NCBI RefSeq assembly: GCF_017876815.1
Contig: NZ_JAGIOS010000003.1
Location: 90,001 to 122,000 of the forward strand
DNA from: Sinorhizobium meliloti
GTDB lineage: Bacteria > Pseudomonadota > Alphaproteobacteria > Rhizobiales > Rhizobiaceae
Direction of reading: 5' to 3'
DNA length: 32,000 nt
In this document: one piece after another, positions 1-32,000 of the stretch
How the letters are laid out: every line of letters begins with the position of its first letter
Position numbering within the stretch: position 1 is the first letter of the stretch
Program-made: the position numbers and the translations under genes
Notes under the pieces: generated by a model
Told to the model about the DNA's origin: nothing
The model's input: the letters and a program-made list of their open reading frames with translations, nothing else
Database searches by the model: none

Positions 1-10
1 TGTCCAACCG

Positions 11-3000
11 ATGAGCTTCAATCTTTCCGCGCTCGCGGTTCGCGAACGAGCCGTCACGTTGTTCTTCATTGTTCTGCTGGCCGCCGCCGGCGTCTACGCC
101 TTCATGAGTCTTGGGCGCGCGGAGGACCCCTCCTTTACCATCAAGACCCTGACGGTCACTACGGTATGGCCAGGCGCTACCGCGCGCGAAATGCAGGATC
201 TTGTCGCGGAGCCGCTCGAAAAGCGCATCCAGGAACTGACCTGGTACGATCGCGTCGAGACGACGACAAGGCCGGGCTACGCCTTTCTGACCGTCACGCT
301 GAAAGACAGCACGCCGCCCACGGCTGTCGAAGAGGAGTTCTATCAGGCGCGCAAGAAGTTGGGGGATGAAGCCCGCAACCTGCCTTCTGGTGTCTTCGGT
401 CCCTTCGTCAACGACGAATATTCGGACGTGAGCTTCGCCCTTTATGCGCTAAAGGCCAAGGGTATGCCCATGCGCGAGCTTGTGCGGCAGGCGGAGGTGA
501 TCCGACAGGATCTTCTGCACGTGCCGGGCGTCAAAAAGATCAACATTCTGGGGGAGCGGCCGGAACAGATCTTTGTCGAGTTCTCCTATGCCAAGCTCGC
601 AACCCTTGGCATTTCAGCGCAGGACATCGCTGCGGCTTTGCAAAGGCAAAACACCGTCACACCGGCAGGCTCGATCGACACGCGCGGGCCGCAGGTCTTT
701 ATCCGTTTCGATGGCGCCTACAACAGTGTGCAGGCAATTGCCGACACGCCAATCGTTGCTGCCGGACGCACGTTGAAACTGTCAGATTTCGCGGAGGTGC
801 GGCGCGGTTATGAAGACCCCGCGACCTACATCATCCGCCATGAAGGCGAGCCCGCCATCATGCTGGGCGCAGTGATGCAGCAAGGCTGGAATGGGCTGGA
901 ACTCGGAAAGGCGCTCGAAGAAAGATCTGCCGCGATCGCACGGACGCTGCCGCTCGGTATGACGCTCGCCAAGGTCAGCGACCAAGCTGTCAACATCGAC
1001 GCTGCGGTCGGCGAGTTCATGCTGAAATTCGCCATGGCGCTCGGGGTTGTGTTGCTCGTGAGCCTGCTCAGCCTCGGTTGGCGTGTCGGGATCGTCGTGG
1101 CGCTGGCCGTTCCGCTCACCCTTGCCGTAGTGTTCCTCATCATGTTGGAAACCGGCCGGTTCTTCGATCGCATCACGCTCGGCGCGTTGATCCTTGCGCT
1201 GGGCCTTCTTGTTGATGACGCCATCATCGCCATTGAGGTGATGGTGGTAAAGATGGAAGAGGGCATGGATCGCATCAAGGCGGCCGCCTATGCCTGGAGC
1301 CATACGGCAGCGCCCATGCTGTCCGGTACACTCGTGACCATCATCGGGCTGATGCCGGTTGGCTTTGCCAGATCAACCGCGGGCGAGTACGCCGGCAATA
1401 TCTTCTGGGTCGTGGGCTTTGCGCTAATCGTTTCCTGGTTCGTCGCAGTCATCTTCACGCCCTACCTCGGCGTCAAGATGCTGCCGGCGATCAAGCCAGT
1501 CGAGGGCGGCCACCACGCCATCTACGACACCCCGAATTACCGGCGCCTGCGGAGTTTCATCAAGTTCGCCGTGCGCCACAAGTTCATCACATGTGCGGTC
1601 GTCGGCGTCGTCATGGCTCTTTCCGTCGTTGGCATGGGAGGGGTGAAACAGCAGTTCTTCCCGACGTCGGATCGTCCCGAGGTGCTGGTCGAAGTCCGCA
1701 TGCCCGAAGGTACGAGTATCGAGACGACGACGGCCGCGGTCGAGAAGGTTGAAAGCTGGCTGCAGAACCAGCCCGAGGCAAAGATCGTCACCAGCTATAT
1801 TGGGCAGGGCGCTCCCCGCTTCTTCTTCGCCATGGCGCCGGAATTGCCGAACCCCGCTTTCGCCAAGATCGTTGTGCTCACCCCTGACTCTCACGCGCGC
1901 GAGGCTTTGAAGCTGCGCCTTCGGGCTGCCGTCTCAGACGGGCTGGTTCCCGAAGCCTACGTCCGTGTCACGCAGCTTGTGTTCGGCCCGTATACCCCGT
2001 TTCCGGTCGAGTTTCGCATCATGGGGCCGGATCCTGCGCAATTGTACCAGATCTCCGAGAAAGCCCTCGAGATCATGAAAGGCGTCCCGGACGTCCGTCA
2101 GGCAAACCGCGACTGGGGCAATCGTACGCCTGTGCTTCGCTTTGTCCCCGACCAGGACCGGCTCAATCTGATTGGCCTTTCGCCGGCTGAGGCAGCCCAG
2201 CAGATGCAGTTGCTGCTGAGTGGCATTCGGCTGACGCAAGTGCGCGAGAACATCCGCAACGTGCCCGTCGTCGCACGCAGTGCTGGCGAGAGCCGCCTCG
2301 ATCCGGCGAGGCTCGCCGACTTCTCGCTGATGAGCAGGGACGGCCGTCAGGTTCCGCTCGATCAGATCGGCCATTCCGAAATCCGGTTCGAGGAACCCAT
2401 CCTGAAACGTCGCGATCGAACGCCAGTCATCACGATCCGATCGGACATCAACGAGGCGACGCAGCCCCCGGAGGTCTCGCAGCAGATCATGACGGCACTT
2501 CAGCCGTTGATAGCCTCGCTTCCCGTCGGATATCGCATCGAAATGGGGGGAAACATTGAGGAATCTCTCAAGGCCAATGTCGCGCTGGTCAAAATCTTCC
2601 CGGCCATGATTGCCGCCATGCTGATCGTCATCATCCTCCAGGTCCGCAGCCTGTCAACGATGACGATGGTCATGTTGACCGCGCCGCTCGGTCTTGCCGG
2701 GGTGGTTCCGGTGTTGCTCCTCTTCAATCAGCCCTTCGGCTTCAATGCCATTCTCGGATTGATAGGACTGGCGGGAATCCTGATGCGCAACACTTTGATT
2801 CTGACCGAACAGATCAAGGAGAACAAGGCGGCCGGCCTCCACGATTATCACGCCGTTATCGAGGCGACGGTGCAGCGGACTCGCCCGGTTATCCTGACCG
2901 CACTTGCCGCCGTCCTTGCCTTCGTTCCGCTTACCCATTCGGTGTTCTGGGGATCGATGGCCTATACGCTGATCGGCGGCACGGCGGTTGGCACGGTGAT

Positions 3001-3121
3001 GATCCTACTTTTTCTTCCGGCACTGTACGCGGCATGGTTCAGGATCAAGCCGACTGCAGATGACACCCATGAGGAGCCGACCGAGGGGCCGGAATTGCGA
3101 ATAGCAATGGCTGCCGAGTAG
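11..3121 (+). CDS. RND (AcrB/AcrD/AcrF-type) efflux transporter permease subunit
   Basis: 1036-aa ORF. N-terminal TM helix followed by a large periplasmic loop, and an internally duplicated multi-TM layout. AcrB-family stretches such as LGLLVDDAIIAIEVMV and GLAGILMRNTLILTE. ATG sits at the window edge, so the adaptor gene is presumably upstream. Confidence 0.9.
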   Translation: MSFNLSALAVRERAVTLFFIVLLAAAGVYAFMSLGRAEDPSFTIKTLTVTTVWPGATAREMQDLVAEPLEKRIQELTWYDRVETTTRPGYAFLTVTLKDSTPPTAVEEEFYQARKKLGDEARNLPSGVFGPFVNDEYSDVSFALYALKAKGMPMRELVRQAEVIRQDLLHVPGVKKINILGERPEQIFVEFSYAKLATLGISAQDIAAALQRQNTVTPAGSIDTRGPQVFIRFDGAYNSVQAIADTPIVAAGRTLKLSDFAEVRRGYEDPATYIIRHEGEPAIMLGAVMQQGWNGLELGKALEERSAAIARTLPLGMTLAKVSDQAVNIDAAVGEFMLKFAMALGVVLLVSLLSLGWRVGIVVALAVPLTLAVVFLIMLETGRFFDRITLGALILALGLLVDDAIIAIEVMVVKMEEGMDRIKAAAYAWSHTAAPMLSGTLVTIIGLMPVGFARSTAGEYAGNIFWVVGFALIVSWFVAVIFTPYLGVKMLPAIKPVEGGHHAIYDTPNYRRLRSFIKFAVRHKFITCAVVGVVMALSVVGMGGVKQQFFPTSDRPEVLVEVRMPEGTSIETTTAAVEKVESWLQNQPEAKIVTSYIGQGAPRFFFAMAPELPNPAFAKIVVLTPDSHAREALKLRLRAAVSDGLVPEAYVRVTQLVFGPYTPFPVEFRIMGPDPAQLYQISEKALEIMKGVPDVRQANRDWGNRTPVLRFVPDQDRLNLIGLSPAEAAQQMQLLLSGIRLTQVRENIRNVPVVARSAGESRLDPARLADFSLMSRDGRQVPLDQIGHSEIRFEEPILKRRDRTPVITIRSDINEATQPPEVSQQIMTALQPLIASLPVGYRIEMGGNIEESLKANVALVKIFPAMIAAMLIVIILQVRSLSTMTMVMLTAPLGLAGVVPVLLLFNQPFGFNAILGLIGLAGILMRNTLILTEQIKENKAAGLHDYHAVIEATVQRTRPVILTALAAVLAFVPLTHSVFWGSMAYTLIGGTAVGTVMILLFLPALYAAWFRIKPTADDTHEEPTEGPELRIAMAAE

Positions 3122-3235
3122 CGTCTGCCGCGGGCTTGCCGGCCTTGCCTGCGCGCGAGCTTGGCCAGCCTTACGACTTGCCGCTCGCAAATGCTTCACG
3201 GCGGGCCGTTCCGTTCATCCATTCTGGGGGCATCC

Positions 3236-3766
3236 ATGGATTATCCGGTCCGACCGGGGGCAGATAGCGAAAACATGCGTGCACGCATCCAGGAGGTGGC
3301 GGAGGAGCACTTCCGTCGTGTAGGTCATCACAAGACGTCCGTAGCCGACATAGCCTCTGAACTCGGCATGAGCCGGGCGAACGTCTACCGTTTCTTCCCC
3401 TCCAGGGATGCAATCAAGGAATCCATCTGCAGGCGGGTCTTGGACAGTACCGCCGAGCTCGCCCTTACGATCGCACGCAGGAGCACGCCGCCCTCGGAGA
3501 AACTCGAGGAACTCCTGACCGCCGTTCACCATCACAACAAGACGAAACTGCTCCACGACAGGCAGATGCACGACCTGATCGTAGCCGCCATGCAGGAGAA
3601 CCGGCCGGTCATCAAGGTGCATGCTGAGCAGATGATGACGATTCTCGAGGCAATCATCCGCGAGGGCTCGAAACGGGCCAGTTCGAGGTCGAAGATCCCG
3701 CCGAAGCGGGCTTGCCTGAGCAAATTCGTCCTAAAGTCTCTCGAAAGGTCGGGCTATGCCCGCTGA
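3236..3766 (+). CDS. TetR/AcrR family transcriptional regulator, 3' end apparently frameshifted or truncated
   Basis: N-terminal HTH region RIQEVAEEHFRRVGHHKTSVADIASELGMSRANVYRFFPSRDAI is classic TetR_N. ATG at 3236 follows TGGGGG; alternative starts at 3161, 3191 and 3275. From about 3664 the called frame becomes basic low complexity (GSKRASSRSKIPPKR), while the +2 frame reads GLETGQFEVEDPAEAG, a typical TetR C-domain motif. Confidence 0.7.
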   Translation: MDYPVRPGADSENMRARIQEVAEEHFRRVGHHKTSVADIASELGMSRANVYRFFPSRDAIKESICRRVLDSTAELALTIARRSTPPSEKLEELLTAVHHHNKTKLLHDRQMHDLIVAAMQENRPVIKVHAEQMMTILEAIIREGSKRASSRSKIPPKRACLSKFVLKSLERSGYAR

Positions 3767-4074
3767 CCAGCCGGATGCGGACCTAGCCGCCTCAGCATCT
3801 GACAGTCGGCTTAGGGTGGTGAACAGACGTCCAGAAGAAGATCCCCCGGCGTCCGCTAGGCGGGACGAAGCCGCCGTTCATTAGTGACGCCTGGTCAAGT
3901 CGATAGCCAGCATGTGAGGCATGCTTCCGTTTAATGCGACGACAAACACTGGGATCGTTCGCAATTTACGGGGCAGGGGACAAGGTGTATTCTTTCGCAG
4001 AACCGCGGTGGCGACGTTTGAGAAGGCACGAAATTCCTTTATGACTGCGTGCAAGCCGTCCCGGAGATACAGCG

Positions 4075-4524
4075 ATGAGCCTGACGCGACGTCATATGCT
4101 GACCAGCACAATAGGAACAGTGGCATGTGCGGTTGCCCTGCTGACGCCGAAGCATACCCGGGGGACGGATGAGGTTGAGGACTTTCTCTTCCGTATAACT
4201 GGGCGGAAGGCAACCCCCTCGAATCGGCTTCGCCTCGTGATGCCGGCGGAATTCTCGACCGGGTATACGGTGCCCATGAGCATCTCGGTAGATAGTCCGA
4301 TGACCGAGGCCGACCACGTCAAATCCGTCCGTGTATTCGCTCCGAAGAACCCGCTCGTCGAAGTGGCACAGTTCCATTTCGTCCCGGGGCGCAGCCTCCC
4401 CCGCGTCTCGACGCGCGTCCGGCTTGCTGCCCCGCAACATGTGGTGGCACTCGCTGAGATGAGCAACGGTAACCTGCTGACGGCGAAGGCCTGGGTGGCT
4501 GTCGCCACCAATGGCTGTCTCTGA
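4075..4524 (+). CDS. soxY: SoxY-like sulfur carrier protein (Tat signal, C-terminal cysteine arm)
   Basis: Twin-arginine signal MSLTRRHMLTS. Immunoglobulin-like body with the SoxY-type segment VKSVRVFAPKNPLVEVAQFHF. A Cys is second from the C-terminus (..VATNGCL). SD GGAGA lies 7 nt before the ATG. Directly followed by soxZ. Confidence 0.8.
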   Translation: MSLTRRHMLTSTIGTVACAVALLTPKHTRGTDEVEDFLFRITGRKATPSNRLRLVMPAEFSTGYTVPMSISVDSPMTEADHVKSVRVFAPKNPLVEVAQFHFVPGRSLPRVSTRVRLAAPQHVVALAEMSNGNLLTAKAWVAVATNGCL

Positions 4525-4545
4525 AAGTTACGCAAGGAGGTAGGC

Positions 4546-4872
4546 GTGACCACTCCCATACCGCGTGTGATGGTTCCGGGCTCGGCGACAAAAAACGAAG
4601 TGTTCACGGTCAAGGCCATCATCCAGCACCAGATGGAGACGGGGCTGCGCACCGATTCCACGGGCAAGACGATCCCGCGGAAGATCATCAATCAGTTCGT
4701 CTGCCGTTACGGCGGAGTCGAGGTCTTCCGTACCGATCTGCACGAAGCCGTCTCGGCCAATCCGTTCCTTGAGTTCCAGTTGCTCGCGACGGGAAACGGT
4801 CTTCTTGAGTTCTCCTGGCGGGAGGACGGCGGCGCGACCTATTCGCTGTATCACGACATAGTGGTCACCTGA
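4546..4872 (+). CDS. soxZ: SoxZ sulfur carrier complex subunit
   Basis: 108 aa. VKAIIQHQMETGLRTDSTGKTIPRKIINQF and AVSANPFLEF match the conserved SoxZ core. GTG start preceded by AGGAGG at 5 nt. Confidence 0.85.
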   Translation: MTTPIPRVMVPGSATKNEVFTVKAIIQHQMETGLRTDSTGKTIPRKIINQFVCRYGGVEVFRTDLHEAVSANPFLEFQLLATGNGLLEFSWREDGGATYSLYHDIVVT

Positions 4873-4873
4873 C

Positions 4874-5245
4874 ATGAAGCGGGAACGGGCGGCCGCGACC
4901 GTCTCGCGTGCGAAGGGCCTCGCAGCCGAAATCCGGTGGTTGCTCGGTATTTCGCTTTGCGCGATCCTCCTGTTTCCCGAAAGGTCCGCTCCTGCGGAAG
5001 TGAGCCAAGGCGCGCAGATCGCCGCGACCTGCGCGTCCTGTCACGACCCGACTGGCGGCGGGCTGGCCATCCCGCCGATTGCGGCATTGGACGAACGGGC
5101 TATCGTGAAAGCCATGCTCGCCTTTCGTGCAAGTGAAAGCCCCAGCCATGTGATGCATGCGGTCGCATTGTCGCTCAGTGACGACGAGCTGGCCGCGACA
5201 GCGCGCTATCTCGCTGACAGAGCCAAAGCCGGGAGGCAGCCGTGA
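4874..5245 (+). CDS. Monohaem c-type cytochrome, FccA/SoxE-like small subunit of sulfide dehydrogenase
   Basis: One CxxCH (CASCH) after a signal-like hydrophobic segment. Class-I cytochrome c layout. Starts 1 nt after the soxZ stop and overlaps the next gene by GTGA, so translationally coupled to the flavoprotein. Confidence 0.75.
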   Translation: MKRERAAATVSRAKGLAAEIRWLLGISLCAILLFPERSAPAEVSQGAQIAATCASCHDPTGGGLAIPPIAALDERAIVKAMLAFRASESPSHVMHAVALSLSDDELAATARYLADRAKAGRQP

Positions 5246-6516
5246 CGGATTGGACGCGTCGCCAGATCGGCGCCCTGGCCGGAGGAGCGCTGCTGGCGGT
5301 GGCTGCACCACACACTGTTCGCGGTCAGGGACGGGCTAAGGTTGTAGTGATCGGCGGCGGCATCGGCGGCGCAACGGTTGCCCGATACCTCGGCGACATG
5401 AAGTCAATTGACGTCACACTGATCGAACCGAACTCCACCCACGTCACCTGCTTCTTCAGCAGCCACTACCTTGCCGGTCTTCGCTCGCTCGCCTCCCTGA
5501 CTTTCGGCCTGGAGACGCTGGCCGAAGGCCACGACATAACGATCATCCGCGACAGCGCCGTGGCGATCGACCCCGCCGGAAGGGCTGTCGAGCTTCGCGG
5601 CGGCACAAAGCTCTCCTATGACCGCCTCGTCGTCGCCCCGGGGATCGCCTTCAAGTTCGGCGAGATCGAGGGCTATGATGAGGACGCGGCAAAGATCATG
5701 CCGCATGCCTGGATTGCCGGACCCCAGAGTGAACTGCTGCGCCGGCAGCTCGAAAGCATGGACGACGGCGGTGTGTTCGTTATCGCTGCGCCTCCAAACC
5801 CGTTCCGCTGCCCGCCAGCCCCATATGAGCGGGCCTCGCTGGTCGCTTACTATTTCAAACAGTTCAAACCGAAATCGAAGATACTCATTCTCGACGCGAA
5901 GGATCAGTTTTCGGGTCAGGAACTGTTCCAGGATGCGTGGTCGCGTCACTATCCGGGCATAATTGAATGGCTACCTTCTCAGTTCACCGGGGCCATCAAA
6001 GCCGTAAATGTCGCGGCGCGATCGGTGGTCACAGAAGGCGAGACGTTCAGGGCGGCAGTCGCCAATATTATTCCTGCCCAGAAGGCGGGCCTCATCGGCG
6101 AGAAGGCAGGTCTTACGGACGCATCCGGCTGGTGCCCGGTCGATCCAGTGACGTTCGAGTCGACGTTGCAGCCCGGCATCCATGTCGTAGGCGACTCAAT
6201 TATCGGCGGCGACATGCCGAAGTCTGCCTTTTCTGCCAACAGCCAGGCCAAAGCATGCGCTTTTGGCATTGCGGCTTCCCTCACGGGTTCGCCTCAGTTT
6301 CCGCCGCACCTGTTCAACTCGTGCTACACGTTTCTAGCGCCCGACGACGCTTTCACCAATGCCCTTACCTTCGCACCCGAGGGCGGAAGGATAAAAACCG
6401 TGAAAATGTTCATCAGCAAGGTGGGCGAGAGCGCTGAGGTCCGCCGCCGCACCGCCCTTCACGCCGTGGGCTGGTATTCCGCCTTCACTGCAGACGTGTT
6501 CGGCGGTGGCCCCTGA
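5242..6516 (+). CDS. fccB: Flavocytochrome c sulfide dehydrogenase flavoprotein subunit (FccB/SoxF family)
   Basis: Tat signal TRRQIGALAGG. FAD fold KVVVIGGGIGGATVARYL. Family-typical FRCPPAPYERASLVAYYFK and PKSAFSANSQAKACA. Confidence 0.85.
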   Translation: MTDWTRRQIGALAGGALLAVAAPHTVRGQGRAKVVVIGGGIGGATVARYLGDMKSIDVTLIEPNSTHVTCFFSSHYLAGLRSLASLTFGLETLAEGHDITIIRDSAVAIDPAGRAVELRGGTKLSYDRLVVAPGIAFKFGEIEGYDEDAAKIMPHAWIAGPQSELLRRQLESMDDGGVFVIAAPPNPFRCPPAPYERASLVAYYFKQFKPKSKILILDAKDQFSGQELFQDAWSRHYPGIIEWLPSQFTGAIKAVNVAARSVVTEGETFRAAVANIIPAQKAGLIGEKAGLTDASGWCPVDPVTFESTLQPGIHVVGDSIIGGDMPKSAFSANSQAKACAFGIAASLTGSPQFPPHLFNSCYTFLAPDDAFTNALTFAPEGGRIKTVKMFISKVGESAEVRRRTALHAVGWYSAFTADVFGGGP

Positions 6517-6519
6517 TGG

Positions 6520-6767
6520 AATGCCTGGGGCTGCCGTTGGCCGCCGGGAGGATCGGCTGCGGGAATAGCACTGCGGCGGCAACCGACGAGATTGGAGCGG
6601 AACGCCAGAGGAGATTGGTGAGGATCGTCCGGCGAACCGCGCGGGCCACGTCGACGTCCAAGGCAACATCCAAACCCGCTGTCGGTAAGACGAGTGCGGT
6701 CTCTGCTAAAACATGCCGCCCCCTGCCAGTGCCAGTTCGGGTTCACGCAAGGATCGCCGTCGCCGCT
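6520..6767 (-). pseudogene. Relic of the 3' end of a ccoI/fixI-like P1B-type ATPase paralogue
   Basis: Minus-strand translation ..VDVARAVRRTILTNLLW..QPILPAA parallels the intact CcoI C-terminus ..VDVARAVRRTILANLMW..QPILAAA (20.5-20.7 kb). My hand DNA alignment of rc(6601-6670) against 20541-20612 gives 54/66 identical positions with one 1-nt gap. Weaker resemblance continues upstream over the GSATDLARETAGLVL and GDG regions. No start codon and broken frames. The relic is cut off by the fccB 3' end. Confidence 0.6.
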
Positions 6768-6787
6768 CAATCGAGACAGCGGCCGTA

Positions 6788-7258
6788 CTAGTACTTGCCC
6801 GGCTGCAGCACTGAACCGCTGTTGGACCAGGTAATGTATGCTTCGAGCGCCTTCATTGCCTCGGATTCGGGATCGATCTTCGCCCCTTGGTTCGGCTTCT
6901 CGATGCACCAGTTGATCATGTCGCGGAGGGTCGCGAACTTGGCCATCTGCGCCTGGAACTTCGGGAAGGATTGCGGGTGGGTGTCCGATGCCATCGGATG
7001 ACACATCGCGCAAGCCATGCCGGTTTTCGAGAGGTCGTCGGCAACGCCCATCGCTTCGGCCGTTGCGGCGTCGCCATGAAAGAGGAGGTCTCCTTTTCTT
7101 ACCTCCTCCATGAATGCTTCCTGGTAGAGCTTCAATTGCTCCGGCTTTACCGGATCTTTATGGGCGCTGCTCGGCCCCGCGAAAACGGCGGCAATGGCAA
7201 TTCCCCCCACCAGGCTGAAGCGCCGCAGTGAACAGCGGATTTTCGAGTGGGTTGTCAT
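6788..7258 (-). CDS. Secreted monohaem c-type cytochrome
   Basis: Start moved to the ATG at 7258 (MTTHSKIR..), preceded by GGAGGAAGG. The 224-aa track ORF would overlap the upstream gene. Signal peptide ..IAAVFAGPSSA. Single CAMCH haem site. C-terminal WCIEKPNQGAKIDPESEAMKALEAYI. Confidence 0.8.
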   Translation of the reverse strand: MTTHSKIRCSLRRFSLVGGIAIAAVFAGPSSAHKDPVKPEQLKLYQEAFMEEVRKGDLLFHGDAATAEAMGVADDLSKTGMACAMCHPMASDTHPQSFPKFQAQMAKFATLRDMINWCIEKPNQGAKIDPESEAMKALEAYITWSNSGSVLQPGKY

Positions 7259-7271
7259 GACCCTTCCTCCG

Positions 7272-8408
7272 CTAGTATGGCCACATGTTGTCGGCGATCC
7301 TTGGGCGAATAACCTCCGAAACATGCTTGTCATGGTCTTCGGGGGACTGCACGAAGACTTCCTTGCGCCCCCACATGATATATTCCGTTTCCAACTGGTC
7401 GTTGGCCGCCACGTCGATCTTGCTCCAGCCGACTCCATCATAGGGATCGCCGGGGTCGACACGGATCATCGGCTTGGTGAGCTTCGGCAAGCCTTCCGGC
7501 GCATAGGGCCACGGCCAGGACGTGGCTAGCATGCCGATCGAACGCAATGTGCCGATCTCGTTGTAGAGGACCTGGTGCACGTGACCATGAATGTTCGTGA
7601 CCTTGGCATAGGGTTTCAGCACCTCATGGACTTCGCGCCAGTCACGCACCCAGAAGTTCCACGGTGGATAATATTCGTAGAGCGGATTGTGACTGAAGAT
7701 GACCACGGGTCTTGCCTTATCCCAGTCGGCCAAGGTCTTTTCCATCCAGTCGAGCTGGTCCCGACCGACACCGGCCCATGGCCCGGCGACTGTACCGTCC
7801 AGCGTGGCCATGTGGCCCATGCGCTCCTCGGGCGTCATATTCTTTGCAGTCCAGTAGTCCGGTCCGCGGCTGACGGTATCGAGGCCGATGAAGCGCACGC
7901 CCTTGTGGTCGAAGGTCCAGTTGGGCTGCCCAAACAGTTCGCCCCATTTCTTGCCCATATCGAGATACCAGTCGTGCTCGCCTGGGATGTAGTGTTTCGG
8001 GATCGTGATCACCTTGAGTAGATCTACGCCGAGTTCAAGCTCTTCGATCTTTCCGAGCTGGGCGAGGTCACCACCGAAGATCAGGAAATCTGCAGGGGGA
8101 TCCATCGCTTGGACTTCCTGCGCCGCACGCACGACTTTGTCGACGAAGCGTGTGTTAAGGGATCTGGGATAGAGATGGGTGTCGGAGATCCAGGCAAACT
8201 TGAACGGCGCCTCGGCGGCATTCGCGATATCGAGCGTGTTCAGCAGAGGCCACCATGCAAAGGCCTGGCCCACAGTTGCTGCGCCAAATACCAATGACCC
8301 GTGAATGAATGTGCGGCGGGTAATTTTCAATGAGTCGTCGGGCCGAACCCCTTCGGGTTGCAGCACGGAATGCATTTCGCGGCGAATGCGGTCAAGTTCG
8401 TCAGACAT
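7272..8408 (-). CDS. Tat-exported metallophosphoesterase (calcineurin-like fold)
   Basis: Start at 8408 (MSDELDR..), preceded by GGAGGAGA. Twin-arginine signal ITRRTFIHGSLVFGAATVGQAFA. Complete metallophosphoesterase motif set: ISDTH, GGDLAQ, GEHD, SHNP, GHVH. Confidence 0.85.
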   Translation of the reverse strand: MSDELDRIRREMHSVLQPEGVRPDDSLKITRRTFIHGSLVFGAATVGQAFAWWPLLNTLDIANAAEAPFKFAWISDTHLYPRSLNTRFVDKVVRAAQEVQAMDPPADFLIFGGDLAQLGKIEELELGVDLLKVITIPKHYIPGEHDWYLDMGKKWGELFGQPNWTFDHKGVRFIGLDTVSRGPDYWTAKNMTPEERMGHMATLDGTVAGPWAGVGRDQLDWMEKTLADWDKARPVVIFSHNPLYEYYPPWNFWVRDWREVHEVLKPYAKVTNIHGHVHQVLYNEIGTLRSIGMLATSWPWPYAPEGLPKLTKPMIRVDPGDPYDGVGWSKIDVAANDQLETEYIMWGRKEVFVQSPEDHDKHVSEVIRPRIADNMWPY

Positions 8409-8519
8409 GACGGTTCTCCTCCCAGGAGGCCCGAAAGAAAAACTCGGCCCCACAGAGGCAGACATGGTGCGTAGGCCACGTCAGTTCTTTTCTTGTTTTT
8501 GTTGCGTAACTTTATCACA

Positions 8520-9239
8520 CTACTTTTTCTTAAGCTCGATATCGAGCGTCGTGGCTTTTCCGCCTTCAACGCTGACGGACATTTCCGTTGGCCCGATGAA
8601 GGGCTGCACCGCAACGAGTTTATACTGTCCGGGAGGAACATCCGTTATCGAGTACTTTCCGTCGGGCCCGGTCACCGCGTAGTAGGGATTATCCACGACG
8701 AAAATCCATCCCTCCATCCAACCATGCGCGTCGCAGTCGATGCGCACTGTACCCGTCCGGGGTAATTCGACCGGTATGCGCTGCCCCTTGTTTGGAAGGG
8801 CCAGGTTAAAGGCGGTACGCTTGCCGTAATAGCCGTGCGTGTTATGAAGCACCGGGTCCGAGTTGACGACGTCGAGCGGTCCTGCGGCGATCACCTGCAC
8901 CTGAGGTTCAAAACGGCATTTCTCGTTGTCGAGTTCAGGGGTCTTGCCAGGCGTCGGCCATTCTTTTCCGGATGCCACCTCGACAAGATAAATGACCGCA
9001 CTCTCGACCGCTTGATTGGCACCCACGCGGATCAGCGGCTCATCCCGCGGCTCTCCGCAAACCTCAACATCTTTGGTCGGGATGATCTTCTTCATCGGGA
9101 CATTGTCACGAAAGACGACGGTGCCCTCGATGGACCCGCCTCCGGTGACAGCGCTTACCTCATAGGAAAGCGCAGGGGGCGCGGTCATGATAACTGCAGC
9201 AGTAATCAGAAACTCAGAGAAGAAGCGGTGCTTTACCAC
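8520..9239 (-). CDS. Secreted cupredoxin-like protein with carboxypeptidase-regulatory-like beta-sandwich domain
   Basis: GTG at 9239 follows GGGAGG at 6 nt. Signal-like N-terminus ..AAVIMTAPPALS. Candidate type-1 copper ligands: H in SDPVLHNTHG plus CDAHGWM (C-x2-H-x2-M, amicyanin-like spacing). C-terminal YYAVTGPDGKYSITDVPPGQYKLVAV is typical of CarboxypepD_reg domains. The rest of the 483-aa track ORF is antisense to sco. Confidence 0.7.
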   Translation of the reverse strand: MVKHRFFSEFLITAAVIMTAPPALSYEVSAVTGGGSIEGTVVFRDNVPMKKIIPTKDVEVCGEPRDEPLIRVGANQAVESAVIYLVEVASGKEWPTPGKTPELDNEKCRFEPQVQVIAAGPLDVVNSDPVLHNTHGYYGKRTAFNLALPNKGQRIPVELPRTGTVRIDCDAHGWMEGWIFVVDNPYYAVTGPDGKYSITDVPPGQYKLVAVQPFIGPTEMSVSVEGGKATTLDIELKKK

Positions 9240-9257
9240 AGCGAACCTCCCTTCCCT

Positions 9258-9283
9258 TGAAGGAAACGTTGTATTTTCCTTCA
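9258..9283. promoter_or_regulatory. Inverted repeat TGAAGGAAA-N8-TTTCCTTCA in the divergent cupredoxin/sco intergenic region
   Basis: Perfect 9-bp arms read directly from the sequence, 19 nt upstream of the cupredoxin GTG, inside an AT-rich 243-bp divergent promoter region. Could be an operator or a 5'-UTR hairpin. No known consensus recognised. Confidence 0.25.
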
Positions 9284-9482
9284 GAATGATTCTAATATCA
9301 AGGTCAAATCGCGATATCGGTAGGCTGGGCGGCAAGTTTGGAGACACGCCAGTGGGAAGCATCCGACCGCACCCTTTCCCTCGTATCCATTCCAAGGCTG
9401 AGACCAGCCCTCCGACGTCGCAAGACATCGGTTTGTAGCTCGCGCACAGCGACAATGTCGGCTCGCGGTAAGGAGGCACGAC

Positions 9483-10091
9483 ATGGAGGGGCGGAACGAT
9501 CCGCATCGGGCTGCGACTTTCCACCGGGCGTTTTTTTATGGCCTCGTTTGCGCTGCGGTATTCGTCACCATGCCGGCTTTCGCTGCTTCGCCGGCGACTG
9601 TTGGTGGCCCATTCAATCTCATCGCACCCGATGGGGCCGTGGTGACCGATGCGAGGTTTCGCGGTAAATGGATGCTGGTCTTCTTCGGCTACACCTATTG
9701 TCCCGATCTCTGTCCGACGACGCTGAGCGAGATCGCTATCGCACTCGACAGGCTTGGCCCCGAGGCGGCGAAGGTGCAGCCGATCTTCATCACCGTCGAT
9801 CCCGAACGTGATACGCCTGAGGTAATGGGGCAATATACTGGCGCCATCGACCGGCGAATCTTGGGATTGACTGGCGATAAGCAGCAGATCGCCGCGGTGT
9901 CGCACAAATACGGCGCTTATAGCGAACGCCATCCACCGGATCCGGGCACCGGCGACTATGTCGTCGATCATAGTACTTACATCTACATCATGAATCCCAG
10001 CGGCAAGTTCGTTCGCGGCCTGCAGGCCGGCACGCCCGGTGATGCTATGGCCGACGCGCTGCGGCGTCTGATGCGGCAGAACGGCGAGTGA
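9483..10091 (+). CDS. SCO1/SenC family copper chaperone (thioredoxin fold)
   Basis: AAGGAGG lies 6 nt before the ATG. N-terminal membrane anchor. Copper-binding CPDLCP in [25 protein letters not shown]. Distal His in [17 protein letters not shown]. Confidence 0.9.
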
Positions 10092-11386
10092 TGGCCACGC
10101 TGACGGTGCGTGCGGATACGGGGAAGGCCATGCCTGAACATTTGTCGCATTCCAAAAGGTTCGGGACGGCGCAATATGATCACTTCTTCGCCGACGCTAT
10201 GGCGCAAATCCATGCCGAGCAGCGCTATCGTGTGTTCGCAGACCTCGAACGGATGGCCGGCGATTTTCCCCGCGCACTCTGGCATGGACCGAGCGGGTCG
10301 CAGGAAGTTATCATTTGGTGTTCGAACGACTATCTGGGCATGGGGCAGCACCCCAGCGTGATCGCCGCCATGACTGAAGCCGCGAAGCGTCTGGGAACAG
10401 GCGCGGGGGGCACGCGCAATATATCCGGAACCACTCATCCGCTGCTCGAGTTGGAGATCGAACTCGCGGATCTTCATCACAAGGAAGCGGCGCTGGTTTT
10501 CACCTCAGGATATGTCTCAAACCAGACAGGCATCTCCACGATTGCAAAGCTGGTCCCCGATTGTGTCATCCTCTCGGATGCGCTCAACCATAATTCGATG
10601 ATCGAGGGTATTCGGCAGTCGGGCTGCGAAAAGCGGATCTTCCGTCACAATGATCACCGCCACCTCGAGGAATTGCTGAGGACGGTGGGGCGGGGGCGGC
10701 CGAAATTGATCGTATTCGAAAGCCTCTATTCGATGGATGGCGATATCGCTCCGATTCGCCGCATCTGCGATCTTGCCAAATATTACGGGGCCATGACTTA
10801 CCTCGATGAGGTCCATGCCGTCGGCATGTACGGCCCGCGCGGTGGCGGCATCGCTGAACGAGACCGTGTCATGCACCGGATCGATGTTATCGAAGGAACG
10901 CTTGCCAAGGCCTTCGGCTGCCTTGGTGGCTACATAGCGGGAACCGTCACCCTCATCGATGCGGTTCGCTCCTACGCGCCGGGGTTCATATTCACCACGG
11001 CTTTACCGCCACCAATTTGTGCCGCGGCCACCGCCGCGATCCGCCATCTGAAGGTGTCTCACTCTGAGCGATGCGCTCATCAGGACCGCGTTCAGCGGGT
11101 AAAGGCAGAGCTAAACGGGGCGAGGCTGCCGGTCATGGCCAGTGGCAGTCACATTGTTCCCCTGCGCGTCGGCGATCCCGCGAAGTGCAAGGCAGCGAGC
11201 GATATGCTGCTCGAGGCTCATCGTATCTACATCCAGCCGATCAACTATCCTACCGTGGCGAGGGGAACCGAGCGGCTGCGCATCACGCCCTCTCCGTGCC
11301 ACGACGACATCATGATCAGTCAACTCGTGGCCGCGCTCAGCGAGGTCTGGGATGAACTCGGGCTGCCACGCGGAAGTGCCGCCTAG
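10091..11386 (+). CDS. hemA: 5-aminolevulinate synthase (ALAS, C4 haem pathway)
   Basis: [51 protein letters not shown] and the PLP-lysine motif EGTLAKAFG. The ATG at 10091 overlaps the sco stop (TGATG). Alternative starts are GTG 10088 and ATG 10130. Canonical ALAS would align from about QYDHFF. Confidence 0.9.
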
Positions 11387-11502
11387 CGGCGGAAATAAGA
11401 GACACCGCGTGAGCCTTAAAACAACGACTGCGTCAATTGCAAAGCGTTATTGCGTCCTTTGGTCATCCGCTCAGATGCGCGACGCAAAATAGGGAGGGAG
11501 AT

Positions 11503-13143
11503 ATGACGGCCAAGGAGATCAGGCTCGCTTTCCGGGCGCGCGATAGCATGCTGCATGGGATCGAGACGCTTGCACGCGCCGTCGCTGTCACGCTTGGCCC
11601 CCGGGGTCGAAACGTCGCCATCAACCGCTCCTTCGGCACAAAAATAACTAAGGACGGCGTGACGGTAGCAAGAGAAATCGAACTCGAGGACAAGTTCGAG
11701 GACATGGGCGTTCAGTTGCTCAGGCAGGTCGCCATCAAAACCTCGTATCAGGCGGGCGACGGAACGACCACCGCGGTGGTCCTCGCCGACGCAATTCTCA
11801 GGGGCGGTGTCCGAGCGGTCACTGCTGGCATGAACCCGATGGACCTGAAGCGCGGGGTTGATCGTGCCGTCGAGGCAGTCGTCGCGGAGTTGAAACAAAA
11901 TGCTAGATCTGTCGCTTCAAATGTCGAGATCGCGCAGGTCGCCACGATTTCGGCCAACGGAGATCGGGAGATCGGCCAGATCATCGCCGATGCGATGGCG
12001 GAGGTCGGCAAAAACGGCGTGATCATGATCGAGGAAGGGAGATCGCTCGAAACTGAAAGCGAAGTCATCACCGGGATCCAGTTCGACCGCAGCTACATCT
12101 CTCCCTATTTCGTCACCAACCGAGACAAAATGCGGGTGGAAATGGAAGAGGCACTCATTCTCGTTTGCGAGACGAAGCTGTCGAGCCTTAGCCAAATTTT
12201 GCCGCTTCTGGAAAAGGTCGTAGAGGCTGACAAGCCGCTTCTCATCATCGCCGAGGACTTCGAGGCTGAAGTCAGGGCGGCGCTTGTTGTCAACAGGCTC
12301 CGTGGCGGCCTCAAAGTGGCTGCTGTCAAGGCGCCGGCCTATGGCGAGCTCCGCAAGGCGATCCTGCAAGACATAGCACTGCTCACCGGCGGAACGGTTA
12401 TCTCGGAGGAGCTAGGTCTTAAGCTCGAGAGCATATCGCTCGACCGCCTCGGACGGGCCCGGAAGGTTAGAGTCGACAAACAAAATACCACGATCGCGGA
12501 AGGAGGCGGGTCAAGCGTGGAAATCGCTGGGCGGATCGCTGCGATCGGGGCGCAGCTCGAGCTAACTACGTCCGACTTTGATCGGGAAAAACTTCAGGAG
12601 CGGCTGGCACGGCTCTCCGCCGGGATTGCTGTGATCCGCGTCGGCGGCGCGACCGAGTCGGCGGTCAGGGAGAAGAAGGACCGCATCCGCAACGCCATGC
12701 ACGCCACCCGTGCCGCCGTAGAGGAGGGCATCCTGCCGGGCGGTGGGGTCGCGCTGCTGCGCGCAAGCAAGGCGATCCGGACTTTGAAGGTCGGGAACCT
12801 CGACCAGCAGGCCGGCATCAATATCGTCAAGGAAGCCGTAATGTGGCCGGCGAAGCAGATTGCGTCCAATGCGGGCGAGGAGGGCTCGGTCGTGGCCGCT
12901 AGAATTCTCCAAAACGATGACTACGGCTGGGGTTACGATGCGCAGGCTGGAACCTTTCGCGATCTTTTGGCGGCAGGTATTGTCGATCCCGCCAAAGTCG
13001 TGCGCACGGCGCTCCAAGGTGCCGCCTCCGTGGCCGGCCTCATGATCATGACGGAAGCGATGTTAGCCGAGGTGCCCGGCCCGCCGCCGCCTGAGCTTCC
13101 CGGCCATCATGACCATGAGGATAATCTCGACATTGATTTCTAG
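11503..13143 (+). CDS. groEL: Chaperonin GroEL (Cpn60), divergent copy with no adjacent groES
   Basis: ATG at 11503 preceded by [58 protein letters not shown] and [11 protein letters not shown] are all present. The C-terminus is ..[22 protein letters not shown] rather than a GGM repeat. Confidence 0.9.
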
Positions 13144-13511
13144 CTCATCCCGCCGGTTCAGAGTGGTAGAGCTCTTCCGTGACAAATAGGAGGCGAGAGA
13201 CGTTCTCGGCGCCCGCCATGGAGTAAGCTCGATGGCTAAACCGGTCCAGTCTGCAGTCCTCTCGCGACGCGCCCTGCAACGGCGCGACATTTCCAACCAG
13301 ACGATGGCTGCTAGATGTAGCTGTACTCGACCGGCCGTGGCAGAGAAGCTGGATGCGGTGGCGGATGATCGGGATCATCTCGCGGCGACAGCCCTAGAGG
13401 GGCCAATGGGCGACGCCGCTATGCGCAGCAATATCGGCCGCATCACCGGTTATCGGCGGTCCAAATCGTTATGGCGAAGCGCGATGCGCGCCGATCCCGC
13501 TCGCATCGTTC

Positions 13512-13754
13512 TCACGGCTCGCGTTCAGGAAGGTCGAAGTTGAGCTGCAACATTCGCGCTATGTTTATCAGAATCGTCTCACAGACTTTCTCTTGATTAG
13601 GATCGAGATATTTGACAGTCCAGTTTGCCCCGTTCTCCTTGGTTTCGAGCCGCTGAATCACAAAATCGGTGACGTGCTCGCAGCCCGGTTCCTTATGAAG
13701 ATCCGCGAGGATCAATTCCTTAAGCTCCGAAGCTTCCTTTGTATGTCTTTGCAT
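13512..13754 (-). CDS. Hypothetical small protein (80 aa), AT-richer than its surroundings
   Basis: ATG at 13754 preceded by GGAAGGAGA at 6 nt. Soluble-looking sequence MQRHTKEASELKELILADLHKEPGCEHVTDFVIQRLETKENGANWTVKYLD.. with no family recognised. Confidence 0.45.
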   Translation of the reverse strand: MQRHTKEASELKELILADLHKEPGCEHVTDFVIQRLETKENGANWTVKYLDPNQEKVCETILINIARMLQLNFDLPEREP

Positions 13755-13888
13755 GGCCGCTCTCCTTCCGGATGACAACTTTCGACGCATCGCTCAACTC
13801 CATAGTCGCGATCTACGTCATGGCTAGACATGGTACTGTTTTGGCTTTATTTTTAAAAGTTGCCCCTCGTTCTCATCAGGTGGCTTCT

Positions 13889-14042
13889 ATGACGATGCGC
13901 GAGTTGATGAGCGGGTTACTGGCGCATCGAGAAGTCGAACCAGGGCGAAAAGATCGATCCCGTGATGGAGGCGATGAAGGCGCTCGAGACGTACATCACC
14001 TGATCGAACACCGGCTCGGAGTTGGTGCCACGCAAATACCAG
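13889..14042 (+). pseudogene. Relic of the 3' third of a paralogue of the cytochrome c gene at 6788-7258
   Basis: The relic reads TMRELMSG, then a frameshift, then YWRIEKSNQGEKIDPVMEAMKALETYIT*SNTGSELVPRKY. The intact protein reads TLRDMINWCIEKPNQGAKIDPESEAMKALEAYITWSNSGSVLQPGKY. In-frame TGA at 14001-14003 where the intact gene has TGG. No haem site and no start codon. Confidence 0.65.
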
Positions 14043-14152
14043 CGTAGGGGGCACCGCCTGCAGGGAGCGCGCCGCGAGTCCGCGATCGGGATGCCGGAGG
14101 ATGGGGCTGAAGCAGTCGTGCGGCCGAGGAACCGCGCGGGGAGGTCTATGCG

Positions 14153-15607
14153 TTGGCAGAGACTGGGATGGAGCTGCGCGGCAACTTTGCGAACGTTGAC
14201 CTGGATGCGCTGGTCGACCACCGGGTCGTGCGGACCTGGCTCTATTTCGGCATGTTCTGGCTGATGGTGACGCCATCCGTTGGCGTTTTGATATCGAGCA
14301 CCTTCAACTATCCCGACTATCTCGGCTCGGGGAACCTCGAGCTCACCTTCGGCCGGCTGCGCCCGGTCCACGTCAACGGTGTTATCTTCGGCGCCTTCTC
14401 GACGCTTTTCATAGGCCTTTGCTACTATCTCGTGCCGCGTCTGTCGGGGGTGCGGGTGATATGGTCAGAGTGGTCGGTTCTTCTCGCATGGGTCTGGAAC
14501 ATCGCAACACTTGCCGGTTTGGTCGGCTTGCTGATCGGCGACAGTGACGGTTTGGAAGCCGGAGAGCTTCCGCTATACGCTAAAGTCGCATTCTTCATCG
14601 TGGTGGGTGTTGCTACCGCGCAGTTCCTGATCACGATCAGTCGAAGGCTCGAGCCAGCGATCTATGTCGCGCTGTGGTACCTGATCGCCACTTTCGTGTG
14701 GACGACGATGAACTTCGTGCTTGGAAGCTTCATCCTGCCATACACGATCTCGGGCATCAACAGCGCCGCCTTCCATGGCCTCTATCTCCACTACATCGTT
14801 GGGCTGTGGCTAACGCCCGCAGGCTACGTGATCATCTACTATTTCCTGCCGGTCAGCGCGCGAAATCCGCTCTATGCCCATAAGCTCTCGCTGGTAGGCT
14901 TCTGGTCCCTGGCATTGTTCTACCCGTTCGTCGGCATCCACCATTACCTCTACAGCCCGATCGCCGACTGGGCCGAGACCTTGGCCGTCGTCACGTCGAT
15001 GCTGCTGATCATTCCGGTGTGGACGGTGCTGGTGAACTTCTTCGGCACCATGATGGGCAAGTGGCATGAGTTCGGCAGAAACCTGCCGGCGAAGTTCCTG
15101 ATCATGGGCTCGCTCATGTATCTCGTCGGCTGCTTCCAAGGCTCGACCGAGGCGCTGCGGCAGGTGCAGCAGCCGACCCATTTCACCGATTTCGTCATCT
15201 CGCATTCGCATCTTACCGTATTCGGCACCTTCGTCGTCTGGGCGATGGGGGGCCTCGTCTATACTTGGCCGCGGCTGTTCGGGCGCGAACTCTGGTCATT
15301 CAAGCTCGGCAACTGGTCGTTCTGGCTGATCACAGTCGGCATTGCGACCATGGGCCTGGTTCTCACAGCGGGCGGCCTGCAGCAGGGTTACCAATGGATG
15401 AATGGCGTCGAATGGCTCGACTCCCTCGTCTGGGTGAAGCCCTACTGGCTGGCGCGGACCCTGGCAGGTATCAGCATGGATATCGGCATTTCGCTGCTGG
15501 TGGTGAATCTGATGTTGACTGCGCTGACCAGCCCGGCGGCTGAGGCGCGACGCGTCGGCAGGCCGGAGGGGCCTATCCAGGCCCCGGCGGGAGGGCTCGC
15601 ACGGTGA
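14153..15607 (+). CDS. ccoN: cbb3-type (C-family) haem-copper oxidase subunit I, CcoN/FixN-like, divergent
   Basis: 12-TM protein. FGRLRPVHVNGVIFG (low-spin haem His). AAFHGLYLHY (CuB His). YPFVGIHHYLY has Y-x5-HH, the C-family cross-link Tyr plus two CuB His. ISHSHLTVFG carries the two haem His. TTG at 14153 lies 8 nt after GGGGAGG. Alternative start ATG 14168. Confidence 0.9.
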   Translation: MAETGMELRGNFANVDLDALVDHRVVRTWLYFGMFWLMVTPSVGVLISSTFNYPDYLGSGNLELTFGRLRPVHVNGVIFGAFSTLFIGLCYYLVPRLSGVRVIWSEWSVLLAWVWNIATLAGLVGLLIGDSDGLEAGELPLYAKVAFFIVVGVATAQFLITISRRLEPAIYVALWYLIATFVWTTMNFVLGSFILPYTISGINSAAFHGLYLHYIVGLWLTPAGYVIIYYFLPVSARNPLYAHKLSLVGFWSLALFYPFVGIHHYLYSPIADWAETLAVVTSMLLIIPVWTVLVNFFGTMMGKWHEFGRNLPAKFLIMGSLMYLVGCFQGSTEALRQVQQPTHFTDFVISHSHLTVFGTFVVWAMGGLVYTWPRLFGRELWSFKLGNWSFWLITVGIATMGLVLTAGGLQQGYQWMNGVEWLDSLVWVKPYWLARTLAGISMDIGISLLVVNLMLTALTSPAAEARRVGRPEGPIQAPAGGLAR

Positions 15608-17268
15608 ACGTTCGCTTCTTCGCGCTGTTCGCCGGCGTCTTCTGCATCACCCTTGCGGTGATCACGCAGGGCGTGCTGCCCTTCGTGGAGCCGTCCTCGC
15701 GAACTACGCGCGTGACCTCGGTGGTGCGCACGGATTTCGGCCAGCTGAAATGGATGGTTTCAGAGGCGACGGACTACACCGAGCAGCAGCTTCGCGGCCG
15801 CAATATCTATCTGCGCGAAGGCTGCTGGTACTGCCATTCCCAATTCGTGCGGCCAGTGACCGGCGAGATCCGCCGCTGGGGACCGGTGAGCGAGGCCGGC
15901 GAATACGCCTATGACGTGCCGCACCTGTTTGGCACACGCCGGATCGGACCAGACCTGACGCGCGTCGGCCTGAAATACAGCGACGAATGGCACCTGGCGC
16001 ACTTCTACGATCCGCGGATGCTGGTGCCGGACTCGATAATGGCGCCGTATCGCGGCCTCTTCCACGAGCCCGATGCAGCTGTCCGTATCGTTGACGACGG
16101 CGCTGGCAATCGGACCCTGGAAAGGACAGAGGTCACCGAGGGCATGTTCGACTTCGACAGCCAGCAGGCGATCCAGCTGACGCCGAATGCATCCGGGTTG
16201 CTGTTCGTGCCGCTGAAGGCGCGCGATAGAAAGCCGATCATCCTGACGCCGAACGACGAATACGCAGGCGAAACCGTCAGCATCGCGACGGAAACGGAAT
16301 CGGTGGCGGCGCTCATTTCTTACCTCCAGAAGCTCGGCACGAACCGAGGTAAATGGCGCGATCTTTTCGAGCCGCAAAGCCTGGAGGTCATGGATGCGAC
16401 GATGCCGCGCTCCGAGGAATGGATTGCTTATGGCAAGGAAGTCTATGAGCGCCGCTGCATCGGTTGCCACGGTGCCAAGGGCGACGGCAATGGGCCGGCC
16501 GCCACCTTCATGTATAACCAGCGGCCTAGGGATTTCACGTCCGCAGTCTTCAAGTTCAGGTTGACAAAGGAGCCCCTGCCCACGGACGGCGACATGCTGC
16601 GCACCATTACTCGCGGCATCCGCGGCACGGCAATGCCCCCTTGGTACGACCTGCCGCTCAACGATCGGCTGGCGGTGATCCAGTACATCAAGTATGAGCT
16701 AGCGGTTGACCGTTCCAATCCCGCCAATCCTTACGCTTTCTTCGTCGAGGAACCGCCTGGCCCACCCTTGTATATCGGGCGGCCGCCGATCCCGTCCCAG
16801 ACGATGCTGGACCGTGGCAAGGAGATTTGGCAGGTGGCGAAATGCTGGGAGTGCCATGGCCAAGGCGGCAAGGGAGACGGCGAGAAGGCTGCCGGCCTCA
16901 AGGATGATCTCGGGTTCGTCAGCGTGCCGGCCGACCTCACCAGCGGCCAATTCAAGTCTGGCCCGGCCGTCGAAGACATCTTCCGGACGATAACTACGGG
17001 CCTTAGCGGCACGCCGATGCCGTCCTACCGGAATGCATTTCCGGACGAGGACCGGTGGGCGCTTTCCTATTTCGTGGTAGCGCTTTCCGCCTATAAAGAC
17101 CCGCTCTCGCTGCAGCCGCTCCCGATCGATAAGGAGGCCCGCGCGGCGCTGAACGATCTGGAACTGGTCGCTGACAAGCCTGAGCGAGCGTATGTACCCG
17201 ATCCGTCGGTGCCAGCGTCCGGCCCGCCAGCGCCGCCTGCCGAAGAACAGGCACCCGCCGGAGGTTAG
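15604..17268 (+). CDS. Fused CcoO (monohaem) plus CcoP-like dihaem cytochrome c subunit
   Basis: GTGA overlap with ccoN. The N-terminal anchor plus EGCWYCHSQFVRP, GTRRIGPDLTRVGLKYSDEWHLAHFYDPR, SIMAPY and ALISYLQKLG make a full CcoO. Two further class-I haem domains follow (CIGCHGAKGDGNG and CWECHGQGGKGDG), then a Pro/Ala-rich tail. Three CxxCH in one 554-aa chain. Confidence 0.85.
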   Translation: MNVRFFALFAGVFCITLAVITQGVLPFVEPSSRTTRVTSVVRTDFGQLKWMVSEATDYTEQQLRGRNIYLREGCWYCHSQFVRPVTGEIRRWGPVSEAGEYAYDVPHLFGTRRIGPDLTRVGLKYSDEWHLAHFYDPRMLVPDSIMAPYRGLFHEPDAAVRIVDDGAGNRTLERTEVTEGMFDFDSQQAIQLTPNASGLLFVPLKARDRKPIILTPNDEYAGETVSIATETESVAALISYLQKLGTNRGKWRDLFEPQSLEVMDATMPRSEEWIAYGKEVYERRCIGCHGAKGDGNGPAATFMYNQRPRDFTSAVFKFRLTKEPLPTDGDMLRTITRGIRGTAMPPWYDLPLNDRLAVIQYIKYELAVDRSNPANPYAFFVEEPPGPPLYIGRPPIPSQTMLDRGKEIWQVAKCWECHGQGGKGDGEKAAGLKDDLGFVSVPADLTSGQFKSGPAVEDIFRTITTGLSGTPMPSYRNAFPDEDRWALSYFVVALSAYKDPLSLQPLPIDKEARAALNDLELVADKPERAYVPDPSVPASGPPAPPAEEQAPAGG

Positions 17269-17271
17269 CGC

Positions 17272-17496
17272 ATGCTCGGTTTTGAAGTTACCGGACCCTA
17301 TGTGGGCGCCATGCTGATGAGCCTGGCGGCCCTGTTCTTGTTCATCTGGGGCGTCCTGTCAGGCGCGTTGAGCGGCACCGACAAAGCCGCCAACGGGTTT
17401 TTTGAAAGGGAAATGGAAAATGAGCGATCTGCAGAGCAGCGATCCGGAGAGCCCGAGGCATCCGGAACTGGAGGTGCGTCAAAGCTCGCACCCTGA
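17272..17496 (+). CDS. Small single-TM protein, CcoS/FixS-like (alternatively CcoQ-like)
   Basis: ATG lies 3 nt after the ccoOP stop. One TM helix followed by FIWGVLSGALSGTDKAAN, resembling the CcoS pattern W-x3-SGQ-x-DD..A. Charged tail. The 3' 77 nt overlap the next ORF. Confidence 0.45.
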   Translation: MLGFEVTGPYVGAMLMSLAALFLFIWGVLSGALSGTDKAANGFFEREMENERSAEQRSGEPEASGTGGASKLAP

Positions 17497-17644
17497 ACTG
17501 GAGGACTATGCCGGCGGCCTGATACAGGCGCGTGTGGGGTTCATTCCGCTATGGCTTCTCGTCGTCTACATGCTGCTGTTCGGCTGGGGCCTGTATTACA
17601 TGTATGTCTATTGGGGCGGGCTCGGCCCCGGCCGTCTGTTCTAG
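17420..17644 (+). CDS. Small membrane protein resembling the detached N-terminal anchor domain of CcoP (FixP_N-like)
   Basis: ATG at 17420. The acidic N-terminus contains HPELE twice. EDYAGGLIQARVGFIPLWLLVVYMLLFGWGLYYMYVYW resembles the DGI..P.P.WW..F..T.....Y pattern of FixP N-terminal domains. No haem site. Confidence 0.45.
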   Translation: MSDLQSSDPESPRHPELEVRQSSHPELEDYAGGLIQARVGFIPLWLLVVYMLLFGWGLYYMYVYWGGLGPGRLF

Positions 17645-17677
17645 AAGACTGTCGCAAGGACCGTTAAGGCAGGAGTG

Positions 17678-17782
17678 ATGGAGATGTTGGTAGCCAAAAT
17701 TCTCCTTGGGGTCGCCGCATTGAACCTCCTTTTCCTGGCCTTCGAGGTGGCGATAAACGTGCTTCGTCTTTATTTCGGCTGA
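17678..17782 (+). CDS. Unannotated 34-aa single-TM mini-ORF
   Basis: AGGAG lies 2 nt before the ATG (an alternative ATG is two codons in). MEMLVAKILLGVAALNLLFLAFEVAINVLRLYFG. Below the ORF-track cutoff. Fits exactly into the gap in the operon. Confidence 0.3.
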   Translation: MEMLVAKILLGVAALNLLFLAFEVAINVLRLYFG

Positions 17783-17796
17783 CATAGGAGCAGCGG

Positions 17797-17919
17797 ATGC
17801 TACAGGACACCGTCTTCAAGCTCGCTGACGCCGGCTTGCCGCAGATGCTTGGGTTCCTCATCTATGGCGGCTGCACCGTCGGCTTTATCATCTATCTTTT
17901 CTATCTTGTGCGGCAATAG
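17797..17919 (+). CDS. Unannotated 40-aa single-TM mini-ORF (CcoQ/FixQ-like layout)
   Basis: TAGGAG lies 6 nt before the ATG. MLQDTVFKLADAGLPQMLGFLIYGGCTVGFIIYLFYLVRQ. A short polar N-terminus followed by one TM helix, as in FixQ. Confidence 0.35.
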   Translation: MLQDTVFKLADAGLPQMLGFLIYGGCTVGFIIYLFYLVRQ

Positions 17920-17938
17920 CGGCGCAGCGAAAACGCCA

Positions 17939-18667
17939 ATGTTCTACTACCTCGTGATCTTCGCCGCTGGATTTGCAGGCAGCTTTCATTGCATCGGCAT
18001 GTGCGGCGGCTTTGCCTGCGCGTTGGGCCGCGATCAGCGAGGCGGAGGCGCAACCCTCCTTCGCCACCTGCTCTATAATACCGGCCGATTGACAACCTAT
18101 TGCTTTCTGGGCGGGCTCGCCGGTGCGGTCGGTCAGGTCATCTGCACCACGCAAGGTGTAGCGGCGGCGCCGCTCTTTAACGGCTCCCTCGACATCGCCC
18201 AACGAATTCTCGCGATCGTCGCTGGCCTGCTCATGATTGCCATGGCGTTGCAGTTCTTCGGCTTGTTGCAGGTCTTTCATCGCCTTGCGATCGGATTTGG
18301 CGGCAGCACATTTGCTTTGTCCCTGCGCAGTCTGGTGACGGCCCGGAGTAGCGCCGCGCCGCTCGCCTTTGGCGTTTTCAACGGCTTCCTGCCATGTCCC
18401 CTGGTTTATGCCTTCGCCGCCCAGGCGGCGAGCACCGCCGGAGCGCTTCCCGGGTTCCTCGTCATGGCTTGGTTCGGATTGGGAACCTTCCCCGCGATGC
18501 TGATGATGGGCGGCGTTGGCCGGATACTCGGGCCAGCCGGGCGGCGGCGCGGCGTGCGGCTGGCTGGTGGCTTTATTCTTTTTCTCGGTCTCATCACGCT
18601 CGGCCGTGGTCTCCTGCCTTCTCACGCGCATATCGGCCTTGCCTGGCTGGGCGGACATTCCACATGA
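17939..18667 (+). CDS. DsbD_2 / TauE-SafE-like multi-pass membrane protein with paired-cysteine motifs
   Basis: Start set to ATG 17939 (MFYYLVIFAAGFAGSFHCIGMCGGF). HCxxMCGG motif in TM1 and FLPCPLVY in a later TM. About 6 TM helices. Its stop overlaps the ccoI start (ATGA). Confidence 0.75.
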   Translation: MFYYLVIFAAGFAGSFHCIGMCGGFACALGRDQRGGGATLLRHLLYNTGRLTTYCFLGGLAGAVGQVICTTQGVAAAPLFNGSLDIAQRILAIVAGLLMIAMALQFFGLLQVFHRLAIGFGGSTFALSLRSLVTARSSAAPLAFGVFNGFLPCPLVYAFAAQAASTAGALPGFLVMAWFGLGTFPAMLMMGGVGRILGPAGRRRGVRLAGGFILFLGLITLGRGLLPSHAHIGLAWLGGHST

Positions 18668-20877
18668 CTGCGCATGATCATATCCTCTGTAGCCATTGTT
18701 CGCTGCCCGTTGGCGTGCGCCCAATGGAGCGCAGGCTCGACGGTGAGGCTTGCACGTTCTGCTGCTACGGCTGTTGCATCGCCTTTCAGGTGAAGAGCGG
18801 CAGACACGAAGAATGGGAAGCCGCCTGGCTTCTGATCCAGCTTGGCGTGGGTGGCTTTCTCTCCATGAACATCATGATGTTCAGCCTCCTCCTCTATTCG
18901 GACGCATTCACCGGGGTCGATGCGGGCGTGCTGCCGTGGATTCACTTTTTGCTCTGGATCTTCGCGACGCCGGCGGTGGTGCTTCTCGGCGGACCCTATC
19001 TGCGCGAAATGTGGCTCAATGGCATGCAGGGACGAGTGACATCGTCGGCACTCATCGTGCTTGGCGTCGCTGCCGCTTACCTCTACTCGGCGTTTGCCGT
19101 GTTCGAGGGCAGCACGCATGTCTATTTCGACACCGCCGTGATGGTGCTGATGCTATTTACCGTTGGCCGCTATCTCGAGGCTGTTGGCCGCGCAAGGGCG
19201 GCGCGCGACCTCGAACCTCTTCTGGCCGCAGAAAGCGAGAGCGCGACCGTGGTCGATGGCGCGGCAGAGATCCGCGGTCCGGTGCGGGAGGTGTCGGCCG
19301 GCATGCTGGTGCGGGTTCGGCCAGGCGAGCGCATTCCGGTCGACGGCGTGGTTGTCGAGGGGGAATCGAACACCGATGAAGCCGTGATTACCGGAGAAAG
19401 CCGGCAAGTGACAAAGGGCGCCGGCTCCAAGGTGATTGCCGGCAGCATCAATATCGACGGCCCGCTTCTGATCCAAAGCAGCGCTGACGGAACCGCAACC
19501 CGCTGGGCGAGGATTTGCCGGTCGGTGCGCGAAGCGCTCGGCCGTCGCAGCCCAACCCAGCGCCTTGCCGATCGCGTCGTCGGCGTGTCCGTGCCGCTCG
19601 TCCTTGCCCTCGGCGGTCTGACGATCGTTTACTGGGCGCAGTCATTGCCGTTCGATCGGGCGTTGCTAATTGGCCTCTCGGTACTGGTGGTTGCCTGTCC
19701 TTGTGCCGTCGGCCTCGCTGCTCCGATGGCGACATCACTCGGCATCGGCCGGCTGGCGCGGCACGGCTGCCTCGTCCGCGATCCCGGCGTACTCGAGACC
19801 CTCGCACGTGTACGGTTACTCGCCTTCGACAAGACCGGCACTCTGACGGCGGGCAAAGCACGTCTAGTCGGCGTCTACGGCGAGGAGGTCGGCTTTGACC
19901 AAGTGCTGGCGCGCGCCGCCGGTCTGGAGCGCCTTTCCGAGCATGGTCTGGCGCAGGCCATCACGGCAGCCGCCGCTCAGCGGGACATCACGCCGCTCGT
20001 CACCAGCGATGTTCGGACGGTTCCCGGCCGTGGCATCCGCGGCAGCGCCGAAGGCCGGCCCGTGGCGGCAGGGAACGGCAGATTGATGAATGATCTGGGC
20101 TGGCCGCTTCCCCCGTCGCTGGCCGAGCGTGCGCGGTCGTTGGAGGCGAGCGGTCATTCGGTGGTCTATGTGGGTTGGGGCGAGCGGGTTCACGCCGTGC
20201 TGTCGCTCGACGACTCACCGCTTCCCGAGGCGCAGGCCGCGATCGCGGCGCTGCGCAAGCGCGGGCTCGACGCCACGCTGTTGACCGGCGACCTGGCGCA
20301 AGCGGCGGAGCGGATCGCGGCCTTGGTTGGGATCAAGGACGTCCAAGCCGGCCTTTCGCCGGAGGCCAAACGGCTGGCGCTGGATCGGCTCCGCCATGAC
20401 CACGTTTCGGTGGCGATGGTCGGCGATGGGCTGAATGACGGACCGGTCCTGGCCGCCGCAGATATCGGTATCGCCGTCGGCTCCGCCACAGATCTCGCCC
20501 GCGAGACTGCAGGGCTCGTGCTGCCTGCGGATGGATTTTGGATGCTGCCCTGGATCGTCGACGTGGCCCGCGCGGTCCGCAGGACCATCTTGGCCAACCT
20601 TATGTGGGCGTTCGGCTACAACCTCGTCGCGCTGACGTTCGCAGCATTCGGACTTCTGCAGCCAATCCTTGCGGCGGCGGTCATGGCCGGCTCGAGCATC
20701 CTCGTTGTGGTGAATTCGCTGCGGCTGGAGCGGCTGCCCGATCCTGTTCCAGCGCTCATGCCGGCGCAACGATCCGACATCAATGTGGAGCGCACACACA
20801 ACGTAAGCGGCATTTCCGCGATGGCCGGGCCGGCCGTCGGGCATGACCTTGCCACCCGTGGTCCGCTCGATCCTTAA
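18664..20877 (+). CDS. ccoI: Copper-translocating P1B-type ATPase, CcoI/FixI-like
   Basis: Start at ATG 18664 (MTAHDHILCSHCSLP..CTFCCYGCCIAF), giving the Cys-rich CcoI-type N-terminal metal-binding domain with no HMA domain. TGES, CPC in TM6, DKTGTLT, GDGLNDGP. N-x6-YN and M-x2-SS-x5-N form the Cu(I) signature. SEHGL replaces the usual SEHPL. Confidence 0.9.
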   Translation: MTAHDHILCSHCSLPVGVRPMERRLDGEACTFCCYGCCIAFQVKSGRHEEWEAAWLLIQLGVGGFLSMNIMMFSLLLYSDAFTGVDAGVLPWIHFLLWIFATPAVVLLGGPYLREMWLNGMQGRVTSSALIVLGVAAAYLYSAFAVFEGSTHVYFDTAVMVLMLFTVGRYLEAVGRARAARDLEPLLAAESESATVVDGAAEIRGPVREVSAGMLVRVRPGERIPVDGVVVEGESNTDEAVITGESRQVTKGAGSKVIAGSINIDGPLLIQSSADGTATRWARICRSVREALGRRSPTQRLADRVVGVSVPLVLALGGLTIVYWAQSLPFDRALLIGLSVLVVACPCAVGLAAPMATSLGIGRLARHGCLVRDPGVLETLARVRLLAFDKTGTLTAGKARLVGVYGEEVGFDQVLARAAGLERLSEHGLAQAITAAAAQRDITPLVTSDVRTVPGRGIRGSAEGRPVAAGNGRLMNDLGWPLPPSLAERARSLEASGHSVVYVGWGERVHAVLSLDDSPLPEAQAAIAALRKRGLDATLLTGDLAQAAERIAALVGIKDVQAGLSPEAKRLALDRLRHDHVSVAMVGDGLNDGPVLAAADIGIAVGSATDLARETAGLVLPADGFWMLPWIVDVARAVRRTILANLMWAFGYNLVALTFAAFGLLQPILAAAVMAGSSILVVVNSLRLERLPDPVPALMPAQRSDINVERTHNVSGISAMAGPAVGHDLATRGPLDP

Positions 20878-21099
20878 AGCCCACGACTTCTCATGCAAGA
20901 CGATCATACCTCTGTCACTCGTGGGGCTACGGACTGGGGGACAGCTTGTCAGTTCTGGCCAGGCGTACAACCGCAGGCGCGGCTCGCCGATGCATTCTCT
21001 ATGCAGGCACCGCAAGAGAGGCAGACGATAACCCGAGTAATGGATTGGATTGGCAAAATCCGCCGGTGAACATCGCCTGTCCAACTCACTTGCTCGCTG

Positions 21100-21400
21100 C
21101 CCGCGCCGACTGTCGTATGCGCGCTCTGGCAAACAAAGCGGCCTGAGCAATTGATTGCAAGGACGTGCGAACAGCACCGCCTTGGTGACGGTCAGCGCTC
21201 TCGTTGCGACCGGTTGTGTCGCGCAGCTACGAGCCACTTGAATCTCGGCATGGACAATGGACTGACGCTGGATCAGATCGCGGGTGCCATCTGAATGGCC
21301 CGCTTGGGGGCGAGATAGGACATGCCCAGAGTTGTCGCCGGACGGCAGCTTTCGGTGGGAAGCGGTCGTCGCCAAGCTGGTCCCCGAATGACGTATCTGG
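21100..21400 (+). pseudogene. Possible decayed carboxymuconolactone-decarboxylase (CMD/AhpD-like) family gene
   Basis: Pieces spread over three frames: LWQTKRP, then GLSN*LQGRANSTALVTVSALVATGCVAQLRAT*, then HLNLGMDNGLTLDQIAGAI*. Together they follow the CMD pattern W.RPGL..R..LVT.aAL.A.G...L..H...a...GlT..qI.e.I. Contains in-frame stops and frameshifts. Confidence 0.3.
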
Positions 21401-21493
21401 GCTGCATTCCGGACCGACAGATTCTTGCTCGGCGATGAGGTTCGCGACGTTCAACTGCGATCGGTGTGGTGAACTGACCGAAGCTGGAACTGA

Positions 21494-22442
21494 TTACCCC
21501 GCTACATTGTATATCGCGGCAAGGTCGCGTAAATCCCAGTTCCCGCCAGACAACACCGCACAGACTTTTTCATCCGGCTTGACGTCTATGATGCCCGCCA
21601 ACAGTGCTCCGACGCCAATCGAGGCGGCTGGTTCAGCGATCAATTTCGCATCCTTGGCAAGAGCACGCATCCCGGCGATGATGTGCTCGTCTTCAACAAG
21701 AACAATCTCGTCCACATACTTTTCGATAATCGGATACGGGTTTTGACCCGGAACGCTTATCCTCAAGCCATCCGCAATGGTGTTCTTCAAGGGAAGCGAT
21801 GTGCGCTCCTTGTTTATCCGGCTGTGAAAATACTTCGGTGTCAAGGCAGGCTCTGCCCCGATAACGCGCACCGATGTTTCGTTTCTTTTATGGCGGTAGC
21901 GATTCCTGAGATTAGGCCTCCGCCGCCTACGGGAACGATGATCGTATCTACATCGTCCAGGTCATGTAGTATTTCACACCCGTCGTTCCCTGACCGGCCA
22001 TCACGATGGGGTCCTCAAAAGCGTGAACCGCCGCGTATTCGTTTTCTTCAGCGATTTCATACACCCTTTTCCATCTGGCGGCGGTGTCACCATCGAAAAG
22101 AATGACTTCTGCCCCGAGGGCTTTTGTATTTTCGATCTTGATTTTGGGCGTGGTGACCGGAAGCACCAATATCGCTTTTACGCCCAGCATCCTGGCGGCA
22201 TAAGCAAGCCCTTGGGCATGATTGCCTGACGACGTCGCAATAATGCCGTTTGCGATCTCTTCTTTCGAGAGCGAGAGAGCCTTGTTCAGGGCGCCGCGAA
22301 TTTTGAATGCGCCAGTAATCTGCAGGGTTTCCGGTTTGAGATATAGCCGACAACCAGCGGCTTTCTCTATTTTTTCTGCCCGCAATAACGGCGTGTGTCT
22401 GATGTGCGGTTCCCGTGGAATCGAAAATCGTGATTTCGTCAT
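21494..22442 (-). pseudogene. Threonine/serine dehydratase family (PLP fold type II) gene disrupted by two frameshifts
   Basis: Frame A (22442-21948) carries [22 protein letters not shown] (PLP lysine), [13 protein letters not shown] and GQGTTG. The middle piece, [34 protein letters not shown], is readable only in another frame (about 21975-21870). Frame C (21871-21494) carries VIGAEPA, TIADGLRI, AEPAASIGVGALLAG and LSGGNWD. Confidence 0.75.
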
Positions 22443-23313
22443 CACTTTCTCGTCCCGGCTTCCTTCCCAACAAGACCTCGCCGATTTCGCCATGGATGTC
22501 GTCTTTAGCGATGATGTTTTTGTTCAGCGGGTGCCAGGTTTCGCCCTTTTCTGTGCATTGCGAGATCGAGTCGACGATGATTTTCGCGTTCCTGAAGAGC
22601 TCCGGATCCAGCTCCTGTTTGCCGCGTTGATCTGTGCCGACTGCAACGATGTGTGTTCCGGGCTTCACCAAATCCGCTTCCACAAGCTCCCCTTTTCCCC
22701 GGGTCGTCGTAATCAAGATATCGGCCTGCTCAACCGCTTCCTTCTTGGAACTTGCGACGATGACGGGAATGCCGAATTCGCGTTGGATGTCCGTCTTGTA
22801 TCTGGAAAGGCTTTCCGGGGTGCGGCTCCAGGCGTGAATCTTTTCGATCTTCATGATCTCGTTGACCGCACGGATTTGCATTCTCGCCTGATTACCTGTG
22901 CCGATCGATGCGACCGTCCTGGCGTTCTTTCTCGCCAGTGCTTTGACGGAGACGGCTCCAGACGCCCCCGTTCTGAGGCCAGTGATCAAGCTTCCATCCA
23001 TGATGCAAATCAACGCACAGCTCCTGGCATCAAACAGGAGAATGGTGCCTATGCTATTGGGCACGCCATGTTCTGCCGGGTTGTTGGTGAACCCTCCAGA
23101 GTGCGCTTTCATGGAGATGATTTCATTGGCTTTGTAATAGCCAAGCTTGAAGTCGATTTCTCCACGGAGAGAGGGGTGATGTATCCCGATATAGTCAGGT
23201 TGTTACACCTGATCGCTGCTGAAGGCCTTGTAAGCCTCTTCCACCGCGCCGATGACTTCCGCCATACCGATTAGCCGCCTTACTTCATCCTTCTTGAGCA
23301 GCAGCGTTTTCAT
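22371..23313 (-). pseudogene. Ornithine cyclodeaminase / mu-crystallin family gene with in-frame TAA and no proper 3' end
   Basis: The ATG at 23313 gives [36 protein letters not shown], then TAA at 23205-23203, then [38 protein letters not shown].. in the same frame (checked codon by codon). Rossmann [29 protein letters not shown] and [10 protein letters not shown] are present. The frame then runs about 300 nt into the dehydratase gene without a stop. The 3' coordinate is approximate. Confidence 0.75.
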
Positions 23314-23547
23314 GAATGACCTCTCTATTTTTGGATTCATGGGATGCATCGGCACAGCACGCCTGTACCGCAATCACCATAGTGGGCGAGCGGGGAGACT
23401 AGTGGCCGCATTCGCCGCGAGCTGAAGCAGATTGCTTTGTATCGCATAGGGGCTTTGGCAGAGAGTTGCGGCAGGCGTCTTTCCGAGCTTAGGCGAAAAT
23501 GTTGGAAGAGGCGCTTGCCGTCACTGGTCGCCATGCGAGGACCTCAT

Positions 23548-24873
23548 TTAAAAATCAGCGACTTTACCCCAGGCGGATTTTCCGAAGCGGTCCGGATGGT
23601 AAGGGTGGGGATCGACGATCGGCTCGCTGCCGGTCACGATATCTGCGATCAAGTGGCCGGCGCCCGGACCGATACCGAAGCCGTGCCCGCTGAAGCCGGC
23701 GGCGAGGATGAAACCCGGTATTGCAGCGATTTCGCCTATGCCCGGCACCCCGTCCGGCGTGCTATCGATATAGCCTGCCCAGGCGGCGGTGATCCTGGTG
23801 TTCTTCAGAGCAGGCAGTAGGTCGAGCGCGCGCGAATGGGTGAGGCGAATGGTGGCGTTATCGACTGCCGGATCAAGGATGCGCATGCGCTCCATCGGTG
23901 TGGGGGCGTCCAGTCGCCAGCGGACCAAGGTCTCATGGCCGGAGCGGAAGCCCTCAAGCCCGCCCGGTGCCAGGCTGCGCCACCGTTTGACGAACATCGG
24001 CAGAAACTGCGGCGCGAACCTGAGTTGCTGCGGGGTCGGGTCGATGCGGCCGCGGCCGCTGATGGCGAGCGAATAGCCCCCATCGCTGCGGCGCGTCACC
24101 GAAACCGCCGCCGTATGCAGCGCATCCGGAAGGCTGGTCACGCCCGGTGAGACGGCAAGGATCGACGAGCGGATGGCGGCTTGTGGAAAGCGGATGCCAA
24201 GCTGGCGGCAGAAGGAGGACGCCCACGCACCGCCGGCAAGGATCGCCGTCTTCGTGCGGATGGCGCCATGCTCGGTGACGACACCGGAGAGACGGCCCCC
24301 TTCGGTCTCAATGCCGCGAGCAGCGCAGGATTGGTGGATGGTGCCGCCGAGCTCGAGGATCGCACGAGCCACCGCGGGTGCTGCACTTGCCGGATCGGCA
24401 GTGCCGTCGGTCGGCGAAAAGACCCCGCCCTTCCATGGCTTGCCGGTTGCGCGGCCGCGCTCGGTCGCCTGTGCGCTGTCGAGCATATGGGTGGTTACGC
24501 CGACGGTTCGGGCGAAGTCGCGCCAGCGTGCCCAGCCGGCCAGCTCCTCTTCGCTATTGCTGAGGTAGAACAGCCCGCAGCGGCGAAAGCCGGTGTCTCC
24601 GCCGTTTTCAGCGGCGAAGCGCTCCCAAAGATCGAGGCTCTTCGTCGCCATCGGCAACTCGCGGGCGTCGCGGTTCTGCTGGCGGCACCAACCCCAGTTG
24701 CGGCTCGATTGCTCCGCGCCGATCCTTCCTTTTTCTACAAGTGCCACCTTCAATCCACGGCGGGCAAGGTAATAGGCCGAGAACACGCCGATGATGCCGC
24801 CGCCGATCACGACGGCATCCGCGGCATCGGGCAGCTCACATGTTGTGTGGACGAATTTCAGCGGTGCGGGCAT
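23548..24873 (-). CDS. FAD-dependent oxidoreductase (DAO / D-amino-acid or opine oxidase-like family)
   Basis: Start at ATG 24873, preceded by GGAGG at 7 nt. Dinucleotide fold DAVVIGGGIIGVFSAYYLARRGLKVALVEKG followed by SSRNWGW. 441 aa. Divergent from an Lrp regulator. Confidence 0.85.
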   Translation of the reverse strand: MPAPLKFVHTTCELPDAADAVVIGGGIIGVFSAYYLARRGLKVALVEKGRIGAEQSSRNWGWCRQQNRDARELPMATKSLDLWERFAAENGGDTGFRRCGLFYLSNSEEELAGWARWRDFARTVGVTTHMLDSAQATERGRATGKPWKGGVFSPTDGTADPASAAPAVARAILELGGTIHQSCAARGIETEGGRLSGVVTEHGAIRTKTAILAGGAWASSFCRQLGIRFPQAAIRSSILAVSPGVTSLPDALHTAAVSVTRRSDGGYSLAISGRGRIDPTPQQLRFAPQFLPMFVKRWRSLAPGGLEGFRSGHETLVRWRLDAPTPMERMRILDPAVDNATIRLTHSRALDLLPALKNTRITAAWAGYIDSTPDGVPGIGEIAAIPGFILAAGFSGHGFGIGPGAGHLIADIVTGSEPIVDPHPYHPDRFGKSAWGKVADF

Positions 24874-25054
24874 GGCGGGACCTCCGTTTCGGCGCAGTTT
24901 AGCGGCTTTGGCGCGGCGGCGTTGTCGGAGTACGGCCGGAGAGCAGCAGAAGATGCCGTCTTGCAGGAGCAATACCGCCCTTTTTGCTTCGGTTCACTAC
25001 TCCAAACCAAATCGACACGCCTGTCGCATGTGTTAAGGTTGTCGCTGGGAAAGT

Positions 25055-25073
25055 CGCAGCACAATCTGCTGCG
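25055..25073. promoter_or_regulatory. Inverted repeat CGCAGCA-N5-TGCTGCG upstream of the Lrp/AsnC gene
   Basis: Perfect 7-bp arms ending 35 nt before the lrp ATG, in the divergent intergenic region. Not similar to AT-rich Lrp consensus sites, so its function is uncertain. Confidence 0.2.
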
Positions 25074-25108
25074 CCGTTGACCCACTTCAGCAAGGGGAAA
25101 GACGCGCC

Positions 25109-25585
25109 ATGAAACTCGACCGGATCGACATCAAGATTCTGTACGAACTGCAGAAGAATGGCCGCATCACCAATGTCGAACTCGCTGAGCTGGTCAATCT
25201 CTCGCCGAGCCCCTGCCTGATGCGCGTGAAAAAGCTGCAGTCGGAGGGCTATATCGACGGCTATTCCGCGCAGATCAACGTCGGCAAGCTCGGACAGACC
25301 CTAACGGTCTTCACCGAGATCACTTTGAAGAACCACCGACAGATCGACTTCGCCCGCTTCCTTGCGGCAATCGAGAAGGTCGACCAGGTGATCGAATGCC
25401 ATCTGGTGTCCGGCGGCTATGACTATCTCTTGAAGTTCGTCACGGCCGGCATCAACGAATACCAGACGATCATGGAGCGCCTCACCGACATGGACGTGGG
25501 CATCGACAAATATTTCAGCTTCGTTGTGCTGAAGTCGCCGATCGTCAAGGCGCACATGCCGCTGACCAGCCTGTTTCGGGTCTGA
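25109..25585 (+). CDS. Lrp/AsnC family transcriptional regulator
   Basis: MKLDRIDIKILYELQKNGRITNVELAELVNLSPSPCLMRVKKLQSEGYI is a textbook AsnC HTH. The C-terminal RAM domain includes ECHLVSGGYDYLLKF. Confidence 0.9.
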   Translation: MKLDRIDIKILYELQKNGRITNVELAELVNLSPSPCLMRVKKLQSEGYIDGYSAQINVGKLGQTLTVFTEITLKNHRQIDFARFLAAIEKVDQVIECHLVSGGYDYLLKFVTAGINEYQTIMERLTDMDVGIDKYFSFVVLKSPIVKAHMPLTSLFRV

Positions 25586-25613
25586 TTCGTCTGAAATCTG
25601 CAATCCCGCCCCC

Positions 25614-25658
25614 GGGTGACACCCTCTGCCCGGCAGGGCAGAAGAGTGTATCACACCC
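25614..25658. terminator. Imperfect GC-rich hairpin between convergent genes (candidate bidirectional terminator)
   Basis: Core stem TCTGCCC (25625-25631), loop GGCA, then GGGCAGA (25636-25642), flanked by partially complementary GGGTGACACCC and TCACACCC. Lies between the lrp stop (25585) and the ABC ATPase stop (25694). No clear U-tract. Confidence 0.35.
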
Positions 25659-25693
25659 TTTCCCGTTTCCGCGGTGCGATCAGATGGGAGCCT

Positions 25694-27349
25694 CTACCTC
25701 CGGCAATAGGCCCTGACCAATTCCGGATCCTGTTCGAGGCCATCGAGCCAGGAGGGATCGAGCTTCGGCACCGAGGAGAAGAGCAGCTGCGAATAGGGGT
25801 GGTGGGGCGCATTAATCTTGGCCGGAGTGATGTCCTCAACCTTTTTGCCGCCATACATCACGACGATCTCGTCGCAGATCGCCTCCACCAAGGAGAGGTC
25901 GTGGCTGATGAAGATGTAAGAAAGACCGAGCTCGCGCTGCAATTCCTTCAACAGCTCGATGACCGCGGCGGCGACGACCGTGTCGAGCGCCGAGGTAATC
26001 TCGTCGCAAAGGATCAGCTTCGGATCAGCGGCGAGCGCGCGGGCGAAGTTGACGCGCTGTTTCTGGCCGCCGGAAAGCTCGCCCGGCCGGCGATGACGCA
26101 GGTTGCGAGGCAGGCGCACCATGTCGAGCAGCTCGTCAATGCGGAGGCTGCGGGCCCTCGCATTCATCCCATGATAGAAGACGAGCGGCCGGTCGAGGAT
26201 GTCCTCGACCGATTTCGCTGGGTTGAGGGCGGTGTCGGCATATTGAAAGACGATCTGCATTTCGCGCAGCTGGTCGCGCGTGCGCTCGCGGGCGCTGCGA
26301 CCGAGTTCCTTGCCGTCGAAGACGATCTTGCCGACGGCGGCCGGCAATATGCCGGCAATGGCGCGGGCGAGCGTCGACTTGCCGCACCCCGACTCGCCGA
26401 TGATACCGAGGTTGCGACCCTTTTCCACCTTTAGGCTCACATCTTCGACGGCGCGCACGAGCGGCAAGCCGTCGGTCTTGGACGCACCGTATCCCGCGAC
26501 CAGGTTTTCGATCTTGAGCAGGGGAGCCGGTGCGCGTTCGGCTGCGTCGGCAGCCTCCCGTGGCTTTGGTTCAAAGGCCGAGAGCAGTTCGCGCGTATAG
26601 GGGTGCTTGGCGCTCGAAAGAATTTCCTCGGTGGTGCCGACCTCCTGTACTTCGCCGCCCTTCAAGACGACGATATGGTCGGCGATCTGAGCGACGACCG
26701 CGAGGTCATGCGAGACGTAGACGCCGGCGATGCCGCCCTTCTTCATCACGGACTTGAAGGCGCGTAGCACCTCGATCTGGGTCGTTACGTCTAGCGCCGT
26801 CGTTGGCTCGTCGAAGATGACGAGCTTCGGGTCGCTGATGAGGGCCATGGCGGCCGAAAGACGCTGCAGTTGTCCGCCGGAAACCTGGTGCGGATAACGG
26901 CTGCCGATCGTCTCGGGCTCGGGTAGCGACAACGCCCGGAAAAGTTCGACGGCGCGGGCACGCGCCTCGGCGGCAGCCATAAGTCCGTGAATACGGGTGA
27001 CCTCGATCACCTGGTCCATGATCGTGGCGGCCGGGTTGAATGCGGCTGCAGCTGATTGCGGAACATACGTGACCTCGGTGCCGCGCACCTTGGCTCGCTG
27101 CTTTTCCGTCAACGTCACCAAGTCATTGCCGGCGACCAAGACGCTGCCGCCGGAGATGCGGCAGCCCGGGCGGGCATATCCCATCAGCGTCAGCGCTATC
27201 GTCGTCTTTCCCGAGCCGCTTTCGCCGATAAGAGCGACGATCTCGCCCTCGGCGACATCGAGGCTGACGCCCTTGATGATCTCTACACGGCGGCCGGTAT
27301 CGGTGGTGGCTTCGACCTTCAAGTCACGGATTTCTACGAGGTTGCCCAT
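25694..27349 (-). CDS. ABC transporter ATP-binding protein with two fused ATPase domains (DppD-DppF type)
   Basis: Start at ATG 27349 (MGNLVEIRDLKV), sharing one nucleotide with the upstream permease stop (TAATG). Two complete motif sets: GESGSGKT / VSGGQLQR / LVIFDEPTTALD and GESGCGKST / LSGGQKQR / LILCDEITSALD. Confidence 0.9.
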   Translation of the reverse strand: MGNLVEIRDLKVEATTDTGRRVEIIKGVSLDVAEGEIVALIGESGSGKTTIALTLMGYARPGCRISGGSVLVAGNDLVTLTEKQRAKVRGTEVTYVPQSAAAAFNPAATIMDQVIEVTRIHGLMAAAEARARAVELFRALSLPEPETIGSRYPHQVSGGQLQRLSAAMALISDPKLVIFDEPTTALDVTTQIEVLRAFKSVMKKGGIAGVYVSHDLAVVAQIADHIVVLKGGEVQEVGTTEEILSSAKHPYTRELLSAFEPKPREAADAAERAPAPLLKIENLVAGYGASKTDGLPLVRAVEDVSLKVEKGRNLGIIGESGCGKSTLARAIAGILPAAVGKIVFDGKELGRSARERTRDQLREMQIVFQYADTALNPAKSVEDILDRPLVFYHGMNARARSLRIDELLDMVRLPRNLRHRRPGELSGGQKQRVNFARALAADPKLILCDEITSALDTVVAAAVIELLKELQRELGLSYIFISHDLSLVEAICDEIVVMYGGKKVEDITPAKINAPHHPYSQLLFSSVPKLDPSWLDGLEQDPELVRAYCRR

Positions 27350-28212
27350 TATTCGCTCCGATCGCGGATCTTCTGCGGCAGGTTGTCGATCAGGAGGTTC
27401 ACGCTGATCGTGAGGCTTGCGATGGCAAACGACGGGAAGATTACCGCCGGTGCGCCGAAGGGAAGGCCGCCGATGTTTTCGCGCACCAATGCCCCCCAAT
27501 CGGCATAGGGCGGCTGGACGCCGAGGCCGAGGAAGGAGAGGCCCGAGAGCAGCAGAACGATGAAGACGAAGCGGATGCCAAGGTCGGCAAGTACCGGGCC
27601 GATGATGTTCGGCAGGATCTCCGAACGGATGAGATAAAGCGTGCTCTCGCCGCGGATACGAGCCACGGTAATGAAATCCATCGCATTGATGTTGACAGCG
27701 AGCGCGCGGGCGAAGCGGTAGGCGCCCGGGATGTATATCACCGACAGCGTCAGGATCAGCACGGGAATGGAGGAGCCGACGGCGGCGACCACCACGAGAC
27801 CGAAGAGCTTGCTCGGGATCGAATTGAGGGCGTCGAGAAGGCGGCTGAGCAAAGTGTCGAGCCAGCCGCCGGCGACCGCTGCAATCATGCCGAGGACCAC
27901 GCCGCTGAAGCAGGCGATGGTGACTGCCGCAAGCGAGATGCCGACCGTGTAGCGGGCTCCCATCAGGATGCGTGAGAGCATGTCGCGGCCGAGGTAGTCG
28001 GATCCAAGCCAAAAGTCGCGGCTCATGGGGCCGAAGTAGTCGAGATCGACGATCTCCCCGACCGGATAGGGGATGATTAGCGGCGCGAAGATCGCGACGA
28101 GCGCCCAGCAAAGGATGATGGAAAGACCGACCATCCCGACAATATTGAAGCGATAGCCGAGCCGGGTTCCGGAAATCCGGGCAGACTTGGTCTCAGAGTG
28201 GGTCATTGTCAT
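27349..28212 (-). CDS. ABC transporter permease (DppC/OppC-like)
   Basis: 287 aa, about 6 TM helices, binding-protein-dependent transport signature region (..ARIRGESTLYLIRSEILPNIIGP..). ATGA overlap with the upstream permease. Confidence 0.9.
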   Translation of the reverse strand: MTMTHSETKSARISGTRLGYRFNIVGMVGLSIILCWALVAIFAPLIIPYPVGEIVDLDYFGPMSRDFWLGSDYLGRDMLSRILMGARYTVGISLAAVTIACFSGVVLGMIAAVAGGWLDTLLSRLLDALNSIPSKLFGLVVVAAVGSSIPVLILTLSVIYIPGAYRFARALAVNINAMDFITVARIRGESTLYLIRSEILPNIIGPVLADLGIRFVFIVLLLSGLSFLGLGVQPPYADWGALVRENIGGLPFGAPAVIFPSFAIASLTISVNLLIDNLPQKIRDRSE

Positions 28213-29159
28213 CGTAGCCTCGGATTGGAAAGGATGGCGATGATGTCGGCTGTCGTGATCAGGAGCAGGTAGCCGAGGCAGAAGACCATCGCGCAGCTCT
28301 GGATCAGCGGCAGATCGCGGGTGGAGACGGCATCGACCATCAGCTTGGCAATACCGGGATAATTGAAGATCGTTTCTACGATGATGACGCCGCCGAGCAG
28401 ATACGAGAGCGAAAGTGCAACCGCATTGACAATCGGCCCCAGCGCGTTTGGCAGCGCATGGCGAAACACCATGCGCGACCGGGAGGCACCCTTGAGCAGC
28501 GCCATCTCCACGTAGGGCGTGTTGAGGGTCTCGATCACTGCTGCCCGGGTCATGCGGATCATTTGGGCCGAGATGACGAAGGTGAGCGTGATGACCGGCA
28601 TTGCATAGACACGCAGGAGATCGGTCATCGACGTCACCTCATTGGCAAAGGAGAGTGCCGGCAGCCATTTCAGATAGACGGCGAAGACCAGCACGGCGGA
28701 AGTCGCTATCATGAATTCCGGCACGGAGATGACCCCGATGGTGAGCACCGTCACGATCCGGTCGTAAGGCGAACCGCGCAGCATCGCCGACGTAATCCCG
28801 AGGGTGAGTGCGATCGGCACAGAGAAGAGGGCGGTAACGCCGGCGAGCTGCAGTGTGTTGACGAAGCGCCCGCCAATCAGATCTTTGACCGGCATCTCGT
28901 TGGCATAGGATGTGCCGAGGTCGCCTTGCAGCAGACCGACGATCCAGCGCAGGAAACGGAAGATCGCCGGCTCGTCGAGGTGCATCGCCTTGCGCAGGCC
29001 TTCGACGGCCTCCGGCGTGGCGGCCTGGCCGAGCAGGATCGACGCGGTGTCCCCCGGCAGGAGCGTCGTCGCGAAGAAGACGGCGAAGGAGACGATCACC
29101 AAGGTGATCACGGCGATGAGCAATCTGCTCAGCACGAGGGATAGGACCCGGTTGTTCAC
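28209..29159 (-). CDS. ABC transporter permease (DppB/OppB-like)
   Basis: 316 aa. N-terminal LLPGDTASILLG, typical of DppB/OppB. EAA-like loop ..ALLKGASRSRMVFRHALPNALGP.. Confidence 0.9.
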   Translation of the reverse strand: MNNRVLSLVLSRLLIAVITLVIVSFAVFFATTLLPGDTASILLGQAATPEAVEGLRKAMHLDEPAIFRFLRWIVGLLQGDLGTSYANEMPVKDLIGGRFVNTLQLAGVTALFSVPIALTLGITSAMLRGSPYDRIVTVLTIGVISVPEFMIATSAVLVFAVYLKWLPALSFANEVTSMTDLLRVYAMPVITLTFVISAQMIRMTRAAVIETLNTPYVEMALLKGASRSRMVFRHALPNALGPIVNAVALSLSYLLGGVIIVETIFNYPGIAKLMVDAVSTRDLPLIQSCAMVFCLGYLLLITTADIIAILSNPRLR

Positions 29160-29205
29160 GGCGCTCCCTTTCGGCTTTTCAAGACAGGTTTCGAATCAAA
29201 GTGCC

Positions 29206-29235
29206 GGGGGCGCAGCGATGCGGTTGCAGCCCCCC
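29206..29235 (-). terminator. GC hairpin between the SBP and first permease gene (possible intra-operon attenuator)
   Basis: GGGGGC ... GCCCCC arms with additional GCA/TGC pairing, in the 91-nt gap after the SBP stop. This position is typical of stem-loops that raise the SBP:permease transcript ratio. Confidence 0.3.
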
Positions 29236-29250
29236 AGCCCAGTTGCTCAG

Positions 29251-30861
29251 TCAGGCCTCGAGCCAGACATATTCCGCAAAAGCATAACCCATCTGCCCGC
29301 CAAGCGGATTGGCTTCCAGGCCCTTAAGCTTGGCGGTGATCGCGTCGACATTGGAGATATAGGCCGGAATGATGGTGCCGGCTTCACTAGCGACCATCAC
29401 CTGCATCTCATTATAGATCGCCTTGCGCCTCTCCTGGTCGAGCGAGCCACGCGCCTCTATCAGCATCTTATCGAACTTCTCCGACTTGTATTGGCTCTCG
29501 TTCCACGGAGCCTCCGAGGAGTAGAGCAGAGAGAACAGGATATCCGGCGTGGGGCGCGGGTTGATGTTGCCGAAGTGGACCGGCGCCTTCAGCCAGTAAT
29601 TATCCCAGTAACCGTCTGCGGGAACGCGCTGGACATCGAGCTTCAATCCGATTTCGGCAGCGGAGGCCTGGATGATCATCGCCATATCGACCGCGGAGTT
29701 CGCTGCATCGGAGGCAACCACCGGGATCGACTGGCCTAGCATGCCGGCCTTCTCGAAGTGGAACTTCGCCTTCTCGGGGTCGAAGGCGCGCGGCTTCAGG
29801 TCGGGATTGTGATAGAAGTTGGCCGGGGATACCGGCTGGTCGTTGCCGACCTCACCTAGACCCCGAAGCGCCGACTTAACGATCTGCTCGCGGTTGACGA
29901 GATACTTCATGCCTTCGACGAAGTCGCGCTTGCTGCCGGGTTCCATGTCCAGCCGCATGTTGAGGTTGGTGTAGTTGCCGGAGGTCGTCTTCGAGAGGAC
30001 GAAGCCGGCGCCCTGACTCTCGACCAGGCGCATGGAGCGCGGATTGATCGTGGCGGCGAGGTGGATGTCGCCGGACAAGAGCGCATTCACCCGGGAACTG
30101 TCGTCGCTGATCGCGAAGTACTCGAAAGAGTCCACGTTCGGTCCGGACTTCCAGTAGTTCTTGTTCTTGATGCCGACGGAGCGCACGCCAGGCTCGAAGA
30201 CTTCTCTCACGAAAGCGCCGGTGCCGTTCCCTTTTGAGAAGTCGGTGGTGCCGTCGGCGACGATCATGAAGTGGTGCATCGAGAGGATCGTCGGCAGGTC
30301 GGCATTAGGGCTCGCAAGCGTGATTTCGACCGTCTGCTTGTCCACCGCCTTGAAGCCCGTCATCTGCGCGGCGATCTTGGCGACCTTTGAACCGACAGAC
30401 GGGTCGAGGTGGCGCTTCAGCGAGAAGATCACGTCGTCGGCTGTTAGCGGCTTGCCATCATGGAAGGTGACGCCCTTCCTCAGCTTGACGGTCCAGGTCT
30501 TCGCATCCTTGGTTTCGATGGCTTCGGCCAGCTCCATCTGCGGCGTGCCGCCTTTATCGAGGAAGGCGAGGCGGTTATAGAAGGAGCAGCAGCGGACATA
30601 GTCGGTGGAGAGCGATGCCTTGGCCGGATCGAGCGTGTCGGCGGTGGAAGCCGACCACCCGGCCGCTCTGAGCGTACCGCCGGAGACCGGCGTTGCAGCA
30701 ACCGCATTCCCGGCTCGGCCGAGCACCAGGCTGCCGGCGGAGAGGGCGGCACCGCCGGCCAGCATCATCTGCAGGAGCTCGCGGCGTGTCGCTCCGCGAC
30801 GAATGGCCGTTTCGACCATAGCGTCGTCGGATCTGGTCCAGTTGGTGATCTTGTCGTTCAT
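29251..30861 (-). CDS. ABC transporter substrate-binding protein, family 5 (peptide/nickel/opine type), Tat signal
   Basis: 536 aa. Twin-arginine leader ATRRELLQMMLAGGAALSAGS. SBP_bac_5-like body with LRKGVTFHDGKPLTADDVIFS. Confidence 0.9.
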   Translation of the reverse strand: MNDKITNWTRSDDAMVETAIRRGATRRELLQMMLAGGAALSAGSLVLGRAGNAVAATPVSGGTLRAAGWSASTADTLDPAKASLSTDYVRCCSFYNRLAFLDKGGTPQMELAEAIETKDAKTWTVKLRKGVTFHDGKPLTADDVIFSLKRHLDPSVGSKVAKIAAQMTGFKAVDKQTVEITLASPNADLPTILSMHHFMIVADGTTDFSKGNGTGAFVREVFEPGVRSVGIKNKNYWKSGPNVDSFEYFAISDDSSRVNALLSGDIHLAATINPRSMRLVESQGAGFVLSKTTSGNYTNLNMRLDMEPGSKRDFVEGMKYLVNREQIVKSALRGLGEVGNDQPVSPANFYHNPDLKPRAFDPEKAKFHFEKAGMLGQSIPVVASDAANSAVDMAMIIQASAAEIGLKLDVQRVPADGYWDNYWLKAPVHFGNINPRPTPDILFSLLYSSEAPWNESQYKSEKFDKMLIEARGSLDQERRKAIYNEMQVMVASEAGTIIPAYISNVDAITAKLKGLEANPLGGQMGYAFAEYVWLEA

Positions 30862-30929
30862 GTCATTCCCCTTTTCGTTTGTGGCGGCTGCCCGTCTTAC
30901 GCGGGTTCGGACCCGATACGGTGAACTGG

Positions 30930-31613
30930 TCAGCCGCGTGCGACGACCACGGCATCGGCAAGAGCGGCCATGGAGGTGAAATGGTAATCGGGTGCGGTGA
31001 ATTCGGCGGGCTCAATAGTGCCGCCATAGCCCTTCTGTGCGTGGCGACGCTCGATCCAACAGTTGGCCAACCCGAGCTTCCGGGAAATGCCGATATCGTG
31101 ATATTGGCTCTGGGCGACATGCAGAATGTCGTCCTTTGAATTTCCTTCCGAGCCGACGAAATCGAAGACCTTCTCGAAGAAGACGGGGTCCGGTTTTTCA
31201 GTCCCGGTATCGTCGGCCGTAAATGCCGCGTAAAAAGGGTTGCCCAGCTGCTGGGCGAAGAGATCGAAGGCCCAGCGACGGGCATTGGTCATCGCCACGA
31301 GCCGGCAACTTTTGGCAAGCCGTGCCAGCGCCTCGGCGCTGTCGGCAAAACCTTTCCAGTTCTTCGTGGAGTCCCTGAAACGTTCTCCATATTTCGGTTC
31401 GGCTGGCAGGCCAAGCTTTGGCGCGATTTCAAGGTAGACCCGTACGAGGTCGTCTGGGAAGAGGTCGGCGTCCTTGGAATAGCGCGCTGCGCGGTAAAGG
31501 CTGAGCGCTTCCTCGCCATCGATCGCGACACCTGCCTCGGCGGCAATGCCGGCGAGACAGTCCTTGAGGCCACCTTCGAAGTCGATCAGGGTGCCGACGA
31601 CGTCGAAAGTCAT
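30930..31613 (-). CDS. HAD-superfamily hydrolase (haloacid dehalogenase type II-like)
   Basis: Start at ATG 31613, preceded by AGGAG at 9 nt. Nucleophile motif MTFDVVGTLIDFE. Also VAMTNA, GTEKPDPVFF and HVAQSQYHDIGISRKLG. Confidence 0.8.
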   Translation of the reverse strand: MTFDVVGTLIDFEGGLKDCLAGIAAEAGVAIDGEEALSLYRAARYSKDADLFPDDLVRVYLEIAPKLGLPAEPKYGERFRDSTKNWKGFADSAEALARLAKSCRLVAMTNARRWAFDLFAQQLGNPFYAAFTADDTGTEKPDPVFFEKVFDFVGSEGNSKDDILHVAQSQYHDIGISRKLGLANCWIERRHAQKGYGGTIEPAEFTAPDYHFTSMAALADAVVVARG

Positions 31614-31886
31614 GTATTTGAACTCCTGAAGGCTCTTGCGCACGTCGATACCCCAGTTTTTCGGGCGCTCCCTCGGGAGCACGGCTTCGTGAAGAAGGTT
31701 ATACTGTTCCCGGCGGCGGGTGATTTTCCCGCTCTTGGTAAAAGGGCTCGAATTTGCTCGGATCCGGTCCTTTTCCTCGACTCCAGTTTGGCACTTGTGC
31801 TGCACGGAAGTGGCCGAAAAGACATTCTGAAGCGGCACAAAATTCCGAATATGACGTTTTCGCGATATATCGCGCCCCGTCATGCG

Positions 31887-32000
31887 TCAGGTCTTCAGAG
31901 CCCGGCGAACGTCCGGGTCCTCCAGGGTCTCATCCAGTGATTGGCGGGTGCGCTCGATAATCGCGTCGATTTCCGTTTCGCTGCAGCAGAGAGGCGGCGC
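31887..32000 (-). CDS. 3' end of a class-III (omega) aminotransferase-like gene, partial at the window edge
   Basis: The minus-strand frame ending at TGA (31889-31887) reads APPLCCSETEIDAIIERTRQSLDETLEDPDVRRALKT. The PPL..(S/T)E.EID pattern is the usual C-terminus of this family. Only 37 codons are visible. Confidence 0.5.
   Translation of the reverse strand, partial: APPLCCSETEIDAIIERTRQSLDETLEDPDVRRALKT

Follow-up and report, generated by a model that had tools for sequence, protein, structure and literature searches.

The locus analysed here is compared below with the canonical rhizobial fixNOQP-fixGHIS arrangement, with canonical SoxY, which carries a GGCGG arm, and with the rus operon of Acidithiobacillus. 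An indirect precedent for a link between such oxidases and sulfur is provided by Sideroxydans, in which the 'distal' cbb3 oxidase is up-regulated on thiosulfate (PMC8788666).

The window, a stretch of 32,000 nucleotides from Sinorhizobium meliloti, contains an island at positions 4075-20877 that is located on pSymA, the symbiotic megaplasmid of this species. Every gene class that the original prediction had assigned to the island was recovered in place by Pfam and NCBIfam searches. We read the region, with a probability of roughly 0.55, as a modular respiratory cluster that spreads horizontally, with a putative sulfur electron input and, at its centre, a deep-branching O2 reductase of the cbb3 type (C-family) that lacks CcoP.

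The oxidase and its helper genes

The oxidase core and the genes for copper, haem and folding functions are as follows.

9483-10091, plus strand: Sco1/SenC copper chaperone (PF02630, 8e-50; CPDLCP motif)
10130-11386, plus strand: extra 5-aminolevulinate synthase, ALAS (TIGR01821, 667.6 bits, cutoff 338.6)
11503-13143, plus strand: orphan GroEL (TIGR02348, 726.6 bits, cutoff 582)
14168-15607, plus strand: catalytic subunit of a C-family haem-copper oxidase, CcoN-like but divergent (PF00115, 4e-72)
15604-17268, plus strand: monohaem CcoO fused at its C-terminus to a dihaem cytochrome c (FixO, 2e-45, and two cytochrome c domains; three CxxCH motifs)
17272-17496, plus strand: small membrane protein (FixS sub-threshold, E = 0.13)
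17420-17644, plus strand: small membrane protein with one transmembrane pass, found almost throughout the clade
17797-17919, plus strand: 40-residue single-pass membrane open reading frame, annotated in strain ml28
17939-18667, plus strand: DsbD_2-family membrane protein (PF13386, 3e-43; conserved HCxGMCGG and LPCP motifs)
18664-20877, plus strand: CcoI-like P1B-1 (Cu+) ATPase whose N-terminus is rich in Cys (TIGR01511, 447 bits, cutoff 397)

The catalytic subunit scores 227.6 bits against TIGR00780, for which the cutoff is 583. When it is aligned to the CcoN of 3MK7, the histidines of haem b, haem b3 and CuB and the helix-VII tyrosine all match, and the positions of Glu323 and His243 are occupied by Gln and Gly, respectively. 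Glu323 of Pseudomonas stutzeri CcoN is the hydrogen-bond partner of the haem b3 histidine, and Gln stands at this position in all 84 homologues (84/84), which weighs against taking the proposed high oxygen affinity of the enzyme for granted. Across 83-84 homologues, the motifs GCFQGS and YPFVGIHH do not vary.

The adjoining gene had been predicted to be a fused ccoOP. The CcoO fusion was confirmed, and its partner proved to be a different dihaem cytochrome: the C-terminal half matches a Kuenenia-type protein, 6H5L_B (PDB), at 2e-44, no CcoP chain was matched, and TIGR00782 yields 45 bits against a cutoff of 180, so that identification as CcoP was rejected. The predicted CcoS-like protein at 17272-17496 did not reach the FixS threshold; its N-terminal transmembrane segment is conserved, and it is a possible CcoS/FixS analogue. 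The protein at 17420-17644, with the conserved pattern ...PLW..VY..L..WGLYY...YWGGLGPG and no Pfam or PDB match, is a candidate extra oxidase subunit. Open reading frames of 32-48 residues occupy the position equivalent to 17797-17919 in related loci L005-L007.

The Cu-ATPase, whose start overlaps the stop of the DsbD_2 gene, carries the motifs CPC, YN and MxxSS, as well as a CxHC...CCxGC motif found in 74 of 80 homologues. No groES adjoins the island groEL, and the usual GGM repeats at the GroEL C-terminus are replaced by a His-rich tail of 20 residues, a type of tail that is kept among the GroELs of the cluster.

Sulfur genes and periplasmic redox proteins

The left part of the island carries the following genes.

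4075-4524, plus strand: SoxY-like sulfur carrier with a twin-arginine signal (PF13501, 9e-26)
4546-4872, plus strand: SoxZ (PF08770, 1e-25; TIGR04490 SoxZ_true, 86.8 bits, cutoff 76)
4874-5245, plus strand: monohaem cytochrome c, FccA/SoxE-like (single CASCH motif; Cytochrom_C match)
5242-6516, plus strand: FccB/SoxF-type flavoprotein with a twin-arginine signal (FCSD_central, 1e-45; FCSD-flav_bind, 3e-14; Pyr_redox_2)
6788-7258, minus strand: SoxA/TsdA-like monohaem cytochrome c (PF21342, 7e-10; CAMCH motif)
7272-8408, minus strand: Tat-signal binuclear metallophosphoesterase (MPE) of the GpdQ/CpdA/purple-acid-phosphatase class (PF00149; TRRTF twin-arginine motif)
8520-9239, minus strand: secreted amicyanin-like cupredoxin fused to a CarboxypepD_reg beta-sandwich domain (ligand motif and model)

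SoxY and SoxZ are both present, as predicted, but the island SoxY lacks the canonical arm. It falls under the NCBIfam cutoffs for both SoxY_true and the AACIE-arm form, and its C-terminal arm (...ATNGCL) is non-canonical, with AT(N/D)GC-x kept across 53 homologues. SoxX, SoxB and SoxCD are absent from the gene set, which, like the atypical arm, counts against the sulfur-linked reading. The cytochrome at 4874-5245, the stop of whose gene overlaps the fccB start, resembles the FccA/SoxE subunit of sulfide dehydrogenase.

Two monohaem cytochromes had been proposed as soluble carriers. Both exist, and one of them is of the SoxA/TsdA-like type. In the alignment, the Cys of its INWC motif falls on the Cys of INAC in SoxA (1H31) and on that of GDCF in TsdA (4WQ7), residues that we take to be the haem-ligand cysteines at the active sites of those enzymes, and the CAMCH and INWC motifs are both kept in 59 of 62 homologues. 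His/Cys haem ligation is thus probable from the alignment, and the protein is more likely to be catalytic than a soluble carrier.

The MPE is very highly conserved, with invariant D76, H78, D114, E144-H145-D146, H240, H274 and H276. A SoxB-like identity was considered and rejected in favour of the GpdQ/CpdA class, the best Foldseek matches of its low-confidence model (pLDDT 57) being GpdQ and Rv0805. In the cupredoxin, H132/H135, C169, H172 and M175 are invariant, with C-x2-H-x2-M spacing, and the best Foldseek matches of its AlphaFold2 model (pLDDT 76) are amicyanins, at a target-normalised TM of about 0.6.

Conservation and modularity

Members of the divergent CcoN clade are encoded in at least 560 GTDB species genomes, and co-occurrence was assessed in 83 fetched loci of the clade with 10-kb flanks. 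The core, comprising ccoN, ccoO-dihaem c, the small membrane proteins, DsbD_2 and the Cu-ATPase, is nearly constant, with a summary count of 74-83 of the 83 loci. Individual counts were 69/83 for homologues of the 17272-17496 protein, 82/83 for those of the 17420-17644 protein and 81/83 for DsbD_2. Further components were found in fewer loci: the cupredoxin in 68/83, the MPE in 60/83, the SoxA-like cytochrome in 59/83, SoxY and SoxZ in 52/83, FccA and FccB in 50/83, GroEL in 47/83, Sco in 43/83 and ALAS in 34/83. These layers nest roughly, from the core through the cupredoxin and the MPE with the SoxA-like cytochrome to SoxYZ-FccAB, and Sco, ALAS and GroEL complete the set. Beyond 4075-20877, none of the genes is conserved across the 83 loci.

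The oxidase and sulfur genes occur together in 45 loci, which represent at least 10 genera, and a single gene order, with MPE to ATPase on one strand, usually headed by the cupredoxin gene, and soxYZ-fccAB convergent to it, is seen in 39 of the 45. Comparative genomics supports the proposal that the genes form one unit, since they behave as if inherited together, keep their synteny in at least 45 species-level genomes (at least 10 genera) and remain associated after rearrangement and xenologous replacement. Chance is very far from explaining the grouping, as dozens of genomes carry these genes side by side. A search for regulatory motifs common to the genes and for significant promoters gave no result.

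Approximately 20 of the 83 loci, mostly from Gammaproteobacteria, carry the oxidase core but lack any sulfur gene in the 10 kb around it, and 10 of them have the cupredoxin. Consequently, the cassette is modular rather than obligatorily sulfur-driven, and sulfur input is not intrinsic to the oxidase. These loci, together with the placement of the sulfur genes in a separate convergent transcription unit, lend some weight to the view that the unit consists of the oxidase, the cupredoxin and the assembly genes and acts as a general-purpose alternative terminal oxidase. FccAB/SoxYZ would then guard against poisoning by sulfide, which inhibits haem-copper oxidases, and any electron input would be incidental. 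We consider this unlikely, since detoxification leaves unexplained why some 60 loci encode the MPE and the SoxA/TsdA-like cytochrome in the oxidase operon, directly upstream of ccoN. Moreover, FccAB reduces a c-type cytochrome, and its electrons must therefore reach some oxidase.

Rather less probable is a role for the cupredoxin, MPE and SoxA-like proteins on a non-sulfur periplasmic substrate, such as Fe(II), Mn(II) or a phosphoester-linked compound, with soxYZ-fccAB as an independent neighbour. The oxidase wiring would then be likened to that of the rus operon, since the combination of a cupredoxin with c-type cytochromes and an oxidase in a single operon is reminiscent of iron-oxidation clusters. 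The class of the MPE, with its invariant Glu where the usual ligand is Asn, is in keeping with such a role, as are 10 further loci that carry the MPE and SoxA-like genes with no SoxYZ-FccAB nearby. However, the conserved Cys of the SoxA-like protein aligns with Cys ligands of sulfur enzymes, some 50 of the approximately 60 MPE-bearing loci also have SoxYZ-FccAB adjacent, the related loci share no conserved outer-membrane iron oxidase or comparable protein, and extra cytochromes occur in only 8-10 of them.

Location, mobility and chimeric origin

The following features mark the borders and the history of the island.

3161-3766, plus strand: truncated TetR-family regulator at the left junction (TetR_N and partial TetR_C_27, profile positions 1-61 of 106)
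6462-6703, minus strand: decayed 3' remnant of a P1B-ATPase gene of the S. fredii type (forms inverted repeat I2 with 20549-20607)
13512-13790, minus strand: small hypothetical open reading frame (93% nucleotide identity to locus L011 6313-6666)
13820-14042, plus strand: remnants of two genes, the start of a cupredoxin gene of Mesorhizobium type (13820-13924) and the 3' end of a second SoxA-like gene (13918-14042), identified by sequence comparison
21948-23112, minus strand: right-flank fragments of a PALP dehydratase and an ornithine cyclodeaminase (profiles covered only in part)

The original prediction placed the left border at a decayed TetR gene and the right border at a pseudogene zone. 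The TetR reading does stop after some 116 residues, close to position 3509 of the window, where the match to an island-free strain also ends; the match to other island-bearing strains begins at 3809. The gene is truncated in the island-free strain RRI128 too, so the island is not the cause of the truncation. The right-hand zone was confirmed, and its fragments, which have no homologues among the 83 related loci, are outside the conserved cluster. The GC profile, suggested as a further check, showed no anomaly, with values of about 0.60 in the island and flanks alike.

The island occurs in about 28 S. meliloti pSymA records. Among close relatives, strain 1021 gives no island match, RRI128 carries another cassette at the island site and S. 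medicae matches the flank only. This strain-variable presence, together with the 93-94% nucleotide identity of the oxidase block to Mesorhizobium, agrees with the predicted horizontal acquisition and supports the island being accessory and horizontally mobile.

The island is a chimera, with an S. fredii-like left half and a Mesorhizobium-type right half, the oxidase block. The ATPase relic (84% over the last 25 residues of the GR64 ATPase C-terminus by tblastn; 6539-6699 matches locus L003 17566-17735 by blastn) marks the place of a deleted native oxidase block. S. meliloti thus lost its native block and kept the Mesorhizobium-type one, and the gene set is still complete. The open reading frame at 13512-13790, which has no Pfam family and is conserved in close relatives only (13 loci), came with the Mesorhizobium-type block. 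The second SoxA-like relic carries an in-frame stop, and inverted repeat I1, in the SoxA-like relic region, spans 125 nt and is 77% complementary to 6788-6912.

It is improbable that the S. meliloti island is a non-functional, decaying mosaic, incidentally complete, left by recombination of two acquired clusters: this would accord with the chimeric structure and three gene relics, an oxidase block severed from its native upstream genes and now set apart from the cupredoxin-MPE-SoxA operon, an IS insertion in strain ml28, indels or partial deletions in ccoN/ccoO in several strains and the many strains without the island, but all conserved cluster genes in the window are full-length, with lengths equal to those of their homologues, the island is at least 99% identical across some 27-28 independent isolates, and the loss of redundant parts has left every component present in a single intact copy.

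A possible electron path and comparison with described systems

Sulfur-driven respiration via the island oxidase is plausible. FccAB would oxidise periplasmic sulfide, and the Cys arm of SoxYZ could hold sulfane or thiosulfate sulfur. The SoxA-like haem may carry out oxidative coupling on SoxYZ-bound sulfur, with hydrolytic release by the MPE, by analogy with SoxB. Electrons from FccA, the SoxA-like haem and the cupredoxin would enter the CcoO dihaem domain and pass through haem c and haem b to haem b3-CuB, where O2 would be reduced. DsbD_2, the ATPase and Sco would supply copper, the small proteins and GroEL may aid assembly, and ALAS would increase haem supply.

The island differs from fixNOQP-fixGHIS, as the original prediction had held, because no CcoP, CcoQ, CcoG or CcoH was found in it by profile search. 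No published description of the gene cluster was found in the literature, and it is apparently a real and undescribed one. In it, an unusual cbb3-type reductase and dedicated helpers for copper, haem and folding are combined with sulfur-oxidation genes, a set that is found again in many bacteria of soil and root nodules.

Gene content of the island

The window sequence is 100% identical to the pSymA plasmids of Sinorhizobium meliloti RU11/001 and SM11. Gene identities were assigned by Pfam and NCBIfam scans and by direct reading of the translations. All of the gene classes named in the original prediction were found in this way within window 4075-20877, hereafter the island:

4075-4524 (+), SoxY
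4546-4872, SoxZ; TIGR04490 86.8 bits, above the cutoff of 76
4874-5245, FccA-type monohaem cytochrome c; overlaps the start of fccB by 4 nt
5242-6516, FccB/SoxF-type flavoprotein; FCSD_central (PF21706) 1e-45, PF09242 3e-14
6788-7258 (-), SoxA/TsdA-domain monohaem cytochrome of 156 residues (SoxA-like)
7272-8408 (-), metallophosphoesterase (MPE) of 378 residues with a TRRTF twin-arginine signal
8520-9239 (-), secreted cupredoxin protein of 239 residues
9483-10091 (+), Sco
(+), 5-aminolevulinate synthase (ALAS); TIGR01821 668 bits, cutoff 339
(+), GroEL; TIGR02348 727 bits, cutoff 582
14168-15607 (+), CcoN-like protein, separated from GroEL by a 1-kb gap
15604-17268 (+), CcoO with two further cytochrome c domains
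17272-17496, 17420-17644 and 17797-17919 (+), three small membrane ORFs (orf74, orf80 and a 40-residue ORF) between the CcoO fusion and DsbD_2
17939-18667 (+), DsbD_2 protein
18664-20877 (+), P1B copper ATPase

No groES accompanies the island GroEL. Among the real genes, CxxCH motifs occur once in FccA, once in the SoxA-like protein, three times in the CcoO fusion, and nowhere else. A further open reading frame, orf91 (6516-6791, +), was rejected as a gene, being the antisense of an ATPase gene relic.

A divergent oxidase without CcoP

As judged from alignment, the island CcoN is a genuine but very divergent catalytic subunit of the C family. Its residues H73, H213, H263, H264, H351, and H353 align with the CcoN histidines of structure 3MK7 that bind haem b (two), haem b3 (one), and CuB (three), which we take to be H60, H207, H257, H258, H345, and H347. 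All six are invariant in the homologue alignment and in a motif scan. The tyrosine of the helix-VII motif YPFVGIHH, which aligns with the active-site cross-link residue Y251 of Pseudomonas stutzeri, is present in 83 of 84 homologues, and the GCFQGS and YPFVGIHH motifs are invariant in 83-84 of them. The divergence is seen in the score against TIGR00780, which at 227.6 bits lies below the curated equivalog threshold of 583. It is also seen at the positions of 3MK7 Glu323 and His243 (presumably the hydrogen-bond partner of the haem b3 histidine and a proton-channel residue, respectively), which are occupied by Gln and Gly. A reading of this protein as an NO reductase is unlikely, because the helix-VII tyrosine, all CuB histidines, and both motifs are conserved.

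The adjacent gene had been read as a fused ccoOP. CcoO is indeed fused to a dihaem cytochrome c, but the dihaem half is not CcoP. The monohaem part matches FixO (2e-45), and its residues 56-155, including CWYCH, align with CcoO of 3MK7 and 9G83. The best PDB match of the dihaem C-terminal half is 6H5L_B (2e-44), with no CcoP chain matched, and its score against TIGR00782 (CcoP) is 45 bits, against a cutoff of 180. The island has no separate CcoP, and no CcoG or CcoH domain was found in any scanned island ORF or in the gene calls of related loci. The gene described earlier as CcoS-like, orf74 (74 residues), does match the FixS family PF03597, but only below threshold (E = 0.13; 12.5 bits, cutoff 23). 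Neither Pfam nor the PDB gave a match for orf80, leaving its interpretation as CcoQ or as the N-terminal anchor of CcoP without support.

The ATPase scores 447 bits against TIGR01511 (cutoff 397) and carries CPC, YN, and MxxSS motifs, which identify it as a CcoI-type Cu(I) P1B-ATPase. The reading frame, starting at 18664, overlaps the stop codon of DsbD_2, an arrangement shared with other genomes, and 74 of 80 homologues have its Cys-rich N-terminus (CxHC...CCxGC). In the public annotation for strain ml28, this gene begins at 18724, which drops 18664-18723, the part that encodes the conserved N-terminus.

Sulfur-related proteins

The sulfur-related proteins of the island are mostly variants of known families. 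SoxY ends in ATNGCL rather than GGCGG, and an arm of the form AT(N/D)GC-x is kept in 53 homologues. It scores 83 bits against TIGR04488 (cutoff 125) and falls below both NCBIfam SoxY models. In a published survey of SoxY, the canonical arm is given as VTIGGC, and sequences without GGC were left out (PMC11237559). The flavoprotein, which has FCSD central and flavin-binding domains, adjoins a c-type cytochrome gene, and the pair has the make-up of a flavocytochrome c sulfide dehydrogenase (FccAB/SoxEF).

The SoxA-like protein scores 30.8 bits against TIGR04484 (cutoff 110) and is the sole SoxA/TsdA-type haem domain in the island, from which SoxX and SoxCD are absent. Its CAMCH motif and the downstream cysteine of INWC align with cysteine residues in TsdA and SoxA that are presumably the haem-ligand cysteines of those proteins. 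The one in the GDCF motif of TsdA would be Cys96, which we take to be the ligand of haem 1. Motifs of both types are found together in 59 of 62 SoxA-like homologues.

NCBIfam, PDB sequence, and Foldseek searches matched the metallophosphoesterase to CpdA/SpdA-type models, to the GpdQ and Rv0805 folds, and to purple acid phosphatases. No SoxB model or structure was matched in the same searches, and homology to SoxB was rejected. The AlphaFold2 model is of low confidence (pLDDT 57), and the C-terminal 85 residues were therefore left uninterpreted. An invariant Glu replaces the canonical Asn of the GNHD motif, giving GEHD. Few proteins of the cluster are conserved as strongly: identity to the Sinorhizobium fredii counterpart is 97%, compared with 80% for CcoN. 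Among about 2,780 database relatives (E <= 1e-5), the best 120 share 69-88% identity with it.

Cupredoxin and chaperonin

The cupredoxin-like protein noted in the original prediction is real, and its predicted ligand set and modelled fold match those of a type-1 (blue) copper cupredoxin. Over its N-terminal half it aligns with amicyanin, including the copper ligands; a CarboxypepD_reg beta-sandwich makes up the C-terminal half. The predicted ligands H132/H135, C169, H172, and M175 (C-x2-H-x2-M) are invariant in 30 homologues. Amicyanins are the best PDB matches found by Foldseek for the AlphaFold2 model (pLDDT 76).

In the GroELs of the cluster, a C-terminal tail (window 13084-13143) that is proline-rich and then histidine-rich and acidic replaces the GGM repeats, and is found in 40+ related loci. 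The His-rich tail, with its ...DF, is conserved across clusters. The composition of this tail hints at metal binding.

Conservation across genomes

Relatives of the island CcoN number more than 1,500 in the database, with 73-86% identity within the top 120. When one genome per species was scanned by pattern, at least 560 species proved to encode a CcoN-like protein. The best 80 loci and three others were analysed, each with 10-kb flanks.

Occurrence of island genes among 83 CcoN-like loci
CcoN: 83
orf80: 82
CcoO-dihaem: 81
DsbD_2: 81
ATPase: 74
orf74: 69
Cupredoxin: 68
Metallophosphoesterase: 60
SoxA-like: 59
SoxY and SoxZ: 52 each
FccA and FccB: 50 each
GroEL: 47
Sco: 43
ALAS: 34

Window ORFs outside 4075-20877 have no homologues in these 83 loci, and the conserved set therefore matches the limits first proposed for the island. 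The gene set does recur and stay syntenic, as the original prediction required of a functional unit: oxidase and sulfur genes occur together in 45 of the 83 loci. Carriers of both belong to Sinorhizobium/Ensifer, Mesorhizobium, Rhizobium, Bradyrhizobium, Microvirga, Phyllobacterium, Allomesorhizobium, Pseudaminobacter, Methyloceanibacter, and Propylenella, and include many uncultured soil Alphaproteobacteria. One gene order is shared by 39 of the 45. In this order, GroEL, ALAS, and Sco run leftwards, divergent from a rightward series of cupredoxin, MPE, SoxA-like, CcoN, CcoO-dihaem, small ORFs, DsbD_2, and ATPase; FccB, FccA, SoxZ, and SoxY face the ATPase end in convergent orientation.

Gene content across the loci is nested. 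The core (CcoN, CcoO-dihaem, small membrane proteins, DsbD_2, and copper ATPase) occurs without sulfur genes in 20 loci, about a quarter, mainly from Gammaproteobacteria such as Steroidobacteraceae, and ten of these add the cupredoxin. Ten more loci, including those of Thiocapsa and Pelagibius, combine the core with MPE and the SoxA-like protein, and have no sox or fcc genes within their 10-kb flanks.

The position of the chaperonin varies. In Bradyrhizobium-type clusters (L029, L032, L036, L038, L044, and similar loci; ~19.3-21 kb), GroEL immediately precedes soxYZ-fccAB and is on the same strand. It is still associated with the cluster, but in a different operon and not beside ALAS and Sco.

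Clustering of all unassigned ORFs of the 83 loci brought out only three other conserved neighbours: a LysR regulator in 10 loci, a dihaem cytochrome c in 10, and an outer-membrane-like protein with haem motifs in 8. No universal regulator was among them. Searches of the DNA for regulatory sites likewise gave no motif linking the operons of the cluster. FixK/FNR boxes (16 found, 8.6 expected) were not above chance and none was well placed, and sites resembling sigma-70 promoters or terminators were no more frequent than expected by chance. A perfect 9-bp inverted repeat, TGAAGGAAA-N8-TTTCCTTCA, lies at 9258-9283 in the divergent cupredoxin/sco intergenic region. Outside the window it was detected in just one close relative (L010), and is not a cluster-wide operator. 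Enrichment of 8-mers in the upstream regions of 46-84 loci yielded no common operator.

An accessory island of chimeric origin

About 28 S. meliloti pSymA records, including those of SM11, RU11/001, BL225C, and Rm41, carry the island at >=99% identity. Strain 1021 has no match to it, and Sinorhizobium medicae matches only in the right flank. A comparison with close relatives had been proposed as a check, and the island is indeed absent from strains 1021 and RRI128. This presence/absence polymorphism, together with the 93-94% nucleotide identity of window 13469-20842 to Mesorhizobium, bears out the view of a horizontally acquired module. GC content, also put forward as a check, gave no such signal, as it is not deviant in the island. 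No tRNA and no flanking direct repeats were found, and the ORFs scanned within the island and next to it included no integrase.

The insertion site is a variable hot spot with alternative cassettes. In island-free RRI128 (locus L002, 4508-9309), the same site is occupied by genes for a methyltransferase and for a FecCD-type ABC transporter made up of two permeases, an ATPase, and a binding protein. The left border does lie at a decayed TetR gene, as first described, but that gene is also truncated in RRI128, so the island did not cause its decay. To the right, window 21500-23500 has low GC (0.53) and holds gene fragments of a PALP-dependent dehydratase and an ornithine cyclodeaminase. About 1 kb of this flank (22344-23367) is missing from RRI128.

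At the nucleotide level, the island is a chimera. Window 4051-13141 is 77-82% identical to the cluster of S. fredii GR64, and window 13469-20842 is 93-94% identical to Mesorhizobium clusters. Proteins from CcoN through the ATPase are 92-97% identical to those of Mesorhizobium, compared with 54-80% for S. fredii, and the closest relatives of SoxY, FccB, MPE, and GroEL are S. fredii proteins. Three relics accompany this structure: (i) at 6462-6703 (-), the precise site where the ATPase gene abuts fccB in the common arrangement, the decayed 3' end of an ATPase gene of S. fredii type; (ii) at 13820-13924 (+), the opening 105 nt of a cupredoxin gene of Mesorhizobium type; and (iii) at 13918-14042 (+), a short way upstream of ccoN, the decayed 3' end of another SoxA-like gene, which contains an in-frame stop. 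Consequently, the chimera and its relics indicate that the native oxidase block was lost and a xenologous block kept. One intact copy of each component is retained in the S. meliloti island, and this xenologous replacement provides natural evidence for selection keeping the full set.

Individual copies differ in their integrity. In strain ml28, an IS630-family element, ISRm2011-2, lies between fccB and the SoxA-like gene (L001 14723-15669, near window 6720). Among plasmids CP130046, CP130055, and NZ_CP021813, small indels split the ccoN/ccoO annotations in two strains, and one strain has only the last 28% of the oxidase segment. These indels and the partial deletion suggest occasional decay of the island. 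An equation of the island GroEL with groEL3 of strain 1021 was rejected: the 50-85 kb region of 1021 pSymA has no similarity to the window, and 1021 is absent among plasmids carrying the oxidase genes.

A possible sulfur-to-oxygen pathway

The cluster is real, widespread, and apparently uncharacterised. Its gene content, motifs, co-inheritance, and mobility are directly observed, and a role in sulfur respiration is a plausible hypothesis. In such a pathway, FccAB would oxidise periplasmic sulfide, and the variant SoxYZ would carry sulfur on the penultimate cysteine of SoxY. Processing of carrier-bound or free sulfur species might fall to the His/Cys monohaem protein and the metallophosphoesterase, as analogues of SoxXA and SoxB. 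Electrons would pass to the dihaem domain of CcoO, directly or via the cupredoxin, and oxygen would be reduced at haem b3-CuB.

The remaining genes could serve to build and maintain this chain. Copper delivery in Rhodobacter follows a CcoA-CcoI-SenC route, and DsbD_2, which is probably translationally coupled to the ATPase, may act with the ATPase and Sco in a comparable way. ALAS would raise the supply of haem, and GroEL, with its His-rich tail, may assist in precursor folding or metal loading.

The fullest form of this reading is a hitherto unrecognised, self-contained periplasmic sulfur-oxidation pathway, in which variant SoxYZ, a single His/Cys haem protein, and a GpdQ-class metallophosphoesterase replace SoxXA/SoxB, wired by a dedicated blue-copper protein to its own CcoP-less cbb3 oxidase. 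It would constitute a portable chain from donor to oxygen that brings its own copper, haem, and chaperonin supply and passes between rhizobia and the Alphaproteobacteria abundant in soil. We regard this as possible but doubtful, with a probability of roughly 0.3. Weak points of the proposed mechanism as a whole are a metallophosphoesterase without affinity to SoxB, the lack of a shared regulatory motif, and the presence of the core without sulfur genes in a quarter of loci.

If the proposed role in sulfur respiration holds, many rhizobia and uncultured soil Alphaproteobacteria would share a transferable module by which a heterotroph respires reduced sulfur through a private oxidase. Such a module would matter for how these bacteria tolerate sulfide and gain energy in microoxic settings, for example in the rhizosphere and in nodules. 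Tractable hosts are available in S. meliloti SM11, Rm41, and BL225C, in S. fredii, and in Mesorhizobium. In these hosts, several uncharacterised families could be studied: the cbb3 clade, which branches deeply and spans at least 560 species; the periplasmic metallophosphoesterase, with its very high conservation; the SoxY variant, whose carrier arm is new; the SoxA/TsdA-type monohaem protein; and the GroEL with a histidine-rich tail.

Comparison with known systems

Canonical cbb3 oxidases (ccoNOQP/fixNOQP with ccoGHIS/fixGHIS; 3MK7 from P. stutzeri, and 6XKW, which we take to be from Rhodobacter capsulatus) share with the island the six haem/CuB histidines and helix-VII Tyr of CcoN, a monohaem CcoO whose start overlaps the ccoN stop, a CcoI-like Cu(I) P1B-ATPase, and a nearby Sco/SenC. 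However, the non-canonical arrangement first proposed is borne out by the absence of CcoP, CcoQ, CcoG, and CcoH, by a dihaem domain of another family fused to CcoO, and by the divergent CcoN (228 bits, TIGR00780 cutoff 583; Gln/Gly at the Glu323/His243 positions). Beyond the canonical genes, the island encodes DsbD_2, the cupredoxin, and small subunits that are conserved.

So-called 'distal' cbb3 clusters lacking CcoP and CcoQ have been described (Ducluzeau et al. 2008, as cited in PMC8788666), and the CcoP-less 'distal' cbb3 of Sideroxydans is up-regulated on thiosulfate (PMC8788666), an indirect precedent for the proposed mechanism. These clusters resemble the island in their differing subunit composition and lack of CcoP. 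No association of them with a cupredoxin, MPE, SoxA-like protein, SoxYZ-FccAB, ALAS, or GroEL was found described. The original prediction had named no described system with this combination, and full-text literature searches found no published description of it.

With the Sox system (SoxXA, SoxYZ, SoxB, and SoxCD) and SoxEF/FccAB, the island shares a SoxY/SoxZ pair, a SoxA-type haem domain with a conserved Cys, and a monohaem protein plus flavoprotein sulfide dehydrogenase, as in SoxEF. Both include an enzyme of the metallophosphoesterase superfamily, to which SoxB belongs, but that of the island is of the GpdQ/CpdA class, without similarity to SoxB. The island also differs in the SoxY arm (AT(N/D)GC-x, not GGCGG/VTIGGC), in a small monohaem SoxA-like protein far below TIGR04484, and in lacking SoxX and SoxCD. 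In TsdA (4WQ7), the CxxCH haem domain is alike and the GDCF Cys aligns with the downstream Cys of the SoxA-like protein. The latter, however, has only the catalytic-type haem domain and no second, electron-exit haem, and the similarity is weak (E = 0.011).

An architectural analogue is the rus operon of Acidithiobacillus ferrooxidans, which likewise groups genes for periplasmic proteins that oxidise the substrate with those for a cupredoxin, c-type cytochromes, and a terminal oxidase. It differs in having an aa3-type oxidase, iron as substrate, and the outer-membrane Cyc2, and its components are not homologous to those of the island. The parts of the island are of known kinds (a C-family oxidase, Sox/Fcc proteins, cupredoxin, Sco, P1B-ATPase, ALAS, and GroEL), with several falling below the canonical family thresholds, namely those for CcoN, CcoP, SoxY, SoxA, and SoxB.

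What the first reader, a model, noticed from the sequence alone, without database searches (positions are those of the whole stretch)
6520..6767. Hidden relic of a second ccoI-type ATPase gene filling the 'intergenic' space between fccB and the cytochrome c gene
The 271 bp between the convergent fccB and cytochrome c genes is not featureless spacer. On the minus strand it reads as the last roughly 80-100 codons of a CcoI paralogue: ..AETALVLP.., a 1-nt deletion, then VDVARAVRRTILTNLLW..QPILPAA. This closely matches CcoI at 20.5-20.7 kb, with 54/66 nt identical in the best stretch by my hand alignment. It starts a few nt after the cytochrome c stop and is truncated where the fccB coding sequence begins to overlap it. 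That implies the cytochrome c gene was once followed on the same strand by oxidase-operon sequence, and that the sox/fcc block abuts, and may have been inserted into, that relic.
Basis: seen in the sequence. Interest (0 to 1): 0.7.

Follow-up and report, generated by a model that had tools for sequence, protein, structure and literature searches.

The report
Leftover of a displaced copper-pump gene
The "spacer" between fccB and the cytochrome c gene on this Sinorhizobium meliloti megaplasmid is the decayed tail of the plasmid's original oxidase operon, which was deleted after a Mesorhizobium-type copy of the same operon arrived nearby; this is an ordinary kind of genomic fossil, but an unusually legible one.

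Summary
Window 6540-6674 (minus strand) matches the 3' end of the ccoI-like P1B ATPase at 20537-20678: 75% over 142 nt, E 6e-20.

The interpretation needs revising. In S. fredii, Rhizobium gallicum, Phyllobacterium, Mesorhizobium and 34 of 80 species-representative loci, the cytochrome c gene is followed by ccoN, a ccoO/P fusion, TauE and the ATPase. The ATPase 3' end abuts or overlaps fccB tail-to-tail. So the sox/fcc block is the ancestral neighbour, not an insertion.

The relic is what remains of the resident ATPase:
- A ~6.3-kb deletion joined ccoN codon 4 to ATPase codon ~612, at a CCGC microhomology.
- The relic is 84.7% identical to the S. fredii ATPase but only 72.6% to the window's own ATPase.

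The intact operon at 13918-20842 is the newcomer. It is 94-95% identical in nucleotides to Mesorhizobium/Pseudaminobacter loci and 70-73% to S. fredii. It carries matching scars: a cytochrome c 3' relic at 13918-14039, a CPDreg start stub, and a deleted SCO gene.

Five Sinorhizobium lineages share the scars, each with its own further erosion, and one S. meliloti strain has an IS element inside the relic.

Verdict: a non-functional pseudogene remnant of xenologous operon displacement with complementary loss. It is well resolved and of modest interest.

The parts
6459..6536 (-). Relic of the C-terminal tail of the resident ATPase (..QPQAFHQGPPPNTSAVKAEYQPTA*), ending at the original stop codon 6459-6461. 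The last 58 nt lie antisense inside the 3' end of fccB (5242-6516).
   Evidence: The same tail..QAFHQEPSPNTSAVKAEYQPTA*, ends the intact ATPases of S. fredii and R. gallicum. blastn gives 83% identity to S. fredii L014 8413-8319. The pairwise alignment is, and the ORF 6459-7013 translation.
6539..6695 (-). Relic of resident ATPase codons ~612-670 (end of the P-domain and the last transmembrane helices). It carries several 1-nt indels, and an S. meliloti-specific ~85-nt deletion follows at 6537/6538.
   Evidence: 83.5% identity over 170 nt to the S. fredii ATPase, E 3e-41. 75% to the window's own ATPase, E 6e-20. Identity table and tree. Other Sinorhizobium relics keep the segment that S. meliloti lost.
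6696..6709 (-). Stub of the resident ccoN 5' end (TTA GCA GAG ACC GC; the TTG start has mutated to TTA), plus the deletion junction. CCGC at 6696-6699 is the microhomology shared by ccoN and the ATPase.
   Evidence: Alignment to S. fredii ccoN start TTGGCAGAGACCGC|GACT and ATPase GAAACCGCCGC|ACTCGTCTT. Sinorhizobium sp. 8-89 has the same junction, and S. americanum and Ensifer IC3342 have eroded forms of it.
6710..6787 (-). The original cytochrome c-ccoN intergenic spacer, retained downstream of the intact cytochrome c gene.
   Evidence: Window 6830-6696 aligns colinearly with S. fredii L014 15134-15001 at 78.5%, E 1e-26.
6788..7258 (-). Intact resident cytochrome c gene (SoxA/TsdA-type haem domain). 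In the ancestral operon it is the gene just upstream of ccoN.
   Evidence: Pfam PF21342. 90% aa identity to S. fredii and 76-78% to Mesorhizobium.
13428..13821 (+). Donor-type scraps at the left end of the imported cluster: 41 nt from upstream of the donor hemA, then the donor's small hypothetical ORF (13512-13790, minus strand). The donor SCO gene is deleted at the 13821 junction.
   Evidence: 88% and 92-94% identity to Mesorhizobium/Pseudaminobacter L031, L035 and L038, colinear. Junction ..TCAT|GGCTAGAC. S. americanum has the same scars.
13820..13924 (+). Donor SCO/CPDreg intergenic region plus the first ~10 codons of the donor CPDreg gene (ATG at 13895, MRELMSGL..). It is fused out of frame to cytochrome c codon ~117. 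It may now be the promoter for the imported ccoN operon; that is an inference.
   Evidence: 82-83% identity to L035/L038 7963-8070. Junction sequences.
13918..14039 (+). Relic of the 3' end of the donor's cytochrome c gene (WRIEKSNQGEKIDPVMEAMKALETYIT*SNTGSELVPRKYQ), with an in-frame TGA at 14001-14003.
   Evidence: 85/113 nt identical to the intact cytochrome c gene at 6788-6900, E 3e-17. Translation. tblastn E 7e-14. Contiguous with the donor-type ccoN block.
14153..20877 (+). Imported, intact ccoN (14153-15607), ccoO/P fusion (15604-17268), small ORFs, TauE/SafE (17939-18667) and P1B ATPase (18664-20877). Donor similarity ends at 20842, so the last ~12 codons of the ATPase form a new tail.
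   Evidence: 94-94.7% nt identity over 6.9 kb to Mesorhizobium ventifaucium, M. wenxiniae and Pseudaminobacter, against 70-73% to S. fredii. aa identities 93-97%. Pfam/NCBIfam hits. Tail comparison.

Best explanation
The 271-nt 'spacer' is a non-functional pseudogene remnant, left when a resident operon was displaced by a foreign homologue.

1. Starting state. The ancestor of this pSymA region had the widespread cluster soxY-soxZ-fccA-fccB converging on ATPase-TauE-ccoO/P-ccoN-cytc-MPE-CPDreg, with SCO-hemA-groEL beyond.
2. Import. A homologous cluster from a Mesorhizobium-like donor was acquired. It spanned at least from upstream of the donor's hemA into its fccB, more than 10.7 kb, and it now lies inverted just past the resident groEL.
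3. Complementary loss. The two redundant copies then lost different genes. The imported copy lost SCO, CPDreg, MPE and the 5' part of cytochrome c, leaving stubs at 13820-14039. The resident copy lost ccoN through most of the ATPase in a single ~6.3-kb microhomology-mediated deletion, in which CCGC joined ccoN codon 4 in frame to ATPase codon ~612.
4. Decay. What remains at 6459-6709 has since eroded neutrally. The tail is better preserved than the rest; over its last 58 nt it is also the coding sequence of fccB on the other strand.

Shown directly: the homologies, the synteny, the shared junctions, and which copy each sequence is closest to. Inferred: the order of events, the integration mechanism, and the lack of function.
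For: Homology is real:
- blastn E 6e-20 and BLASTP E 4e-9. The shuffle control reached at most 37/66 against 49/66 observed.

The intact junction exists elsewhere:
- It is present in Phyllobacterium zundukense (annotated), two S. fredii strains, R. gallicum and Rhizobium sp. 007.
- 34 of 80 species-representative loci have the full layout, and 54 of 80 have cytochrome c followed directly by ccoN.

The window aligns colinearly to S. fredii on both sides of one breakpoint:
- 6830-6696 matches the cytochrome c end, spacer and ccoN start; 6699-6539 matches ATPase codons ~612-670; 6536-6442 matches the ATPase tail and fccB end.

The relic is the resident type:
- It is 84.7% identical to S. fredii, 72.6% to the window's own ATPase and 72-73% to Mesorhizobium.
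- The relics nest inside the S. fredii/Ensifer clade, and each is closer to S. fredii than to the window's ATPase in 500/500 bootstraps.

The functional block is foreign:
- 94-94.7% nt identity over 6.9 kb to Mesorhizobium/Pseudaminobacter, against 70-73% to S. fredii.
- The flanking genes show the opposite pattern: MPE is 96.5% aa identical to S. fredii and 87% to Mesorhizobium; groEL is 86% against 71%.
- The block carries colinear scraps of donor flanks. In S. americanum it also runs ~125 nt into a donor-type fccB end.

It happened once and then decayed:
- The same junctions occur in S. meliloti, S. americanum, Sinorhizobium sp. 8-89 and Ensifer IC3342. S. psoraleae has lost nearly all of the relic. 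Each lineage has its own further indels.

No sign of present function:
- The ORF is broken differently in each lineage.
- ISRm2011-2 is inserted at TA 6707-6708 in strain ml28.
- There is no Rfam hit, no promoter-like or terminator-like site, and the RNA fold z-score is 0.10.
Against: - No genome with both clusters still complete was found, so the intermediate stage and the order of the deletions are inferred.
- The imported block is not at the position of the lost genes. It lies about 7 kb away and inverted, and the integration mechanism is unknown.
- The cytochrome c relic on its own does not discriminate donors: 81-83% to Mesorhizobium, 85% to a Phyllobacterium, 81% to S. fredii. Its donor origin rests on its contiguity with the block.
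- The cluster is mosaic within Mesorhizobium and Phyllobacterium too (M. prunaredense: ccoN 78%, ATPase 94%). 'Mesorhizobium-like' therefore names the closest sampled relatives, not a proven donor.
- The derived layout occurs in species that, from my own recollection of Sinorhizobium phylogeny, are not each other's closest relatives. That implies later spread of the whole region or ancestral polymorphism, which I did not resolve.
- No expression data were available.
Confidence: 0.88

Rival explanations
1. A second, extra CcoI-paralogue gene once followed the cytochrome c gene. Insertion of the sox/fcc block then truncated it, leaving only its 3' end.
For: The relic does resemble the 3' end of the ATPase gene and does lie next to fccB.
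Against: soxYZ-fccAB converging on the ATPase 3' end is the conserved ancestral layout in 34 of 80 loci across several genera. The ATPase's natural stop codon and tail are still present, antisense inside fccB, exactly as in S. fredii, so fccB did not cut the gene. The missing part is the 5' 84% of the gene together with ccoN-ccoO/P-TauE, removed by a deletion whose other end lies in ccoN.
Confidence: 0.03
2. Purely intragenomic origin. The resident operon was duplicated in inverted orientation beyond groEL. The two copies then lost complementary parts, and no horizontal transfer was involved.
For: Both relics are about 75% identical to their intact partners in the same window. Reciprocal loss after duplication is a common pattern.
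Against: Block B is 94-95% nt identical to Mesorhizobium/Pseudaminobacter over 6.9 kb, but only 70-73% to the S. fredii cluster and about 73% to the resident relic. Block B is flanked by a small ORF and intergenic scraps that match only the Mesorhizobium-type cluster. The resident flanking genes show the opposite affinity.
Confidence: 0.05
3. The region is retained for a present function, such as a small two-helix membrane protein made from the ccoN'-'ATPase fusion frame (open from 6742 to 6488), an sRNA, or a terminator for the convergent fccB and cytochrome c transcripts.
For: The deletion junction is in frame. An 85-codon frame is open in S. meliloti, and one genome annotation calls a 62-aa ORF there (L010). 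The sequence is 99.4-100% conserved among S. meliloti strains.
Against: The within-species conservation equals that of the flanks. Across species the frame is broken by different indels and deletions, and S. psoraleae lacks almost all of it. The inherited TTG start is TTA in S. meliloti. An IS element is tolerated inside the region. There is no Rfam match, no terminator-like or promoter-like site, and the fold z-score is 0.10.
Confidence: 0.04

Closest known systems
Xenologous gene displacement and mosaic operons (Omelchenko et al. 2003, Genome Biology, 'Evolution of mosaic operons by horizontal gene transfer and gene displacement in situ'; cited from my own knowledge, and the phrase appears in papers found)
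   Same: Resident operon genes are replaced functionally by horizontally acquired homologues from a distant lineage. The neighbouring genes keep the host's own phylogenetic affinity, so the working gene set is a mosaic.
   Different: The displacement is not in situ. The foreign genes sit about 7 kb away in the opposite orientation. Both the resident and the imported copies left readable scars, which the classical cases inferred from trees usually lack.
Reciprocal (complementary) gene loss after duplication, as described for post-duplication genomes (general concept, from my own knowledge)
   Same: Two redundant copies of a multigene unit each lose a different subset, so one complete set survives, split between two places.
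   Different: Here the 'duplicate' is a xenologue brought in by transfer, not a paralogue from internal duplication. The unit is a bacterial operon cluster on a megaplasmid.
CcoI/FixI, the P1B-type copper ATPase encoded with cbb3 oxidase genes (ccoGHIS/fixGHIS) and needed for cbb3 maturation (established knowledge of the family)
   Same: The intact gene at 18664-20877 is a P1B heavy-metal/copper ATPase (TIGR01525 at 511 bits, TIGR01511 at 447 bits) lying downstream of ccoN and ccoO/P. The relic is homologous to its last ~115 codons.
   Different: The operon here lacks recognisable ccoG/ccoH/ccoS and has a TauE/SafE-family gene instead. No CcoI-specific model exists in the libraries searched, so 'CcoI' is a context-based label. 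The relic lacks every catalytic motif.
Microhomology-mediated (illegitimate-recombination) deletions that generate bacterial pseudogene fragments (general knowledge)
   Same: The breakpoints fall in 2-5 nt of shared sequence: CCGC at the ccoN/ATPase junction, AT at the SCO scar, and CTGG.G at the CPDreg/cytochrome c scar.
   Different: Nothing unusual, apart from the coincidence that the ccoN/ATPase junction is in frame and falls in a shared E-T-A peptide. That coincidence made the chimera read like a continuous ATPase sequence.

Membership tests
P1B-type (CcoI/FixI-like) ATPase gene, applied to the relic at 6459-6709 | Sequence homology to a P1B ATPase | tested here: met
   blastn E 6e-20 to the window's ATPase and E 3e-41 to the S. 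fredii ATPase. BLASTP E 4e-9.
P1B-type (CcoI/FixI-like) ATPase gene, applied to the relic at 6459-6709 | Complete ORF with the DKTGT phosphorylation site, the CPC transmembrane metal site and the GDGxNDxP hinge | tested here: not met
   Only the equivalent of codons ~612 to the end survives, with frameshifts and an ~85-nt internal deletion. All three motifs lie upstream of the breakpoint; in the intact copy they read AFDKTGTLT, ACPCAVG and VGDGLNDGP. No NCBIfam hit for the relic frame.
P1B-type (CcoI/FixI-like) ATPase gene, applied to the intact gene at 18664-20877 | Score above the curated cut-off for the heavy-metal P-type ATPase family, and a position in a cbb3 oxidase operon | tested here: met
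   TIGR01525 scores 510.7 bits (cut-off 346) and TIGR01511 scores 447 bits (cut-off 397). The gene lies downstream of ccoN and ccoO/P. A copper-delivery role for cbb3 was not tested.
Pseudogene / deletion remnant | It lies where relatives carry the intact orthologue, with colinear flanks on both sides | tested here: met
   34 of 80 loci have the full ancestral layout.
Pseudogene / deletion remnant | Disabling lesions and lineage-specific decay, with the reading frame not conserved | tested here: met
   The five derived genomes show different indels and secondary deletions. The start codon is mutated. One strain has an IS insertion.
Pseudogene / deletion remnant | No expression and no function | not testable with these tools
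   Only negative computational hints are available: no Rfam hit, no promoter or terminator consensus, fold z-score 0.10.
Xenologous gene displacement | The functional copy groups with a distant taxon while its neighbours group with the host's relatives | tested here: met
   Block B is 94-95% nt identical to Mesorhizobium/Pseudaminobacter and 70-73% to S. fredii. MPE is 96.5% aa identical to S. fredii against 87% to Mesorhizobium, cytochrome c 90% against 76-78%, and groEL 86% against 71%. The NJ tree of the ATPase 3' region is.
Xenologous gene displacement | Displacement in situ, with the foreign gene occupying the same operon slot | tested here: not met
   The foreign block lies beyond groEL, inverted, about 7 kb from the deleted slot.
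Functional small RNA or small ORF | Match to a known RNA family, a stable conserved structure, or a conserved reading frame | tested here: not met
   0 Rfam matches at E<=1. Fold z-score 0.10. The frame is broken differently in each lineage.

The most novel reading that the evidence does not exclude
The surviving gene set may be a working natural chimera. Resident CPDreg-MPE-SoxA-like cytochrome c and SoxYZ/FccAB would now depend on a cbb3-type oxidase and its copper ATPase imported from another family of bacteria, and the deletion scars would have been shaped by selection. One example is the retained donor SCO/CPDreg promoter region, which now lies about 230 nt upstream of the imported ccoN. 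If so, the locus records, scar by scar, how a multi-component respiratory and sulfur-oxidation module tolerates replacement of its oxidase core. It would also give a defined natural experiment on the interchangeability of cbb3 parts.
Probability: 0.45. Interest if true: 0.45.

Novelty: new member of a known kind. Interest (0 to 1): 0.3.

Why it matters
The finding explains an unannotated 271-nt gap on S. meliloti pSymA and corrects which oxidase-operon copy is native. The intact cbb3/ATPase genes of this accessory cluster are a recent import of Mesorhizobium type. The relic is the only trace of the original genes.

Because both partners of the exchange kept breakpoint-level scars, and five Sinorhizobium lineages share them, the locus is a clean teaching case of operon displacement by horizontal transfer followed by complementary loss. 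It could also serve as a phylogenetic marker for this pSymA region.

It has practical value for annotation. The gap should be labelled as a pseudogene fragment, and the 62-aa 'hypothetical protein' occasionally called there is spurious.

It does not reveal a new kind of biological system.

Tried and rejected
- Functional RNA or terminator. The Rfam scan of 6200-7100 found nothing. The promoter/terminator consensus scan found nothing. The RNA fold of 6517-6787 had a z-score of 0.10.
- FixK/Fnr-box search (TTGAT-N4-ATCAA, up to 2 mismatches). It gave no site in the retained promoter-like scraps, and the window-wide count was not clearly above chance: 16 sites against 8.6 expected, with 2 of 100 shuffles reaching that number.
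- Further relics inside the window. tblastn of all cluster proteins against the window at E<=1 found only the two relics. There is no fccB or sox relic after the imported ATPase in S. meliloti, although S. americanum has one.
- Homology for the DNA just right of block B (20843 onward) and just right of groEL (13143-13428). Neither matched the ancestral-layout or donor-type loci (S. fredii, Ensifer, Rhizobium, Phyllobacterium, Mesorhizobium); 13143-13428 has a counterpart only in derived Sinorhizobium loci (S. americanum in full, S. psoraleae in part). The integration mechanism therefore stays open.
- Literature searches. I searched for a description of this cluster or relic, and for the cluster's function. 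Nothing specific turned up. The AK21 paper discusses only the classical fixNOQP genes.
- NCBIfam on the relic frame gave no hit.
Full report
**1. What is in the window**

The window is Sinorhizobium meliloti megaplasmid pSymA. It is 100% identical to strains SM11 and RU11/001, and 99.4-99.8% identical to about 25 other strains.

ORF listing plus Pfam/NCBIfam and a public annotation of strain R28 give this gene map:
- RND pump, 11-3121
- TetR, 3161-3766
- soxY, 4075-4524
- soxZ, 4546-4872
- a small c-type cytochrome (fccA-like), 4874-5245
- fccB, 5242-6516
- on the minus strand, a SoxA/TsdA-type cytochrome c, 6788-7258
- on the minus strand, a metallophosphoesterase (MPE), 7272-8408
- on the minus strand, a carboxypeptidase-regulatory-domain protein (CPDreg), 8520-9239
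- SCO, 9483-10091
- hemA, 10088-11386
- groEL, 11503-13143
- ccoN, 14153-15607
- a ccoO/ccoP fusion, 15604-17268
- small ORFs
- a TauE/SafE protein, 17939-18667
- a P1B heavy-metal ATPase, 18664-20877

Between fccB and the cytochrome c gene, 271 nt are left unannotated.

**2. Checking the observation**

blastn of 6400-6900 against the whole window matched 6540-6674 to 20678-20537 on the opposite strand: 107/142 identical, 7 gap positions, E 6e-20. BLASTP of the open minus-strand frame 6488-6742 against the ATPase gave 31/59 identities, E 4e-9. The best ungapped 66-nt stretch is 49/66, while 100 shuffles never exceeded 37/66.

Window 13930-14042 on the plus strand is 75% identical (85/113, no gaps, E 3e-17) to the 3' end of the intact cytochrome c gene. 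It translates to WRIEKSNQGEKIDPVMEAMKALETYIT*SNTGSELVPRKYQ, with an in-frame stop. It lies about 110 nt upstream of ccoN.

So one copy consists of an intact cytochrome c gene followed by an ATPase 3' relic. The other consists of a cytochrome c 3' relic followed by an intact ccoN..ATPase operon.

**3. The intact junction in other genomes**

A plasmid of Phyllobacterium zundukense carries, fully annotated, soxY-soxZ-cytochrome-fccB converging on P-type ATPase - TauE - small ORFs - cbb3 subunit II - cbb3 subunit I - the cytochrome c - metallophosphoesterase - CPDreg. SCO-hemA-groL follow on the far side. The ATPase stop lies 8 nt from the fccB stop.

tblastn mapping shows the same layout in two S. 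fredii strains, Rhizobium gallicum and Rhizobium sp. 007.

I then scanned one genome per species, using an alignment of the cytochrome c protein. Of the 80 best loci, 34 have the complete layout and 54 have cytochrome c followed directly by ccoN. These include Ensifer, Sinorhizobium, Rhizobium, Mesorhizobium, Phyllobacterium, Bradyrhizobium and Methyloceanibacter.

The sox/fcc block is therefore the ancestral convergent neighbour of the ATPase, not something inserted into it.

In S. fredii and R. gallicum the ATPase actually ends inside fccB on the opposite strand, with the tail ..QAFHQEPSPNTSAVKAEYQPTA*. The window keeps the same tail..QPQAFHQGPPPNTSAVKAEYQPTA*, ending at a stop codon at 6459-6461.

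**4. Anatomy of the relic**

Against S. fredii CCBAU 45436, the minus strand of the window aligns in three colinear pieces:

| Window (minus strand) | Matches in S. fredii | Identity |
|---|---|---|
| 6830-6696 | end of cytochrome c, the ~80-nt spacer, first codons of ccoN | 78.5% |
| 6699-6539 | ATPase codons ~612-670 | 83.5% over 170 nt, E 3e-41 |
| 6536-6442 | ATPase tail / fccB end | 83% |

About 6.3 kb of the S. fredii sequence (L014 8671-15000) is missing between the first two pieces.

The breakpoint reads TTA GCA GAG ACC GC|A CTC GTC TTA. The corresponding ccoN sequence is TTG GCA GAG ACC GC|G ACT, and the ATPase sequence is GAA ACC GCC GC|A CTC GTC TTG. The deletion therefore joined the two genes at a CCGC microhomology, in frame.

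A second deletion of ~85 nt is specific to S. meliloti and removes the ATPase segment between 6539 and 6536. The inherited TTG start is now TTA.

**5. Which copy is native**

I aligned the ATPase 3' region from 18 intact genes and 4 relics. Identities over the relic-covered columns:

| Relic | to S. fredii | to the window's own ATPase | to Mesorhizobium |
|---|---|---|---|
| S. meliloti | 84.7% | 72.6% | 72-73% |
| Sinorhizobium sp. 8-89 (longer relic) | 89.9% | 74.1% | 74.6-75.0% |

In a neighbour-joining tree the Sinorhizobium sp. 8-89, Ensifer IC3342 and S. americanum relics fall inside the S. fredii/Ensifer clade; the very long S. meliloti relic branch is drawn at the midpoint root. The window's ATPase and its S. 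americanum counterpart fall inside Mesorhizobium. Each relic is closer to S. fredii than to the window's ATPase in 500 of 500 bootstrap resamplings.

Conversely, window 13918-20842 is 94.2-94.7% identical in nucleotides, over 6.9 kb, to loci of Mesorhizobium ventifaucium, M. wenxiniae and a Pseudaminobacter. It is only 70-73% identical to the S. fredii cluster. At protein level it is 93-97% identical to Mesorhizobium.

The resident flanking genes show the opposite affinity:

| Gene | aa identity to S. fredii | aa identity to Mesorhizobium |
|---|---|---|
| MPE | 96.5% | 87% |
| cytochrome c | 90% | 76-78% |
| groEL | 86% | 71% |

So the relic is what is left of the resident gene, and the intact operon is a horizontally acquired xenologue.

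**6. Scars in the imported copy**

Left of the imported ccoN the window carries colinear scraps of the donor's flanks:
- 13428-13468 matches the DNA upstream of the donor's hemA (88%).
- 13469-13821 matches a small hypothetical ORF that in Mesorhizobium lies between hemA and SCO (92-94%).
- The SCO gene is then missing, with the junction ..TCAT|GGCTAGAC.
- 13820-13924 matches the donor's SCO/CPDreg intergenic region plus the first ~10 codons of CPDreg (ATG at 13895, MRELMSGL).
- CPDreg, MPE and cytochrome c codons 1-116 are then missing, with the junction at a CTGG.G microhomology, out of frame.
- 13918-14039 is the cytochrome c 3' relic.

S. americanum CCGM7 has the same scars at the same donor coordinates. 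There the imported block also runs about 125 nt into a donor-type fccB 3' end.

The imported fragment therefore originally spanned at least from upstream of hemA into fccB, more than 10.7 kb of a complete homologous cluster.

In S. meliloti the donor similarity stops at 20842, so the ATPase has acquired a new 12-residue tail..AVGHDLATRGPLDP* instead of ..AVERS*.

**7. One event, then decay**

S. meliloti, S. americanum, Sinorhizobium sp. 8-89, Ensifer sp. IC3342 and S. psoraleae all have the derived layout.
- Sinorhizobium sp. 8-89 shows the identical ccoN/ATPase junction.
- S. americanum and IC3342 have small extra deletions over the junction.
- S. psoraleae has lost nearly the whole relic.
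- S. meliloti alone has the ~85-nt internal deletion.

Shared breakpoints combined with private erosion are what an unselected remnant should look like.

In S. meliloti strain ml28 an IS630-family element (ISRm2011-2) sits in the TA at 6707-6708, inside the former ccoN start codon.

The region has no Rfam match, no promoter-like or terminator-like consensus site, and no unusual RNA stability (z = 0.10).

**8. Mechanism**

Most likely, the ancestor of this pSymA region acquired a second, Mesorhizobium-type copy of the whole cluster, which came to lie inverted beyond groEL. Redundancy then allowed complementary loss through microhomology-mediated deletions. The resident copy lost ccoN..ATPase and the imported copy lost SCO..cytochrome c.

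The result is a single mosaic set: resident soxYZ-fccAB, CPDreg-MPE-cytochrome c and SCO-hemA-groEL, together with an imported oxidase, TauE and ATPase.

Keeping the donor's SCO/CPDreg intergenic region immediately upstream of the imported ccoN may preserve a promoter. That is an inference.

The homologies, the synteny, the junctions and the affinities are shown directly. The order of events, the integration mechanism and the lack of function are inferred.

**9. Comparison with what is known**

This is an instance of xenologous gene displacement producing a mosaic gene set. It differs from the classical 'in situ' form because the foreign genes sit about 7 kb away and inverted, and because both partners kept breakpoint-level scars. 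It also resembles reciprocal gene loss after duplication, with a transferred xenologue in place of a paralogue.

The ATPase is a P1B heavy-metal/copper ATPase by curated models. 'CcoI' is a label based on genomic context. The relic fails every test for being a gene.

I found no publication describing this relic or this cluster.

**10. Verdict**

The evolutionary reading is largely reversed: the relic is the native gene, the intact copy is the import, and sox/fcc is an old neighbour.

It is a new, well-documented member of a known kind of feature, a pseudogene remnant of operon displacement. Interest is modest, at 0.3.

Noticed in passing
window 22411/22412: About 148 nt present in S. meliloti R28 pSymA (L098 17814-17961) are missing here. 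The gap spans the ornithine cyclodeaminase 3' end and the threonine/serine dehydratase 5' end, so both ORFs are altered in this strain.
   Followed up: partly
window ~3701-3707 (TetR gene 3161-3766): About 80 nt present in strain ml28 (L011 3864-3943) are missing, which changes the 3' part of the TetR-family regulator between the RND pump and soxY.
   Followed up: partly
window 20843-21378: The DNA immediately after the imported block is unrelated to any of the homologous clusters. It is about 80% identical to an S. meliloti accessory plasmid, next to a type IV secretion coupling-protein gene (H61). This may be a trace of the vehicle, or of a later rearrangement. It also supplies a new 12-residue C-terminal tail to the ATPase.
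   Followed up: partly
L014 8336-8390, L015, L016, L017; window 6459-6516: In Sinorhizobium and Rhizobium the convergent ATPase and fccB genes overlap tail-to-tail by about 45-58 nt. In Phyllobacterium and Mesorhizobium they are separated by 8-25 nt instead.
   Followed up: partly
window 4075-20877 and loci L012-L097: The whole cluster is conserved as a block in 34 of 80 species-representative genomes, and in partial form beyond Alphaproteobacteria. It comprises SoxYZ, FccAB, a CPDreg protein, a Tat-signal metallophosphoesterase, a SoxA-like cytochrome c, a cbb3-type oxidase with fused CcoO/P, TauE, a P1B ATPase, SCO, HemA and GroEL. I found no paper describing it. It looks like an uncharacterised sulfur-oxidation/respiration module.
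   Followed up: partly
L073 and L075 (Methylobacterium planeticum, M. nigriterrae), about 10400-15700: These loci also have the cytochrome c gene directly followed by a convergent fccB, with groEL and a ccoO/P-like gene beyond. This looks like an independent rearrangement of the same cluster. I did not check it for relics.
   Followed up: no
S. meliloti plasmids CP140953.1 (H60) and NZ_CP021813.1 (H59): Some S. meliloti strains carry only part of the imported block. H60 matches from window ~18283 onward. H59 matches ~16389-21143 at only 96% and has no match at the relic locus; its only hit to the 6400-7300 query is an ATPase-like stretch (H41). This points to further deletions or a second allele within the species.
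   Followed up: no
L010 10586-10774 (equivalent to window 6485-6673, minus strand): One public gene call places a 62-aa 'protein' in the relic frame (MDVALDVDVARAVRRTILTNLLW...). It is a pseudogene fragment and should not be treated as a gene.
   Followed up: yes

Follow-up and report, generated by a model that had tools for sequence, protein, structure and literature searches.

What do three consecutive, co-oriented genes for a cupredoxin-like protein, a metallophosphoesterase (MPE) and a monohaem cytochrome c do in Sinorhizobium meliloti? They lie in a stretch of 32,000 nucleotides (the window) from an accessory region of the symbiotic megaplasmid pSymA. The initial annotation had described three minus-strand genes with exported products, and had proposed that the esterase might be an analogue of SoxB or, as a vague second option, a redox-linked enzyme. 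The coordinates, the signal-like N-termini and the Tat motif agreed with that description, and the gene models of the trio agreed with the PGAP calls in a 99.6%-identical S. meliloti pSymA record (Table 1). The MPE ORF is open to 8465, and 8408, which is both the conserved and the annotated start, was taken; the start codon of the cytochrome follows 13 bp past the MPE stop. Since the MPE had more than 3,600 database relatives, the best 120 of which were all at least 69% identical, the ORFs of the trio are far beyond chance. We found no publication that deals with the trio.

The MPE matched PF00149 (Metallophos) with 46.9 bits (Pfam gathering cut-off 21.5, E 6e-12), and its dimetal motifs are D76-x-H78, G-D114, G-E144-H145-D146, H240 and G-H276-x-H278. 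DxH, GD, H240 and GHxH were invariant in its relatives, whereas the third motif departs from the canonical GNH[DE], Glu replacing Asn to give GEHD in 148 of 148 family ORFs and in all sampled subfamilies. The sequence contains no cysteine. In the twin-arginine motif, T-R31-R32-T-F-I-H, residues R31, R32 and F34 were invariant across 71 relatives, and a match to Pfam TAT_signal fell under its cut-off; the motif agrees with the earlier description of a 378-aa metallophosphoesterase with a twin-arginine signal. A grouping with SoxB and the 5′-nucleotidases, which had also been considered, was not observed. The closest fold neighbours were instead GpdQ, Rv0805 and purple acid phosphatases (PAPs), with no SoxB or 5′-nucleotidase among the top 50 fold matches, no SoxB or 5′-nucleotidase family of Pfam or NCBIfam matching at E ≤ 0.1, and no 5′-nucleotidase C-terminal domain in the 378 residues. 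The AF2 model of the MPE was of modest quality (pLDDT 64), with the C-terminal 80 residues left out. Membership in the SoxB family is ruled out by sequence models, fold matches and architecture, and the MPE would, on its sequence and model, be a SoxB analogue at most.

GpdQ of E. aerogenes and the class III phosphodiesterases Rv0805/CpdA are the best matches to the MPE core and have the same order of metal motifs, but identity to them is 15-18%, and where they have GNHD the window MPE has GEHD. It also adds the Tat signal, a conserved 80-residue Trp/Pro-rich C-terminal region and an obligate cytochrome neighbour. It is not a CpdA/GpdQ equivalog, scoring 45.8 bits against a cut-off of 225 with the CpdA model NF008359, and 28 against 400 with SpdA. 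PAPs share the MPE fold, are matched by the second half of the MPE profile (E 6e-6), and are a precedent for redox-active Fe in this fold. However, the window MPE has GDxxQ rather than GDxxY and therefore lacks the Tyr ligand, so that an Fe(III)-tyrosinate site is not expected. Judged by sequence, the protein belongs to a large, unstudied, GEHD-bearing clade, whose identity of about 70% even between classes marks extreme conservation. Its relatives are labelled 'cyclic-AMP phosphodiesterase' in databases.

The third gene had been described as encoding a monohaem cytochrome c. The count of haems was right, as C83-A-M-C86-H87 is the sole CxxCH, behind a signal-like N-terminus, but a domain of the SoxA/TsdA type with a predicted Cys-ligated haem had been overlooked. 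The protein matched PF21342 with 39.2 bits (cut-off 27, E 7e-10), and its family profile matched SoxA 1H31 (E 4e-17), SoxA 2C1D (E 4e-13) and TsdA (E 6e-9) in the PDB. C118, in LRDMINWC, aligns to the Cys that ligates haem in TsdA and in the two SoxA domains, and the motif with a Cys at the axial position was kept in 125 loci. In TsdA this Cys bears an S-thiosulfonate intermediate, and in catalytic SoxA and TsdA an invariant Arg (TsdA Arg119) lies four residues before it (PMC4423706). In the alignment of our cytochrome, Arg is absent from this position, which is held by Met, and an invariant Arg sits six residues ahead of the Cys. TsdA and the window cytochrome belong to the same catalytic-domain fold family, and the residues around the Cys align one-to-one; neither Arg119 nor Ser127 of TsdA is conserved, however, and TsdA is dihaem, includes an electron-transfer domain and works without a hydrolase, while the window cytochrome is monohaem. 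In the PDB the best match was to the N-terminal haem domain of dihaem SoxA, which is non-catalytic. As a SoxA equivalog the protein was rejected (TIGR04484, 31.9 bits against a cut-off of 110), and no conserved SoxX-like gene was found in the window or in the island that surrounds the trio in other genomes. The SoxA/TsdA type of the cytochrome strengthens a reading of the trio in terms of sulfur.

The cupredoxin-like protein starts with a hydrophobic, signal-like segment and has the candidate type-1 Cu ligands H132 (in HNTH), C169, H172 and M175, which we take to be the counterparts of amicyanin His53, Cys92, His95 and Met98. C-x2-H-x2-M, the amicyanin spacing, was kept in 89 of 89 homologous ORFs, and a fuller pattern, D-x2-[LIVM]-H-N-x-H, in 87 of them. 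The C-terminal part matched CarboxypepD_reg PF13620 above the Pfam cut-off (E 8e-9), in line with the first description of a candidate H...C-x2-H-x2-M site fused to a beta-sandwich. The alignment to amicyanin spans all four ligand positions but is weak (E 0.01-0.1), no Pfam cupredoxin model matched, and, in addition to the fused beta-sandwich, the protein differs from amicyanin in an extra N-terminal region.

Table 1. Positions of the trio and of neighbouring sulfur, supply and oxidase genes in the window.
Feature	Position	Strand	Basis or remark
SoxY paralogue	4075-4524	+	translation; C-terminal arm ...ATNGCL in place of GGCGG
SoxZ	4546-4872	+	TIGR04490 SoxZ_true 86.8 bits, cut-off 76
FccA monohaem cytochrome	4874-5245	+	cytochrome c families
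FccB flavocytochrome c sulfide dehydrogenase flavoprotein	5242-6516	+	PF21706, PF09242
SoxA/TsdA-type monohaem cytochrome c	6788-7258	-	156 aa; PF21342, single CxxCH
Metallophosphoesterase (MPE)	7272-8408	-	378 aa; PF00149, twin-arginine motif
Cupredoxin-like/CarboxypepD_reg protein	8520-9239	-	239 aa; ORF and translation
SCO1/SenC	9483-10091	+	Pfam/NCBIfam matches, PGAP name
5-aminolevulinate (ALA) synthase 'hemA2'	~10130-11386	+	Pfam/NCBIfam matches, PGAP name
GroEL paralogue	~11500-13143	+	Pfam/NCBIfam matches, PGAP name
CcoN-like subunit, divergent cbb3-type oxidase	14153-15607	+	COX1 Pfam
Fused tri-haem CcoO-CcoP subunit	15604-17268	+	FixO Pfam; CxxCH at 74, 285, 414
Small membrane ORFs, one CcoS/FixS-like on reading	from 17420	+	conserved in 57-61 of 80 loci
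DsbD_2/'TauE-SafE' membrane protein	~17939-18667	+	Pfam/NCBIfam, PGAP
P1B-type Cu-ATPase	~18724-20877	+	Pfam/NCBIfam, PGAP

As the initial annotation had stated, soxYZ lies about 2 kb from the trio and no SoxB-like gene occurs among the scanned ORFs of the window. The SoxY paralogue stayed under the NCBIfam cut-offs both for true SoxY (TIGR04488, 83 against 125) and for the paralogue with an AACIE arm (107 against 172), and by its arm and its score against TIGR04488 it was rejected as a true thiosulfate-oxidation carrier. Among 57 SoxY ORFs from islands of this kind, the arm reads ...NGC-x or ...DGC-x in 56 and is longer, ATNGCATE, in one; GGCGG never occurs. The FccAB genes are convergent with the trio, and the set of SCO1, ALA synthase and GroEL is transcribed divergently from it. 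The oxidase matches Pfam COX1 and FixO but is under the equivalog cut-offs (ccoN 228 against 583, ccoO 142 against 201), with cbb3 families still its best matches. Compared with standard cbb3-type oxidases (CcoNOQP/FixNOQP with CcoGHIS), it shares CcoN-like and CcoO-like subunits, a CcoS-like peptide and a CcoI/FixI-like P1B Cu-ATPase, but differs in the fusion of CcoO with CcoP into a tri-haem subunit and in its DsbD_2 protein, and genes for CcoG and CcoH were not seen with it.

In 80 species genomes the trio occurs in an island of about 20 kb with a variant SoxY and SoxZ, FccAB, a divergent cbb3-type oxidase, SCO1, ALA synthase, GroEL and Cu-ATPase. The SoxA-like cytochrome was directly downstream of the MPE in 76 of 76 species loci, and the same order was found in nearly all metagenome loci having downstream sequence; the two genes form a pair whose order is invariant across phyla. 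The cupredoxin-like gene was directly upstream of the MPE in 77 of 78 species loci. Co-occurrence was counted in the 54 species loci whose flanks were complete over 10 kb. The oxidase was present in 52 of these, SoxY/Z in 46, at least one of SoxY, SoxZ and FccB in 49, and FccAB in 44-46, while SCO1, ALA synthase and GroEL accompanied the trio in 43, 37 and 41 loci, respectively. Both of the linkages that had been anticipated, to sox and to cco genes, were therefore present. In most other genomes the oxidase genes are directly downstream of the cytochrome, on the same strand as the trio. The island contained no further conserved enzyme gene, and no SoxCD gene.

More distant relatives keep the pair in other settings. 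Three operons combine it with sulfur genes: L162 (MPE, cytochrome, Lcl_C, SoxY, SoxZ), L164 (FccA, FccB, MPE, cytochrome) and L150 (cupredoxin, MPE, cytochrome, fused SoxYZ, CcoN, CcoOP). In a second type of operon a dihaem cytochrome c peroxidase, which matched CCPs (E 1e-46 to 1e-49) more closely than MauG (1e-30), replaces the cupredoxin; this peroxidase was the commonest partner of the pair in metagenomes. Such type-2 operons keep the pair without oxidase or copper genes, and in most of them SoxYZ is not nearby. In a third clade, the GEHD MPE has a class-I cytochrome and a plastocyanin-like protein as its partners, and the SoxA-like haem is absent.

We infer the catalytic steps, the identity of the metals and the direction of electron flow from these genes, motifs and synteny. 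The reading that we put forward, plausible but by no means secure, is that the trio is the enzymatic core of a self-contained, non-canonical Sox-like periplasmic module, which oxidises reduced inorganic sulfur and delivers the electrons to a cbb3-type oxidase of its own. Its invariant unit would be a Tat-exported MPE-fold protein with a binuclear metal site (GEHD) and a small cytochrome of SoxA/TsdA fold with a Cys-ligated haem. FccAB would first oxidise sulfide. The thiolate-ligated haem cytochrome would then couple a sulfur anion, possibly sulfide-derived sulfane, thiosulfate or sulfite, oxidatively to a Cys, either its own or that of the variant SoxY arm. At the dimetal centre of the MPE, the terminal sulfonate would be held like a phosphoryl group and freed as sulfate, which would be SoxB-like chemistry by a non-SoxB esterase. 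Electrons would pass to the type-1-copper protein, as a stand-in for SoxX, and through the fused CcoO-P to CcoN and O2, with SCO1, Cu-ATPase, ALA synthase and GroEL providing copper, haem and folding supply for the extra respiratory branch.

We prefer this sulfur module because the cytochrome is of the SoxA/TsdA type with the family Cys in 125 loci, because the MPE-cytochrome pair is invariant and only 13 bp apart in the window, and because the linkage to SoxY/Z and FccAB (46-49 of 54 loci) recurs in the unrelated gene orders of L162, L164 and L150. The oxidase genes that follow the trio on its strand in most genomes and the lack of any other conserved enzyme gene in the island argue in the same direction, as does a comparative survey of Sinorhizobium, which under sulfur oxidation lists only 'soxYZEF-like' and soxZ, and not soxB, soxAX or soxCD (PMC4053727). 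The Tat signal and complete dimetal ligand set of the MPE are a further argument, since they parallel SoxB. SoxB is Tat-exported and binds two Mn. The Sox system of the Paracoccus/Rhodovulum type (SoxAX, SoxB, SoxYZ) is likewise periplasmic, with a SoxA-fold cytochrome having Cys at the axial-ligand position, a Tat-exported binuclear enzyme of the MPE superfamily, a SoxY/SoxZ carrier pair and an FccAB (SoxEF-like) flavocytochrome alongside. In contrast to it, the module lacks SoxX and SoxCD; its esterase is GpdQ/PAP-like without the 5′-nucleotidase C-domain, its cytochrome consists of one domain of 156 aa, in which the active-site Arg at -4 is missing, its SoxY arm is ATNGC-x, not GGCGG, and the cluster includes a cupredoxin and a cbb3-type oxidase dedicated to it. 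The initial interpretation is supported in part: the linkage to sox and cco genes and the SoxA/TsdA-type cytochrome speak for it, while the fold of the esterase is not that of SoxB. Several observations count against the sulfur module: the MPE is unlike SoxB in sequence and fold, the cytochrome has Met for the catalytic Arg and its best PDB match is the non-catalytic SoxA domain, most operons of the peroxidase type are without nearby SoxYZ, and without a SoxCD equivalent the fate of the SoxY sulfane sulfur is unaccounted for. The third clade, which lacks the SoxA-like haem, makes an MPE that is purely a hydrolase hard to explain.

GEHD esterases pair with electron carriers even there, which suggests that the esterase may itself perform redox chemistry. 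The main alternative, which we consider possible but doubtful, follows from this: the GEHD MPE might be a redox-active dimetal (Fe or Mn) oxidoreductase, either a sulfite dehydrogenase that needs no Mo or a sulfur dehydrogenase like SoxCD, perhaps with some other XO3-type substrate. A metal-bridging hydroxide could conceivably attack the bound oxyanion or SoxY sulfane, with both metals taking electrons, and the low-potential haem and the cupredoxin might then re-oxidise the metals one electron at a time, passing the electrons to the oxidase or to the type-2 dihaem peroxidase. The universal Asn-to-Glu change at a metal ligand fits, as an extra carboxylate should favour higher-valent metals, and so do the electron carriers that adjoin GEHD MPEs in three architectures, the swappable third partner being either a true cytochrome c peroxidase or an electron carrier to an oxidase. 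The nearest folds include PAPs with redox-active Fe, and the absence of SoxCD from the island would be accounted for. However, the hydrolase motifs are all intact, including the catalytic His of G-x-H-D, the incomplete AF2 model is only modest, and we know of no MPE-fold enzyme that catalyses net redox chemistry. There is perhaps some chance, though not a large one, that GEHD Tat-exported MPEs are the first to do so, using a carboxylate-rich Fe/Mn pair with a thiolate-ligated haem for Mo-free oxidation of sulfite or carrier sulfane to sulfate. It is similarly doubtful, if conceivable, that they replace SoxCD, SorAB and SoxB and send electrons to the cbb3 oxidase in rhizobia, to the peroxidase in soil and sediment metagenomes, and to plastocyanin-type carriers in the third clade.

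It is unlikely that the pair is a periplasmic peroxide or oxidative-stress system, donating electrons to, or shielding, haem enzymes that reduce oxygen species (the peroxidase of type 2, the cbb3 oxidase in the window), with the sulfur genes separate in role. The frequency of the peroxidase partner in metagenomes would suit such a role, as would the regulators of the 84 type-2 loci, about 10 having an OxyR-like LysR and about 10 a Fur/PerR-like gene, both assigned by reading sequences. In addition, genes for an ECF sigma factor and its zf-HC2 anti-sigma factor precede the type-3 operons, one of which is near a KatG-type peroxidase. But this would leave the in-operon SoxYZ or FccAB of L150, L162 and L164 and the sulfur-type Cys-ligated haem unexplained, and it names no electron source; the regulators adjoin a minority of loci, for which kinship among those loci may suffice. 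More improbable still is an assembly or metal-delivery factor (copper or haem) for the adjoining oxidase, rather than an enzyme that oxidises a substrate. The trio does lie between the SCO1/ALA synthase/GroEL genes and those for oxidase, DsbD_2 and Cu-ATPase in the island, and it has a copper-type ligand set; this set, however, is that of electron-transfer type-1 Cu, unlike the chaperones PCuAC or Sco, it is not obvious what a complete dimetal hydrolase site would do in assembly, and type-2 relatives retain the pair without oxidase or copper genes. We give hardly any credence to an ordinary periplasmic GpdQ/CpdA-like phosphodiesterase or phosphatase for phosphorus scavenging with two electron carriers merely adjacent, since, despite the best sequence and fold matches (GpdQ, CpdA, Rv0805) and the database label, the CpdA score of 46 bits is far under the equivalog cut-off, cytochrome synteny is strict across phyla, GEHD is universal in the clade, pho, pst and ugp genes are not linked, and conservation between classes is extreme.

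On the strength of gene content, the linkage of the trio points to an undescribed route of reduced-sulfur oxidation in hundreds of soil bacteria. If the sulfur module is real, several hundred species would have a compact sulfur-oxidising respiratory branch of non-orthologous parts, and a function would be provided for a large family now mislabelled 'cAMP phosphodiesterase' and for SoxY paralogues with non-GGCGG arms. It would also explain sulfur processing in organisms having SoxYZ and FccAB without SoxB, SoxAX and SoxCD, and give a reason why some rhizobial symbiotic replicons bear an additional cbb3-type oxidase together with a haem, copper and chaperonin supply of its own; surveys that count soxB would miss this route. 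The question lends itself to direct testing, because the MPE-cytochrome pair is a small, soluble and self-contained unit. Carriers are found in Sinorhizobium, Mesorhizobium, Bradyrhizobium, Methylobacterium and Methyloceanibacter, and in many soil metagenome lineages.

The three consecutive minus-strand genes at 6788-9239, which the initial annotation had singled out as a secreted trio, were correctly delimited, their ORF boundaries agreeing with the PGAP calls in near-identical S. meliloti pSymA records. Positions 4000-10100 are 100% identical to SM11 pSymA, and identity is at least 99% in 29 plasmid records. Of the 185,579 species genomes scanned, 323 encode a relative; they are mostly Hyphomicrobiales (Ensifer/Sinorhizobium, Mesorhizobium, Bradyrhizobium, Methylobacterium, Microvirga and Methyloceanibacter), with a few MAGs assigned to other phyla. 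Among the best 80 loci, the cupredoxin gene lay directly upstream of the metallophosphoesterase (MPE) gene in 77 of 78 and a SoxA-like cytochrome gene directly downstream in 76 of 76. Neighbouring genes were counted in 54 loci with full 10-kb flanks, of which 52 had a CcoN-like/CcoO-P oxidase of the cbb3 type, 46 had SoxY/Z, and 49 had at least one of SoxY, SoxZ and FccB; SCO1, GroEL and ALA synthase (ALAS) occurred in 43, 41 and 37, respectively. The trio thus co-occurs with both sox and oxidase genes, and the sulfur and cbb3 hypotheses of the initial annotation are parts of one island, not alternatives. The usual gene order was GroEL<ALAS<SCO1< / cupredoxin>MPE>cytochrome>CcoN>CcoOP>small ORFs>DsbD_2>Cu-ATPase> / <FccB<FccA<SoxZ<SoxY. 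Apart from three small membrane peptides, no further conserved gene, and none of enzyme size, was found in the island, and a motif search of the fetched loci returned no SoxB-like ORF.

Features of the window and of selected loci carrying MPE relatives
Sequence	Feature	Positions	Strand	Details
Window	Left flank	11-3766		AcrB-type RND pump, TetR regulator
Window	SoxY	4075-4524		
Window	SoxA/TsdA-type cytochrome (protein C)	6788-7258	minus	156 aa; one CxxCH; start 13 bp past MPE stop codon; PGAP 'hypothetical protein'
Window	MPE (protein B)	7272-8408	minus	378 aa; PF00149, E 6e-12; PGAP 'metallophosphoesterase'
Window	MPE C-terminal 80 residues	7272-7515		Trp/Pro-rich, SWPWPYAPEG...
Window	Cupredoxin-like protein (protein A)	8520-9239	minus	239 aa; signal-like N-terminus; PGAP 'carboxypeptidase regulatory-like domain-containing protein'
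Window	SCO1, second ALAS ('hemA2'), GroEL paralogue	9483-13143		
Window	FixK/FNR-type box	13593-13606		TTGATTAGGATCGA; one mismatch
Window	CcoN-like/CcoO-P/Cu-ATPase	14153-20877		
Window	Fused CcoO-P	15604-17268		554 aa; CxxCH at residues 74, 285, 414
Window	Three small membrane ORFs	17420-17920		Between CcoO-P and DsbD_2 genes
Window	Right flank	21900-31900		Ornithine cyclodeaminase, DAO-type FAD oxidoreductase, AsnC regulator, peptide/opine-type ABC transporter
L150	Operon			ECF sigma/anti-sigma, then cupredoxin>MPE>cytochrome>fused SoxYZ>CcoN>CcoOP
L150	Fused SoxY-SoxZ	9240-10310		Cys inside internal ...DGAGGC... linker
L162	Gene order			MPE>cytochrome>Lcl_C>SoxY>SoxZ
L164	Gene order			FccA>FccB>MPE>cytochrome
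L090	Third-clade locus	12904-14745		
L171	Third-clade locus	6001-7836		
L172	Third-clade locus	6001-7318		

The third protein, with a single CxxCH, had been described as a monohaem cytochrome c and can be named more specifically: its score against PF21342, the SoxA/TsdA cytochrome domain, exceeds the Pfam cut-off. When 16 members of the family were made into a profile, it matched SoxA structures (E 4e-17 and 4e-13) and TsdA (E 6e-9). C118, which lies in the motif LRDMINWC (near-invariant, 125 loci), aligns with the Cys that ligates the active-site haem of SoxA/TsdA; in TsdA this residue bears the S-thiosulfonate intermediate (PMC4423706). One defining SoxA/TsdA residue, the Arg four positions before the Cys, is replaced in the alignment by Met. 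Among solved structures, the closest match in sequence is to the haem domain at the N-terminus of dihaem SoxA, which is not catalytic.

The twin-arginine motif of the MPE is invariant and its metal-binding motifs are complete, but the canonical GNH[DE] reads GEHD, as it does in 148 of 148 family ORFs and in each of the distant subfamilies that were sampled; the protein contains no cysteine. In a sequence search against solved structures, GpdQ and purple acid phosphatases were the only matches, and NCBIfam gave sub-threshold matches to CpdA and SpdA and none to SoxB. Two AlphaFold (AF2) runs yielded models of moderate quality, with pLDDT 59 and 64; the MPE core was good, and the C-terminal 80 residues, though highly conserved, were unmodelled. 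The models were therefore used for fold-family assignment alone and not for the active site or substrate channel. When the predicted structure was compared by fold, the top ranks went to GpdQ, Rv0805 and purple acid phosphatases; SoxB and 5'-nucleotidase were absent from the top 50 matches. These structure-database, NCBIfam and fold comparisons place the MPE outside the SoxB family, and the SoxB-like relatedness proposed initially fails both fold and profile tests; if the enzyme does act in a SoxB-like manner, it would do so as an analogue. The C-terminal region, although one of the best-conserved stretches of the MPE, had pLDDT below 50 in both runs and may fold only against a partner. Three proteins (P0001, P0013 and P0078) that looked like MPE-cytochrome or cupredoxin-MPE fusions turned out from their sequences to be frameshift or read-through artefacts, and were dropped as Rosetta-stone evidence.

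The C-terminus of the cupredoxin-like protein is a CarboxypepD_reg beta-sandwich (PF13620, E 8e-9). Its central region aligns weakly with amicyanin (E 0.01-0.1) over all four type-1 copper ligand positions, the candidate ligands being H132, C169, H172 and M175, and a cupredoxin profile searched against the PDB still matched amicyanin no better than E 0.01. HN[TS]H is present in 87 and C-x2-H-x2-M in all 89 of the 89 homologous ORFs.

Beyond the island, 1.8 billion cluster representatives were searched, yielding 1,594 relatives at E <= 0.001, 89 of them at E <= 1e-30; full-length relatives with 30-48% identity retain the Tat motif and, with a few exceptions, GEHD. To sample their context, 80 metagenome loci were examined in addition to three look-ups. 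Almost every one had the order dihaem cytochrome c peroxidase > MPE > SoxA-like cytochrome, and neither SoxYZ nor an oxidase was nearby. The peroxidase is nearer to true CCPs than to MauG. Clustering of the metagenome ORFs was noisy (frame-shadow ORFs, high-GC DNA), and the only credible clusters were MPE, cytochrome, peroxidase and two regulator families. The three-gene operon with the peroxidase (type 2; L087-L149 and other metagenome loci) is widespread, and its GEHD-MPE is about 42% identical to the window protein; it was seen in Steroidobacteraceae, Nevskia, an Acidobacteriota MAG and a Polyangia MAG, and OxyR-like and Fur/PerR-like regulators were each found in about 10 of 84 type-2 loci. 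Type-2 cytochromes have an N-terminal extension in which a conserved Cys ('xLCD') was considered as a built-in carrier and then set aside; only 25 of 48 have it. In several divergent loci the MPE-cytochrome pair is joined to sulfur genes in new arrangements (L150, L162 and L164). On the 1.3-Mb metagenome contig carrying L150, a single operon encodes the fused SoxY-SoxZ with the SoxA-like cytochrome on one side of it and CcoN on the other. Short (313 aa) Tat-GEHD esterases make up a third clade, which is very large (no fewer than 8,000 relatives at the E <= 1e-10 level). In all three sampled loci of this clade the esterase is followed by a plastocyanin-type cupredoxin, with a class-I cytochrome c next in two of them (L090 and L171), and an ECF sigma/zf-HC2 anti-sigma pair lies upstream in L171 and L172.

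Across these contexts, the invariant functional unit is the MPE together with the Cys-haem cytochrome, and the third partner is interchangeable and always a route to an electron sink, either an oxidase via the cupredoxin or a peroxidase. Such an invariant pair with a swappable electron-sink partner would mark an electron-donating, dehydrogenase-type system and not a plain phosphoesterase. In the clade of the window, reduced sulfur is the best-supported candidate substrate because of the repeated, independently arranged linkage to SoxYZ and FccAB, and this linkage, taken with the sulfur-type haem, singles out SoxY as the likely carrier. We therefore tentatively favour a non-canonical Sox-like module, for which all catalytic statements are inferences. 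The cytochrome would carry out an oxidative coupling step, the dimetal esterase would take the sulfonate off as sulfate, and electrons would pass through the copper protein to a private cbb3-type oxidase. Participation of the esterase with SoxYZ in a sulfur pathway, as proposed initially, gains support from gene context and from the newly recognised SoxA-type cytochrome, and feeding of the cbb3-type oxidase is supported by the operon structure in most genomes. Sox is the closest known system, from which the island differs in its esterase, cytochrome, SoxY arm and electron exit; the chance that the system is a new enzyme type is fairly low but real.

The strongest rival, which we consider rather unlikely, is that the esterase itself is the redox catalyst. 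It draws on the Asn-to-Glu metal-ligand change throughout the family, on the fact that GEHD esterases are paired with electron carriers also where the SoxA-like haem is missing, and on the absence of a SoxCD equivalent. A role of the trio in peroxide stress is less likely, and we would give it little weight; a role in assembly of the oxidase is more improbable again. The reading of the MPE as an ordinary phosphodiesterase comes last and is very hard to credit.

Of 57 island SoxY ORFs (the window and L006-L085), 56 have an arm ending in ...(V)AT[ND]GC-x-COOH, one has the longer tail ATNGCATE, and GGCGG occurs in none. The protein falls short of two NCBIfam cut-offs, that of true SoxY and that of the 'AACIE arm' paralogue, and is therefore a distinct SoxY subfamily. 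CcoO is fused to a dihaem CcoP-like part in a tri-haem protein, and CcoN and CcoO score far below the equivalog cut-offs; the oxidase is a divergent C-family member whose substrate may be O2 or something else. SCO1, 'hemA2' and the GroEL paralogue, which has no adjoining GroES, form a conserved divergent unit beside the trio that looks like a dedicated supply of copper, haem and folding capacity for an extra respiratory branch. The three small membrane ORFs are conserved in 57-61 of 80 loci, and one resembles CcoS/FixS. In PGAP the DsbD_2 protein goes under 'sulfite exporter TauE/SafE family', a name that would be suggestive if correct; Pfam supports DsbD_2 only. A search for FixK/FNR boxes gave three one-mismatch matches against 0.56 expected, none of them in the trio promoter. 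One precedes the CcoN-like gene by about 550 bp, with weak statistical support.

The window shows a rearranged island order, with the oxidase block beyond GroEL; in window-type Ensifer this block lies on the opposite side of GroEL. When the window was compared with loci L001, L006, L011, L014 and L007-L010, its CcoN-like, CcoO-P and Cu-ATPase proteins were 96/93/92% identical to those of Mesorhizobium muleiense, but against other Ensifer the figures were only 77-79/73-76/60-63%. For the trio the pattern is reversed and Ensifer-like. A Mesorhizobium-like block shifted past GroEL, together with an Ensifer-like trio, looks like replacement of the oxidase module through horizontal transfer or recombination.

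A full-text literature search found no paper on the trio or on the MPE-cytochrome pair. The sole mention found of the island is a comparative-genomics table listing 'soxYZEF-like' and 'hemA2' as accessory genes in a comparison of 48 Sinorhizobium strains; 7 of the 33 S. meliloti strains had the former, and 7 of the S. meliloti strains phenotyped had the latter (PMC4053727). The region is thus accessory. The island and the flanks of the window are unrelated. In three S. meliloti pSymA records (H3, H4 and H5) the match to 4000-10100 is split in two pieces, and a transposase, IS630-like (ISRm2011-2) or IS66, is annotated under the H4 and H5 matches; the island may thus be interrupted in part of the S. 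meliloti population.

Follow-up and report, generated by a model that had tools for sequence, protein, structure and literature searches.

The window, a stretch of 32,000 nucleotides from Sinorhizobium meliloti, carries genes of a cbb3-like oxidase, three genes for secreted proteins that we call A, B and C, a group of sox genes, and relics of further copies of some of these genes. It is 100% identical to the megaplasmids of S. meliloti RU11/001 and SM11. The record of strain ml28 names the replicon pSymA, and the window comes from a pSymA-type megaplasmid. Genes were mapped with Pfam, NCBIfam and the annotation that PGAP gives for a plasmid of 99.9% identity. AcrB and TetR genes are also located in the window. 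The features of the locus are listed here by position, and the terms resident and acquired anticipate the interpretation argued below.

4075..6516, forward strand: soxY, soxZ, a c-type cytochrome and the FCSD flavoprotein (flavocytochrome c sulfide dehydrogenase); resident; these genes converge on ccoI in the ancestral layout
6517..6699, reverse strand: I' relic, a decayed remnant of the 3' end of ccoI from the resident copy, of S. fredii type; it adjoins FCSD as in the ancestral layout
6696..6787, reverse strand: resident C-N spacer, ribosome-binding site and first 14 nt of the resident ccoN (N')
6788-7258, reverse strand: C, a cytochrome c of 156 aa; resident
7272-8408/8465, reverse strand: B, a metallophosphoesterase with a Tat-like signal; resident
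8520-9239, reverse strand: A, a putative cupredoxin with a CarboxypepD_reg domain; resident
9483-10091, forward strand: SCO; resident, divergent from A-B-C
10130-11386, forward strand: hemA; resident, divergent from A-B-C
11503-13143, forward strand: groEL; resident, divergent from A-B-C
13428..13821, reverse strand: left end of the acquired DNA, with the spacer upstream of the donor hemA and a small ORF
13512-13790, reverse strand: the small conserved ORF, which sits between hemA and SCO in Mesorhizobium (92-98% aa identity)
13820..13888, forward strand: Mesorhizobium-type remnant of the SCO/A intergenic region
13889..13915, forward strand: A' relic, the first 9 codons (MTMRELMSG) of a Mesorhizobium-type cupredoxin-like gene A
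13918..14042, forward strand: C' relic, the 3'-terminal 125 nt of a Mesorhizobium-type cytochrome c gene with a SoxA/TsdA domain
14043..20877, forward strand: acquired oxidase block, delimited by Pfam, NCBIfam, nucleotide identity and a neighbour-joining tree
14140, forward strand: GGAGG, the ribosome-binding site used by ccoN, within the C-N spacer
14153/14168-15607, forward strand: ccoN
15604-17268, forward strand: ccoO-ccoP, fused
17402-17644, forward strand: small membrane ORF
17939-18667, forward strand: TauE/DsbD_2 protein
18724-20877, forward strand: ccoI, a Cu P-type ATPase; Mesorhizobium homology stops at 20842

The ancestral layout of the locus is found on a plasmid of Phyllobacterium zundukense, where it reads GroEL<-hemA<-SCO<- ->A->B->C->ccoN->ccoO/P->...->TauE->ccoI <-FCSD<-cyt c<-soxZ<-soxY, with a small ORF between ccoO/P and TauE. 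The same gene order occurs in S. fredii, a member of the window's own genus, as well as in about ten Mesorhizobium species and in Rhizobium, Bradyrhizobium and Methyloceanibacter. The first-pass annotation had predicted a contiguous operon of cupredoxin, metallophosphoesterase and cytochrome c genes running into ccoN and on to ccoI, and this turned out to be the common arrangement. Among loci recovered through ccoN, A-B-C lies directly 5' of ccoN on the same strand in 39, including S. fredii, Mesorhizobium, Phyllobacterium, Rhizobium, Bradyrhizobium, Thiocapsa, SAR324, Rokubacteria and Burkholderiales. Other loci have A-B-C divergent from ccoN (n=2) or A alone (n=11). The proposal that the three secreted proteins belong with the oxidase is thus well founded in genomic context, and the conserved synteny is stronger evidence for it than the relics are. 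The cupredoxin-like protein, the metallophosphoesterase and the SoxA-like cytochrome belong together with soxYZ-FCSD and an unusual cbb3-like oxidase in a single conserved unit. The unit occurs in Alpha-, Beta- and Gammaproteobacteria and beyond and appears uncharacterised. We found no description of the locus or of its rearrangement in the literature; PMC5552934, on rhizobial Cu-ATPases, mentions the fixNOQP-fixGHIS clusters and does not treat this locus.

Comparison of the window with itself on both strands recovers inverted repeats for two relics. One pairs 6788-6912 with 13918-14042 over 125 nt, gap-free and at 77% identity; the blastn E value of 3.6e-21 between the C' relic and the window's own C means that this repeat is not a chance match. 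The other pairs 6605-6663 with 20549-20607 over 59 nt at 78% and covers the most conserved ATPase motif. Gapped alignment widens it to about 6517-6699, and the ccoI relic reported by the first-pass annotation is real.

C' is a pseudogene fragment of a cytochrome c gene in neutral decay. It had been described as a copy of about 150 bp from the 3' part of the gene at 6788-7258. A relic does exist, with a cytochrome-derived part of 125 nt; positions 13889-13917 have another origin. Its translation is WRIEKSNQGEKIDPVMEAMKALETYIT, a stop and SNTGSELVPRKYQ, and the intact C ends in NWCIEKPNQGAKIDPESEAMKALEAYITWSNSGSVLQPGKY followed by its stop. Both lesions that had been noted in the fragment are present in the sequence, namely an in-frame TGA at 14001-14003 and a CAG at 14040-14042 that is the mutated stop. 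According to a junction comparison across Sinorhizobium/Ensifer loci, only S. meliloti carries the TGA and the TAG-to-CAG change. The relic has lost coding capacity; besides the in-frame stop, it is missing the first two-thirds of the gene, where the haem site lies. C' is colinear with the C-spacer-ccoN segment of Mesorhizobium and S. fredii, hence in its syntenic place immediately 5' of ccoN. Its matches to intact genes have E values of 3.6e-21 to 8.5e-42 over 125 nt. The gene at 6788-7258 is a homologue of C' rather than its source, with 76.8% identity (76% for the S. fredii C) compared to 88-88.8% over all 125 nt for the intact C genes of Mesorhizobium. Less decayed C' relics in Ensifer strains are 95-96% identical to the Mesorhizobium consensus, and the relics of different species are 87-90% identical to one another. 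The divergence of C' from the Mesorhizobium gene (11-12%) is about that of third positions in the adjacent ccoN (86-89% identical), which indicates neutral drift over roughly the whole residence of the block in Sinorhizobium. The relics themselves are decaying neutrally and probably serve no function.

The sequence preceding C' explains an apparent frameshift in the fragment. Positions 13889-13915 read ATGACGATGCGCGAGTTGATGAGCGGG and match the start of the Mesorhizobium A gene, ATGACCATTCGCGAATTGATGAGCGGG, encoding MTIRELMSG. What had been taken for one frameshift is therefore a deletion junction, at which the start of A was joined to the tail of C. A' is fused to C' out of frame at 13916-13924. 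The junction GGGTTACTGGCG sits on a CTGG[C/T]G microhomology that is found in both A and C. The fusion creates a 52-codon ORF (13889-14047) that is not conserved. An identical junction is present in six other loci, namely those of S. americanum, S. psoraleae and four Ensifer/Sinorhizobium strains, and the indels in A'/C' differ from species to species, including deletions of 4 nt and 12 nt. A common junction with private indels argues for one event, after which each relic decayed neutrally on its own.

The anatomy of the acquired copy was resolved by blastn against the locus of M. temperatum (L008). The window retains four colinear pieces:

13428-13468 matches L008 6172-6212, the spacer upstream of the donor hemA, at 88%
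13475-13821 matches L008 6312-6658, the small ORF between hemA and SCO, at 92.8%
13820-13924 matches L008 7377-7482, the SCO/A intergenic region and the first A codons, at 77%
13918-20842 matches L008 9755-16705, from the C 3' end through ccoI, at 94.5%

Absent from the window are SCO (L008 6659-7376), deleted at about 13821, and the segment from A codon 10 to about C codon 115 (L008 7483-9754). Relics of the donor hemA or groEL were searched for in 13144-13427 using tblastx and blastn at word size 7, which returned nothing outside S. meliloti and S. americanum. In a comparison of S. meliloti, S. americanum, four strains of Ensifer and two of S. fredii, which also took in the DNA that follows groEL, no homology was found in the right flank past 20842. 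Because this flank is different in every species, the insertion cannot be delimited at both ends.

The remainder of the locus follows S. fredii. Three blocks were recovered by blastn of the window against the S. fredii locus (L004):

4055-6536 matches S. fredii 2937-5417
6539-6699 matches S. fredii 5505-5674
6696-13141 matches S. fredii 12005-18472

S. meliloti hence lacks S. fredii 5675-12004, and the resident copy has lost about 6.3 kb, beginning at base 15 of ccoN and ending within the 3' part of ccoI. The start codon of the remaining ccoN remnant has changed from TTG to TTA, and N' is joined to I' at an ACCGC microhomology. Overall, two of the three deletion junctions in the locus lie at a few shared bases. 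The N'/I' junction is clearly common to S. meliloti and Sinorhizobium 8-89 and is more eroded in other strains. I' has suffered an additional internal deletion of 83 nt in S. meliloti. It is 80.7-83.5% identical to the S. fredii ccoI versus 67.8-75.4% to the window's own ccoI, and the better preserved I' of S. americanum shows the same preference (82.7% to the S. fredii type versus 64.8%). Across species, I' relics are 70-83% identical to one another, in alignments that are short and rich in indels.

We interpret the window as a chimeric, split locus, composed of a resident S. fredii-like copy and a horizontally acquired Mesorhizobium-type copy that have undergone complementary deletions, and assign this reading a probability of roughly 0.85. 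Each relic is closest to a different lineage, and the oxidase genes differ from their neighbors in the same way. The CcoN, CcoO/P, TauE and CcoI proteins of S. meliloti are 93-97% identical to Mesorhizobium and 66-80% to S. fredii; A, B, C, SCO, HemA, GroEL and FCSD are 59-88% identical to Mesorhizobium and 71-97% to S. fredii (84-97% to S. fredii versus 71-87% to Mesorhizobium for A, B and C). Together, these observations indicate that the second copy was horizontally acquired. Neighbor-joining trees, built without bootstrap support, place the oxidase block with Mesorhizobium, and A+B+C as well as HemA+GroEL+FCSD with S. fredii and Rhizobium. The displaced resident remnant is still at its ancestral position, where N'/I', closest to the S. 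fredii ccoI, adjoins FCSD. The first-pass annotation had proposed instead that one operon was duplicated within the genome and that the paralogous copies then suffered complementary deletions. Its observation of complementary losses is accurate, since the window holds two partial copies of the locus with every gene surviving exactly once. Such exactly complementary content, together with a contiguous ancestor known elsewhere, would also fit a duplication. However, the pairs within the genome are the more distant ones (C' to C 76.8%, I' to ccoI 68-75%, at most 75.4%), and each relic has a better match abroad, in two different lineages (88-89% in Mesorhizobium for C', 83.5% in S. fredii for I'). 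The acquired block is 94.5% identical to Mesorhizobium at the nucleotide level versus 72-77% for the adjoining resident genes, and the trees are incongruent. A duplication is thus very improbable. Dating the relics by their divergence from the intact genes, as had been suggested, is meaningless if the second copy was horizontally acquired. More generally, similar fragments within one genome need not mean duplication, and relic-to-intact dating would mislead in such cases.

The existence of two distinct operon types could also go back to a duplication long ago, before Rhizobiaceae and Phyllobacteriaceae separated, followed by differential loss and without any horizontal transfer. Between S. meliloti and M. 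temperatum, though, third codon positions are 88-95% identical in the acquired genes versus 42-59% in the resident genes next door. The oxidase genes are far too similar for a divergence at the family level, and the contrast excludes both vertical descent and ancient paralogy. The two types were moreover found together in no genome among the species representatives recovered via ccoN or in PLSDB, and we consider such hidden paralogy barely credible. The direction of transfer is not given by the tree alone, as Mesorhizobium and the Sinorhizobium with the derived layout are reciprocal sister clades, which would also be compatible with Mesorhizobium having received the ccoN-ccoI block from Sinorhizobium. 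Yet Sinorhizobium holds Mesorhizobium-specific relics in donor order (the small ORF at 13512-13790, the SCO/A intergenic region, the A start and the C 3' end), and the contiguous operon is intact in Mesorhizobium. These context fragments and the intact operon indicate that the transfer ran from a Mesorhizobium-like donor to Sinorhizobium. Outside these two clades, the block is nearest to Phyllobacterium and an Aestuariivirgaceae genome rather than to Rhizobiaceae. Altogether, a transfer in the reverse direction is highly unlikely.

Under the horizontal acquisition favored here, an ancestor of several Sinorhizobium species with an S. fredii-like locus would have gained the Mesorhizobium-type copy, which now lies inverted immediately beyond the 3' side of the resident groEL. 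One deletion would then have removed about 6.3 kb of the resident copy, from ccoN codon 5 into the 3' part of ccoI, leaving the N'/I' relic beside FCSD. A second would have removed the SCO of the acquired copy. A third, of about 2.3 kb, would have extended from A codon 10 to about C codon 115 of the acquired copy, leaving the A'/C' relic before ccoN and sparing the proximal promoter region of the donor operon. Each gene is now single, and what was one operon consists of two units on opposite strands, the resident A-B-C and the foreign ccoN-ccoI. The resident A-B-C, SCO, hemA, groEL and sox genes would have to serve a foreign oxidase and its copper-delivery genes. The deletions probably occurred in Sinorhizobium and not before integration, and probably after the acquisition.

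A gain followed by a purge is not proven against a loss followed by re-acquisition. Neither 72,556 plasmid records (PLSDB) nor 74 species-representative ccoN loci yielded a genome in which both copies are intact, an absence that does not exclude one. When PLSDB was queried by megablast with SCO-A-B-C of Mesorhizobium, only resident-type genes came back, at about 80% identity. Alternatively, the resident ccoN-ccoI may have been deleted first, with a Mesorhizobium-type copy (possibly pre-trimmed) rescuing the locus and spreading among Sinorhizobium. The lower identity of I' relics across species (70-83%) compared to C' relics (87-90%) would fit such an order, although I' alignments are short with many indels. 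Among the Sinorhizobium species sharing the layout, the acquired block also coalesces later than the central resident genes (85-91% versus 57-81% identity at third positions). However, the sox-FCSD segment next to I' falls in the same 85-91% range and is as young as the acquired block, hence recombination can explain the pattern as well as timing can. This mosaic of synonymous divergence indicates further exchange of parts of the locus between Sinorhizobium lineages, and clocks based on third codon positions gave no answer on the order of events. An oxidase-free interval would furthermore have left A-B-C without a partner, yet purifying selection held (B proteins are 96-99% identical). We regard a loss preceding the acquisition as a serious but rather unlikely alternative.

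Returning to the acquired copy, the retained donor DNA likely includes a working promoter. A promoter scan identified a sigma-70-like TAGACA-17-TATTTT at 13825-13853, within the 70 nt of retained donor SCO/A intergenic DNA, and the TAGACA hexamer is also kept in Mesorhizobium and Phyllobacterium. Judged from sequence, this is likely the promoter now driving ccoN. The ccoN transcript probably starts there, with a leader of about 300 nt that contains the relic. A sigma-54-like reading, TGGTAC-N5-TTGGC, was rejected for its absent conservation in Phyllobacterium. No common promoter motif was found between the resident and acquired SCO/A intergenic regions, the two lineage types being unrelated in sequence.

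The protein features provide first indications of function. In protein A, H132/H135, C169, H172 and M175 (C-x2-H-x2-M) are invariant among 25 homologues. Its AlphaFold model has a pLDDT of 69.7, which is medium confidence and lower in the cupredoxin domain. Foldseek matched the model to the NirK cupredoxin domain, plastocyanin, amicyanin and pseudoazurin with probability 1.0 and E values of only 3e-4 to 3e-2, and phmmer against amicyanin gave E = 0.11. Protein B is a metallophosphoesterase with a Tat-like (twin-arginine) motif, RRTFIHG, in its N-terminal region. Protein C contains one haem site of CxxCH type, and its domain match is to the SoxA/TsdA cytochromes. With TIGR00780, CcoN reaches 227.6 bits, far short of the 583.15 that is the equivalog cut-off for cbb3. 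A single protein of 554 aa combines CcoO with two cytochrome c domains, and none of the scanned products matched CcoQ, CcoG, CcoH or CcoS in NCBIfam or Pfam. By these features, the oxidase is a divergent member of the C family, not a canonical CcoNOQP. The linkage of soxYZ and FCSD with A, B, C and the oxidase suggests a respiratory module tied to sulfur oxidation.

A bolder proposal, which we put forward tentatively and with the odds against it, is that the locus might encode an uncharacterised, self-contained sulfur-oxidising respiratory module, and that the chimera might reveal A-B-C and the oxidase as exchangeable parts. Such a module would comprise a SoxYZ carrier, a flavocytochrome c sulfide dehydrogenase and a SoxA/TsdA-like monohaem cytochrome (C), with B as a Tat-exported SoxB-like hydrolase and A as a cupredoxin electron carrier. 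Its dedicated oxidase would be a divergent member of the C family in which CcoO and CcoP are fused, and the module would bring its own supply of Cu (SCO, P-type ATPase), haem (hemA) and folding capacity (groEL). The periplasmic A-B-C and the membrane oxidase would be swappable between lineages whose oxidase proteins differ by 20-34%, which would imply loose contact via electron transfer rather than a co-evolved complex. The more interesting lead is the conserved and apparently uncharacterised locus itself. The window also provides a natural experiment, in which resident partners meet a foreign oxidase in a genetically tractable rhizobium.

The canonical cbb3 clusters are the fixNOQP-fixGHIS genes of S. 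meliloti and Bradyrhizobium. The locus resembles them in having a haem-copper subunit I of the C family together with a FixO-type subunit II and c-type cytochrome domains, and a Cu P-type ATPase is likewise dedicated to it. It differs in that CcoN falls below the cut-off, ccoO and ccoP are fused, and a TauE/DsbD_2 protein is present where no CcoQ/G/H/S match was obtained. A further difference is the constant linkage to genes for a cupredoxin-like protein, a metallophosphoesterase and a SoxA-like cytochrome as well as to SCO, hemA, groEL and soxYZ-FCSD. Reciprocal gene loss after duplication has been described for yeast whole-genome duplicates, where two redundant gene sets likewise end with each gene retained in only one. 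In contrast, the redundancy considered here would stem from the horizontal transfer of a copy diverged by 25-30% rather than from duplication, and contiguous blocks would have been lost in three deletions instead of gene-by-gene decay. Xenologous gene displacement and mosaic operons were reportedly described by Koonin, Makarova & Aravind (2001) and by Omelchenko et al. (2003, Genome Biol 4:R55). As in those cases, part of a conserved operon has been swapped for a foreign version, and the chimera is seen by the incongruence of neighboring genes. Unlike them, the displacement did not occur in situ; the incoming copy lies about 7 kb off and inverted, splitting the operon. Displaced and displacing copies have both left relics and readable junctions, which is rarely seen. 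The relics serve as molecular fossils, from which the replacement of a gene cluster can be traced almost to the base, including the donor lineage, three junctions, the promoter and the subsequent decay. We consider the event a xenologous gene displacement giving rise to a mosaic operon, with complementary loss before or after, and thus a fresh example of a known process.

Along the locus, synonymous-site divergence follows a mosaic pattern among the Sinorhizobium species that have lost the resident ccoN-ccoI genes and gained a Mesorhizobium-type oxidase block. The comparison covered positions 4075-20877 of the window and the loci L003, L005, L006, L010, L014 and L067. Synonymous-site identity among these species is 85-91% for sox-FCSD and the acquired oxidase block, and 57-81% for the central genes encoding the cupredoxin-like protein, SCO, the metallophosphoesterase, the SoxA/TsdA-type cytochrome c and GroEL. 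Such a mosaic implies that Sinorhizobium species recombined further with one another at the locus. The oxidase block of a Phyllobacterium zundukense plasmid is likewise mosaic when compared with S. meliloti and Mesorhizobium, with a nucleotide identity of 87.6% for TauE-ccoI and just 73.6% for ccoN-ccoO/P.

Phyllobacterium locus (L001) 8969-15703: oxidase block

Two small ORFs are conserved with the oxidase block, neither of which has a match in Pfam or NCBIfam. The first shares 92-98% protein identity with Mesorhizobium, and the second, which carries a hydrophobic segment at its C-terminal end, has a counterpart between ccoO/P and TauE in nearly all loci. Both may encode accessory subunits that have so far escaped recognition. 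About 245 nt separate groEL from the acquired DNA, and this interval has no homologue beyond S. meliloti and S. americanum. An ORF at 13232-13543 in this interval appears spurious.

Window 13184-13427: DNA separating groEL from the acquired DNA
Window 13512-13790, minus strand: small ORF
Window 17402-17644, plus strand: small ORF

IS insertions in ml28 and ml66 indicate that certain strains of S. meliloti can do without the locus, or that it is decaying in them. The retained spacer between the cytochrome c gene and the lost resident ccoN is interrupted in ml28 by an ISRm2011-2 element. In ml66, an IS21 element stands in place of the entire segment that runs from the 5' part of the gene for the metallophosphoesterase to TauE. 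To the right of the oxidase block, a PALP-family threonine/serine dehydratase gene is a pseudogene in the window's strain because of a frameshift after about 180 codons. The equivalent position on pSymA of ml66 is annotated with an intact dehydratase gene of 325 aa.

ml28 locus (L002, CP140933) 3323-4269: ISRm2011-2 element, falling between window positions 6699 and 6788
ml66 locus (L079, CP140942) 5064-7273: IS21 element
Window 21494-22493, minus strand: threonine/serine dehydratase gene, frameshifted

Seven loci, mostly from gammaproteobacterial MAGs (L027-L029, L031, L033, L034, L040), lack the metallophosphoesterase and the SoxA-like cytochrome upstream of ccoN. There, the partner of the cupredoxin-like gene encodes a protein similar to the dihaem C-terminal half of CcoO/P. 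They are the same oxidase locus in a variant architecture.

Follow-up and report, generated by a model that had tools for sequence, protein, structure and literature searches.

The window analysed here, 32,000 nucleotides of an accessory region of Sinorhizobium meliloti pSymA, contains at 14153–20877 a compact operon whose genes all lie on the same strand (Table 1). ORF and junction inspection gave the order CcoN, CcoO fused to a dihaem cytochrome c, CcoS-like protein, FixP_N-like anchor, two mini-ORFs, DsbD_2 protein and Cu-type P1B ATPase. The TGA of ccoN overlaps the GTG start of the fusion gene at 15604 (GTGA), the DsbD_2 TGA overlaps the ATPase ATG at 18664 (ATGA), indicating translational coupling, and the CcoS-like ATG at 17272 follows the fusion gene by 3 nt with GGAGG 7 nt before it. 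These junctions confirmed an earlier reading from the letters alone (the sequence-only reading), which had proposed a single cbb3-type operon. Each of the eight ORFs was intact, and Shine-Dalgarno sequences accompany the overlapping junctions. In PGAP the genes bear generic names (cbb3 subunits I and II).

Table 1. Features of the operon and its neighbourhood, in window positions
Feature	Position	Strand	Remarks
CcoN-like subunit I, C-family haem-copper oxidase	14168..15607	+	479 aa from ATG 14168; TTG 14153 possible start
CcoO-like monohaem subunit with C-terminal dihaem cytochrome c	15604..17268	+	554 aa, ~61 kDa, three CxxCH
CcoS/FixS-like maturation protein, single TM	17272..17496	+	74 aa; family-level FixS matches
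FixP_N-like membrane anchor	17420..17644	+	74 aa; family-level FixP_N matches
Mini-ORF 1, single-TM peptide	17675..17782	+	32–35 aa; likely start ATG 17684 after AGGAG
Mini-ORF 2, single-TM peptide	17797..17919	+	40 aa; AGGAG 7 nt upstream
DsbD_2-family polytopic membrane protein	17939..18667	+	242 aa; Pfam DsbD_2 3.3e-43
CcoI/FixI-like Cu(I)-type P1B ATPase	18664..20877	+	737 aa; TIGR01511
Cupredoxin-like periplasmic protein	8520..9239	-	C-terminal CarboxypepD_reg domain
Metallophosphoesterase, Tat-type signal motif	7272..8408	-	Pfam Metallophos 5.6e-12; RRTF twin-arginine motif
SoxA/TsdA-type monohaem cytochrome c	6788..7258	-	Pfam SoxA-TsdA_cyt-c 1.2e-9
Remnant, 3' end of SoxA/TsdA-like cytochrome c gene	13918..14003	+	directly upstream of ccoN
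SCO1/SenC-type copper chaperone	9483..10091	+	Pfam SCO1-SenC 7.9e-50
Extra 5-aminolevulinate synthase (hemA)	10130..11386	+	TIGR01821 668 bits
Extra GroEL chaperonin	11503..13143	+	annotated groL in CP140933
soxYZEF-like genes	4075..6516	+	SoxY-like, SoxZ, small cytochrome c, flavocytochrome c sulfide dehydrogenase flavoprotein

The operon was found in S. meliloti SM11, RU11/001, BL225C and Rm41 and is missing from strain 1021. Its sequence is 99–100% identical among 27 S. meliloti plasmids; a few strains have partial or fragmented copies or annotation, some with only 28% of the ccoN–ccoO stretch. Canonical fixNOQP genes occur elsewhere in the genome: CP050559 holds canonical ccoNOQP and the divergent operon on one replicon, and SM11 has four FixN-like places versus three in 1021. 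The divergent operon is thus a fourth oxidase operon beside the ordinary fixNOQP in some S. meliloti strains.

The catalytic subunit is divergent but keeps its ligands

CcoN matched Pfam COX1 (3.7e-72) and aligned with P. stutzeri and R. capsulatus CcoN at 1e-49 to 1e-52. It scored 228 bits on TIGR00780, under the 583-bit cutoff, was 30% identical to canonical S. meliloti FixN (30–35% across canonical cbb3 proteins), and fell in the tree in a clade distant from canonical FixN, upholding the proposed divergence. The two peptides earlier named as unusual, FGRLRPVHVNGVIFGAFS and AAFHGLYLHY, were both found in it. The nearest sister representative of the clade is a CcoN-CcoO-dihaem triple fusion.

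The claim that the CcoN ligands are kept held in the alignment and in 61 clade members, except for the placement of the CuB His, which the alignment with P. stutzeri CcoN assigns to YLHY and not to AAFHG. Invariant in all 61 members were H60, H207, Y251, H257, H258, H345, H347, E122, T215, Y223, S240 and Y317, which comprise the six His ligands, the cross-link Tyr, the Ca ligand and four K-channel-analogue residues. The ligand set, helix-VII Tyr and Ca ligand E122 are thus shared with CcoNOQP/FixNOQP enzymes (P. stutzeri 3mk7/5djq, R. capsulatus 6xkw, B. japonicum, S. meliloti fixNOQP1-3), as are most K-channel-analogue residues. Unlike canonical CcoN, however, the protein has G243, Q323, G203 and Q333 in place of H, E, W and N.

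The loss of the canonical cbb3 residues E323 and H243, together with weak matches to NorB chains and the fact that the C family is the haem-copper oxidase family closest to cNOR, could suggest a nitric-oxide reductase or another activity in place of O2 reduction. We consider this very improbable. cNOR has FeB with Glu ligands and lacks the cross-link Tyr, whereas here that Tyr and all three CuB His are invariant in the clade; similarity to NorB reaches 1e-5 against 1e-50 for CcoN; the oxidase is encoded close to a Cu(I)-type ATPase and an SCO chaperone; and Gly at 243 and Gln at 323 are the majority states among the non-canonical, diverse C-family representatives. We infer that the substrate is O2.

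CcoO carries a dihaem domain of another lineage

The fusion protein consists of an N-terminal TM helix, a FixO domain (52–247) with an insertion of ~40 aa, a dihaem domain (274–494) and a Pro-rich tail, and Pfam detected FixO (1.9e-45) and two cytochrome c domains. CcoO chains in the PDB matched the N-terminal part only, at 1e-30 to 1e-32. The top PDB match of the dihaem domain was 6h5l_B, a stand-alone dihaem cytochrome c (2e-44), with no CcoP chain among the PDB matches, and S. meliloti FixP aligned at E ~1e-3 only, around the haem motifs. Calling the gene ccoO::ccoP was therefore correct as to a CcoO fused to a dihaem cytochrome c but overstated the homology to CcoP; judged by these alignments, the domain is of a different lineage and not a CcoP orthologue. 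As had been claimed, the operon holds no separate CcoP.

The fusion was present in 54/54 loci; this and the following counts out of 54 refer to related loci with enough flank. CcoO–cytochrome c fusions are a recognised annotation class (PRK14485, 'putative bifunctional cbb3-type cytochrome c oxidase subunit I/II'; PRK14486, 'subunit II/cytochrome c'). Our protein matched PRK14486 at 6e-53 but falls outside this equivalog, scoring 180 bits where the cutoff is 447. AF2 modelled the fusion poorly (mean pLDDT 55).

Small genes are conserved across loci

The CcoS-like and FixP_N-like labels of the sequence-only reading held at family level. A Pfam FixS match came from all 16 scanned members of the CcoS-like family (best 2e-8), although that of the S. 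meliloti copy itself is weak (E 0.1–1); FixS of strain 1021 as tblastn query matched at this gene position in 7 loci, and the gene occurs in 53/54 loci. For the FixP_N-like family, 6/12 members matched Pfam FixP_N (best 6.6e-4), the match of the S. meliloti copy not being individually significant, and the protein gave a weak BLASTP alignment with FixP residues 29–51. Its motif GG.I.ARHG....WLL.VY..LF.W..YY...YWGGLGPG is conserved and its gene is present in 54/54 loci; the anchor is probably a structural subunit.

Conservation of the mini-ORF 1 motif LNL.FL..E.A.NV extends over 29 loci spanning Alpha-, Beta- and Gammaproteobacteria, Acidobacteria, Rokubacteria and SAR324, and gene callers predict the gene in metagenomic contigs. 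The mini-ORF 2 motif, F..WVAYLA..K, is conserved in 31 loci. Since both are conserved across phyla, they are genuine genes and not chance ORFs. One member of the mini-ORF 2 family had a weak FixQ match (E=0.02) and FixQ of 1021 as tblastn query gave no match; mini-ORF 2 is possibly CcoQ-like.

The operon thus resembles canonical FixNOQP/FixGHIS in having a monohaem CcoO, a CcoS-type protein and a CcoI-type Cu ATPase. It differs from canonical cbb3 in that CcoP is replaced by a dihaem domain of another lineage fused to CcoO, the FixP_N-like anchor is encoded by a separate gene, two mini-subunit genes are added and a clear CcoQ is lacking. An ordinary rhizobial fixNOQP paralogue that looks odd through annotation or fusion artefacts deserves virtually no credence, even though multiple fixNOQP copies are known from S. 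meliloti (1021 has three FixN places) and the annotated names are generic. CcoN is only 30% identical to FixN of the same species and lies in a distant clade, far under the TIGR00780 cutoff, and >50 loci of several classes share the fusion, the split FixP_N-like gene and the mini-ORFs. Identity, phylogeny and conserved synteny refute such a paralogue.

A DsbD_2 gene precedes the ATPase gene

The sequence-only reading had placed a DsbD_2 gene ahead of ccoI, and both the Pfam match and the coupling to the ATPase agree with this; PGAP names the protein TauE/SafE. SFHCxGMCGGFAC, NGFLPCPLVYA and FGLGTFPAML are invariant in 58 homologues, and no relative was found in NCBIfam or PDB. The ATPase scored 448 bits on TIGR01511 (cutoff 397) and 511 bits on TIGR01525, contains the TM motifs CPC, YN and MxxSS, and in related loci is 33–36% identical to 1021 FixI. 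Its N-terminal motif CxHCxLP...FCCYGC is conserved throughout the examined loci, which supports a start at 18664 and not at PGAP's 18724. Each of the two genes is present in 51/54 loci.

FixG and FixH of S. meliloti 1021 as tblastn queries gave no match in the window at E<=0.01, in accordance with the reported lack of CcoG and CcoH, and no homologue of either was found in ~78 related loci or in Pfam-annotated contexts. Unlike CcoGHIS/FixGHIS clusters, the operon therefore has no CcoG and no CcoH and carries a DsbD_2 gene before the ATPase gene.

Relatives are mainly proteobacterial

Alpha-, Beta- and Gammaproteobacteria, along with a few other phyla, share the order of all eight genes, both mini-ORFs among them; rhizobial carriers were Ensifer, Mesorhizobium, Rhizobium and Bradyrhizobium. 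Because the same order occurs mainly in these proteobacterial classes, rhizobia included, the earlier association of the architecture with non-proteobacterial clusters was wrong. Import from a non-proteobacterial phylum with such cbb3 clusters is likewise quite improbable. Members do exist in Acidobacteria, Rokubacteria, Gemmatimonadota and SAR324, and the triple fusion that is the nearest sister representative has no taxon attached, but Proteobacteria hold most loci and all of the closest (Hyphomicrobiales, Kiloniellales, Steroidobacteraceae, Chromatiaceae, Burkholderiales), the G+C of the operon (59–67%) is near that of most of the window, and the demonstrable transfer is within rhizobia (Ensifer/Mesorhizobium, 94% identity).

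Ducluzeau, Ouchane and Nitschke reportedly separated CcoN in 2008 into 'proximal' and 'distal' subtrees differing in subunit composition, and are said to have found only CcoN and CcoO universal, with many clusters lacking ccoQP. Two cbb3 forms can occur within one genome, and in Sideroxydans ES-1 thiosulfate up-regulates the 'distal' form (PMC8788666; PMC7029218). The literature covered by our search, Ducluzeau 2008 lying outside its reach, contained no mention of the eight-gene order, the mini-ORFs, DsbD_2 or the trio described below. The operon subfamily is widespread, conserved, generically annotated and apparently still uncharacterised.

Partners resembling sulfur-oxidation genes lie upstream

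A trio of genes (cupredoxin, metallophosphoesterase and SoxA/TsdA-type cytochrome) lies directly upstream of ccoN in 39/58 genome loci, with the metallophosphoesterase on the same strand as ccoN, and is missing from about a quarter of loci. When the search was started from the metallophosphoesterase, the oxidase was present in 51/59 metagenome loci, and the cupredoxin gene was directly upstream of the metallophosphoesterase in 60/61; in divergent loci SoxZ-like genes followed the cytochrome. SoxYZ/FccAB-like genes were located <=10 kb from the oxidase in 27–30 of 69 loci. The sequence-only reading had missed both the trio and these partners.

The cupredoxin-like protein gave weak amicyanin matches (E 0.1–0.8) with all four type-1 Cu ligands aligned, and its motif LHNTH...CDAHGWM is >=95% conserved (57 homologues). 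The metallophosphoesterase motifs DxH, GD, GEHD, H and GHxH are very strongly conserved. The cytochrome aligned with SoxA (1h31_A, 2e-4) and TsdA (4wq7_A); its INWC, a motif conserved in 50 homologues, aligned with the active-site Cys region, and we take its Cys to correspond to the haem-ligand Cys of TsdA. The soxYZEF-like genes matched TIGR04487/04488, TIGR04490 and FCSD_central (9.7e-46).

These neighbours recall the Sox system and TsdA in the haem domain and conserved Cys of the cytochrome, and the Sox system in a metallophosphoesterase (SoxB superfamily), a SoxY-like protein, SoxZ and flavocytochrome c sulfide dehydrogenase. They differ from it in several respects: the cytochrome is monohaem and without SoxX, unlike SoxAX; the metallophosphoesterase (378 aa) is CpdA/GpdQ-like with GEHD, unlike the 5'-nucleotidase-type SoxB; the SoxY-like protein scores under both SoxY model cutoffs and ends in ...TNGCL versus GGCGG; SoxCD is absent among the neighbours; and a cupredoxin belongs to the unit. 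An accessory 'soxYZEF-like' cluster has been described in 7/33 S. meliloti and 2/2 S. fredii strains (Sugawara et al. 2013, PMC4053727), which the genes at 4075–6516 match by names and order only. That study mentions no oxidase and does not describe linkage to a cbb3 variant or the trio.

The SCO gene is linked with the operon in alphaproteobacterial loci, hemA in rhizobial loci, and groEL in rhizobial loci and the metagenomic contig L078. Compared with S. fredii and Mesorhizobium, S. meliloti has the upstream block inverted; this inversion cut the operon off from the trio and the ancestral upstream region. The remnant, translated as WRIEKSNQGEKIDPVMEAMKALETYIT*, matches the C-terminus encoded by the intact 6788–7258 gene, and with it begins the 94%-identical block common to Ensifer and Mesorhizobium.

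The operon might accordingly be a silent or decaying passenger in S. meliloti, deprived of its native promoter and partners and without function there. The inversion and the remnant fit such a state, as does the lack of a FixK/FNR box (TTGA-N6-TCAA) anywhere in the window, unlike canonical fix clusters; so do the fragmented annotation or 28% remainder of ccoN–ccoO in some strains and the absence from 1021. A promoter search gave a single weak promoter-like site. We nevertheless regard decay as unlikely, given eight intact ORFs with overlapping junctions and Shine-Dalgarno sequences, the near identity of the 27 plasmid copies, and the intact trio, SCO, hemA, groEL and soxYZEF-like genes still within 10 kb.

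A predicted oxidase for sulfur oxidation

The best explanation, to which we assign a probability of about 0.7, is an intact accessory operon that combines the genes of a divergent cytochrome c:O2 oxidoreductase of the C family (cbb3 type) with dedicated maturation genes and represents a widespread uncharacterised subfamily. CcoN would hold haem b and a haem b3–CuB site with a His–Tyr cross-link. The fused dihaem domain would do the electron-entry job of CcoP, so that, as in canonical cbb3, three c-type haems in total are predicted to feed haem b. The FixP_N-like TM anchor and the two single-TM peptides of 30–40 aa would probably be small structural subunits. The CcoS-like protein may serve cofactor insertion, and CuB would be supplied by the CcoI-like Cu(I) P1B ATPase together with the SCO protein encoded nearby. 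The Cys/His/Met-rich DsbD_2 protein, in the position held by CcoG (cupric reductase) and CcoH in canonical clusters, could feed the ATPase as a Cu permease or carrier, or act as a thiol-redox shuttle.

The cupredoxin, metallophosphoesterase, SoxA/TsdA-type cytochrome, SoxYZ-like and FccAB partners suggest a dedicated role for the oxidase, as terminal acceptor for a periplasmic module that oxidises reduced sulfur. These conserved upstream partners tell more about function than the missing ccoGH, and the most plausible reading is a functional cbb3 subfamily that probably serves a mobile sulfur-oxidation module as its terminal oxidase.

Organization and conservation of the oxidase operon

The reading frames and junctions that the sequence-only reading had described for 14153-20877 (plus strand), including the overlaps at 15604 and 18664, were borne out in the sequence, and its family assignments agreed with Pfam and NCBIfam profile searches, which matched COX1 (3.7e-72), FixO (1.9e-45), DsbD_2 (3.3e-43) and copper-type P1B ATPases. 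The features are collected in the table. The CcoS-like ORF and mini-ORF 1 are absent from the gene table of CP140933 in PLSDB, where tables are incomplete and the original record may differ.

Features of the oxidase operon and of the region upstream of it in S. meliloti
Feature	Position	Strand	Remarks
soxYZ, cytochrome c, fccB	4075-6516
Trio (cupredoxin, metallophosphoesterase, cytochrome)	6788-9239	-	inverted
SCO, second hemA (ALA synthase), extra groEL	9483-13143	+
SoxA/TsdA-like cytochrome c gene, 3' remnant, 28 codons	13918-14003	+	WRIEKSNQGEKIDPVMEAMKALETYIT*; just upstream of ccoN
ccoN-like	14153/14168-15607	+	stop TGA overlaps GTG at 15604
CcoO::cytochrome c fusion, 554 aa	15604-17268	+	FixO and two cytochrome c domains
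CcoS-like ORF	17272-17496	+	ATG 3 nt past fusion end, GGAGG ahead
FixP_N-like ORF, 74 aa	17420-17644	+	FixP_N family matches
Mini-ORF 1	17675-17782	+	conserved single-TM peptide
Mini-ORF 2	17797-17919	+	AGGAG ahead; conserved single-TM peptide
DsbD_2	17939-18667	+	Pfam DsbD_2 3.3e-43; stop overlaps ATPase ATG at 18664
Cu-type P1B ATPase	start 18664	+	TIGR01511 448 bits (cutoff 397)

Scanning species-representative genomes gave 74 loci, of which 69 encode a CcoN more than 55% identical to the window protein (61-97%). The closest relatives by CcoN were found in Ensifer and Mesorhizobium (96-97%), and on the alphaproteobacterial side the operon was also present in Rhizobium, Bradyrhizobium, Methyloceanibacter and Kiloniellales. 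Further loci came from Steroidobacteraceae, Thiocapsa, Chromatiaceae, Arhodomonas, Burkholderiaceae, Rubrivivax and SAR324, and others from Rokubacteria, an Acidobacteria MAG and the Gemmatimonadota genus Ca. Kutchimonas; a Thiobacillus protein belongs to the 90% cluster of the clade's CcoN representative. Among the 54 loci with enough downstream sequence, the CcoO fusion and the FixP_N-like gene were present in all 54, the CcoS-like gene in 53, and the DsbD_2 and ATPase genes in 51 each. The operon architecture is real, conserved and predominantly proteobacterial, and the association with non-proteobacterial cbb3 clusters that had been suggested from the sequence is contradicted by these mainly proteobacterial loci.

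Occurrence on S. meliloti plasmids

Over 14153-20877, the pSymA-type megaplasmids of S. meliloti strains RU11/001 and SM11 match without a difference (100% identity), and about 25 further S. meliloti plasmids match at 99.2-99.9%. When ccoN and the next gene were used in a more sensitive search, 44 plasmid records matched in all, including those of strains BL225C and Rm41, S. americanum (95.7%), S. fredii, Rhizobium gallicum and Phyllobacterium (about 76%); pSymA of S. meliloti 1021 was not among these 44 records. The sequence-only reading had proposed looking for canonical fixNOQP elsewhere in the genome, and a canonical CcoN query located FixN at three places in 1021 pSymA and at four in SM11, while plasmid CP050559 carries an annotated canonical ccoNOQP together with the operon under study. 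These counts and the CP050559 record indicate that the operon is a fourth, accessory C-family oxidase locus beside ordinary fixNOQP.

A few S. meliloti strains carry imperfect copies (plasmid search matches H104, H105 and H119). In CP130046 and CP130055, the ccoN/ccoO stretch is annotated as several fragments, and in NZ_CP021813 only 28% of that stretch is left, at 92.6% identity. Such fragmented or partial copies may reflect local decay or sequencing errors.

CcoN belongs to the C-family outside the canonical group

When the window CcoN was aligned to that of P. stutzeri (3mk7/5djq), whose numbering is used here, the six histidines H60, H207, H257, H258, H345 and H347 were all matched; H207 is the His of YLHY, and FYPFVGIHH, invariant in the clade, aligns to Y251...H257 H258. 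These six residues are the predicted ligands for low-spin haem b, haem b3 and CuB by which a C-family oxidase is recognized. Across an alignment of 61 clade members, H60, H207, Y251, H257, H258, H345, H347, E122, T215, Y223, S240 and Y317 were invariant, so that the retention of the metal ligands, as first read from the sequence, holds across these members. The candidate cross-link Tyr lies on helix VII (Y-x5-HH), versus helix VI in the A and B families. The canonical residues W203, H243, E323 and N333 are uniformly replaced by G, G, Q and Q in the 61 members, and G243 and Q323 are the commonest states among 68 diverse C-family representatives.

With the ccoN equivalog model TIGR00780, the window protein scored 227.6 bits, below the cutoff of 583.15, and it shares 30% identity with the canonical FixN of S. 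meliloti. A neighbour-joining tree was built from 72 full-length sequences, 69 of them representatives of 50% clusters. The window protein joined its own cluster representative, the next neighbours being a triple fusion (CcoN-CcoO-dihaem, 971 aa) and one other lineage, and S. meliloti FixN and R. capsulatus CcoN shared a branch far from it. The divergence from rhizobial FixN that had been claimed is upheld by this tree, in which no tight clustering with FixN was seen. By its sequence, the window CcoN falls broadly within the C-family, outside the canonical equivalog.

An ordinary fixN paralogue is ruled out by identity (30%), phylogeny and ligand pattern. A reading as NO reductase was rejected on identity, phylogeny and ligand pattern too, and is unlikely for an enzyme with these CuB ligands and this Tyr, accompanied by a Cu ATPase and SCO.

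Several other CcoN homologues were encountered. The sister lineage (locus L079, 10001-12916, protein P0123) has CcoN, CcoO and the dihaem domain in one 971-aa polypeptide followed by a 98-aa ORF, and no trio, DsbD_2 or Cu-type ATPase nearby. Some C-family representatives (protein P0154 and others, 28-34% identity) are without most or all of the metal ligands, with changes such as H207S, Y251Q, H257V and H345V; these CcoN homologues may have degenerated or taken on another role. Ralstonia solanacearum megaplasmids and Paraburkholderia fungorum plasmids (search matches H63-H77) encode a further divergent cbb3 subunit I, which shares 31-34% identity with R. capsulatus CcoN and is often left without annotation or labelled "hypothetical".

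A dihaem domain is fused to CcoO

The CcoO part of the fusion matches FixO over residues 52-247, has an N-terminal hydrophobic helix and one CxxCH, and, encoded beside ccoN with its start overlapping the ccoN stop, fits a membrane-anchored monohaem CcoO/FixO. Solved CcoO chains align with fusion residues 55-155 (about 1e-31) and again from near residue 218, and this gap and restart indicate an insertion of about 40 residues. The insertion (fusion residues about 153-217) is beta-rich and absent from solved CcoO structures. An AF2 model computed from a 25-sequence alignment was poor overall (mean pLDDT 55), with values below 50 for the haem-binding parts, and confident (76-90) at about residues 150-240, the stretch that contains the insertion.

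The sequence-only reading had written this gene as ccoO::ccoP. The fusion of CcoO to a dihaem domain stands; the orthology of that domain to CcoP does not. The dihaem part (residues 274-494) was best matched by chain B of PDB 6h5l (2e-44), a stand-alone dihaem cytochrome c from Kuenenia stuttgartiensis, and no solved CcoP chain was among its PDB matches. BLASTP against S. meliloti FixP gave an E-value of about 1e-3 only, around the haem motifs, and TIGR00782 gave 45 bits versus a cutoff of 180. Because of these matches, we regard the domain as CcoP-like in its likely role, with orthology to CcoP undemonstrated. A single-protein CcoP/FixP, with a FixP_N anchor and two cytochrome c domains, is absent from the operon, the dihaem domain being fused to CcoO and the anchor being a separate ORF.

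Small genes and maturation genes

The CcoS-like ORF encodes one TM helix followed by F[IV]W[AG]V.SG.F.D.E...Y...E. Pfam FixS was matched by 16 of 16 family members scanned (best 2e-8), the S. meliloti copy by itself scoring below significance, and tblastn with 1021 FixS found the same position in seven loci; at the family level, it corresponds to the small TM protein CcoS/FixS. The FixP_N-like ORF has the motif GG.I.ARHG....WLL.VY..LF.W..YY...YWGGLGPG, and 6 of 12 members of its family matched FixP_N (best 6.6e-4). Both names, first given by eye, are thus carried by the family scans.

Mini-ORF 1 (LNL.FL..E.A.NV) is kept in 29 loci and mini-ORF 2 (F..WVAYLA..K) in 31, spanning Alpha-, Beta- and Gammaproteobacteria, Acidobacteria, Rokubacteria and SAR324, and gene callers predicted both in metagenomic contigs. 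On comparison with CcoQ/FixQ, a single mini-ORF family member had a weak FixQ match (E=0.02), and tblastn with 1021 FixQ returned none.

The ATPase scored 448 bits with TIGR01511 (cutoff 397) and has CPC, YN and MxxSS motifs. It is of the CcoI/FixI kind, a Cu(I) P1B ATPase encoded beside oxidase genes and predicted to be co-operonic with them in 51/54 loci. Its N-terminal motif CxHCxLP...FCCYGC, for which the PF12156 match was weak (E=0.022), is kept in every locus examined, indicating that the true start is 18664, not the PGAP start at 18724. The PGAP start leaves out 18664-18723 and cuts off the CxHC of this metal-binding motif. DsbD_2 has the invariant motifs SFHCxGMCGGFAC and LPCP, and no relative was found in PDB or NCBIfam.

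CcoG and CcoH had been reported missing from the window, and their absence extends to the related loci. Using as queries FixG, FixH, FixI, FixS and FixQ ORFs of 1021 pSymA picked by motif and position, tblastn across the window and about 78 related loci detected neither FixG (CcoG, the cupric reductase polyferredoxin; E<=0.01) nor FixH (CcoH), and FixG/FixH-type Pfam families were absent from three annotated contexts (loci L078, L080 and L081).

The upstream trio and sulfur-oxidation-like neighbours

In 39 of the 58 loci with enough upstream sequence, a metallophosphoesterase and a SoxA/TsdA-type cytochrome are encoded directly upstream of ccoN on the same strand, usually preceded by a CarboxypepD_reg-domain protein, the cupredoxin. 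The N-terminal part of the latter aligns weakly with amicyanin, all four type-1 copper ligands being matched, and across 57 homologues its motif LHNTH...CDAHGWM shows conservation of at least 95%. The 150-aa cytochrome matched PF21342 (1.2e-9), and its INWC, conserved in 50 homologues, falls in the alignment at the active-site Cys region of both TsdA (4wq7) and SoxA (1h31); it has a SoxA/TsdA haem domain with a predicted Cys axial ligand after CxxCH. The metallophosphoesterase carries a twin-arginine signal motif and is very strongly conserved, keeping the binuclear-site motifs with GEHD replacing GNHD. It has a generic Metallophos domain only, no 5'-nucleotidase C-terminal domain of the SoxB kind was found in it, and its best NCBIfam and PDB relatives are CpdA/GpdQ-like. 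Our hypothesis is a SoxB-like role; membership in SoxB is not claimed.

Viewed from the metallophosphoesterase side in 80 metagenome loci, the cupredoxin was directly upstream of it in 60/61, the clade's ccoN lay at most 1.5 kb downstream in 43/59, and oxidase genes occurred anywhere in the locus in 51/59; divergent metagenome loci had a SoxZ-like gene next after the cytochrome. Among the genome loci, SoxY-like/SoxZ and flavocytochrome c sulfide dehydrogenase genes were found within 10 kb in 27-30 of 69. The trio is nearly always linked to the clade's oxidase type, and often to SoxZ/SoxYZ-like genes. In alphaproteobacterial loci, SCO, hemA and groEL are also linked to the oxidase, as if the island brought its own haem, copper and folding support through the SCO copper chaperone, the second hemA and the extra groEL.

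Loci from Steroidobacteraceae and other gammaproteobacterial MAGs (L024-L031, L057 and L061) have no metallophosphoesterase and no SoxA-like cytochrome. Their genes about 500 bp upstream of ccoN encode instead a cytochrome c resembling FixP and a distant homologue of the cupredoxin/CarboxypepD_reg protein, which is a second variant of the upstream partners.

Rearrangement and regulation in S. meliloti

In S. meliloti/Ensifer, the block from 6687 to about 13900, which contains the trio, SCO, hemA and groEL, lies in inverted orientation compared with S. fredii and Mesorhizobium (loci L015 and L004). The intact counterpart of the cytochrome gene remnant is the inverted cytochrome gene at 6788-7258, and the ancestral region upstream of the operon was lost through inversion in S. 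meliloti. Identity to Mesorhizobium was 94% over 13918-20842 versus 70-79% in flanking genes, indicating that the oxidase operon alone was exchanged recently among rhizobia. Flanking the sox-like genes, the stretch 11-3766 encodes an RND efflux permease and a regulator of the TetR family; since the other related loci have no homologue of either, they are probably outside the module.

The FixK/FNR box TTGA-N6-TCAA had zero matches in the whole window, and promoter and terminator scans gave no signal above shuffle expectation. The divergent SCO/cupredoxin intergenic region (9240-9482) contains CTTGATATTAGAAyC, conserved among aligned Ensifer/Rhizobium-type loci, and a perfect 9-bp inverted repeat, TGAAGGAAA-N7-TTTCCTTCA; both are candidate operator or promoter elements. 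The spacing of CTTGATATTAGAAyC is wrong for an FNR site, and it was rejected as such.

Proposed function and significance

Judged from its sequence, the operon is a real, conserved, non-canonical cbb3-type operon. We observed its gene content, ligand conservation, synteny and linkage, and from these we infer the enzyme role, subunits, maturation and electron source. The product would be a cytochrome c:O2 oxidoreductase of the cbb3 type, with the fused dihaem domain standing in for CcoP, and the FixP_N-like protein and the two mini-peptides would serve as small subunits. Maturation would involve the CcoS-like protein, the Cu(I) ATPase and SCO; DsbD_2, in the position of CcoG and CcoH, may either feed Cu to the ATPase or shuttle thiol reducing power. 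Electrons may come from the neighbouring sulfur-oxidation-like proteins.

More broadly, and with a probability of roughly one in three for the proposal as a whole, the oxidase operon would form one half of a "sulfur-to-oxygen" respiratory module that is mobile and self-contained. A set of periplasmic enzymes not described before, comprising the SoxA/TsdA-type His/Cys monohaem cytochrome, the amicyanin-like cupredoxin, a SoxYZ-like carrier and, as SoxB analogue, the Tat-exported binuclear metallophosphoesterase, would oxidize thiosulfate or carrier-bound sulfur. Electrons would pass directly to the CcoO-fused dihaem domain of a dedicated cbb3 variant, which would mature without CcoG/CcoH via a DsbD_2-type copper or thiol transporter, and the module would move between rhizobia and occur in many soil and sediment Proteobacteria. 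With the ancestral upstream region removed by the inversion, no FixK box in the window and fragmented or partial copies in a few strains, it is uncertain whether the operon functions in S. meliloti itself.

Ducluzeau et al. 2008 reportedly defined subtrees of CcoN that differ in subunit composition. Papers citing that work speak of two cbb3 forms per genome, and one reports a "distal" cbb3 form of Sideroxydans ES-1 that is up-regulated on thiosulfate (PMC8788666); the papers using the "proximal/distal" labels list neither locus tags nor subunits by which the present clade could be placed. Sugawara et al. 2013 (PMC4053727) list, for 7 of 33 S. meliloti strains, an accessory cluster termed "soxYZEF-like" and mention no oxidase. 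The literature searched held no description of the operon type, the mini-ORFs, DsbD_2 or the trio, and nothing relevant on the S. meliloti operon, CcoO-cytochrome fusions or a metallophosphoesterase with cbb3. As the subfamily is widespread and generically annotated, specialists will not be surprised that it exists; the literature searched does not describe the architecture of its subunits and assembly or its sulfur-linked context.

The cbb3 oxidases are known almost entirely through the proteobacterial CcoNOQP/CcoGHIS paradigm. In contrast to it, the operon type described here has another electron-entry subunit and other small subunits, and its maturation set is without the cupric reductase CcoG and without CcoH. 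It is abundant in soil and sediment metagenomes and present in many cultivable rhizobia, and its departures from the paradigm therefore offer a genetically tractable test of which assembly steps are universal, for which SM11, RU11/001, BL225C and Rm41 are available as S. meliloti carriers. Common laboratory strains of this species differ in respiratory-chain content. The tight linkage with the trio and SoxYZ-like genes points to an unrecognized route from reduced sulfur to O2, which, if true, would matter for rhizobial ecology and for sulfur-cycle annotation in metagenomes.

Follow-up and report, generated by a model that had tools for sequence, protein, structure and literature searches.

A probable non-canonical cbb3-type cytochrome c oxidase with a fused trihaem subunit on a Sinorhizobium megaplasmid

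The DNA analysed in this study (the window, 32,000 nucleotides from Sinorhizobium meliloti) carries a group of oxidase genes preceded by genes of sulfur-oxidation type. The 3.8 kb of the window that was compared is identical to the S. meliloti SM11 megaplasmid NC_017327.1. The genes and features, in window coordinates, are as follows:

4075-4521, + strand: SoxY
4525-4869, + strand: SoxZ
4874-5242, + strand: small cytochrome c
5242-6516, + strand: flavocytochrome c sulfide dehydrogenase flavoprotein
9227-8523, - strand: amicyanin-like plus CarboxypepD_reg protein (first of a trio)
8408-7275, - strand: Tat-signal metallophosphoesterase (second of the trio)
7270-6791, - strand: monohaem SoxA/TsdA-type cytochrome c (third of the trio)
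9488-10096, + strand: SCO1/SenC copper chaperone (Pfam SCO1-SenC 168.7 bits, annotation)
10135-11391, + strand: hemA, 5-aminolevulinate synthase (annotation and profile)
11505-13145, + strand: orphan groEL (annotation and profile)
13911-14045, + strand: remnant of the 3' end of a decayed SoxA/TsdA-type cytochrome gene, immediately 5' of ccoN
14168-15607, + strand: ccoN-like catalytic subunit, C-family haem-copper oxidase (Pfam COX1, CcoN alignment)
15604-17268, + strand: trihaem subunit, 554 aa (translation, Pfam, transmembrane and Foldseek evidence)
15823-15837, + strand: haem motif CWYCH of the CcoO domain
16456-16470, + strand: haem motif CIGCH of the dihaem domain
16843-16857, + strand: haem motif CWECH of the dihaem domain
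17272-17496, + strand: ORF a, CcoS/FixS-like single-TM assembly factor (PF03597 matches in orthologues)
17420-17644, + strand: ORF b, 74 aa from ATG 17420, single TM, candidate extra subunit, possibly FixP_N-like
17678-17782, + strand: ORF c, 34-aa single-TM peptide (AGGAG upstream)
17797-17919, + strand: ORF d, 40-aa single-TM peptide (AGGAG upstream; annotated hypothetical)
17939-18667, + strand: DsbD_2/TauE-SafE-type membrane protein (Pfam DsbD_2 148 bits)
18724-20877, + strand (coordinates from annotation): CcoI/FixI-like heavy-metal (Cu) P1B-type ATPase (TIGR01525 511 bits, TIGR01511 448 bits)

The trihaem subunit starts at a GTG, its gene overlaps the ccoN stop, and the same 1665-nt CDS is annotated in RefSeq and GenBank in a 99% identical S. 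meliloti replicon. The earlier note had described a single polypeptide that joins a complete CcoO to two further c-type haem domains and has no second transmembrane segment, and our analyses agree with it on both points. Pfam FixO (PF02433) matches residues 52-247 with 155.5 bits (cut-off 29.6), and C-terminal to it come two class-I cytochrome c domains. CxxCH motifs occur at residues 74 (CWYCH), 285 (CIGCH) and 414 (CWECH), and residues 3-21 form the sole hydrophobic segment of membrane-spanning length. The chain is laid out as this anchor, the CcoO/FixO domain, a conserved linker (248-270), a dihaem part (271-495) and a Pro/Ala-rich tail, with a conserved junction LGT..G.WRD..EP. The features by which a CcoO is recognized, namely a transmembrane anchor, one CxxCH, a Met as sixth ligand and a C-terminal LQxLG helix, are all present, and neither M146 nor Y240-Q242-G245 varies; residues 79-122, the region of the CcoO haem, are modelled by AF2 with low confidence. 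The best NCBIfam match is NF011054, a bifunctional CcoO/cytochrome c model, at 180.2 bits against a cut-off of 447, a score so far below the cut-off that the trihaem subunit is not a member of that family. Database models such as this one already cover fusions of CcoO with an additional cytochrome c or with CcoN; however, NF011054 spans 294 positions with one extra cytochrome, whereas the fusion described here carries two extra haem domains.

Four small ORFs encoding single-helix proteins follow. ORF a is lacking from the annotation of the GenBank record examined and is present in 74 of the 80 related loci. We tested for CcoS/FixS by its profile, a single transmembrane helix followed by a W-x-x-x-S-G-x-F/acidic motif: PF03597 matches all 31 orthologues scanned (best E 4.7e-8), the window's own copy scoring 12.5 bits, below the cut-off of 23.1. 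ORF c is conserved in 43 loci, including those of Acidobacteriota and Rokubacteria, and ORF d in 24, mostly alphaproteobacterial; neither has a Pfam match. The peptides b, c and d are probably small subunits or assembly factors. ORF b, annotated as a hypothetical protein in the 99% identical replicon, lies always 3' of ORF a, in 76 of the 80 loci, and overlaps it by 77 nt in the window strain, while in most relatives the two do not overlap. Its family comprises 1753 clusters, all called hypothetical and all without a Pfam domain, with the conserved motifs E-Y-A-G-G, W-L-L-V-V-Y and Y-W-G-G-L-G-P-G. The earlier note had suggested that ORF b is the CcoP membrane anchor encoded separately; it is indeed a real gene with one transmembrane helix, but its likeness to FixP_N is suggestive and sub-threshold. 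FixP_N (PF14715) gives no match to the window's own ORF b at E<=1 and sub-threshold matches in 24 of 41 orthologues (best E 1.8e-5), those examined individually scoring 11-19 bits, all below the gathering score of 24.9. In 54 of 77 sequences, comprising the 76 loci and the window, ORF b scores highest of all ORFs with a profile of canonical CcoP N-termini; of 16,354 ORFs compared with the canonical FixP_N profile, the 40 best include 38 copies of ORF b. These data suggest that ORF b may perhaps be a counterpart of the CcoP/FixP N-terminal anchor, possibly retained, for its contact with CcoN, when the cytochrome part disappeared or was exchanged. The alternative, to which we give somewhat less than even odds, is that ORF b, as a small subunit or assembly factor particular to this lineage, is unrelated by descent to FixP_N and that its helix has converged on a Trp/Tyr-rich composition. 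For example, the reversed FixP_N profile still ranks ORF b first in 28 of the 77 sequences, and reversed hhalign scores of 20.1 and 21.5 come near the forward 24.6; the hhalign probability is 39-49%, over the transmembrane helix only. Since such controls recover much of the signal, the FixP_N likeness is in part one of composition. The ORF b family profile also finds no solved CcoP chain, and the cytoplasmic motif E-Y-A-G-G differs from W-D-G-I-x-E. However, the forward profile outperforms the reversed one not only in first ranks but also in score (mean 7.0 vs 3.8 bits, maximum 17.7 vs 11.9), some Pfam alignments reach upstream of the helix (profile positions 7-12), and the spacing from the helix-start Trp to Y-(P/W-G)-G-L-G is 19 residues in both families. 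Moreover, the third gene of a Ralstonia cluster in the same CcoN clade encodes an anchored monohaem cytochrome c whose anchor is the best match of the ORF b profile (E 0.0038), and this protein is a possible intermediate.

The dihaem part of the fusion had been taken in the earlier note for the soluble part of CcoP, and the whole arrangement for a domain permutation of the CcoO/CcoP pair. Our comparisons do not support the first of these proposals, on which the second rests. Residues 274-494 match Kuenenia kustc0457 (PDB 6H5L_B) with E 2e-44 and 155 bits, and Foldseek aligns the module with the same structure at TM 0.82, E 2e-17 and 36% identity over about 220 residues. The resemblance extends over the full length in sequence and fold, and both CxxCH motifs and both Met ligands (M344 and M472) are invariant. 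In contrast, no solved CcoP chain matches the module in PDB sequences at E<=0.01, BLASTP against two canonical CcoP proteins gives 24-27 bits limited to the CxxCH region, and the solved CcoP 3MK7_C reaches only rank 18 in Foldseek (TM 0.18, probability 0.21), below QcrC, ActE and cytochromes c6/c552. Residues 248-554 contain neither a transmembrane segment nor a PF14715 match. The profile alignments proposed in the earlier note thus bear out its CcoO half through FixO but not its CcoP half, TIGR00782 (ccoP) giving a partial match to residues 400-495 at 45.1 bits against a cut-off of 179.95. By sequence and predicted fold, residues 271-495 represent an electron-shuttling module of the kustc0457 family and not a CcoP soluble domain, and because the module matches kustc0457 and not solved CcoP, it appears that CcoP has been functionally replaced rather than permuted. 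A true permutation, in which CcoO gained at its C-terminus the soluble dihaem part of CcoP, severed from its anchor, while FixP_N survived as ORF b, is unlikely: the haem count (one plus two) and domain order do mimic CcoO plus CcoP, and the weak TIGR00782 match and the preference of the FixP_N profile for ORF b would fit, but the module is far closer to kustc0457 than to any CcoP, FixP_N homology of ORF b is not established, and the module is also found apart from cbb3 oxidases. Free forms with signal peptides exist, as do fusions to EB_dh haem-b domains and triple fusions of CcoN, CcoO and the dihaem part.

The longest ccoN ORF runs from TTG 14153, and the annotated start is ATG 14168. The product matches Pfam COX1 with 244 bits and aligns to the CcoN proteins of P. 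stutzeri and R. capsulatus at E 1e-49 to 1e-52. Residues equivalent to H60, H207, Y251, H257, H258, H337, H345 and H347 (P. stutzeri numbering, in which the tyrosine is Y251) are invariant in all 73 orthologues, and the cross-link tyrosine of helix VII, six residues before the HH pair, is likewise invariant, FYPFVGIHHY aligning to VYIWAGPHHLHY. Judged from these alignments, CcoN keeps every ligand for O2 reduction, including the histidines of haem b (two), haem b3 (one) and CuB (three) and the predicted cross-link tyrosine. Two substitutions, E323Q and H243G, are also invariant in the clade (73/73); both of the canonical CcoN controls have Glu at 323, while position 243 is His in one of them and Ser in the second. 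Glu323 of P. stutzeri reportedly hydrogen-bonds the haem b3 histidine, and His243 is said to belong to a proton channel. As the whole clade shares both changes, O2 affinity, proton uptake or even the substrate could differ. It seems quite improbable, nevertheless, that O2 reduction is not the main role of the enzyme and that it instead uses another substrate such as NO, or acts as a sink for electrons from sulfur oxidation and pumps no protons. Besides the two substitutions, this proposal could draw on the divergence of the CcoN and CcoO parts, both of which score below their NCBIfam equivalog cut-offs (TIGR00780, 227.6 vs 583.15 bits; TIGR00781, 141.9 vs 200.65 bits), and on the dihaem partner family having first been seen with a nitrogen-oxide-handling HAO-like enzyme. 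However, the three CuB histidines and the cross-link tyrosine, hallmarks of O2 reductases that are absent from NORs (PMC11214002), are all invariant, NorB chains are only remote matches to CcoN (E 1e-5), and genes for Cu delivery (CcoI-like and SCO) accompany the operon.

The fused protein is found, colinear from end to end at 47-95% identity, in 80 genome loci from at least six phyla, among them Alpha-, Beta- and Gammaproteobacteria, Acidobacteriota, Gemmatimonadota, Rokubacteria/Methylomirabilota and Entotheonella. Beyond these there are many more clusters at 50% identity, including triple fusions (P0126, P0195) and a dihaem plus EB_dh protein (P0188). The order ccoN, fusion, ORF a, ORF b is kept in about 75 of the 80 loci. 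A stop or frameshift that splits 15604-17268, raised in the earlier note as a possibility, is not borne out: among about 30 records of S. meliloti plasmids, two (H56 and H57), in which the matched stretch is 6 nt longer, have several shorter cytochrome CDSs annotated across it, but a long ORF created by an assembly or sequencing error from separate ccoO and cytochrome genes can be practically dismissed and is already refuted by conservation, since 80 independent genomes and thousands of database entries contain the same colinear protein at full length, its linker is conserved, and two finished S. meliloti genomes, independent of each other, agree at 100% identity over this sequence.

Comparison with the solved canonical cbb3 oxidases (P. 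stutzeri 3MK7/5DJQ, R. capsulatus 6XKW and P. aeruginosa 8SMR) shows a common core, namely a C-family CcoN with haem b, haem b3-CuB and the helix-VII tyrosine, an anchored monohaem CcoO domain, three c-type haems upstream of haem b and, judging for the variant by its genes, dependence on CcoS and a CcoI-type Cu-ATPase. The variant differs from the canonical CcoNOQP/FixNOQP systems in having neither ccoP nor a recognisable ccoQ, in its two extra haems, which are borne by the CcoO chain and derive from another family of cytochromes, in the Gln for Glu323 and Gly for His243 of CcoN, and in the extra conserved micro-ORFs b, c and d. No canonical ccoP is present in the window, none was found within 6 kb at any of the 80 related loci, and no FixK box lies upstream of the variant oxidase genes. 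Similar replacements of CcoP by alternative cytochromes are seen in two other non-canonical clusters of this CcoN clade, which have the Q323/G243 signature, both without a free ORF b gene: that on the Ralstonia solanacearum megaplasmid has CcoN, a 207-aa CcoO, SCO and, as third redox partner, a separate anchored monohaem cytochrome c, and that on Paraburkholderia fungorum pBIL has CcoN and a 426-aa CcoO with a different dihaem fusion. kustc0457 shares with the variant's module two His/Met-type CxxCH sites; however, it is a free soluble dihaem partner of the octahaem HAO-like kustc0458, while in the variant the module is joined covalently to a subunit of the oxidase. The caa3-type oxidases, which belong to the A-family and have cytochrome c fused to subunit II, the CuA protein, follow the same design of joining a donor cytochrome to a small redox subunit, and to our knowledge the two fusions share no ancestry.

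In the canonical enzyme electrons pass from three c haems to haem b and on to the binuclear centre (PMC10556555). We propose that the dihaem module would perform the job of CcoP, with electrons from periplasmic donors entering at its distal haem and passing through its second haem, the CcoO haem and haem b to the haem b3-CuB site; since the module hangs on the C-terminus of CcoO, it would need no anchor of its own. The operon would also bring its own assembly set, the CcoS-like ORF a, the CcoI-like Cu-ATPase, the DsbD_2 protein, whose gene is co-located in proteobacterial and acidobacterial loci, and SCO. Across phyla the oxidase genes are linked to a periplasmic gene set of sulfur-oxidation type, and in most other lineages the counterpart of the trio at 6791-9227 (- strand) immediately precedes ccoN and shares its strand. 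In the window, the decayed fragment at 13911-14045 (+ strand), which has an in-frame TGA for the relatives' Trp and Arg for their Cys, reads AGYWRIEKSNQGEKIDPVMEAMKALETYIT, stop, SNTGSELVPRKY against ...INWCIEKPNQGEKIDTDSDAMKALEAYITWSNTGSVLVPGKY in the related locus L012, and hemA and the orphan groEL stand between the sulfur-type genes and ccoN, as they do only in Sinorhizobium and close relatives. From this gene linkage, the neighbouring SoxYZ, SoxA/TsdA-type cytochrome and flavocytochrome c sulfide dehydrogenase are the likely natural electron donors.

In summary, we estimate a probability of about three in four that this Sinorhizobium megaplasmid locus encodes a second cytochrome c oxidase of the cbb3 type (C-family), one that is non-canonical. 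The variant of the high-affinity cbb3 oxidase is real, widespread and catalogued in databases but undescribed and unstudied, and as a variant of a known enzyme it is of moderate interest.

The trihaem subunit is a single chain of 554 aa in which a CcoO/FixO domain is followed by two further haem c domains, and it is encoded between ccoN and a group of short single-helix ORFs, which we call ORFs a, b, c and d.

14153-15607, plus strand: ccoN ORF, annotated start at 14168, 4-nt overlap with the fusion ORF
15604-17268, plus strand: CcoO-dihaem fusion, 554 aa by ORF translation
17272-17496, plus strand: ORF a, one predicted helix, CcoS-like
17420-17644, plus strand: ORF b, one predicted helix, 'hypothetical protein' in the annotated record
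17678-17782, plus strand: ORF c, 34 aa, one TM helix, strong AGGAG site
17797-17919, plus strand: ORF d, 40 aa, one TM helix, strong AGGAG site, 'hypothetical protein' in the annotated record
3' of ORFs a-d: a DsbD_2/TauE-type membrane protein, then a CcoI-like copper P-type ATPase (profile matches)

Pfam places FixO at residues 52-247 of the fusion (155.5 bits), followed by two class-I cytochrome c domains, and the chain has a single hydrophobic helix at residues 3-21 and CxxCH motifs at residues 74, 285 and 414. The ORF, the Pfam domains and the motif positions all confirm the earlier note's observation of one chain that joins CcoO to two extra CxxCH domains with only one helix. Over the 3.8 kb that run from ccoN to ORF d, the sequence matches the megaplasmid NC_017327.1 of Sinorhizobium meliloti SM11 at 100% identity, and this stretch is found in 27 S. 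meliloti plasmid records. A word-indexed search returned 2967 homologues of the fusion at E<=1e-10, and the best 120 of these, from Mesorhizobium, Sinorhizobium, Rhizobium, Phyllobacterium, Methyloceanibacter and many metagenomes, are all 535-582 aa long and share its three Pfam domains. Among 1.8 billion cluster representatives, searched exhaustively with HMMER, there were many more 50%-identity clusters of the fusion layout, down to 35% identity, as well as CcoN-CcoO-dihaem triple fusions of about 970-1000 aa. One distant member of the family in the representative library, P0137 (571 aa), has a calcium-binding EF-hand motif in the variable insertion of its CcoO domain (Pfam EF-hand_5, E 1e-7). 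When genomes were scanned at one per species, 80 loci with a colinear full-length fusion (47-95% identity) were identified in Alpha-, Beta- and Gammaproteobacteria, Acidobacteriota, Gemmatimonadota, Rokubacteria/Methylomirabilota and Entotheonella. The junction from the C-terminal helix of CcoO to the first added domain is also conserved among these relatives. Both a frameshift artefact joining ccoO to cytochrome genes and a stop or frameshift that splits 15604-17268, which the earlier note had considered, are excluded by the colinear ORF in the 80 loci and by the conserved junction.

It had also been proposed that the dihaem part is the soluble domain of CcoP and that the chain is therefore a permutation of the O and P subunits. 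This part of the interpretation does not hold, and replacement of CcoP by a module of another kind is a better description. In a search of all PDB sequences, residues 274-494 of the fusion matched 6H5L chain B (E 2e-44), the dihaem cytochrome kustc0457 of Kuenenia, which is the partner of the HAO-like protein kustc0458. The only cbb3 chains matched in the PDB search were CcoO, at residues 55-160, and no CcoP chain was found at E<=0.01. The curated ccoP model TIGR00782 scored 45 bits against its cut-off of 180, and BLASTP against two canonical rhizobial-type CcoP proteins gave 24-27 bits, confined to the surroundings of the CxxCH motifs. Structural comparison gives the same picture. An AlphaFold2 model of the fusion (pLDDT 75, pTM 0.77) has 6H5L_B as its top match in the PDB (E 2e-17, TM 0.82 on the target), while P. 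stutzeri CcoP ranks 18th (TM 0.18, probability 0.21), behind QcrC, ActE and assorted c6/c552 cytochromes. The kustc0457-type module is also found in free proteins that have an ordinary signal peptide, and in fusions with a haem b domain of the ethylbenzene-dehydrogenase type; it is therefore a mobile module for electron transfer, here joined to CcoO, and is analogous to the haem domain of CcoP but not derived from it. A CcoP origin traced through FixP_N anchors on the free dihaem relatives was rejected, since these relatives have ordinary signal peptides.

By tblastn, the order ccoN, fusion, ORF a, ORF b is found in about 75 of the 80 loci, while ORF c is present in 43 and ORF d in 24. Neither ORF c, which is unannotated in the GenBank record examined, nor ORF d matched any Pfam family. 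In the Sinorhizobium group, ORFs a and b share 77 nt (17420-17496), which are read in two different frames. In most other lineages they are separate genes, and the long acidic tail that ORF a has in the window is therefore probably a recent read-through. The window copy of ORF a scores only 12.5 bits against Pfam FixS (CcoS). All 31 orthologues scanned match this family (best E 4.7e-8), so that by profile similarity ORF a is a predicted CcoS-type maturation factor. The family of ORF b comprises 1753 clusters, none of which has a name or a Pfam domain, and the invariant positions of ORF b are G33, G40, W45-L46, V49, Y60 and a C-terminal W-G-G-L-G-P-G motif.

Whether ORF b is the missing membrane anchor of CcoP, as suggested by its resemblance to the FixP N-terminal domain, is less easily decided. 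FixP_N is the commonest family match among its members, being found in 24 of 41 orthologues (best E 1.8e-5), and some of these alignments extend to profile positions 7-12, upstream of the helix. A FixP_N-type HMM that we built from canonical CcoP N-termini only and ran on 16,354 six-frame ORFs from the window and the loci ranked ORF b first in 54 of 77 sequences, and 38 of the 40 best ORFs overall were ORF b. ORF b and Pseudomonas CcoP have the same spacing, 19 residues, from the Trp at the start of the helix to the Y-x-G-L-G motif. The ORF b profile finds its best match in the anchor (IPLGIKLLVAVLIVWGIYYI) of a monohaem cytochrome encoded by the third gene of a Ralstonia cluster, whose CcoN bears the clade signature considered below. 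Against these points, the window copy of ORF b has no FixP_N match, and all the matches examined individually fall below the gathering score of 24.9 bits. With hhalign, ORF b and FixP_N align at a probability of 39-49% over 26-35 columns, essentially the helix alone. Reversed alignments, used as a control, gave 20.1-21.5 against 24.6 for the forward one, and a reversed profile still ranked ORF b first in 28 of the 77 sequences. The ORF b profile matched no CcoP chain among all PDB sequences, where only chance matches were returned. Thus ORF b is a genuine and tightly linked component of the oxidase system, but its identity as a CcoP anchor, although plausible from these profile comparisons, stands at roughly even odds. 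If it is a retained anchor, this would point to a function of the anchor separate from that of the cytochrome domain, possibly in stabilising CcoN or at the entrance of the proton channel.

The catalytic subunit keeps the essential residues of P. stutzeri CcoN, namely both haem b His, the haem b3 His, the three CuB His and the cross-link Tyr, together with the channel residues T215, Y223, S240 and Y317, and all of these are invariant in 73 orthologues. Two other positions are changed in all 73, His243 to Gly and Glu323 to Gln in P. stutzeri numbering, which are residues 249 and 329 of the 484-aa ccoN ORF. In P. stutzeri CcoN, Glu323 is reported to pair with the histidine of haem b3, and His243 to belong to the proton channel. 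A literature search on Glu323/E383 found no papers. Two canonical CcoN controls both have Glu323, with His at position 243 in one and Ser in the other, and the Gln323/Gly243 pair is common to non-canonical clusters of Ralstonia and Paraburkholderia. The two changes, one close to haem b3 and the other in the proton channel, have the look of a signature of this clade. In the Paraburkholderia fungorum pBIL locus (L086, 858-3822), a non-canonical cbb3-like cluster encodes a 426-aa CcoO fused to a different dihaem module, and a CcoS-like peptide; in the Ralstonia solanacearum megaplasmid locus (L087, 1352-5627), a plain CcoO precedes SCO and a monohaem cytochrome c that has a membrane anchor. The Tyr and the three-His CuB site have been used as criteria to separate O2 from NO reduction (PMC11214002), and their conservation argues for O2 rather than NO as the likely substrate. 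Membership of the 'N2O red' or NOR families (Murali et al. 2024) was rejected on two grounds: CcoN retains the Tyr and all three CuB His, and it matches NorB chains only remotely.

The genes around the oxidase suggest what it may serve. In 46-49 of the 80 loci, spread across phyla, ccoN is directly preceded by a trio of genes in the same orientation (for example L012, 2037-4490; L028, 1878-4214; L050, 1119-3647). The trio encodes a protein of roughly 240 aa with a CarboxypepD_reg domain and an HNTHG...CDAHGWM motif, whose best PDB matches are amicyanins, although weak; a Tat-signal metallophosphoesterase that stays 58-97% identical from phylum to phylum; and a monohaem cytochrome of about 155 aa, which is of the SoxA/TsdA type by its match to PF21342 (39 bits, above threshold). 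Description of the metallophosphoesterase as 'SoxB-like' is unsupported, its best PDB relative being a GpdQ-type phosphohydrolase (E 5e-4). The upstream region of the window is arranged as follows.

4075-6516: SoxY, SoxZ, a small cytochrome c and the flavoprotein of flavocytochrome c sulfide dehydrogenase (FCSD)
9227-6791, minus strand: the trio, inverted and separated from ccoN in S. meliloti
10135-13145: a second 5-aminolevulinate synthase gene (hemA) and groEL without groES, between SCO and ccoN
13911-14045, plus strand: decayed 3' fragment of a SoxA/TsdA-type cytochrome gene, just upstream of ccoN

The fragment at 13911-14045 retains the last roughly 44 codons, with an in-frame TGA in place of a conserved Trp and Arg in place of a conserved Cys. 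This pseudogene marks the ancestral arrangement and is the scar of the insertion of SCO, hemA and the orphan groEL before ccoN and of the inversion of the trio. The presence of hemA and SCO beside the oxidase genes in 16-20 alphaproteobacterial loci suggests a dedicated supply of haem and copper. A minus-strand ORF at 13512-13790, with no Pfam match, occurs only in close relatives (5 of the 80 loci, in Ensifer, Sinorhizobium, Pseudaminobacter and Mesorhizobium assemblies), and no FixK/anaerobox site (TTGA-N6-TCAA) was matched anywhere in the window. At the left end (11-3766) lie an AcrB/AcrD/AcrF-family RND efflux pump of 1036 aa and a TetR-family regulator, neither of which occupies the equivalent position in strain ml46 (CP140882.1), and this flank therefore differs between strains.

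In Rokubacteria and Entotheonella, a SoxY-SoxZ fusion lies between the SoxA-type cytochrome and ccoN (L050, 3667-4530; L067, 3638-4564), and FCSD is found within 6 kb in 19 loci. The linkage of trio, Sox and FCSD genes to the oxidase genes suggests that the oxidase serves a periplasmic pathway for the oxidation of sulfur compounds. We speculate further, giving the idea a chance of only about one in four, that ccoN, the CcoO-dihaem fusion and ORFs a, b and c, together with the metallophosphoesterase, the amicyanin-like protein, the SoxA/TsdA-type cytochrome, SoxYZ and often FCSD, might form a self-contained and undescribed 'sulfur compound:O2 oxidoreductase' pathway in at least six phyla, in which the kustc0457-type domain would be a dedicated docking wire for sulfur-oxidising proteins and the E323Q and H243G changes would tune the oxidase for this purpose.

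From the gene content and domain families we infer that electrons would pass from the distal haem of the kustc0457-type module to its second haem, then to the CcoO haem, haem b and the haem b3-CuB site, which would mirror the path through three c haems in canonical cbb3 enzymes (PMC10556555). The dihaem module would be tethered by the C-terminus of CcoO, so that no anchor of its own would be needed. Assembly would presumably involve the CcoS-like ORF a, the CcoI-like ATPase, SCO and DsbD_2, and ORFs b, c and d are probably small subunits or assembly factors.

Fusions of CcoO with cytochrome c and of CcoN with CcoO are already modelled in NCBIfam, so the existence of such fusions is not new. 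Our literature search found no account of a fused CcoO-dihaem or trihaem subunit, of the kustc0457 affinity of the module, of the Gln323/Gly243 signature, of the micro-ORFs b, c and d or of the linkage to sulfur genes, and an earlier description of any of these is possible. In many bacteria, nitrogen-fixing rhizobia among them, the cbb3 oxidases determine how little oxygen still supports respiration, and to our knowledge almost all mechanistic work on them rests on the CcoNOQP form. The locus described here represents a separate and phylogenetically broad clade in which electrons would enter through a borrowed dihaem module on CcoO. This clade alters two residues that are thought to be important for haem b3 tuning and proton uptake, and it has a set of probable micro-subunits of its own. 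Its tight linkage to genes of the sulfur-oxidation type suggests a physiological role, and S. meliloti SM11, Cupriavidus necator and Bradyrhizobium are examples of culturable hosts in which this role is testable.
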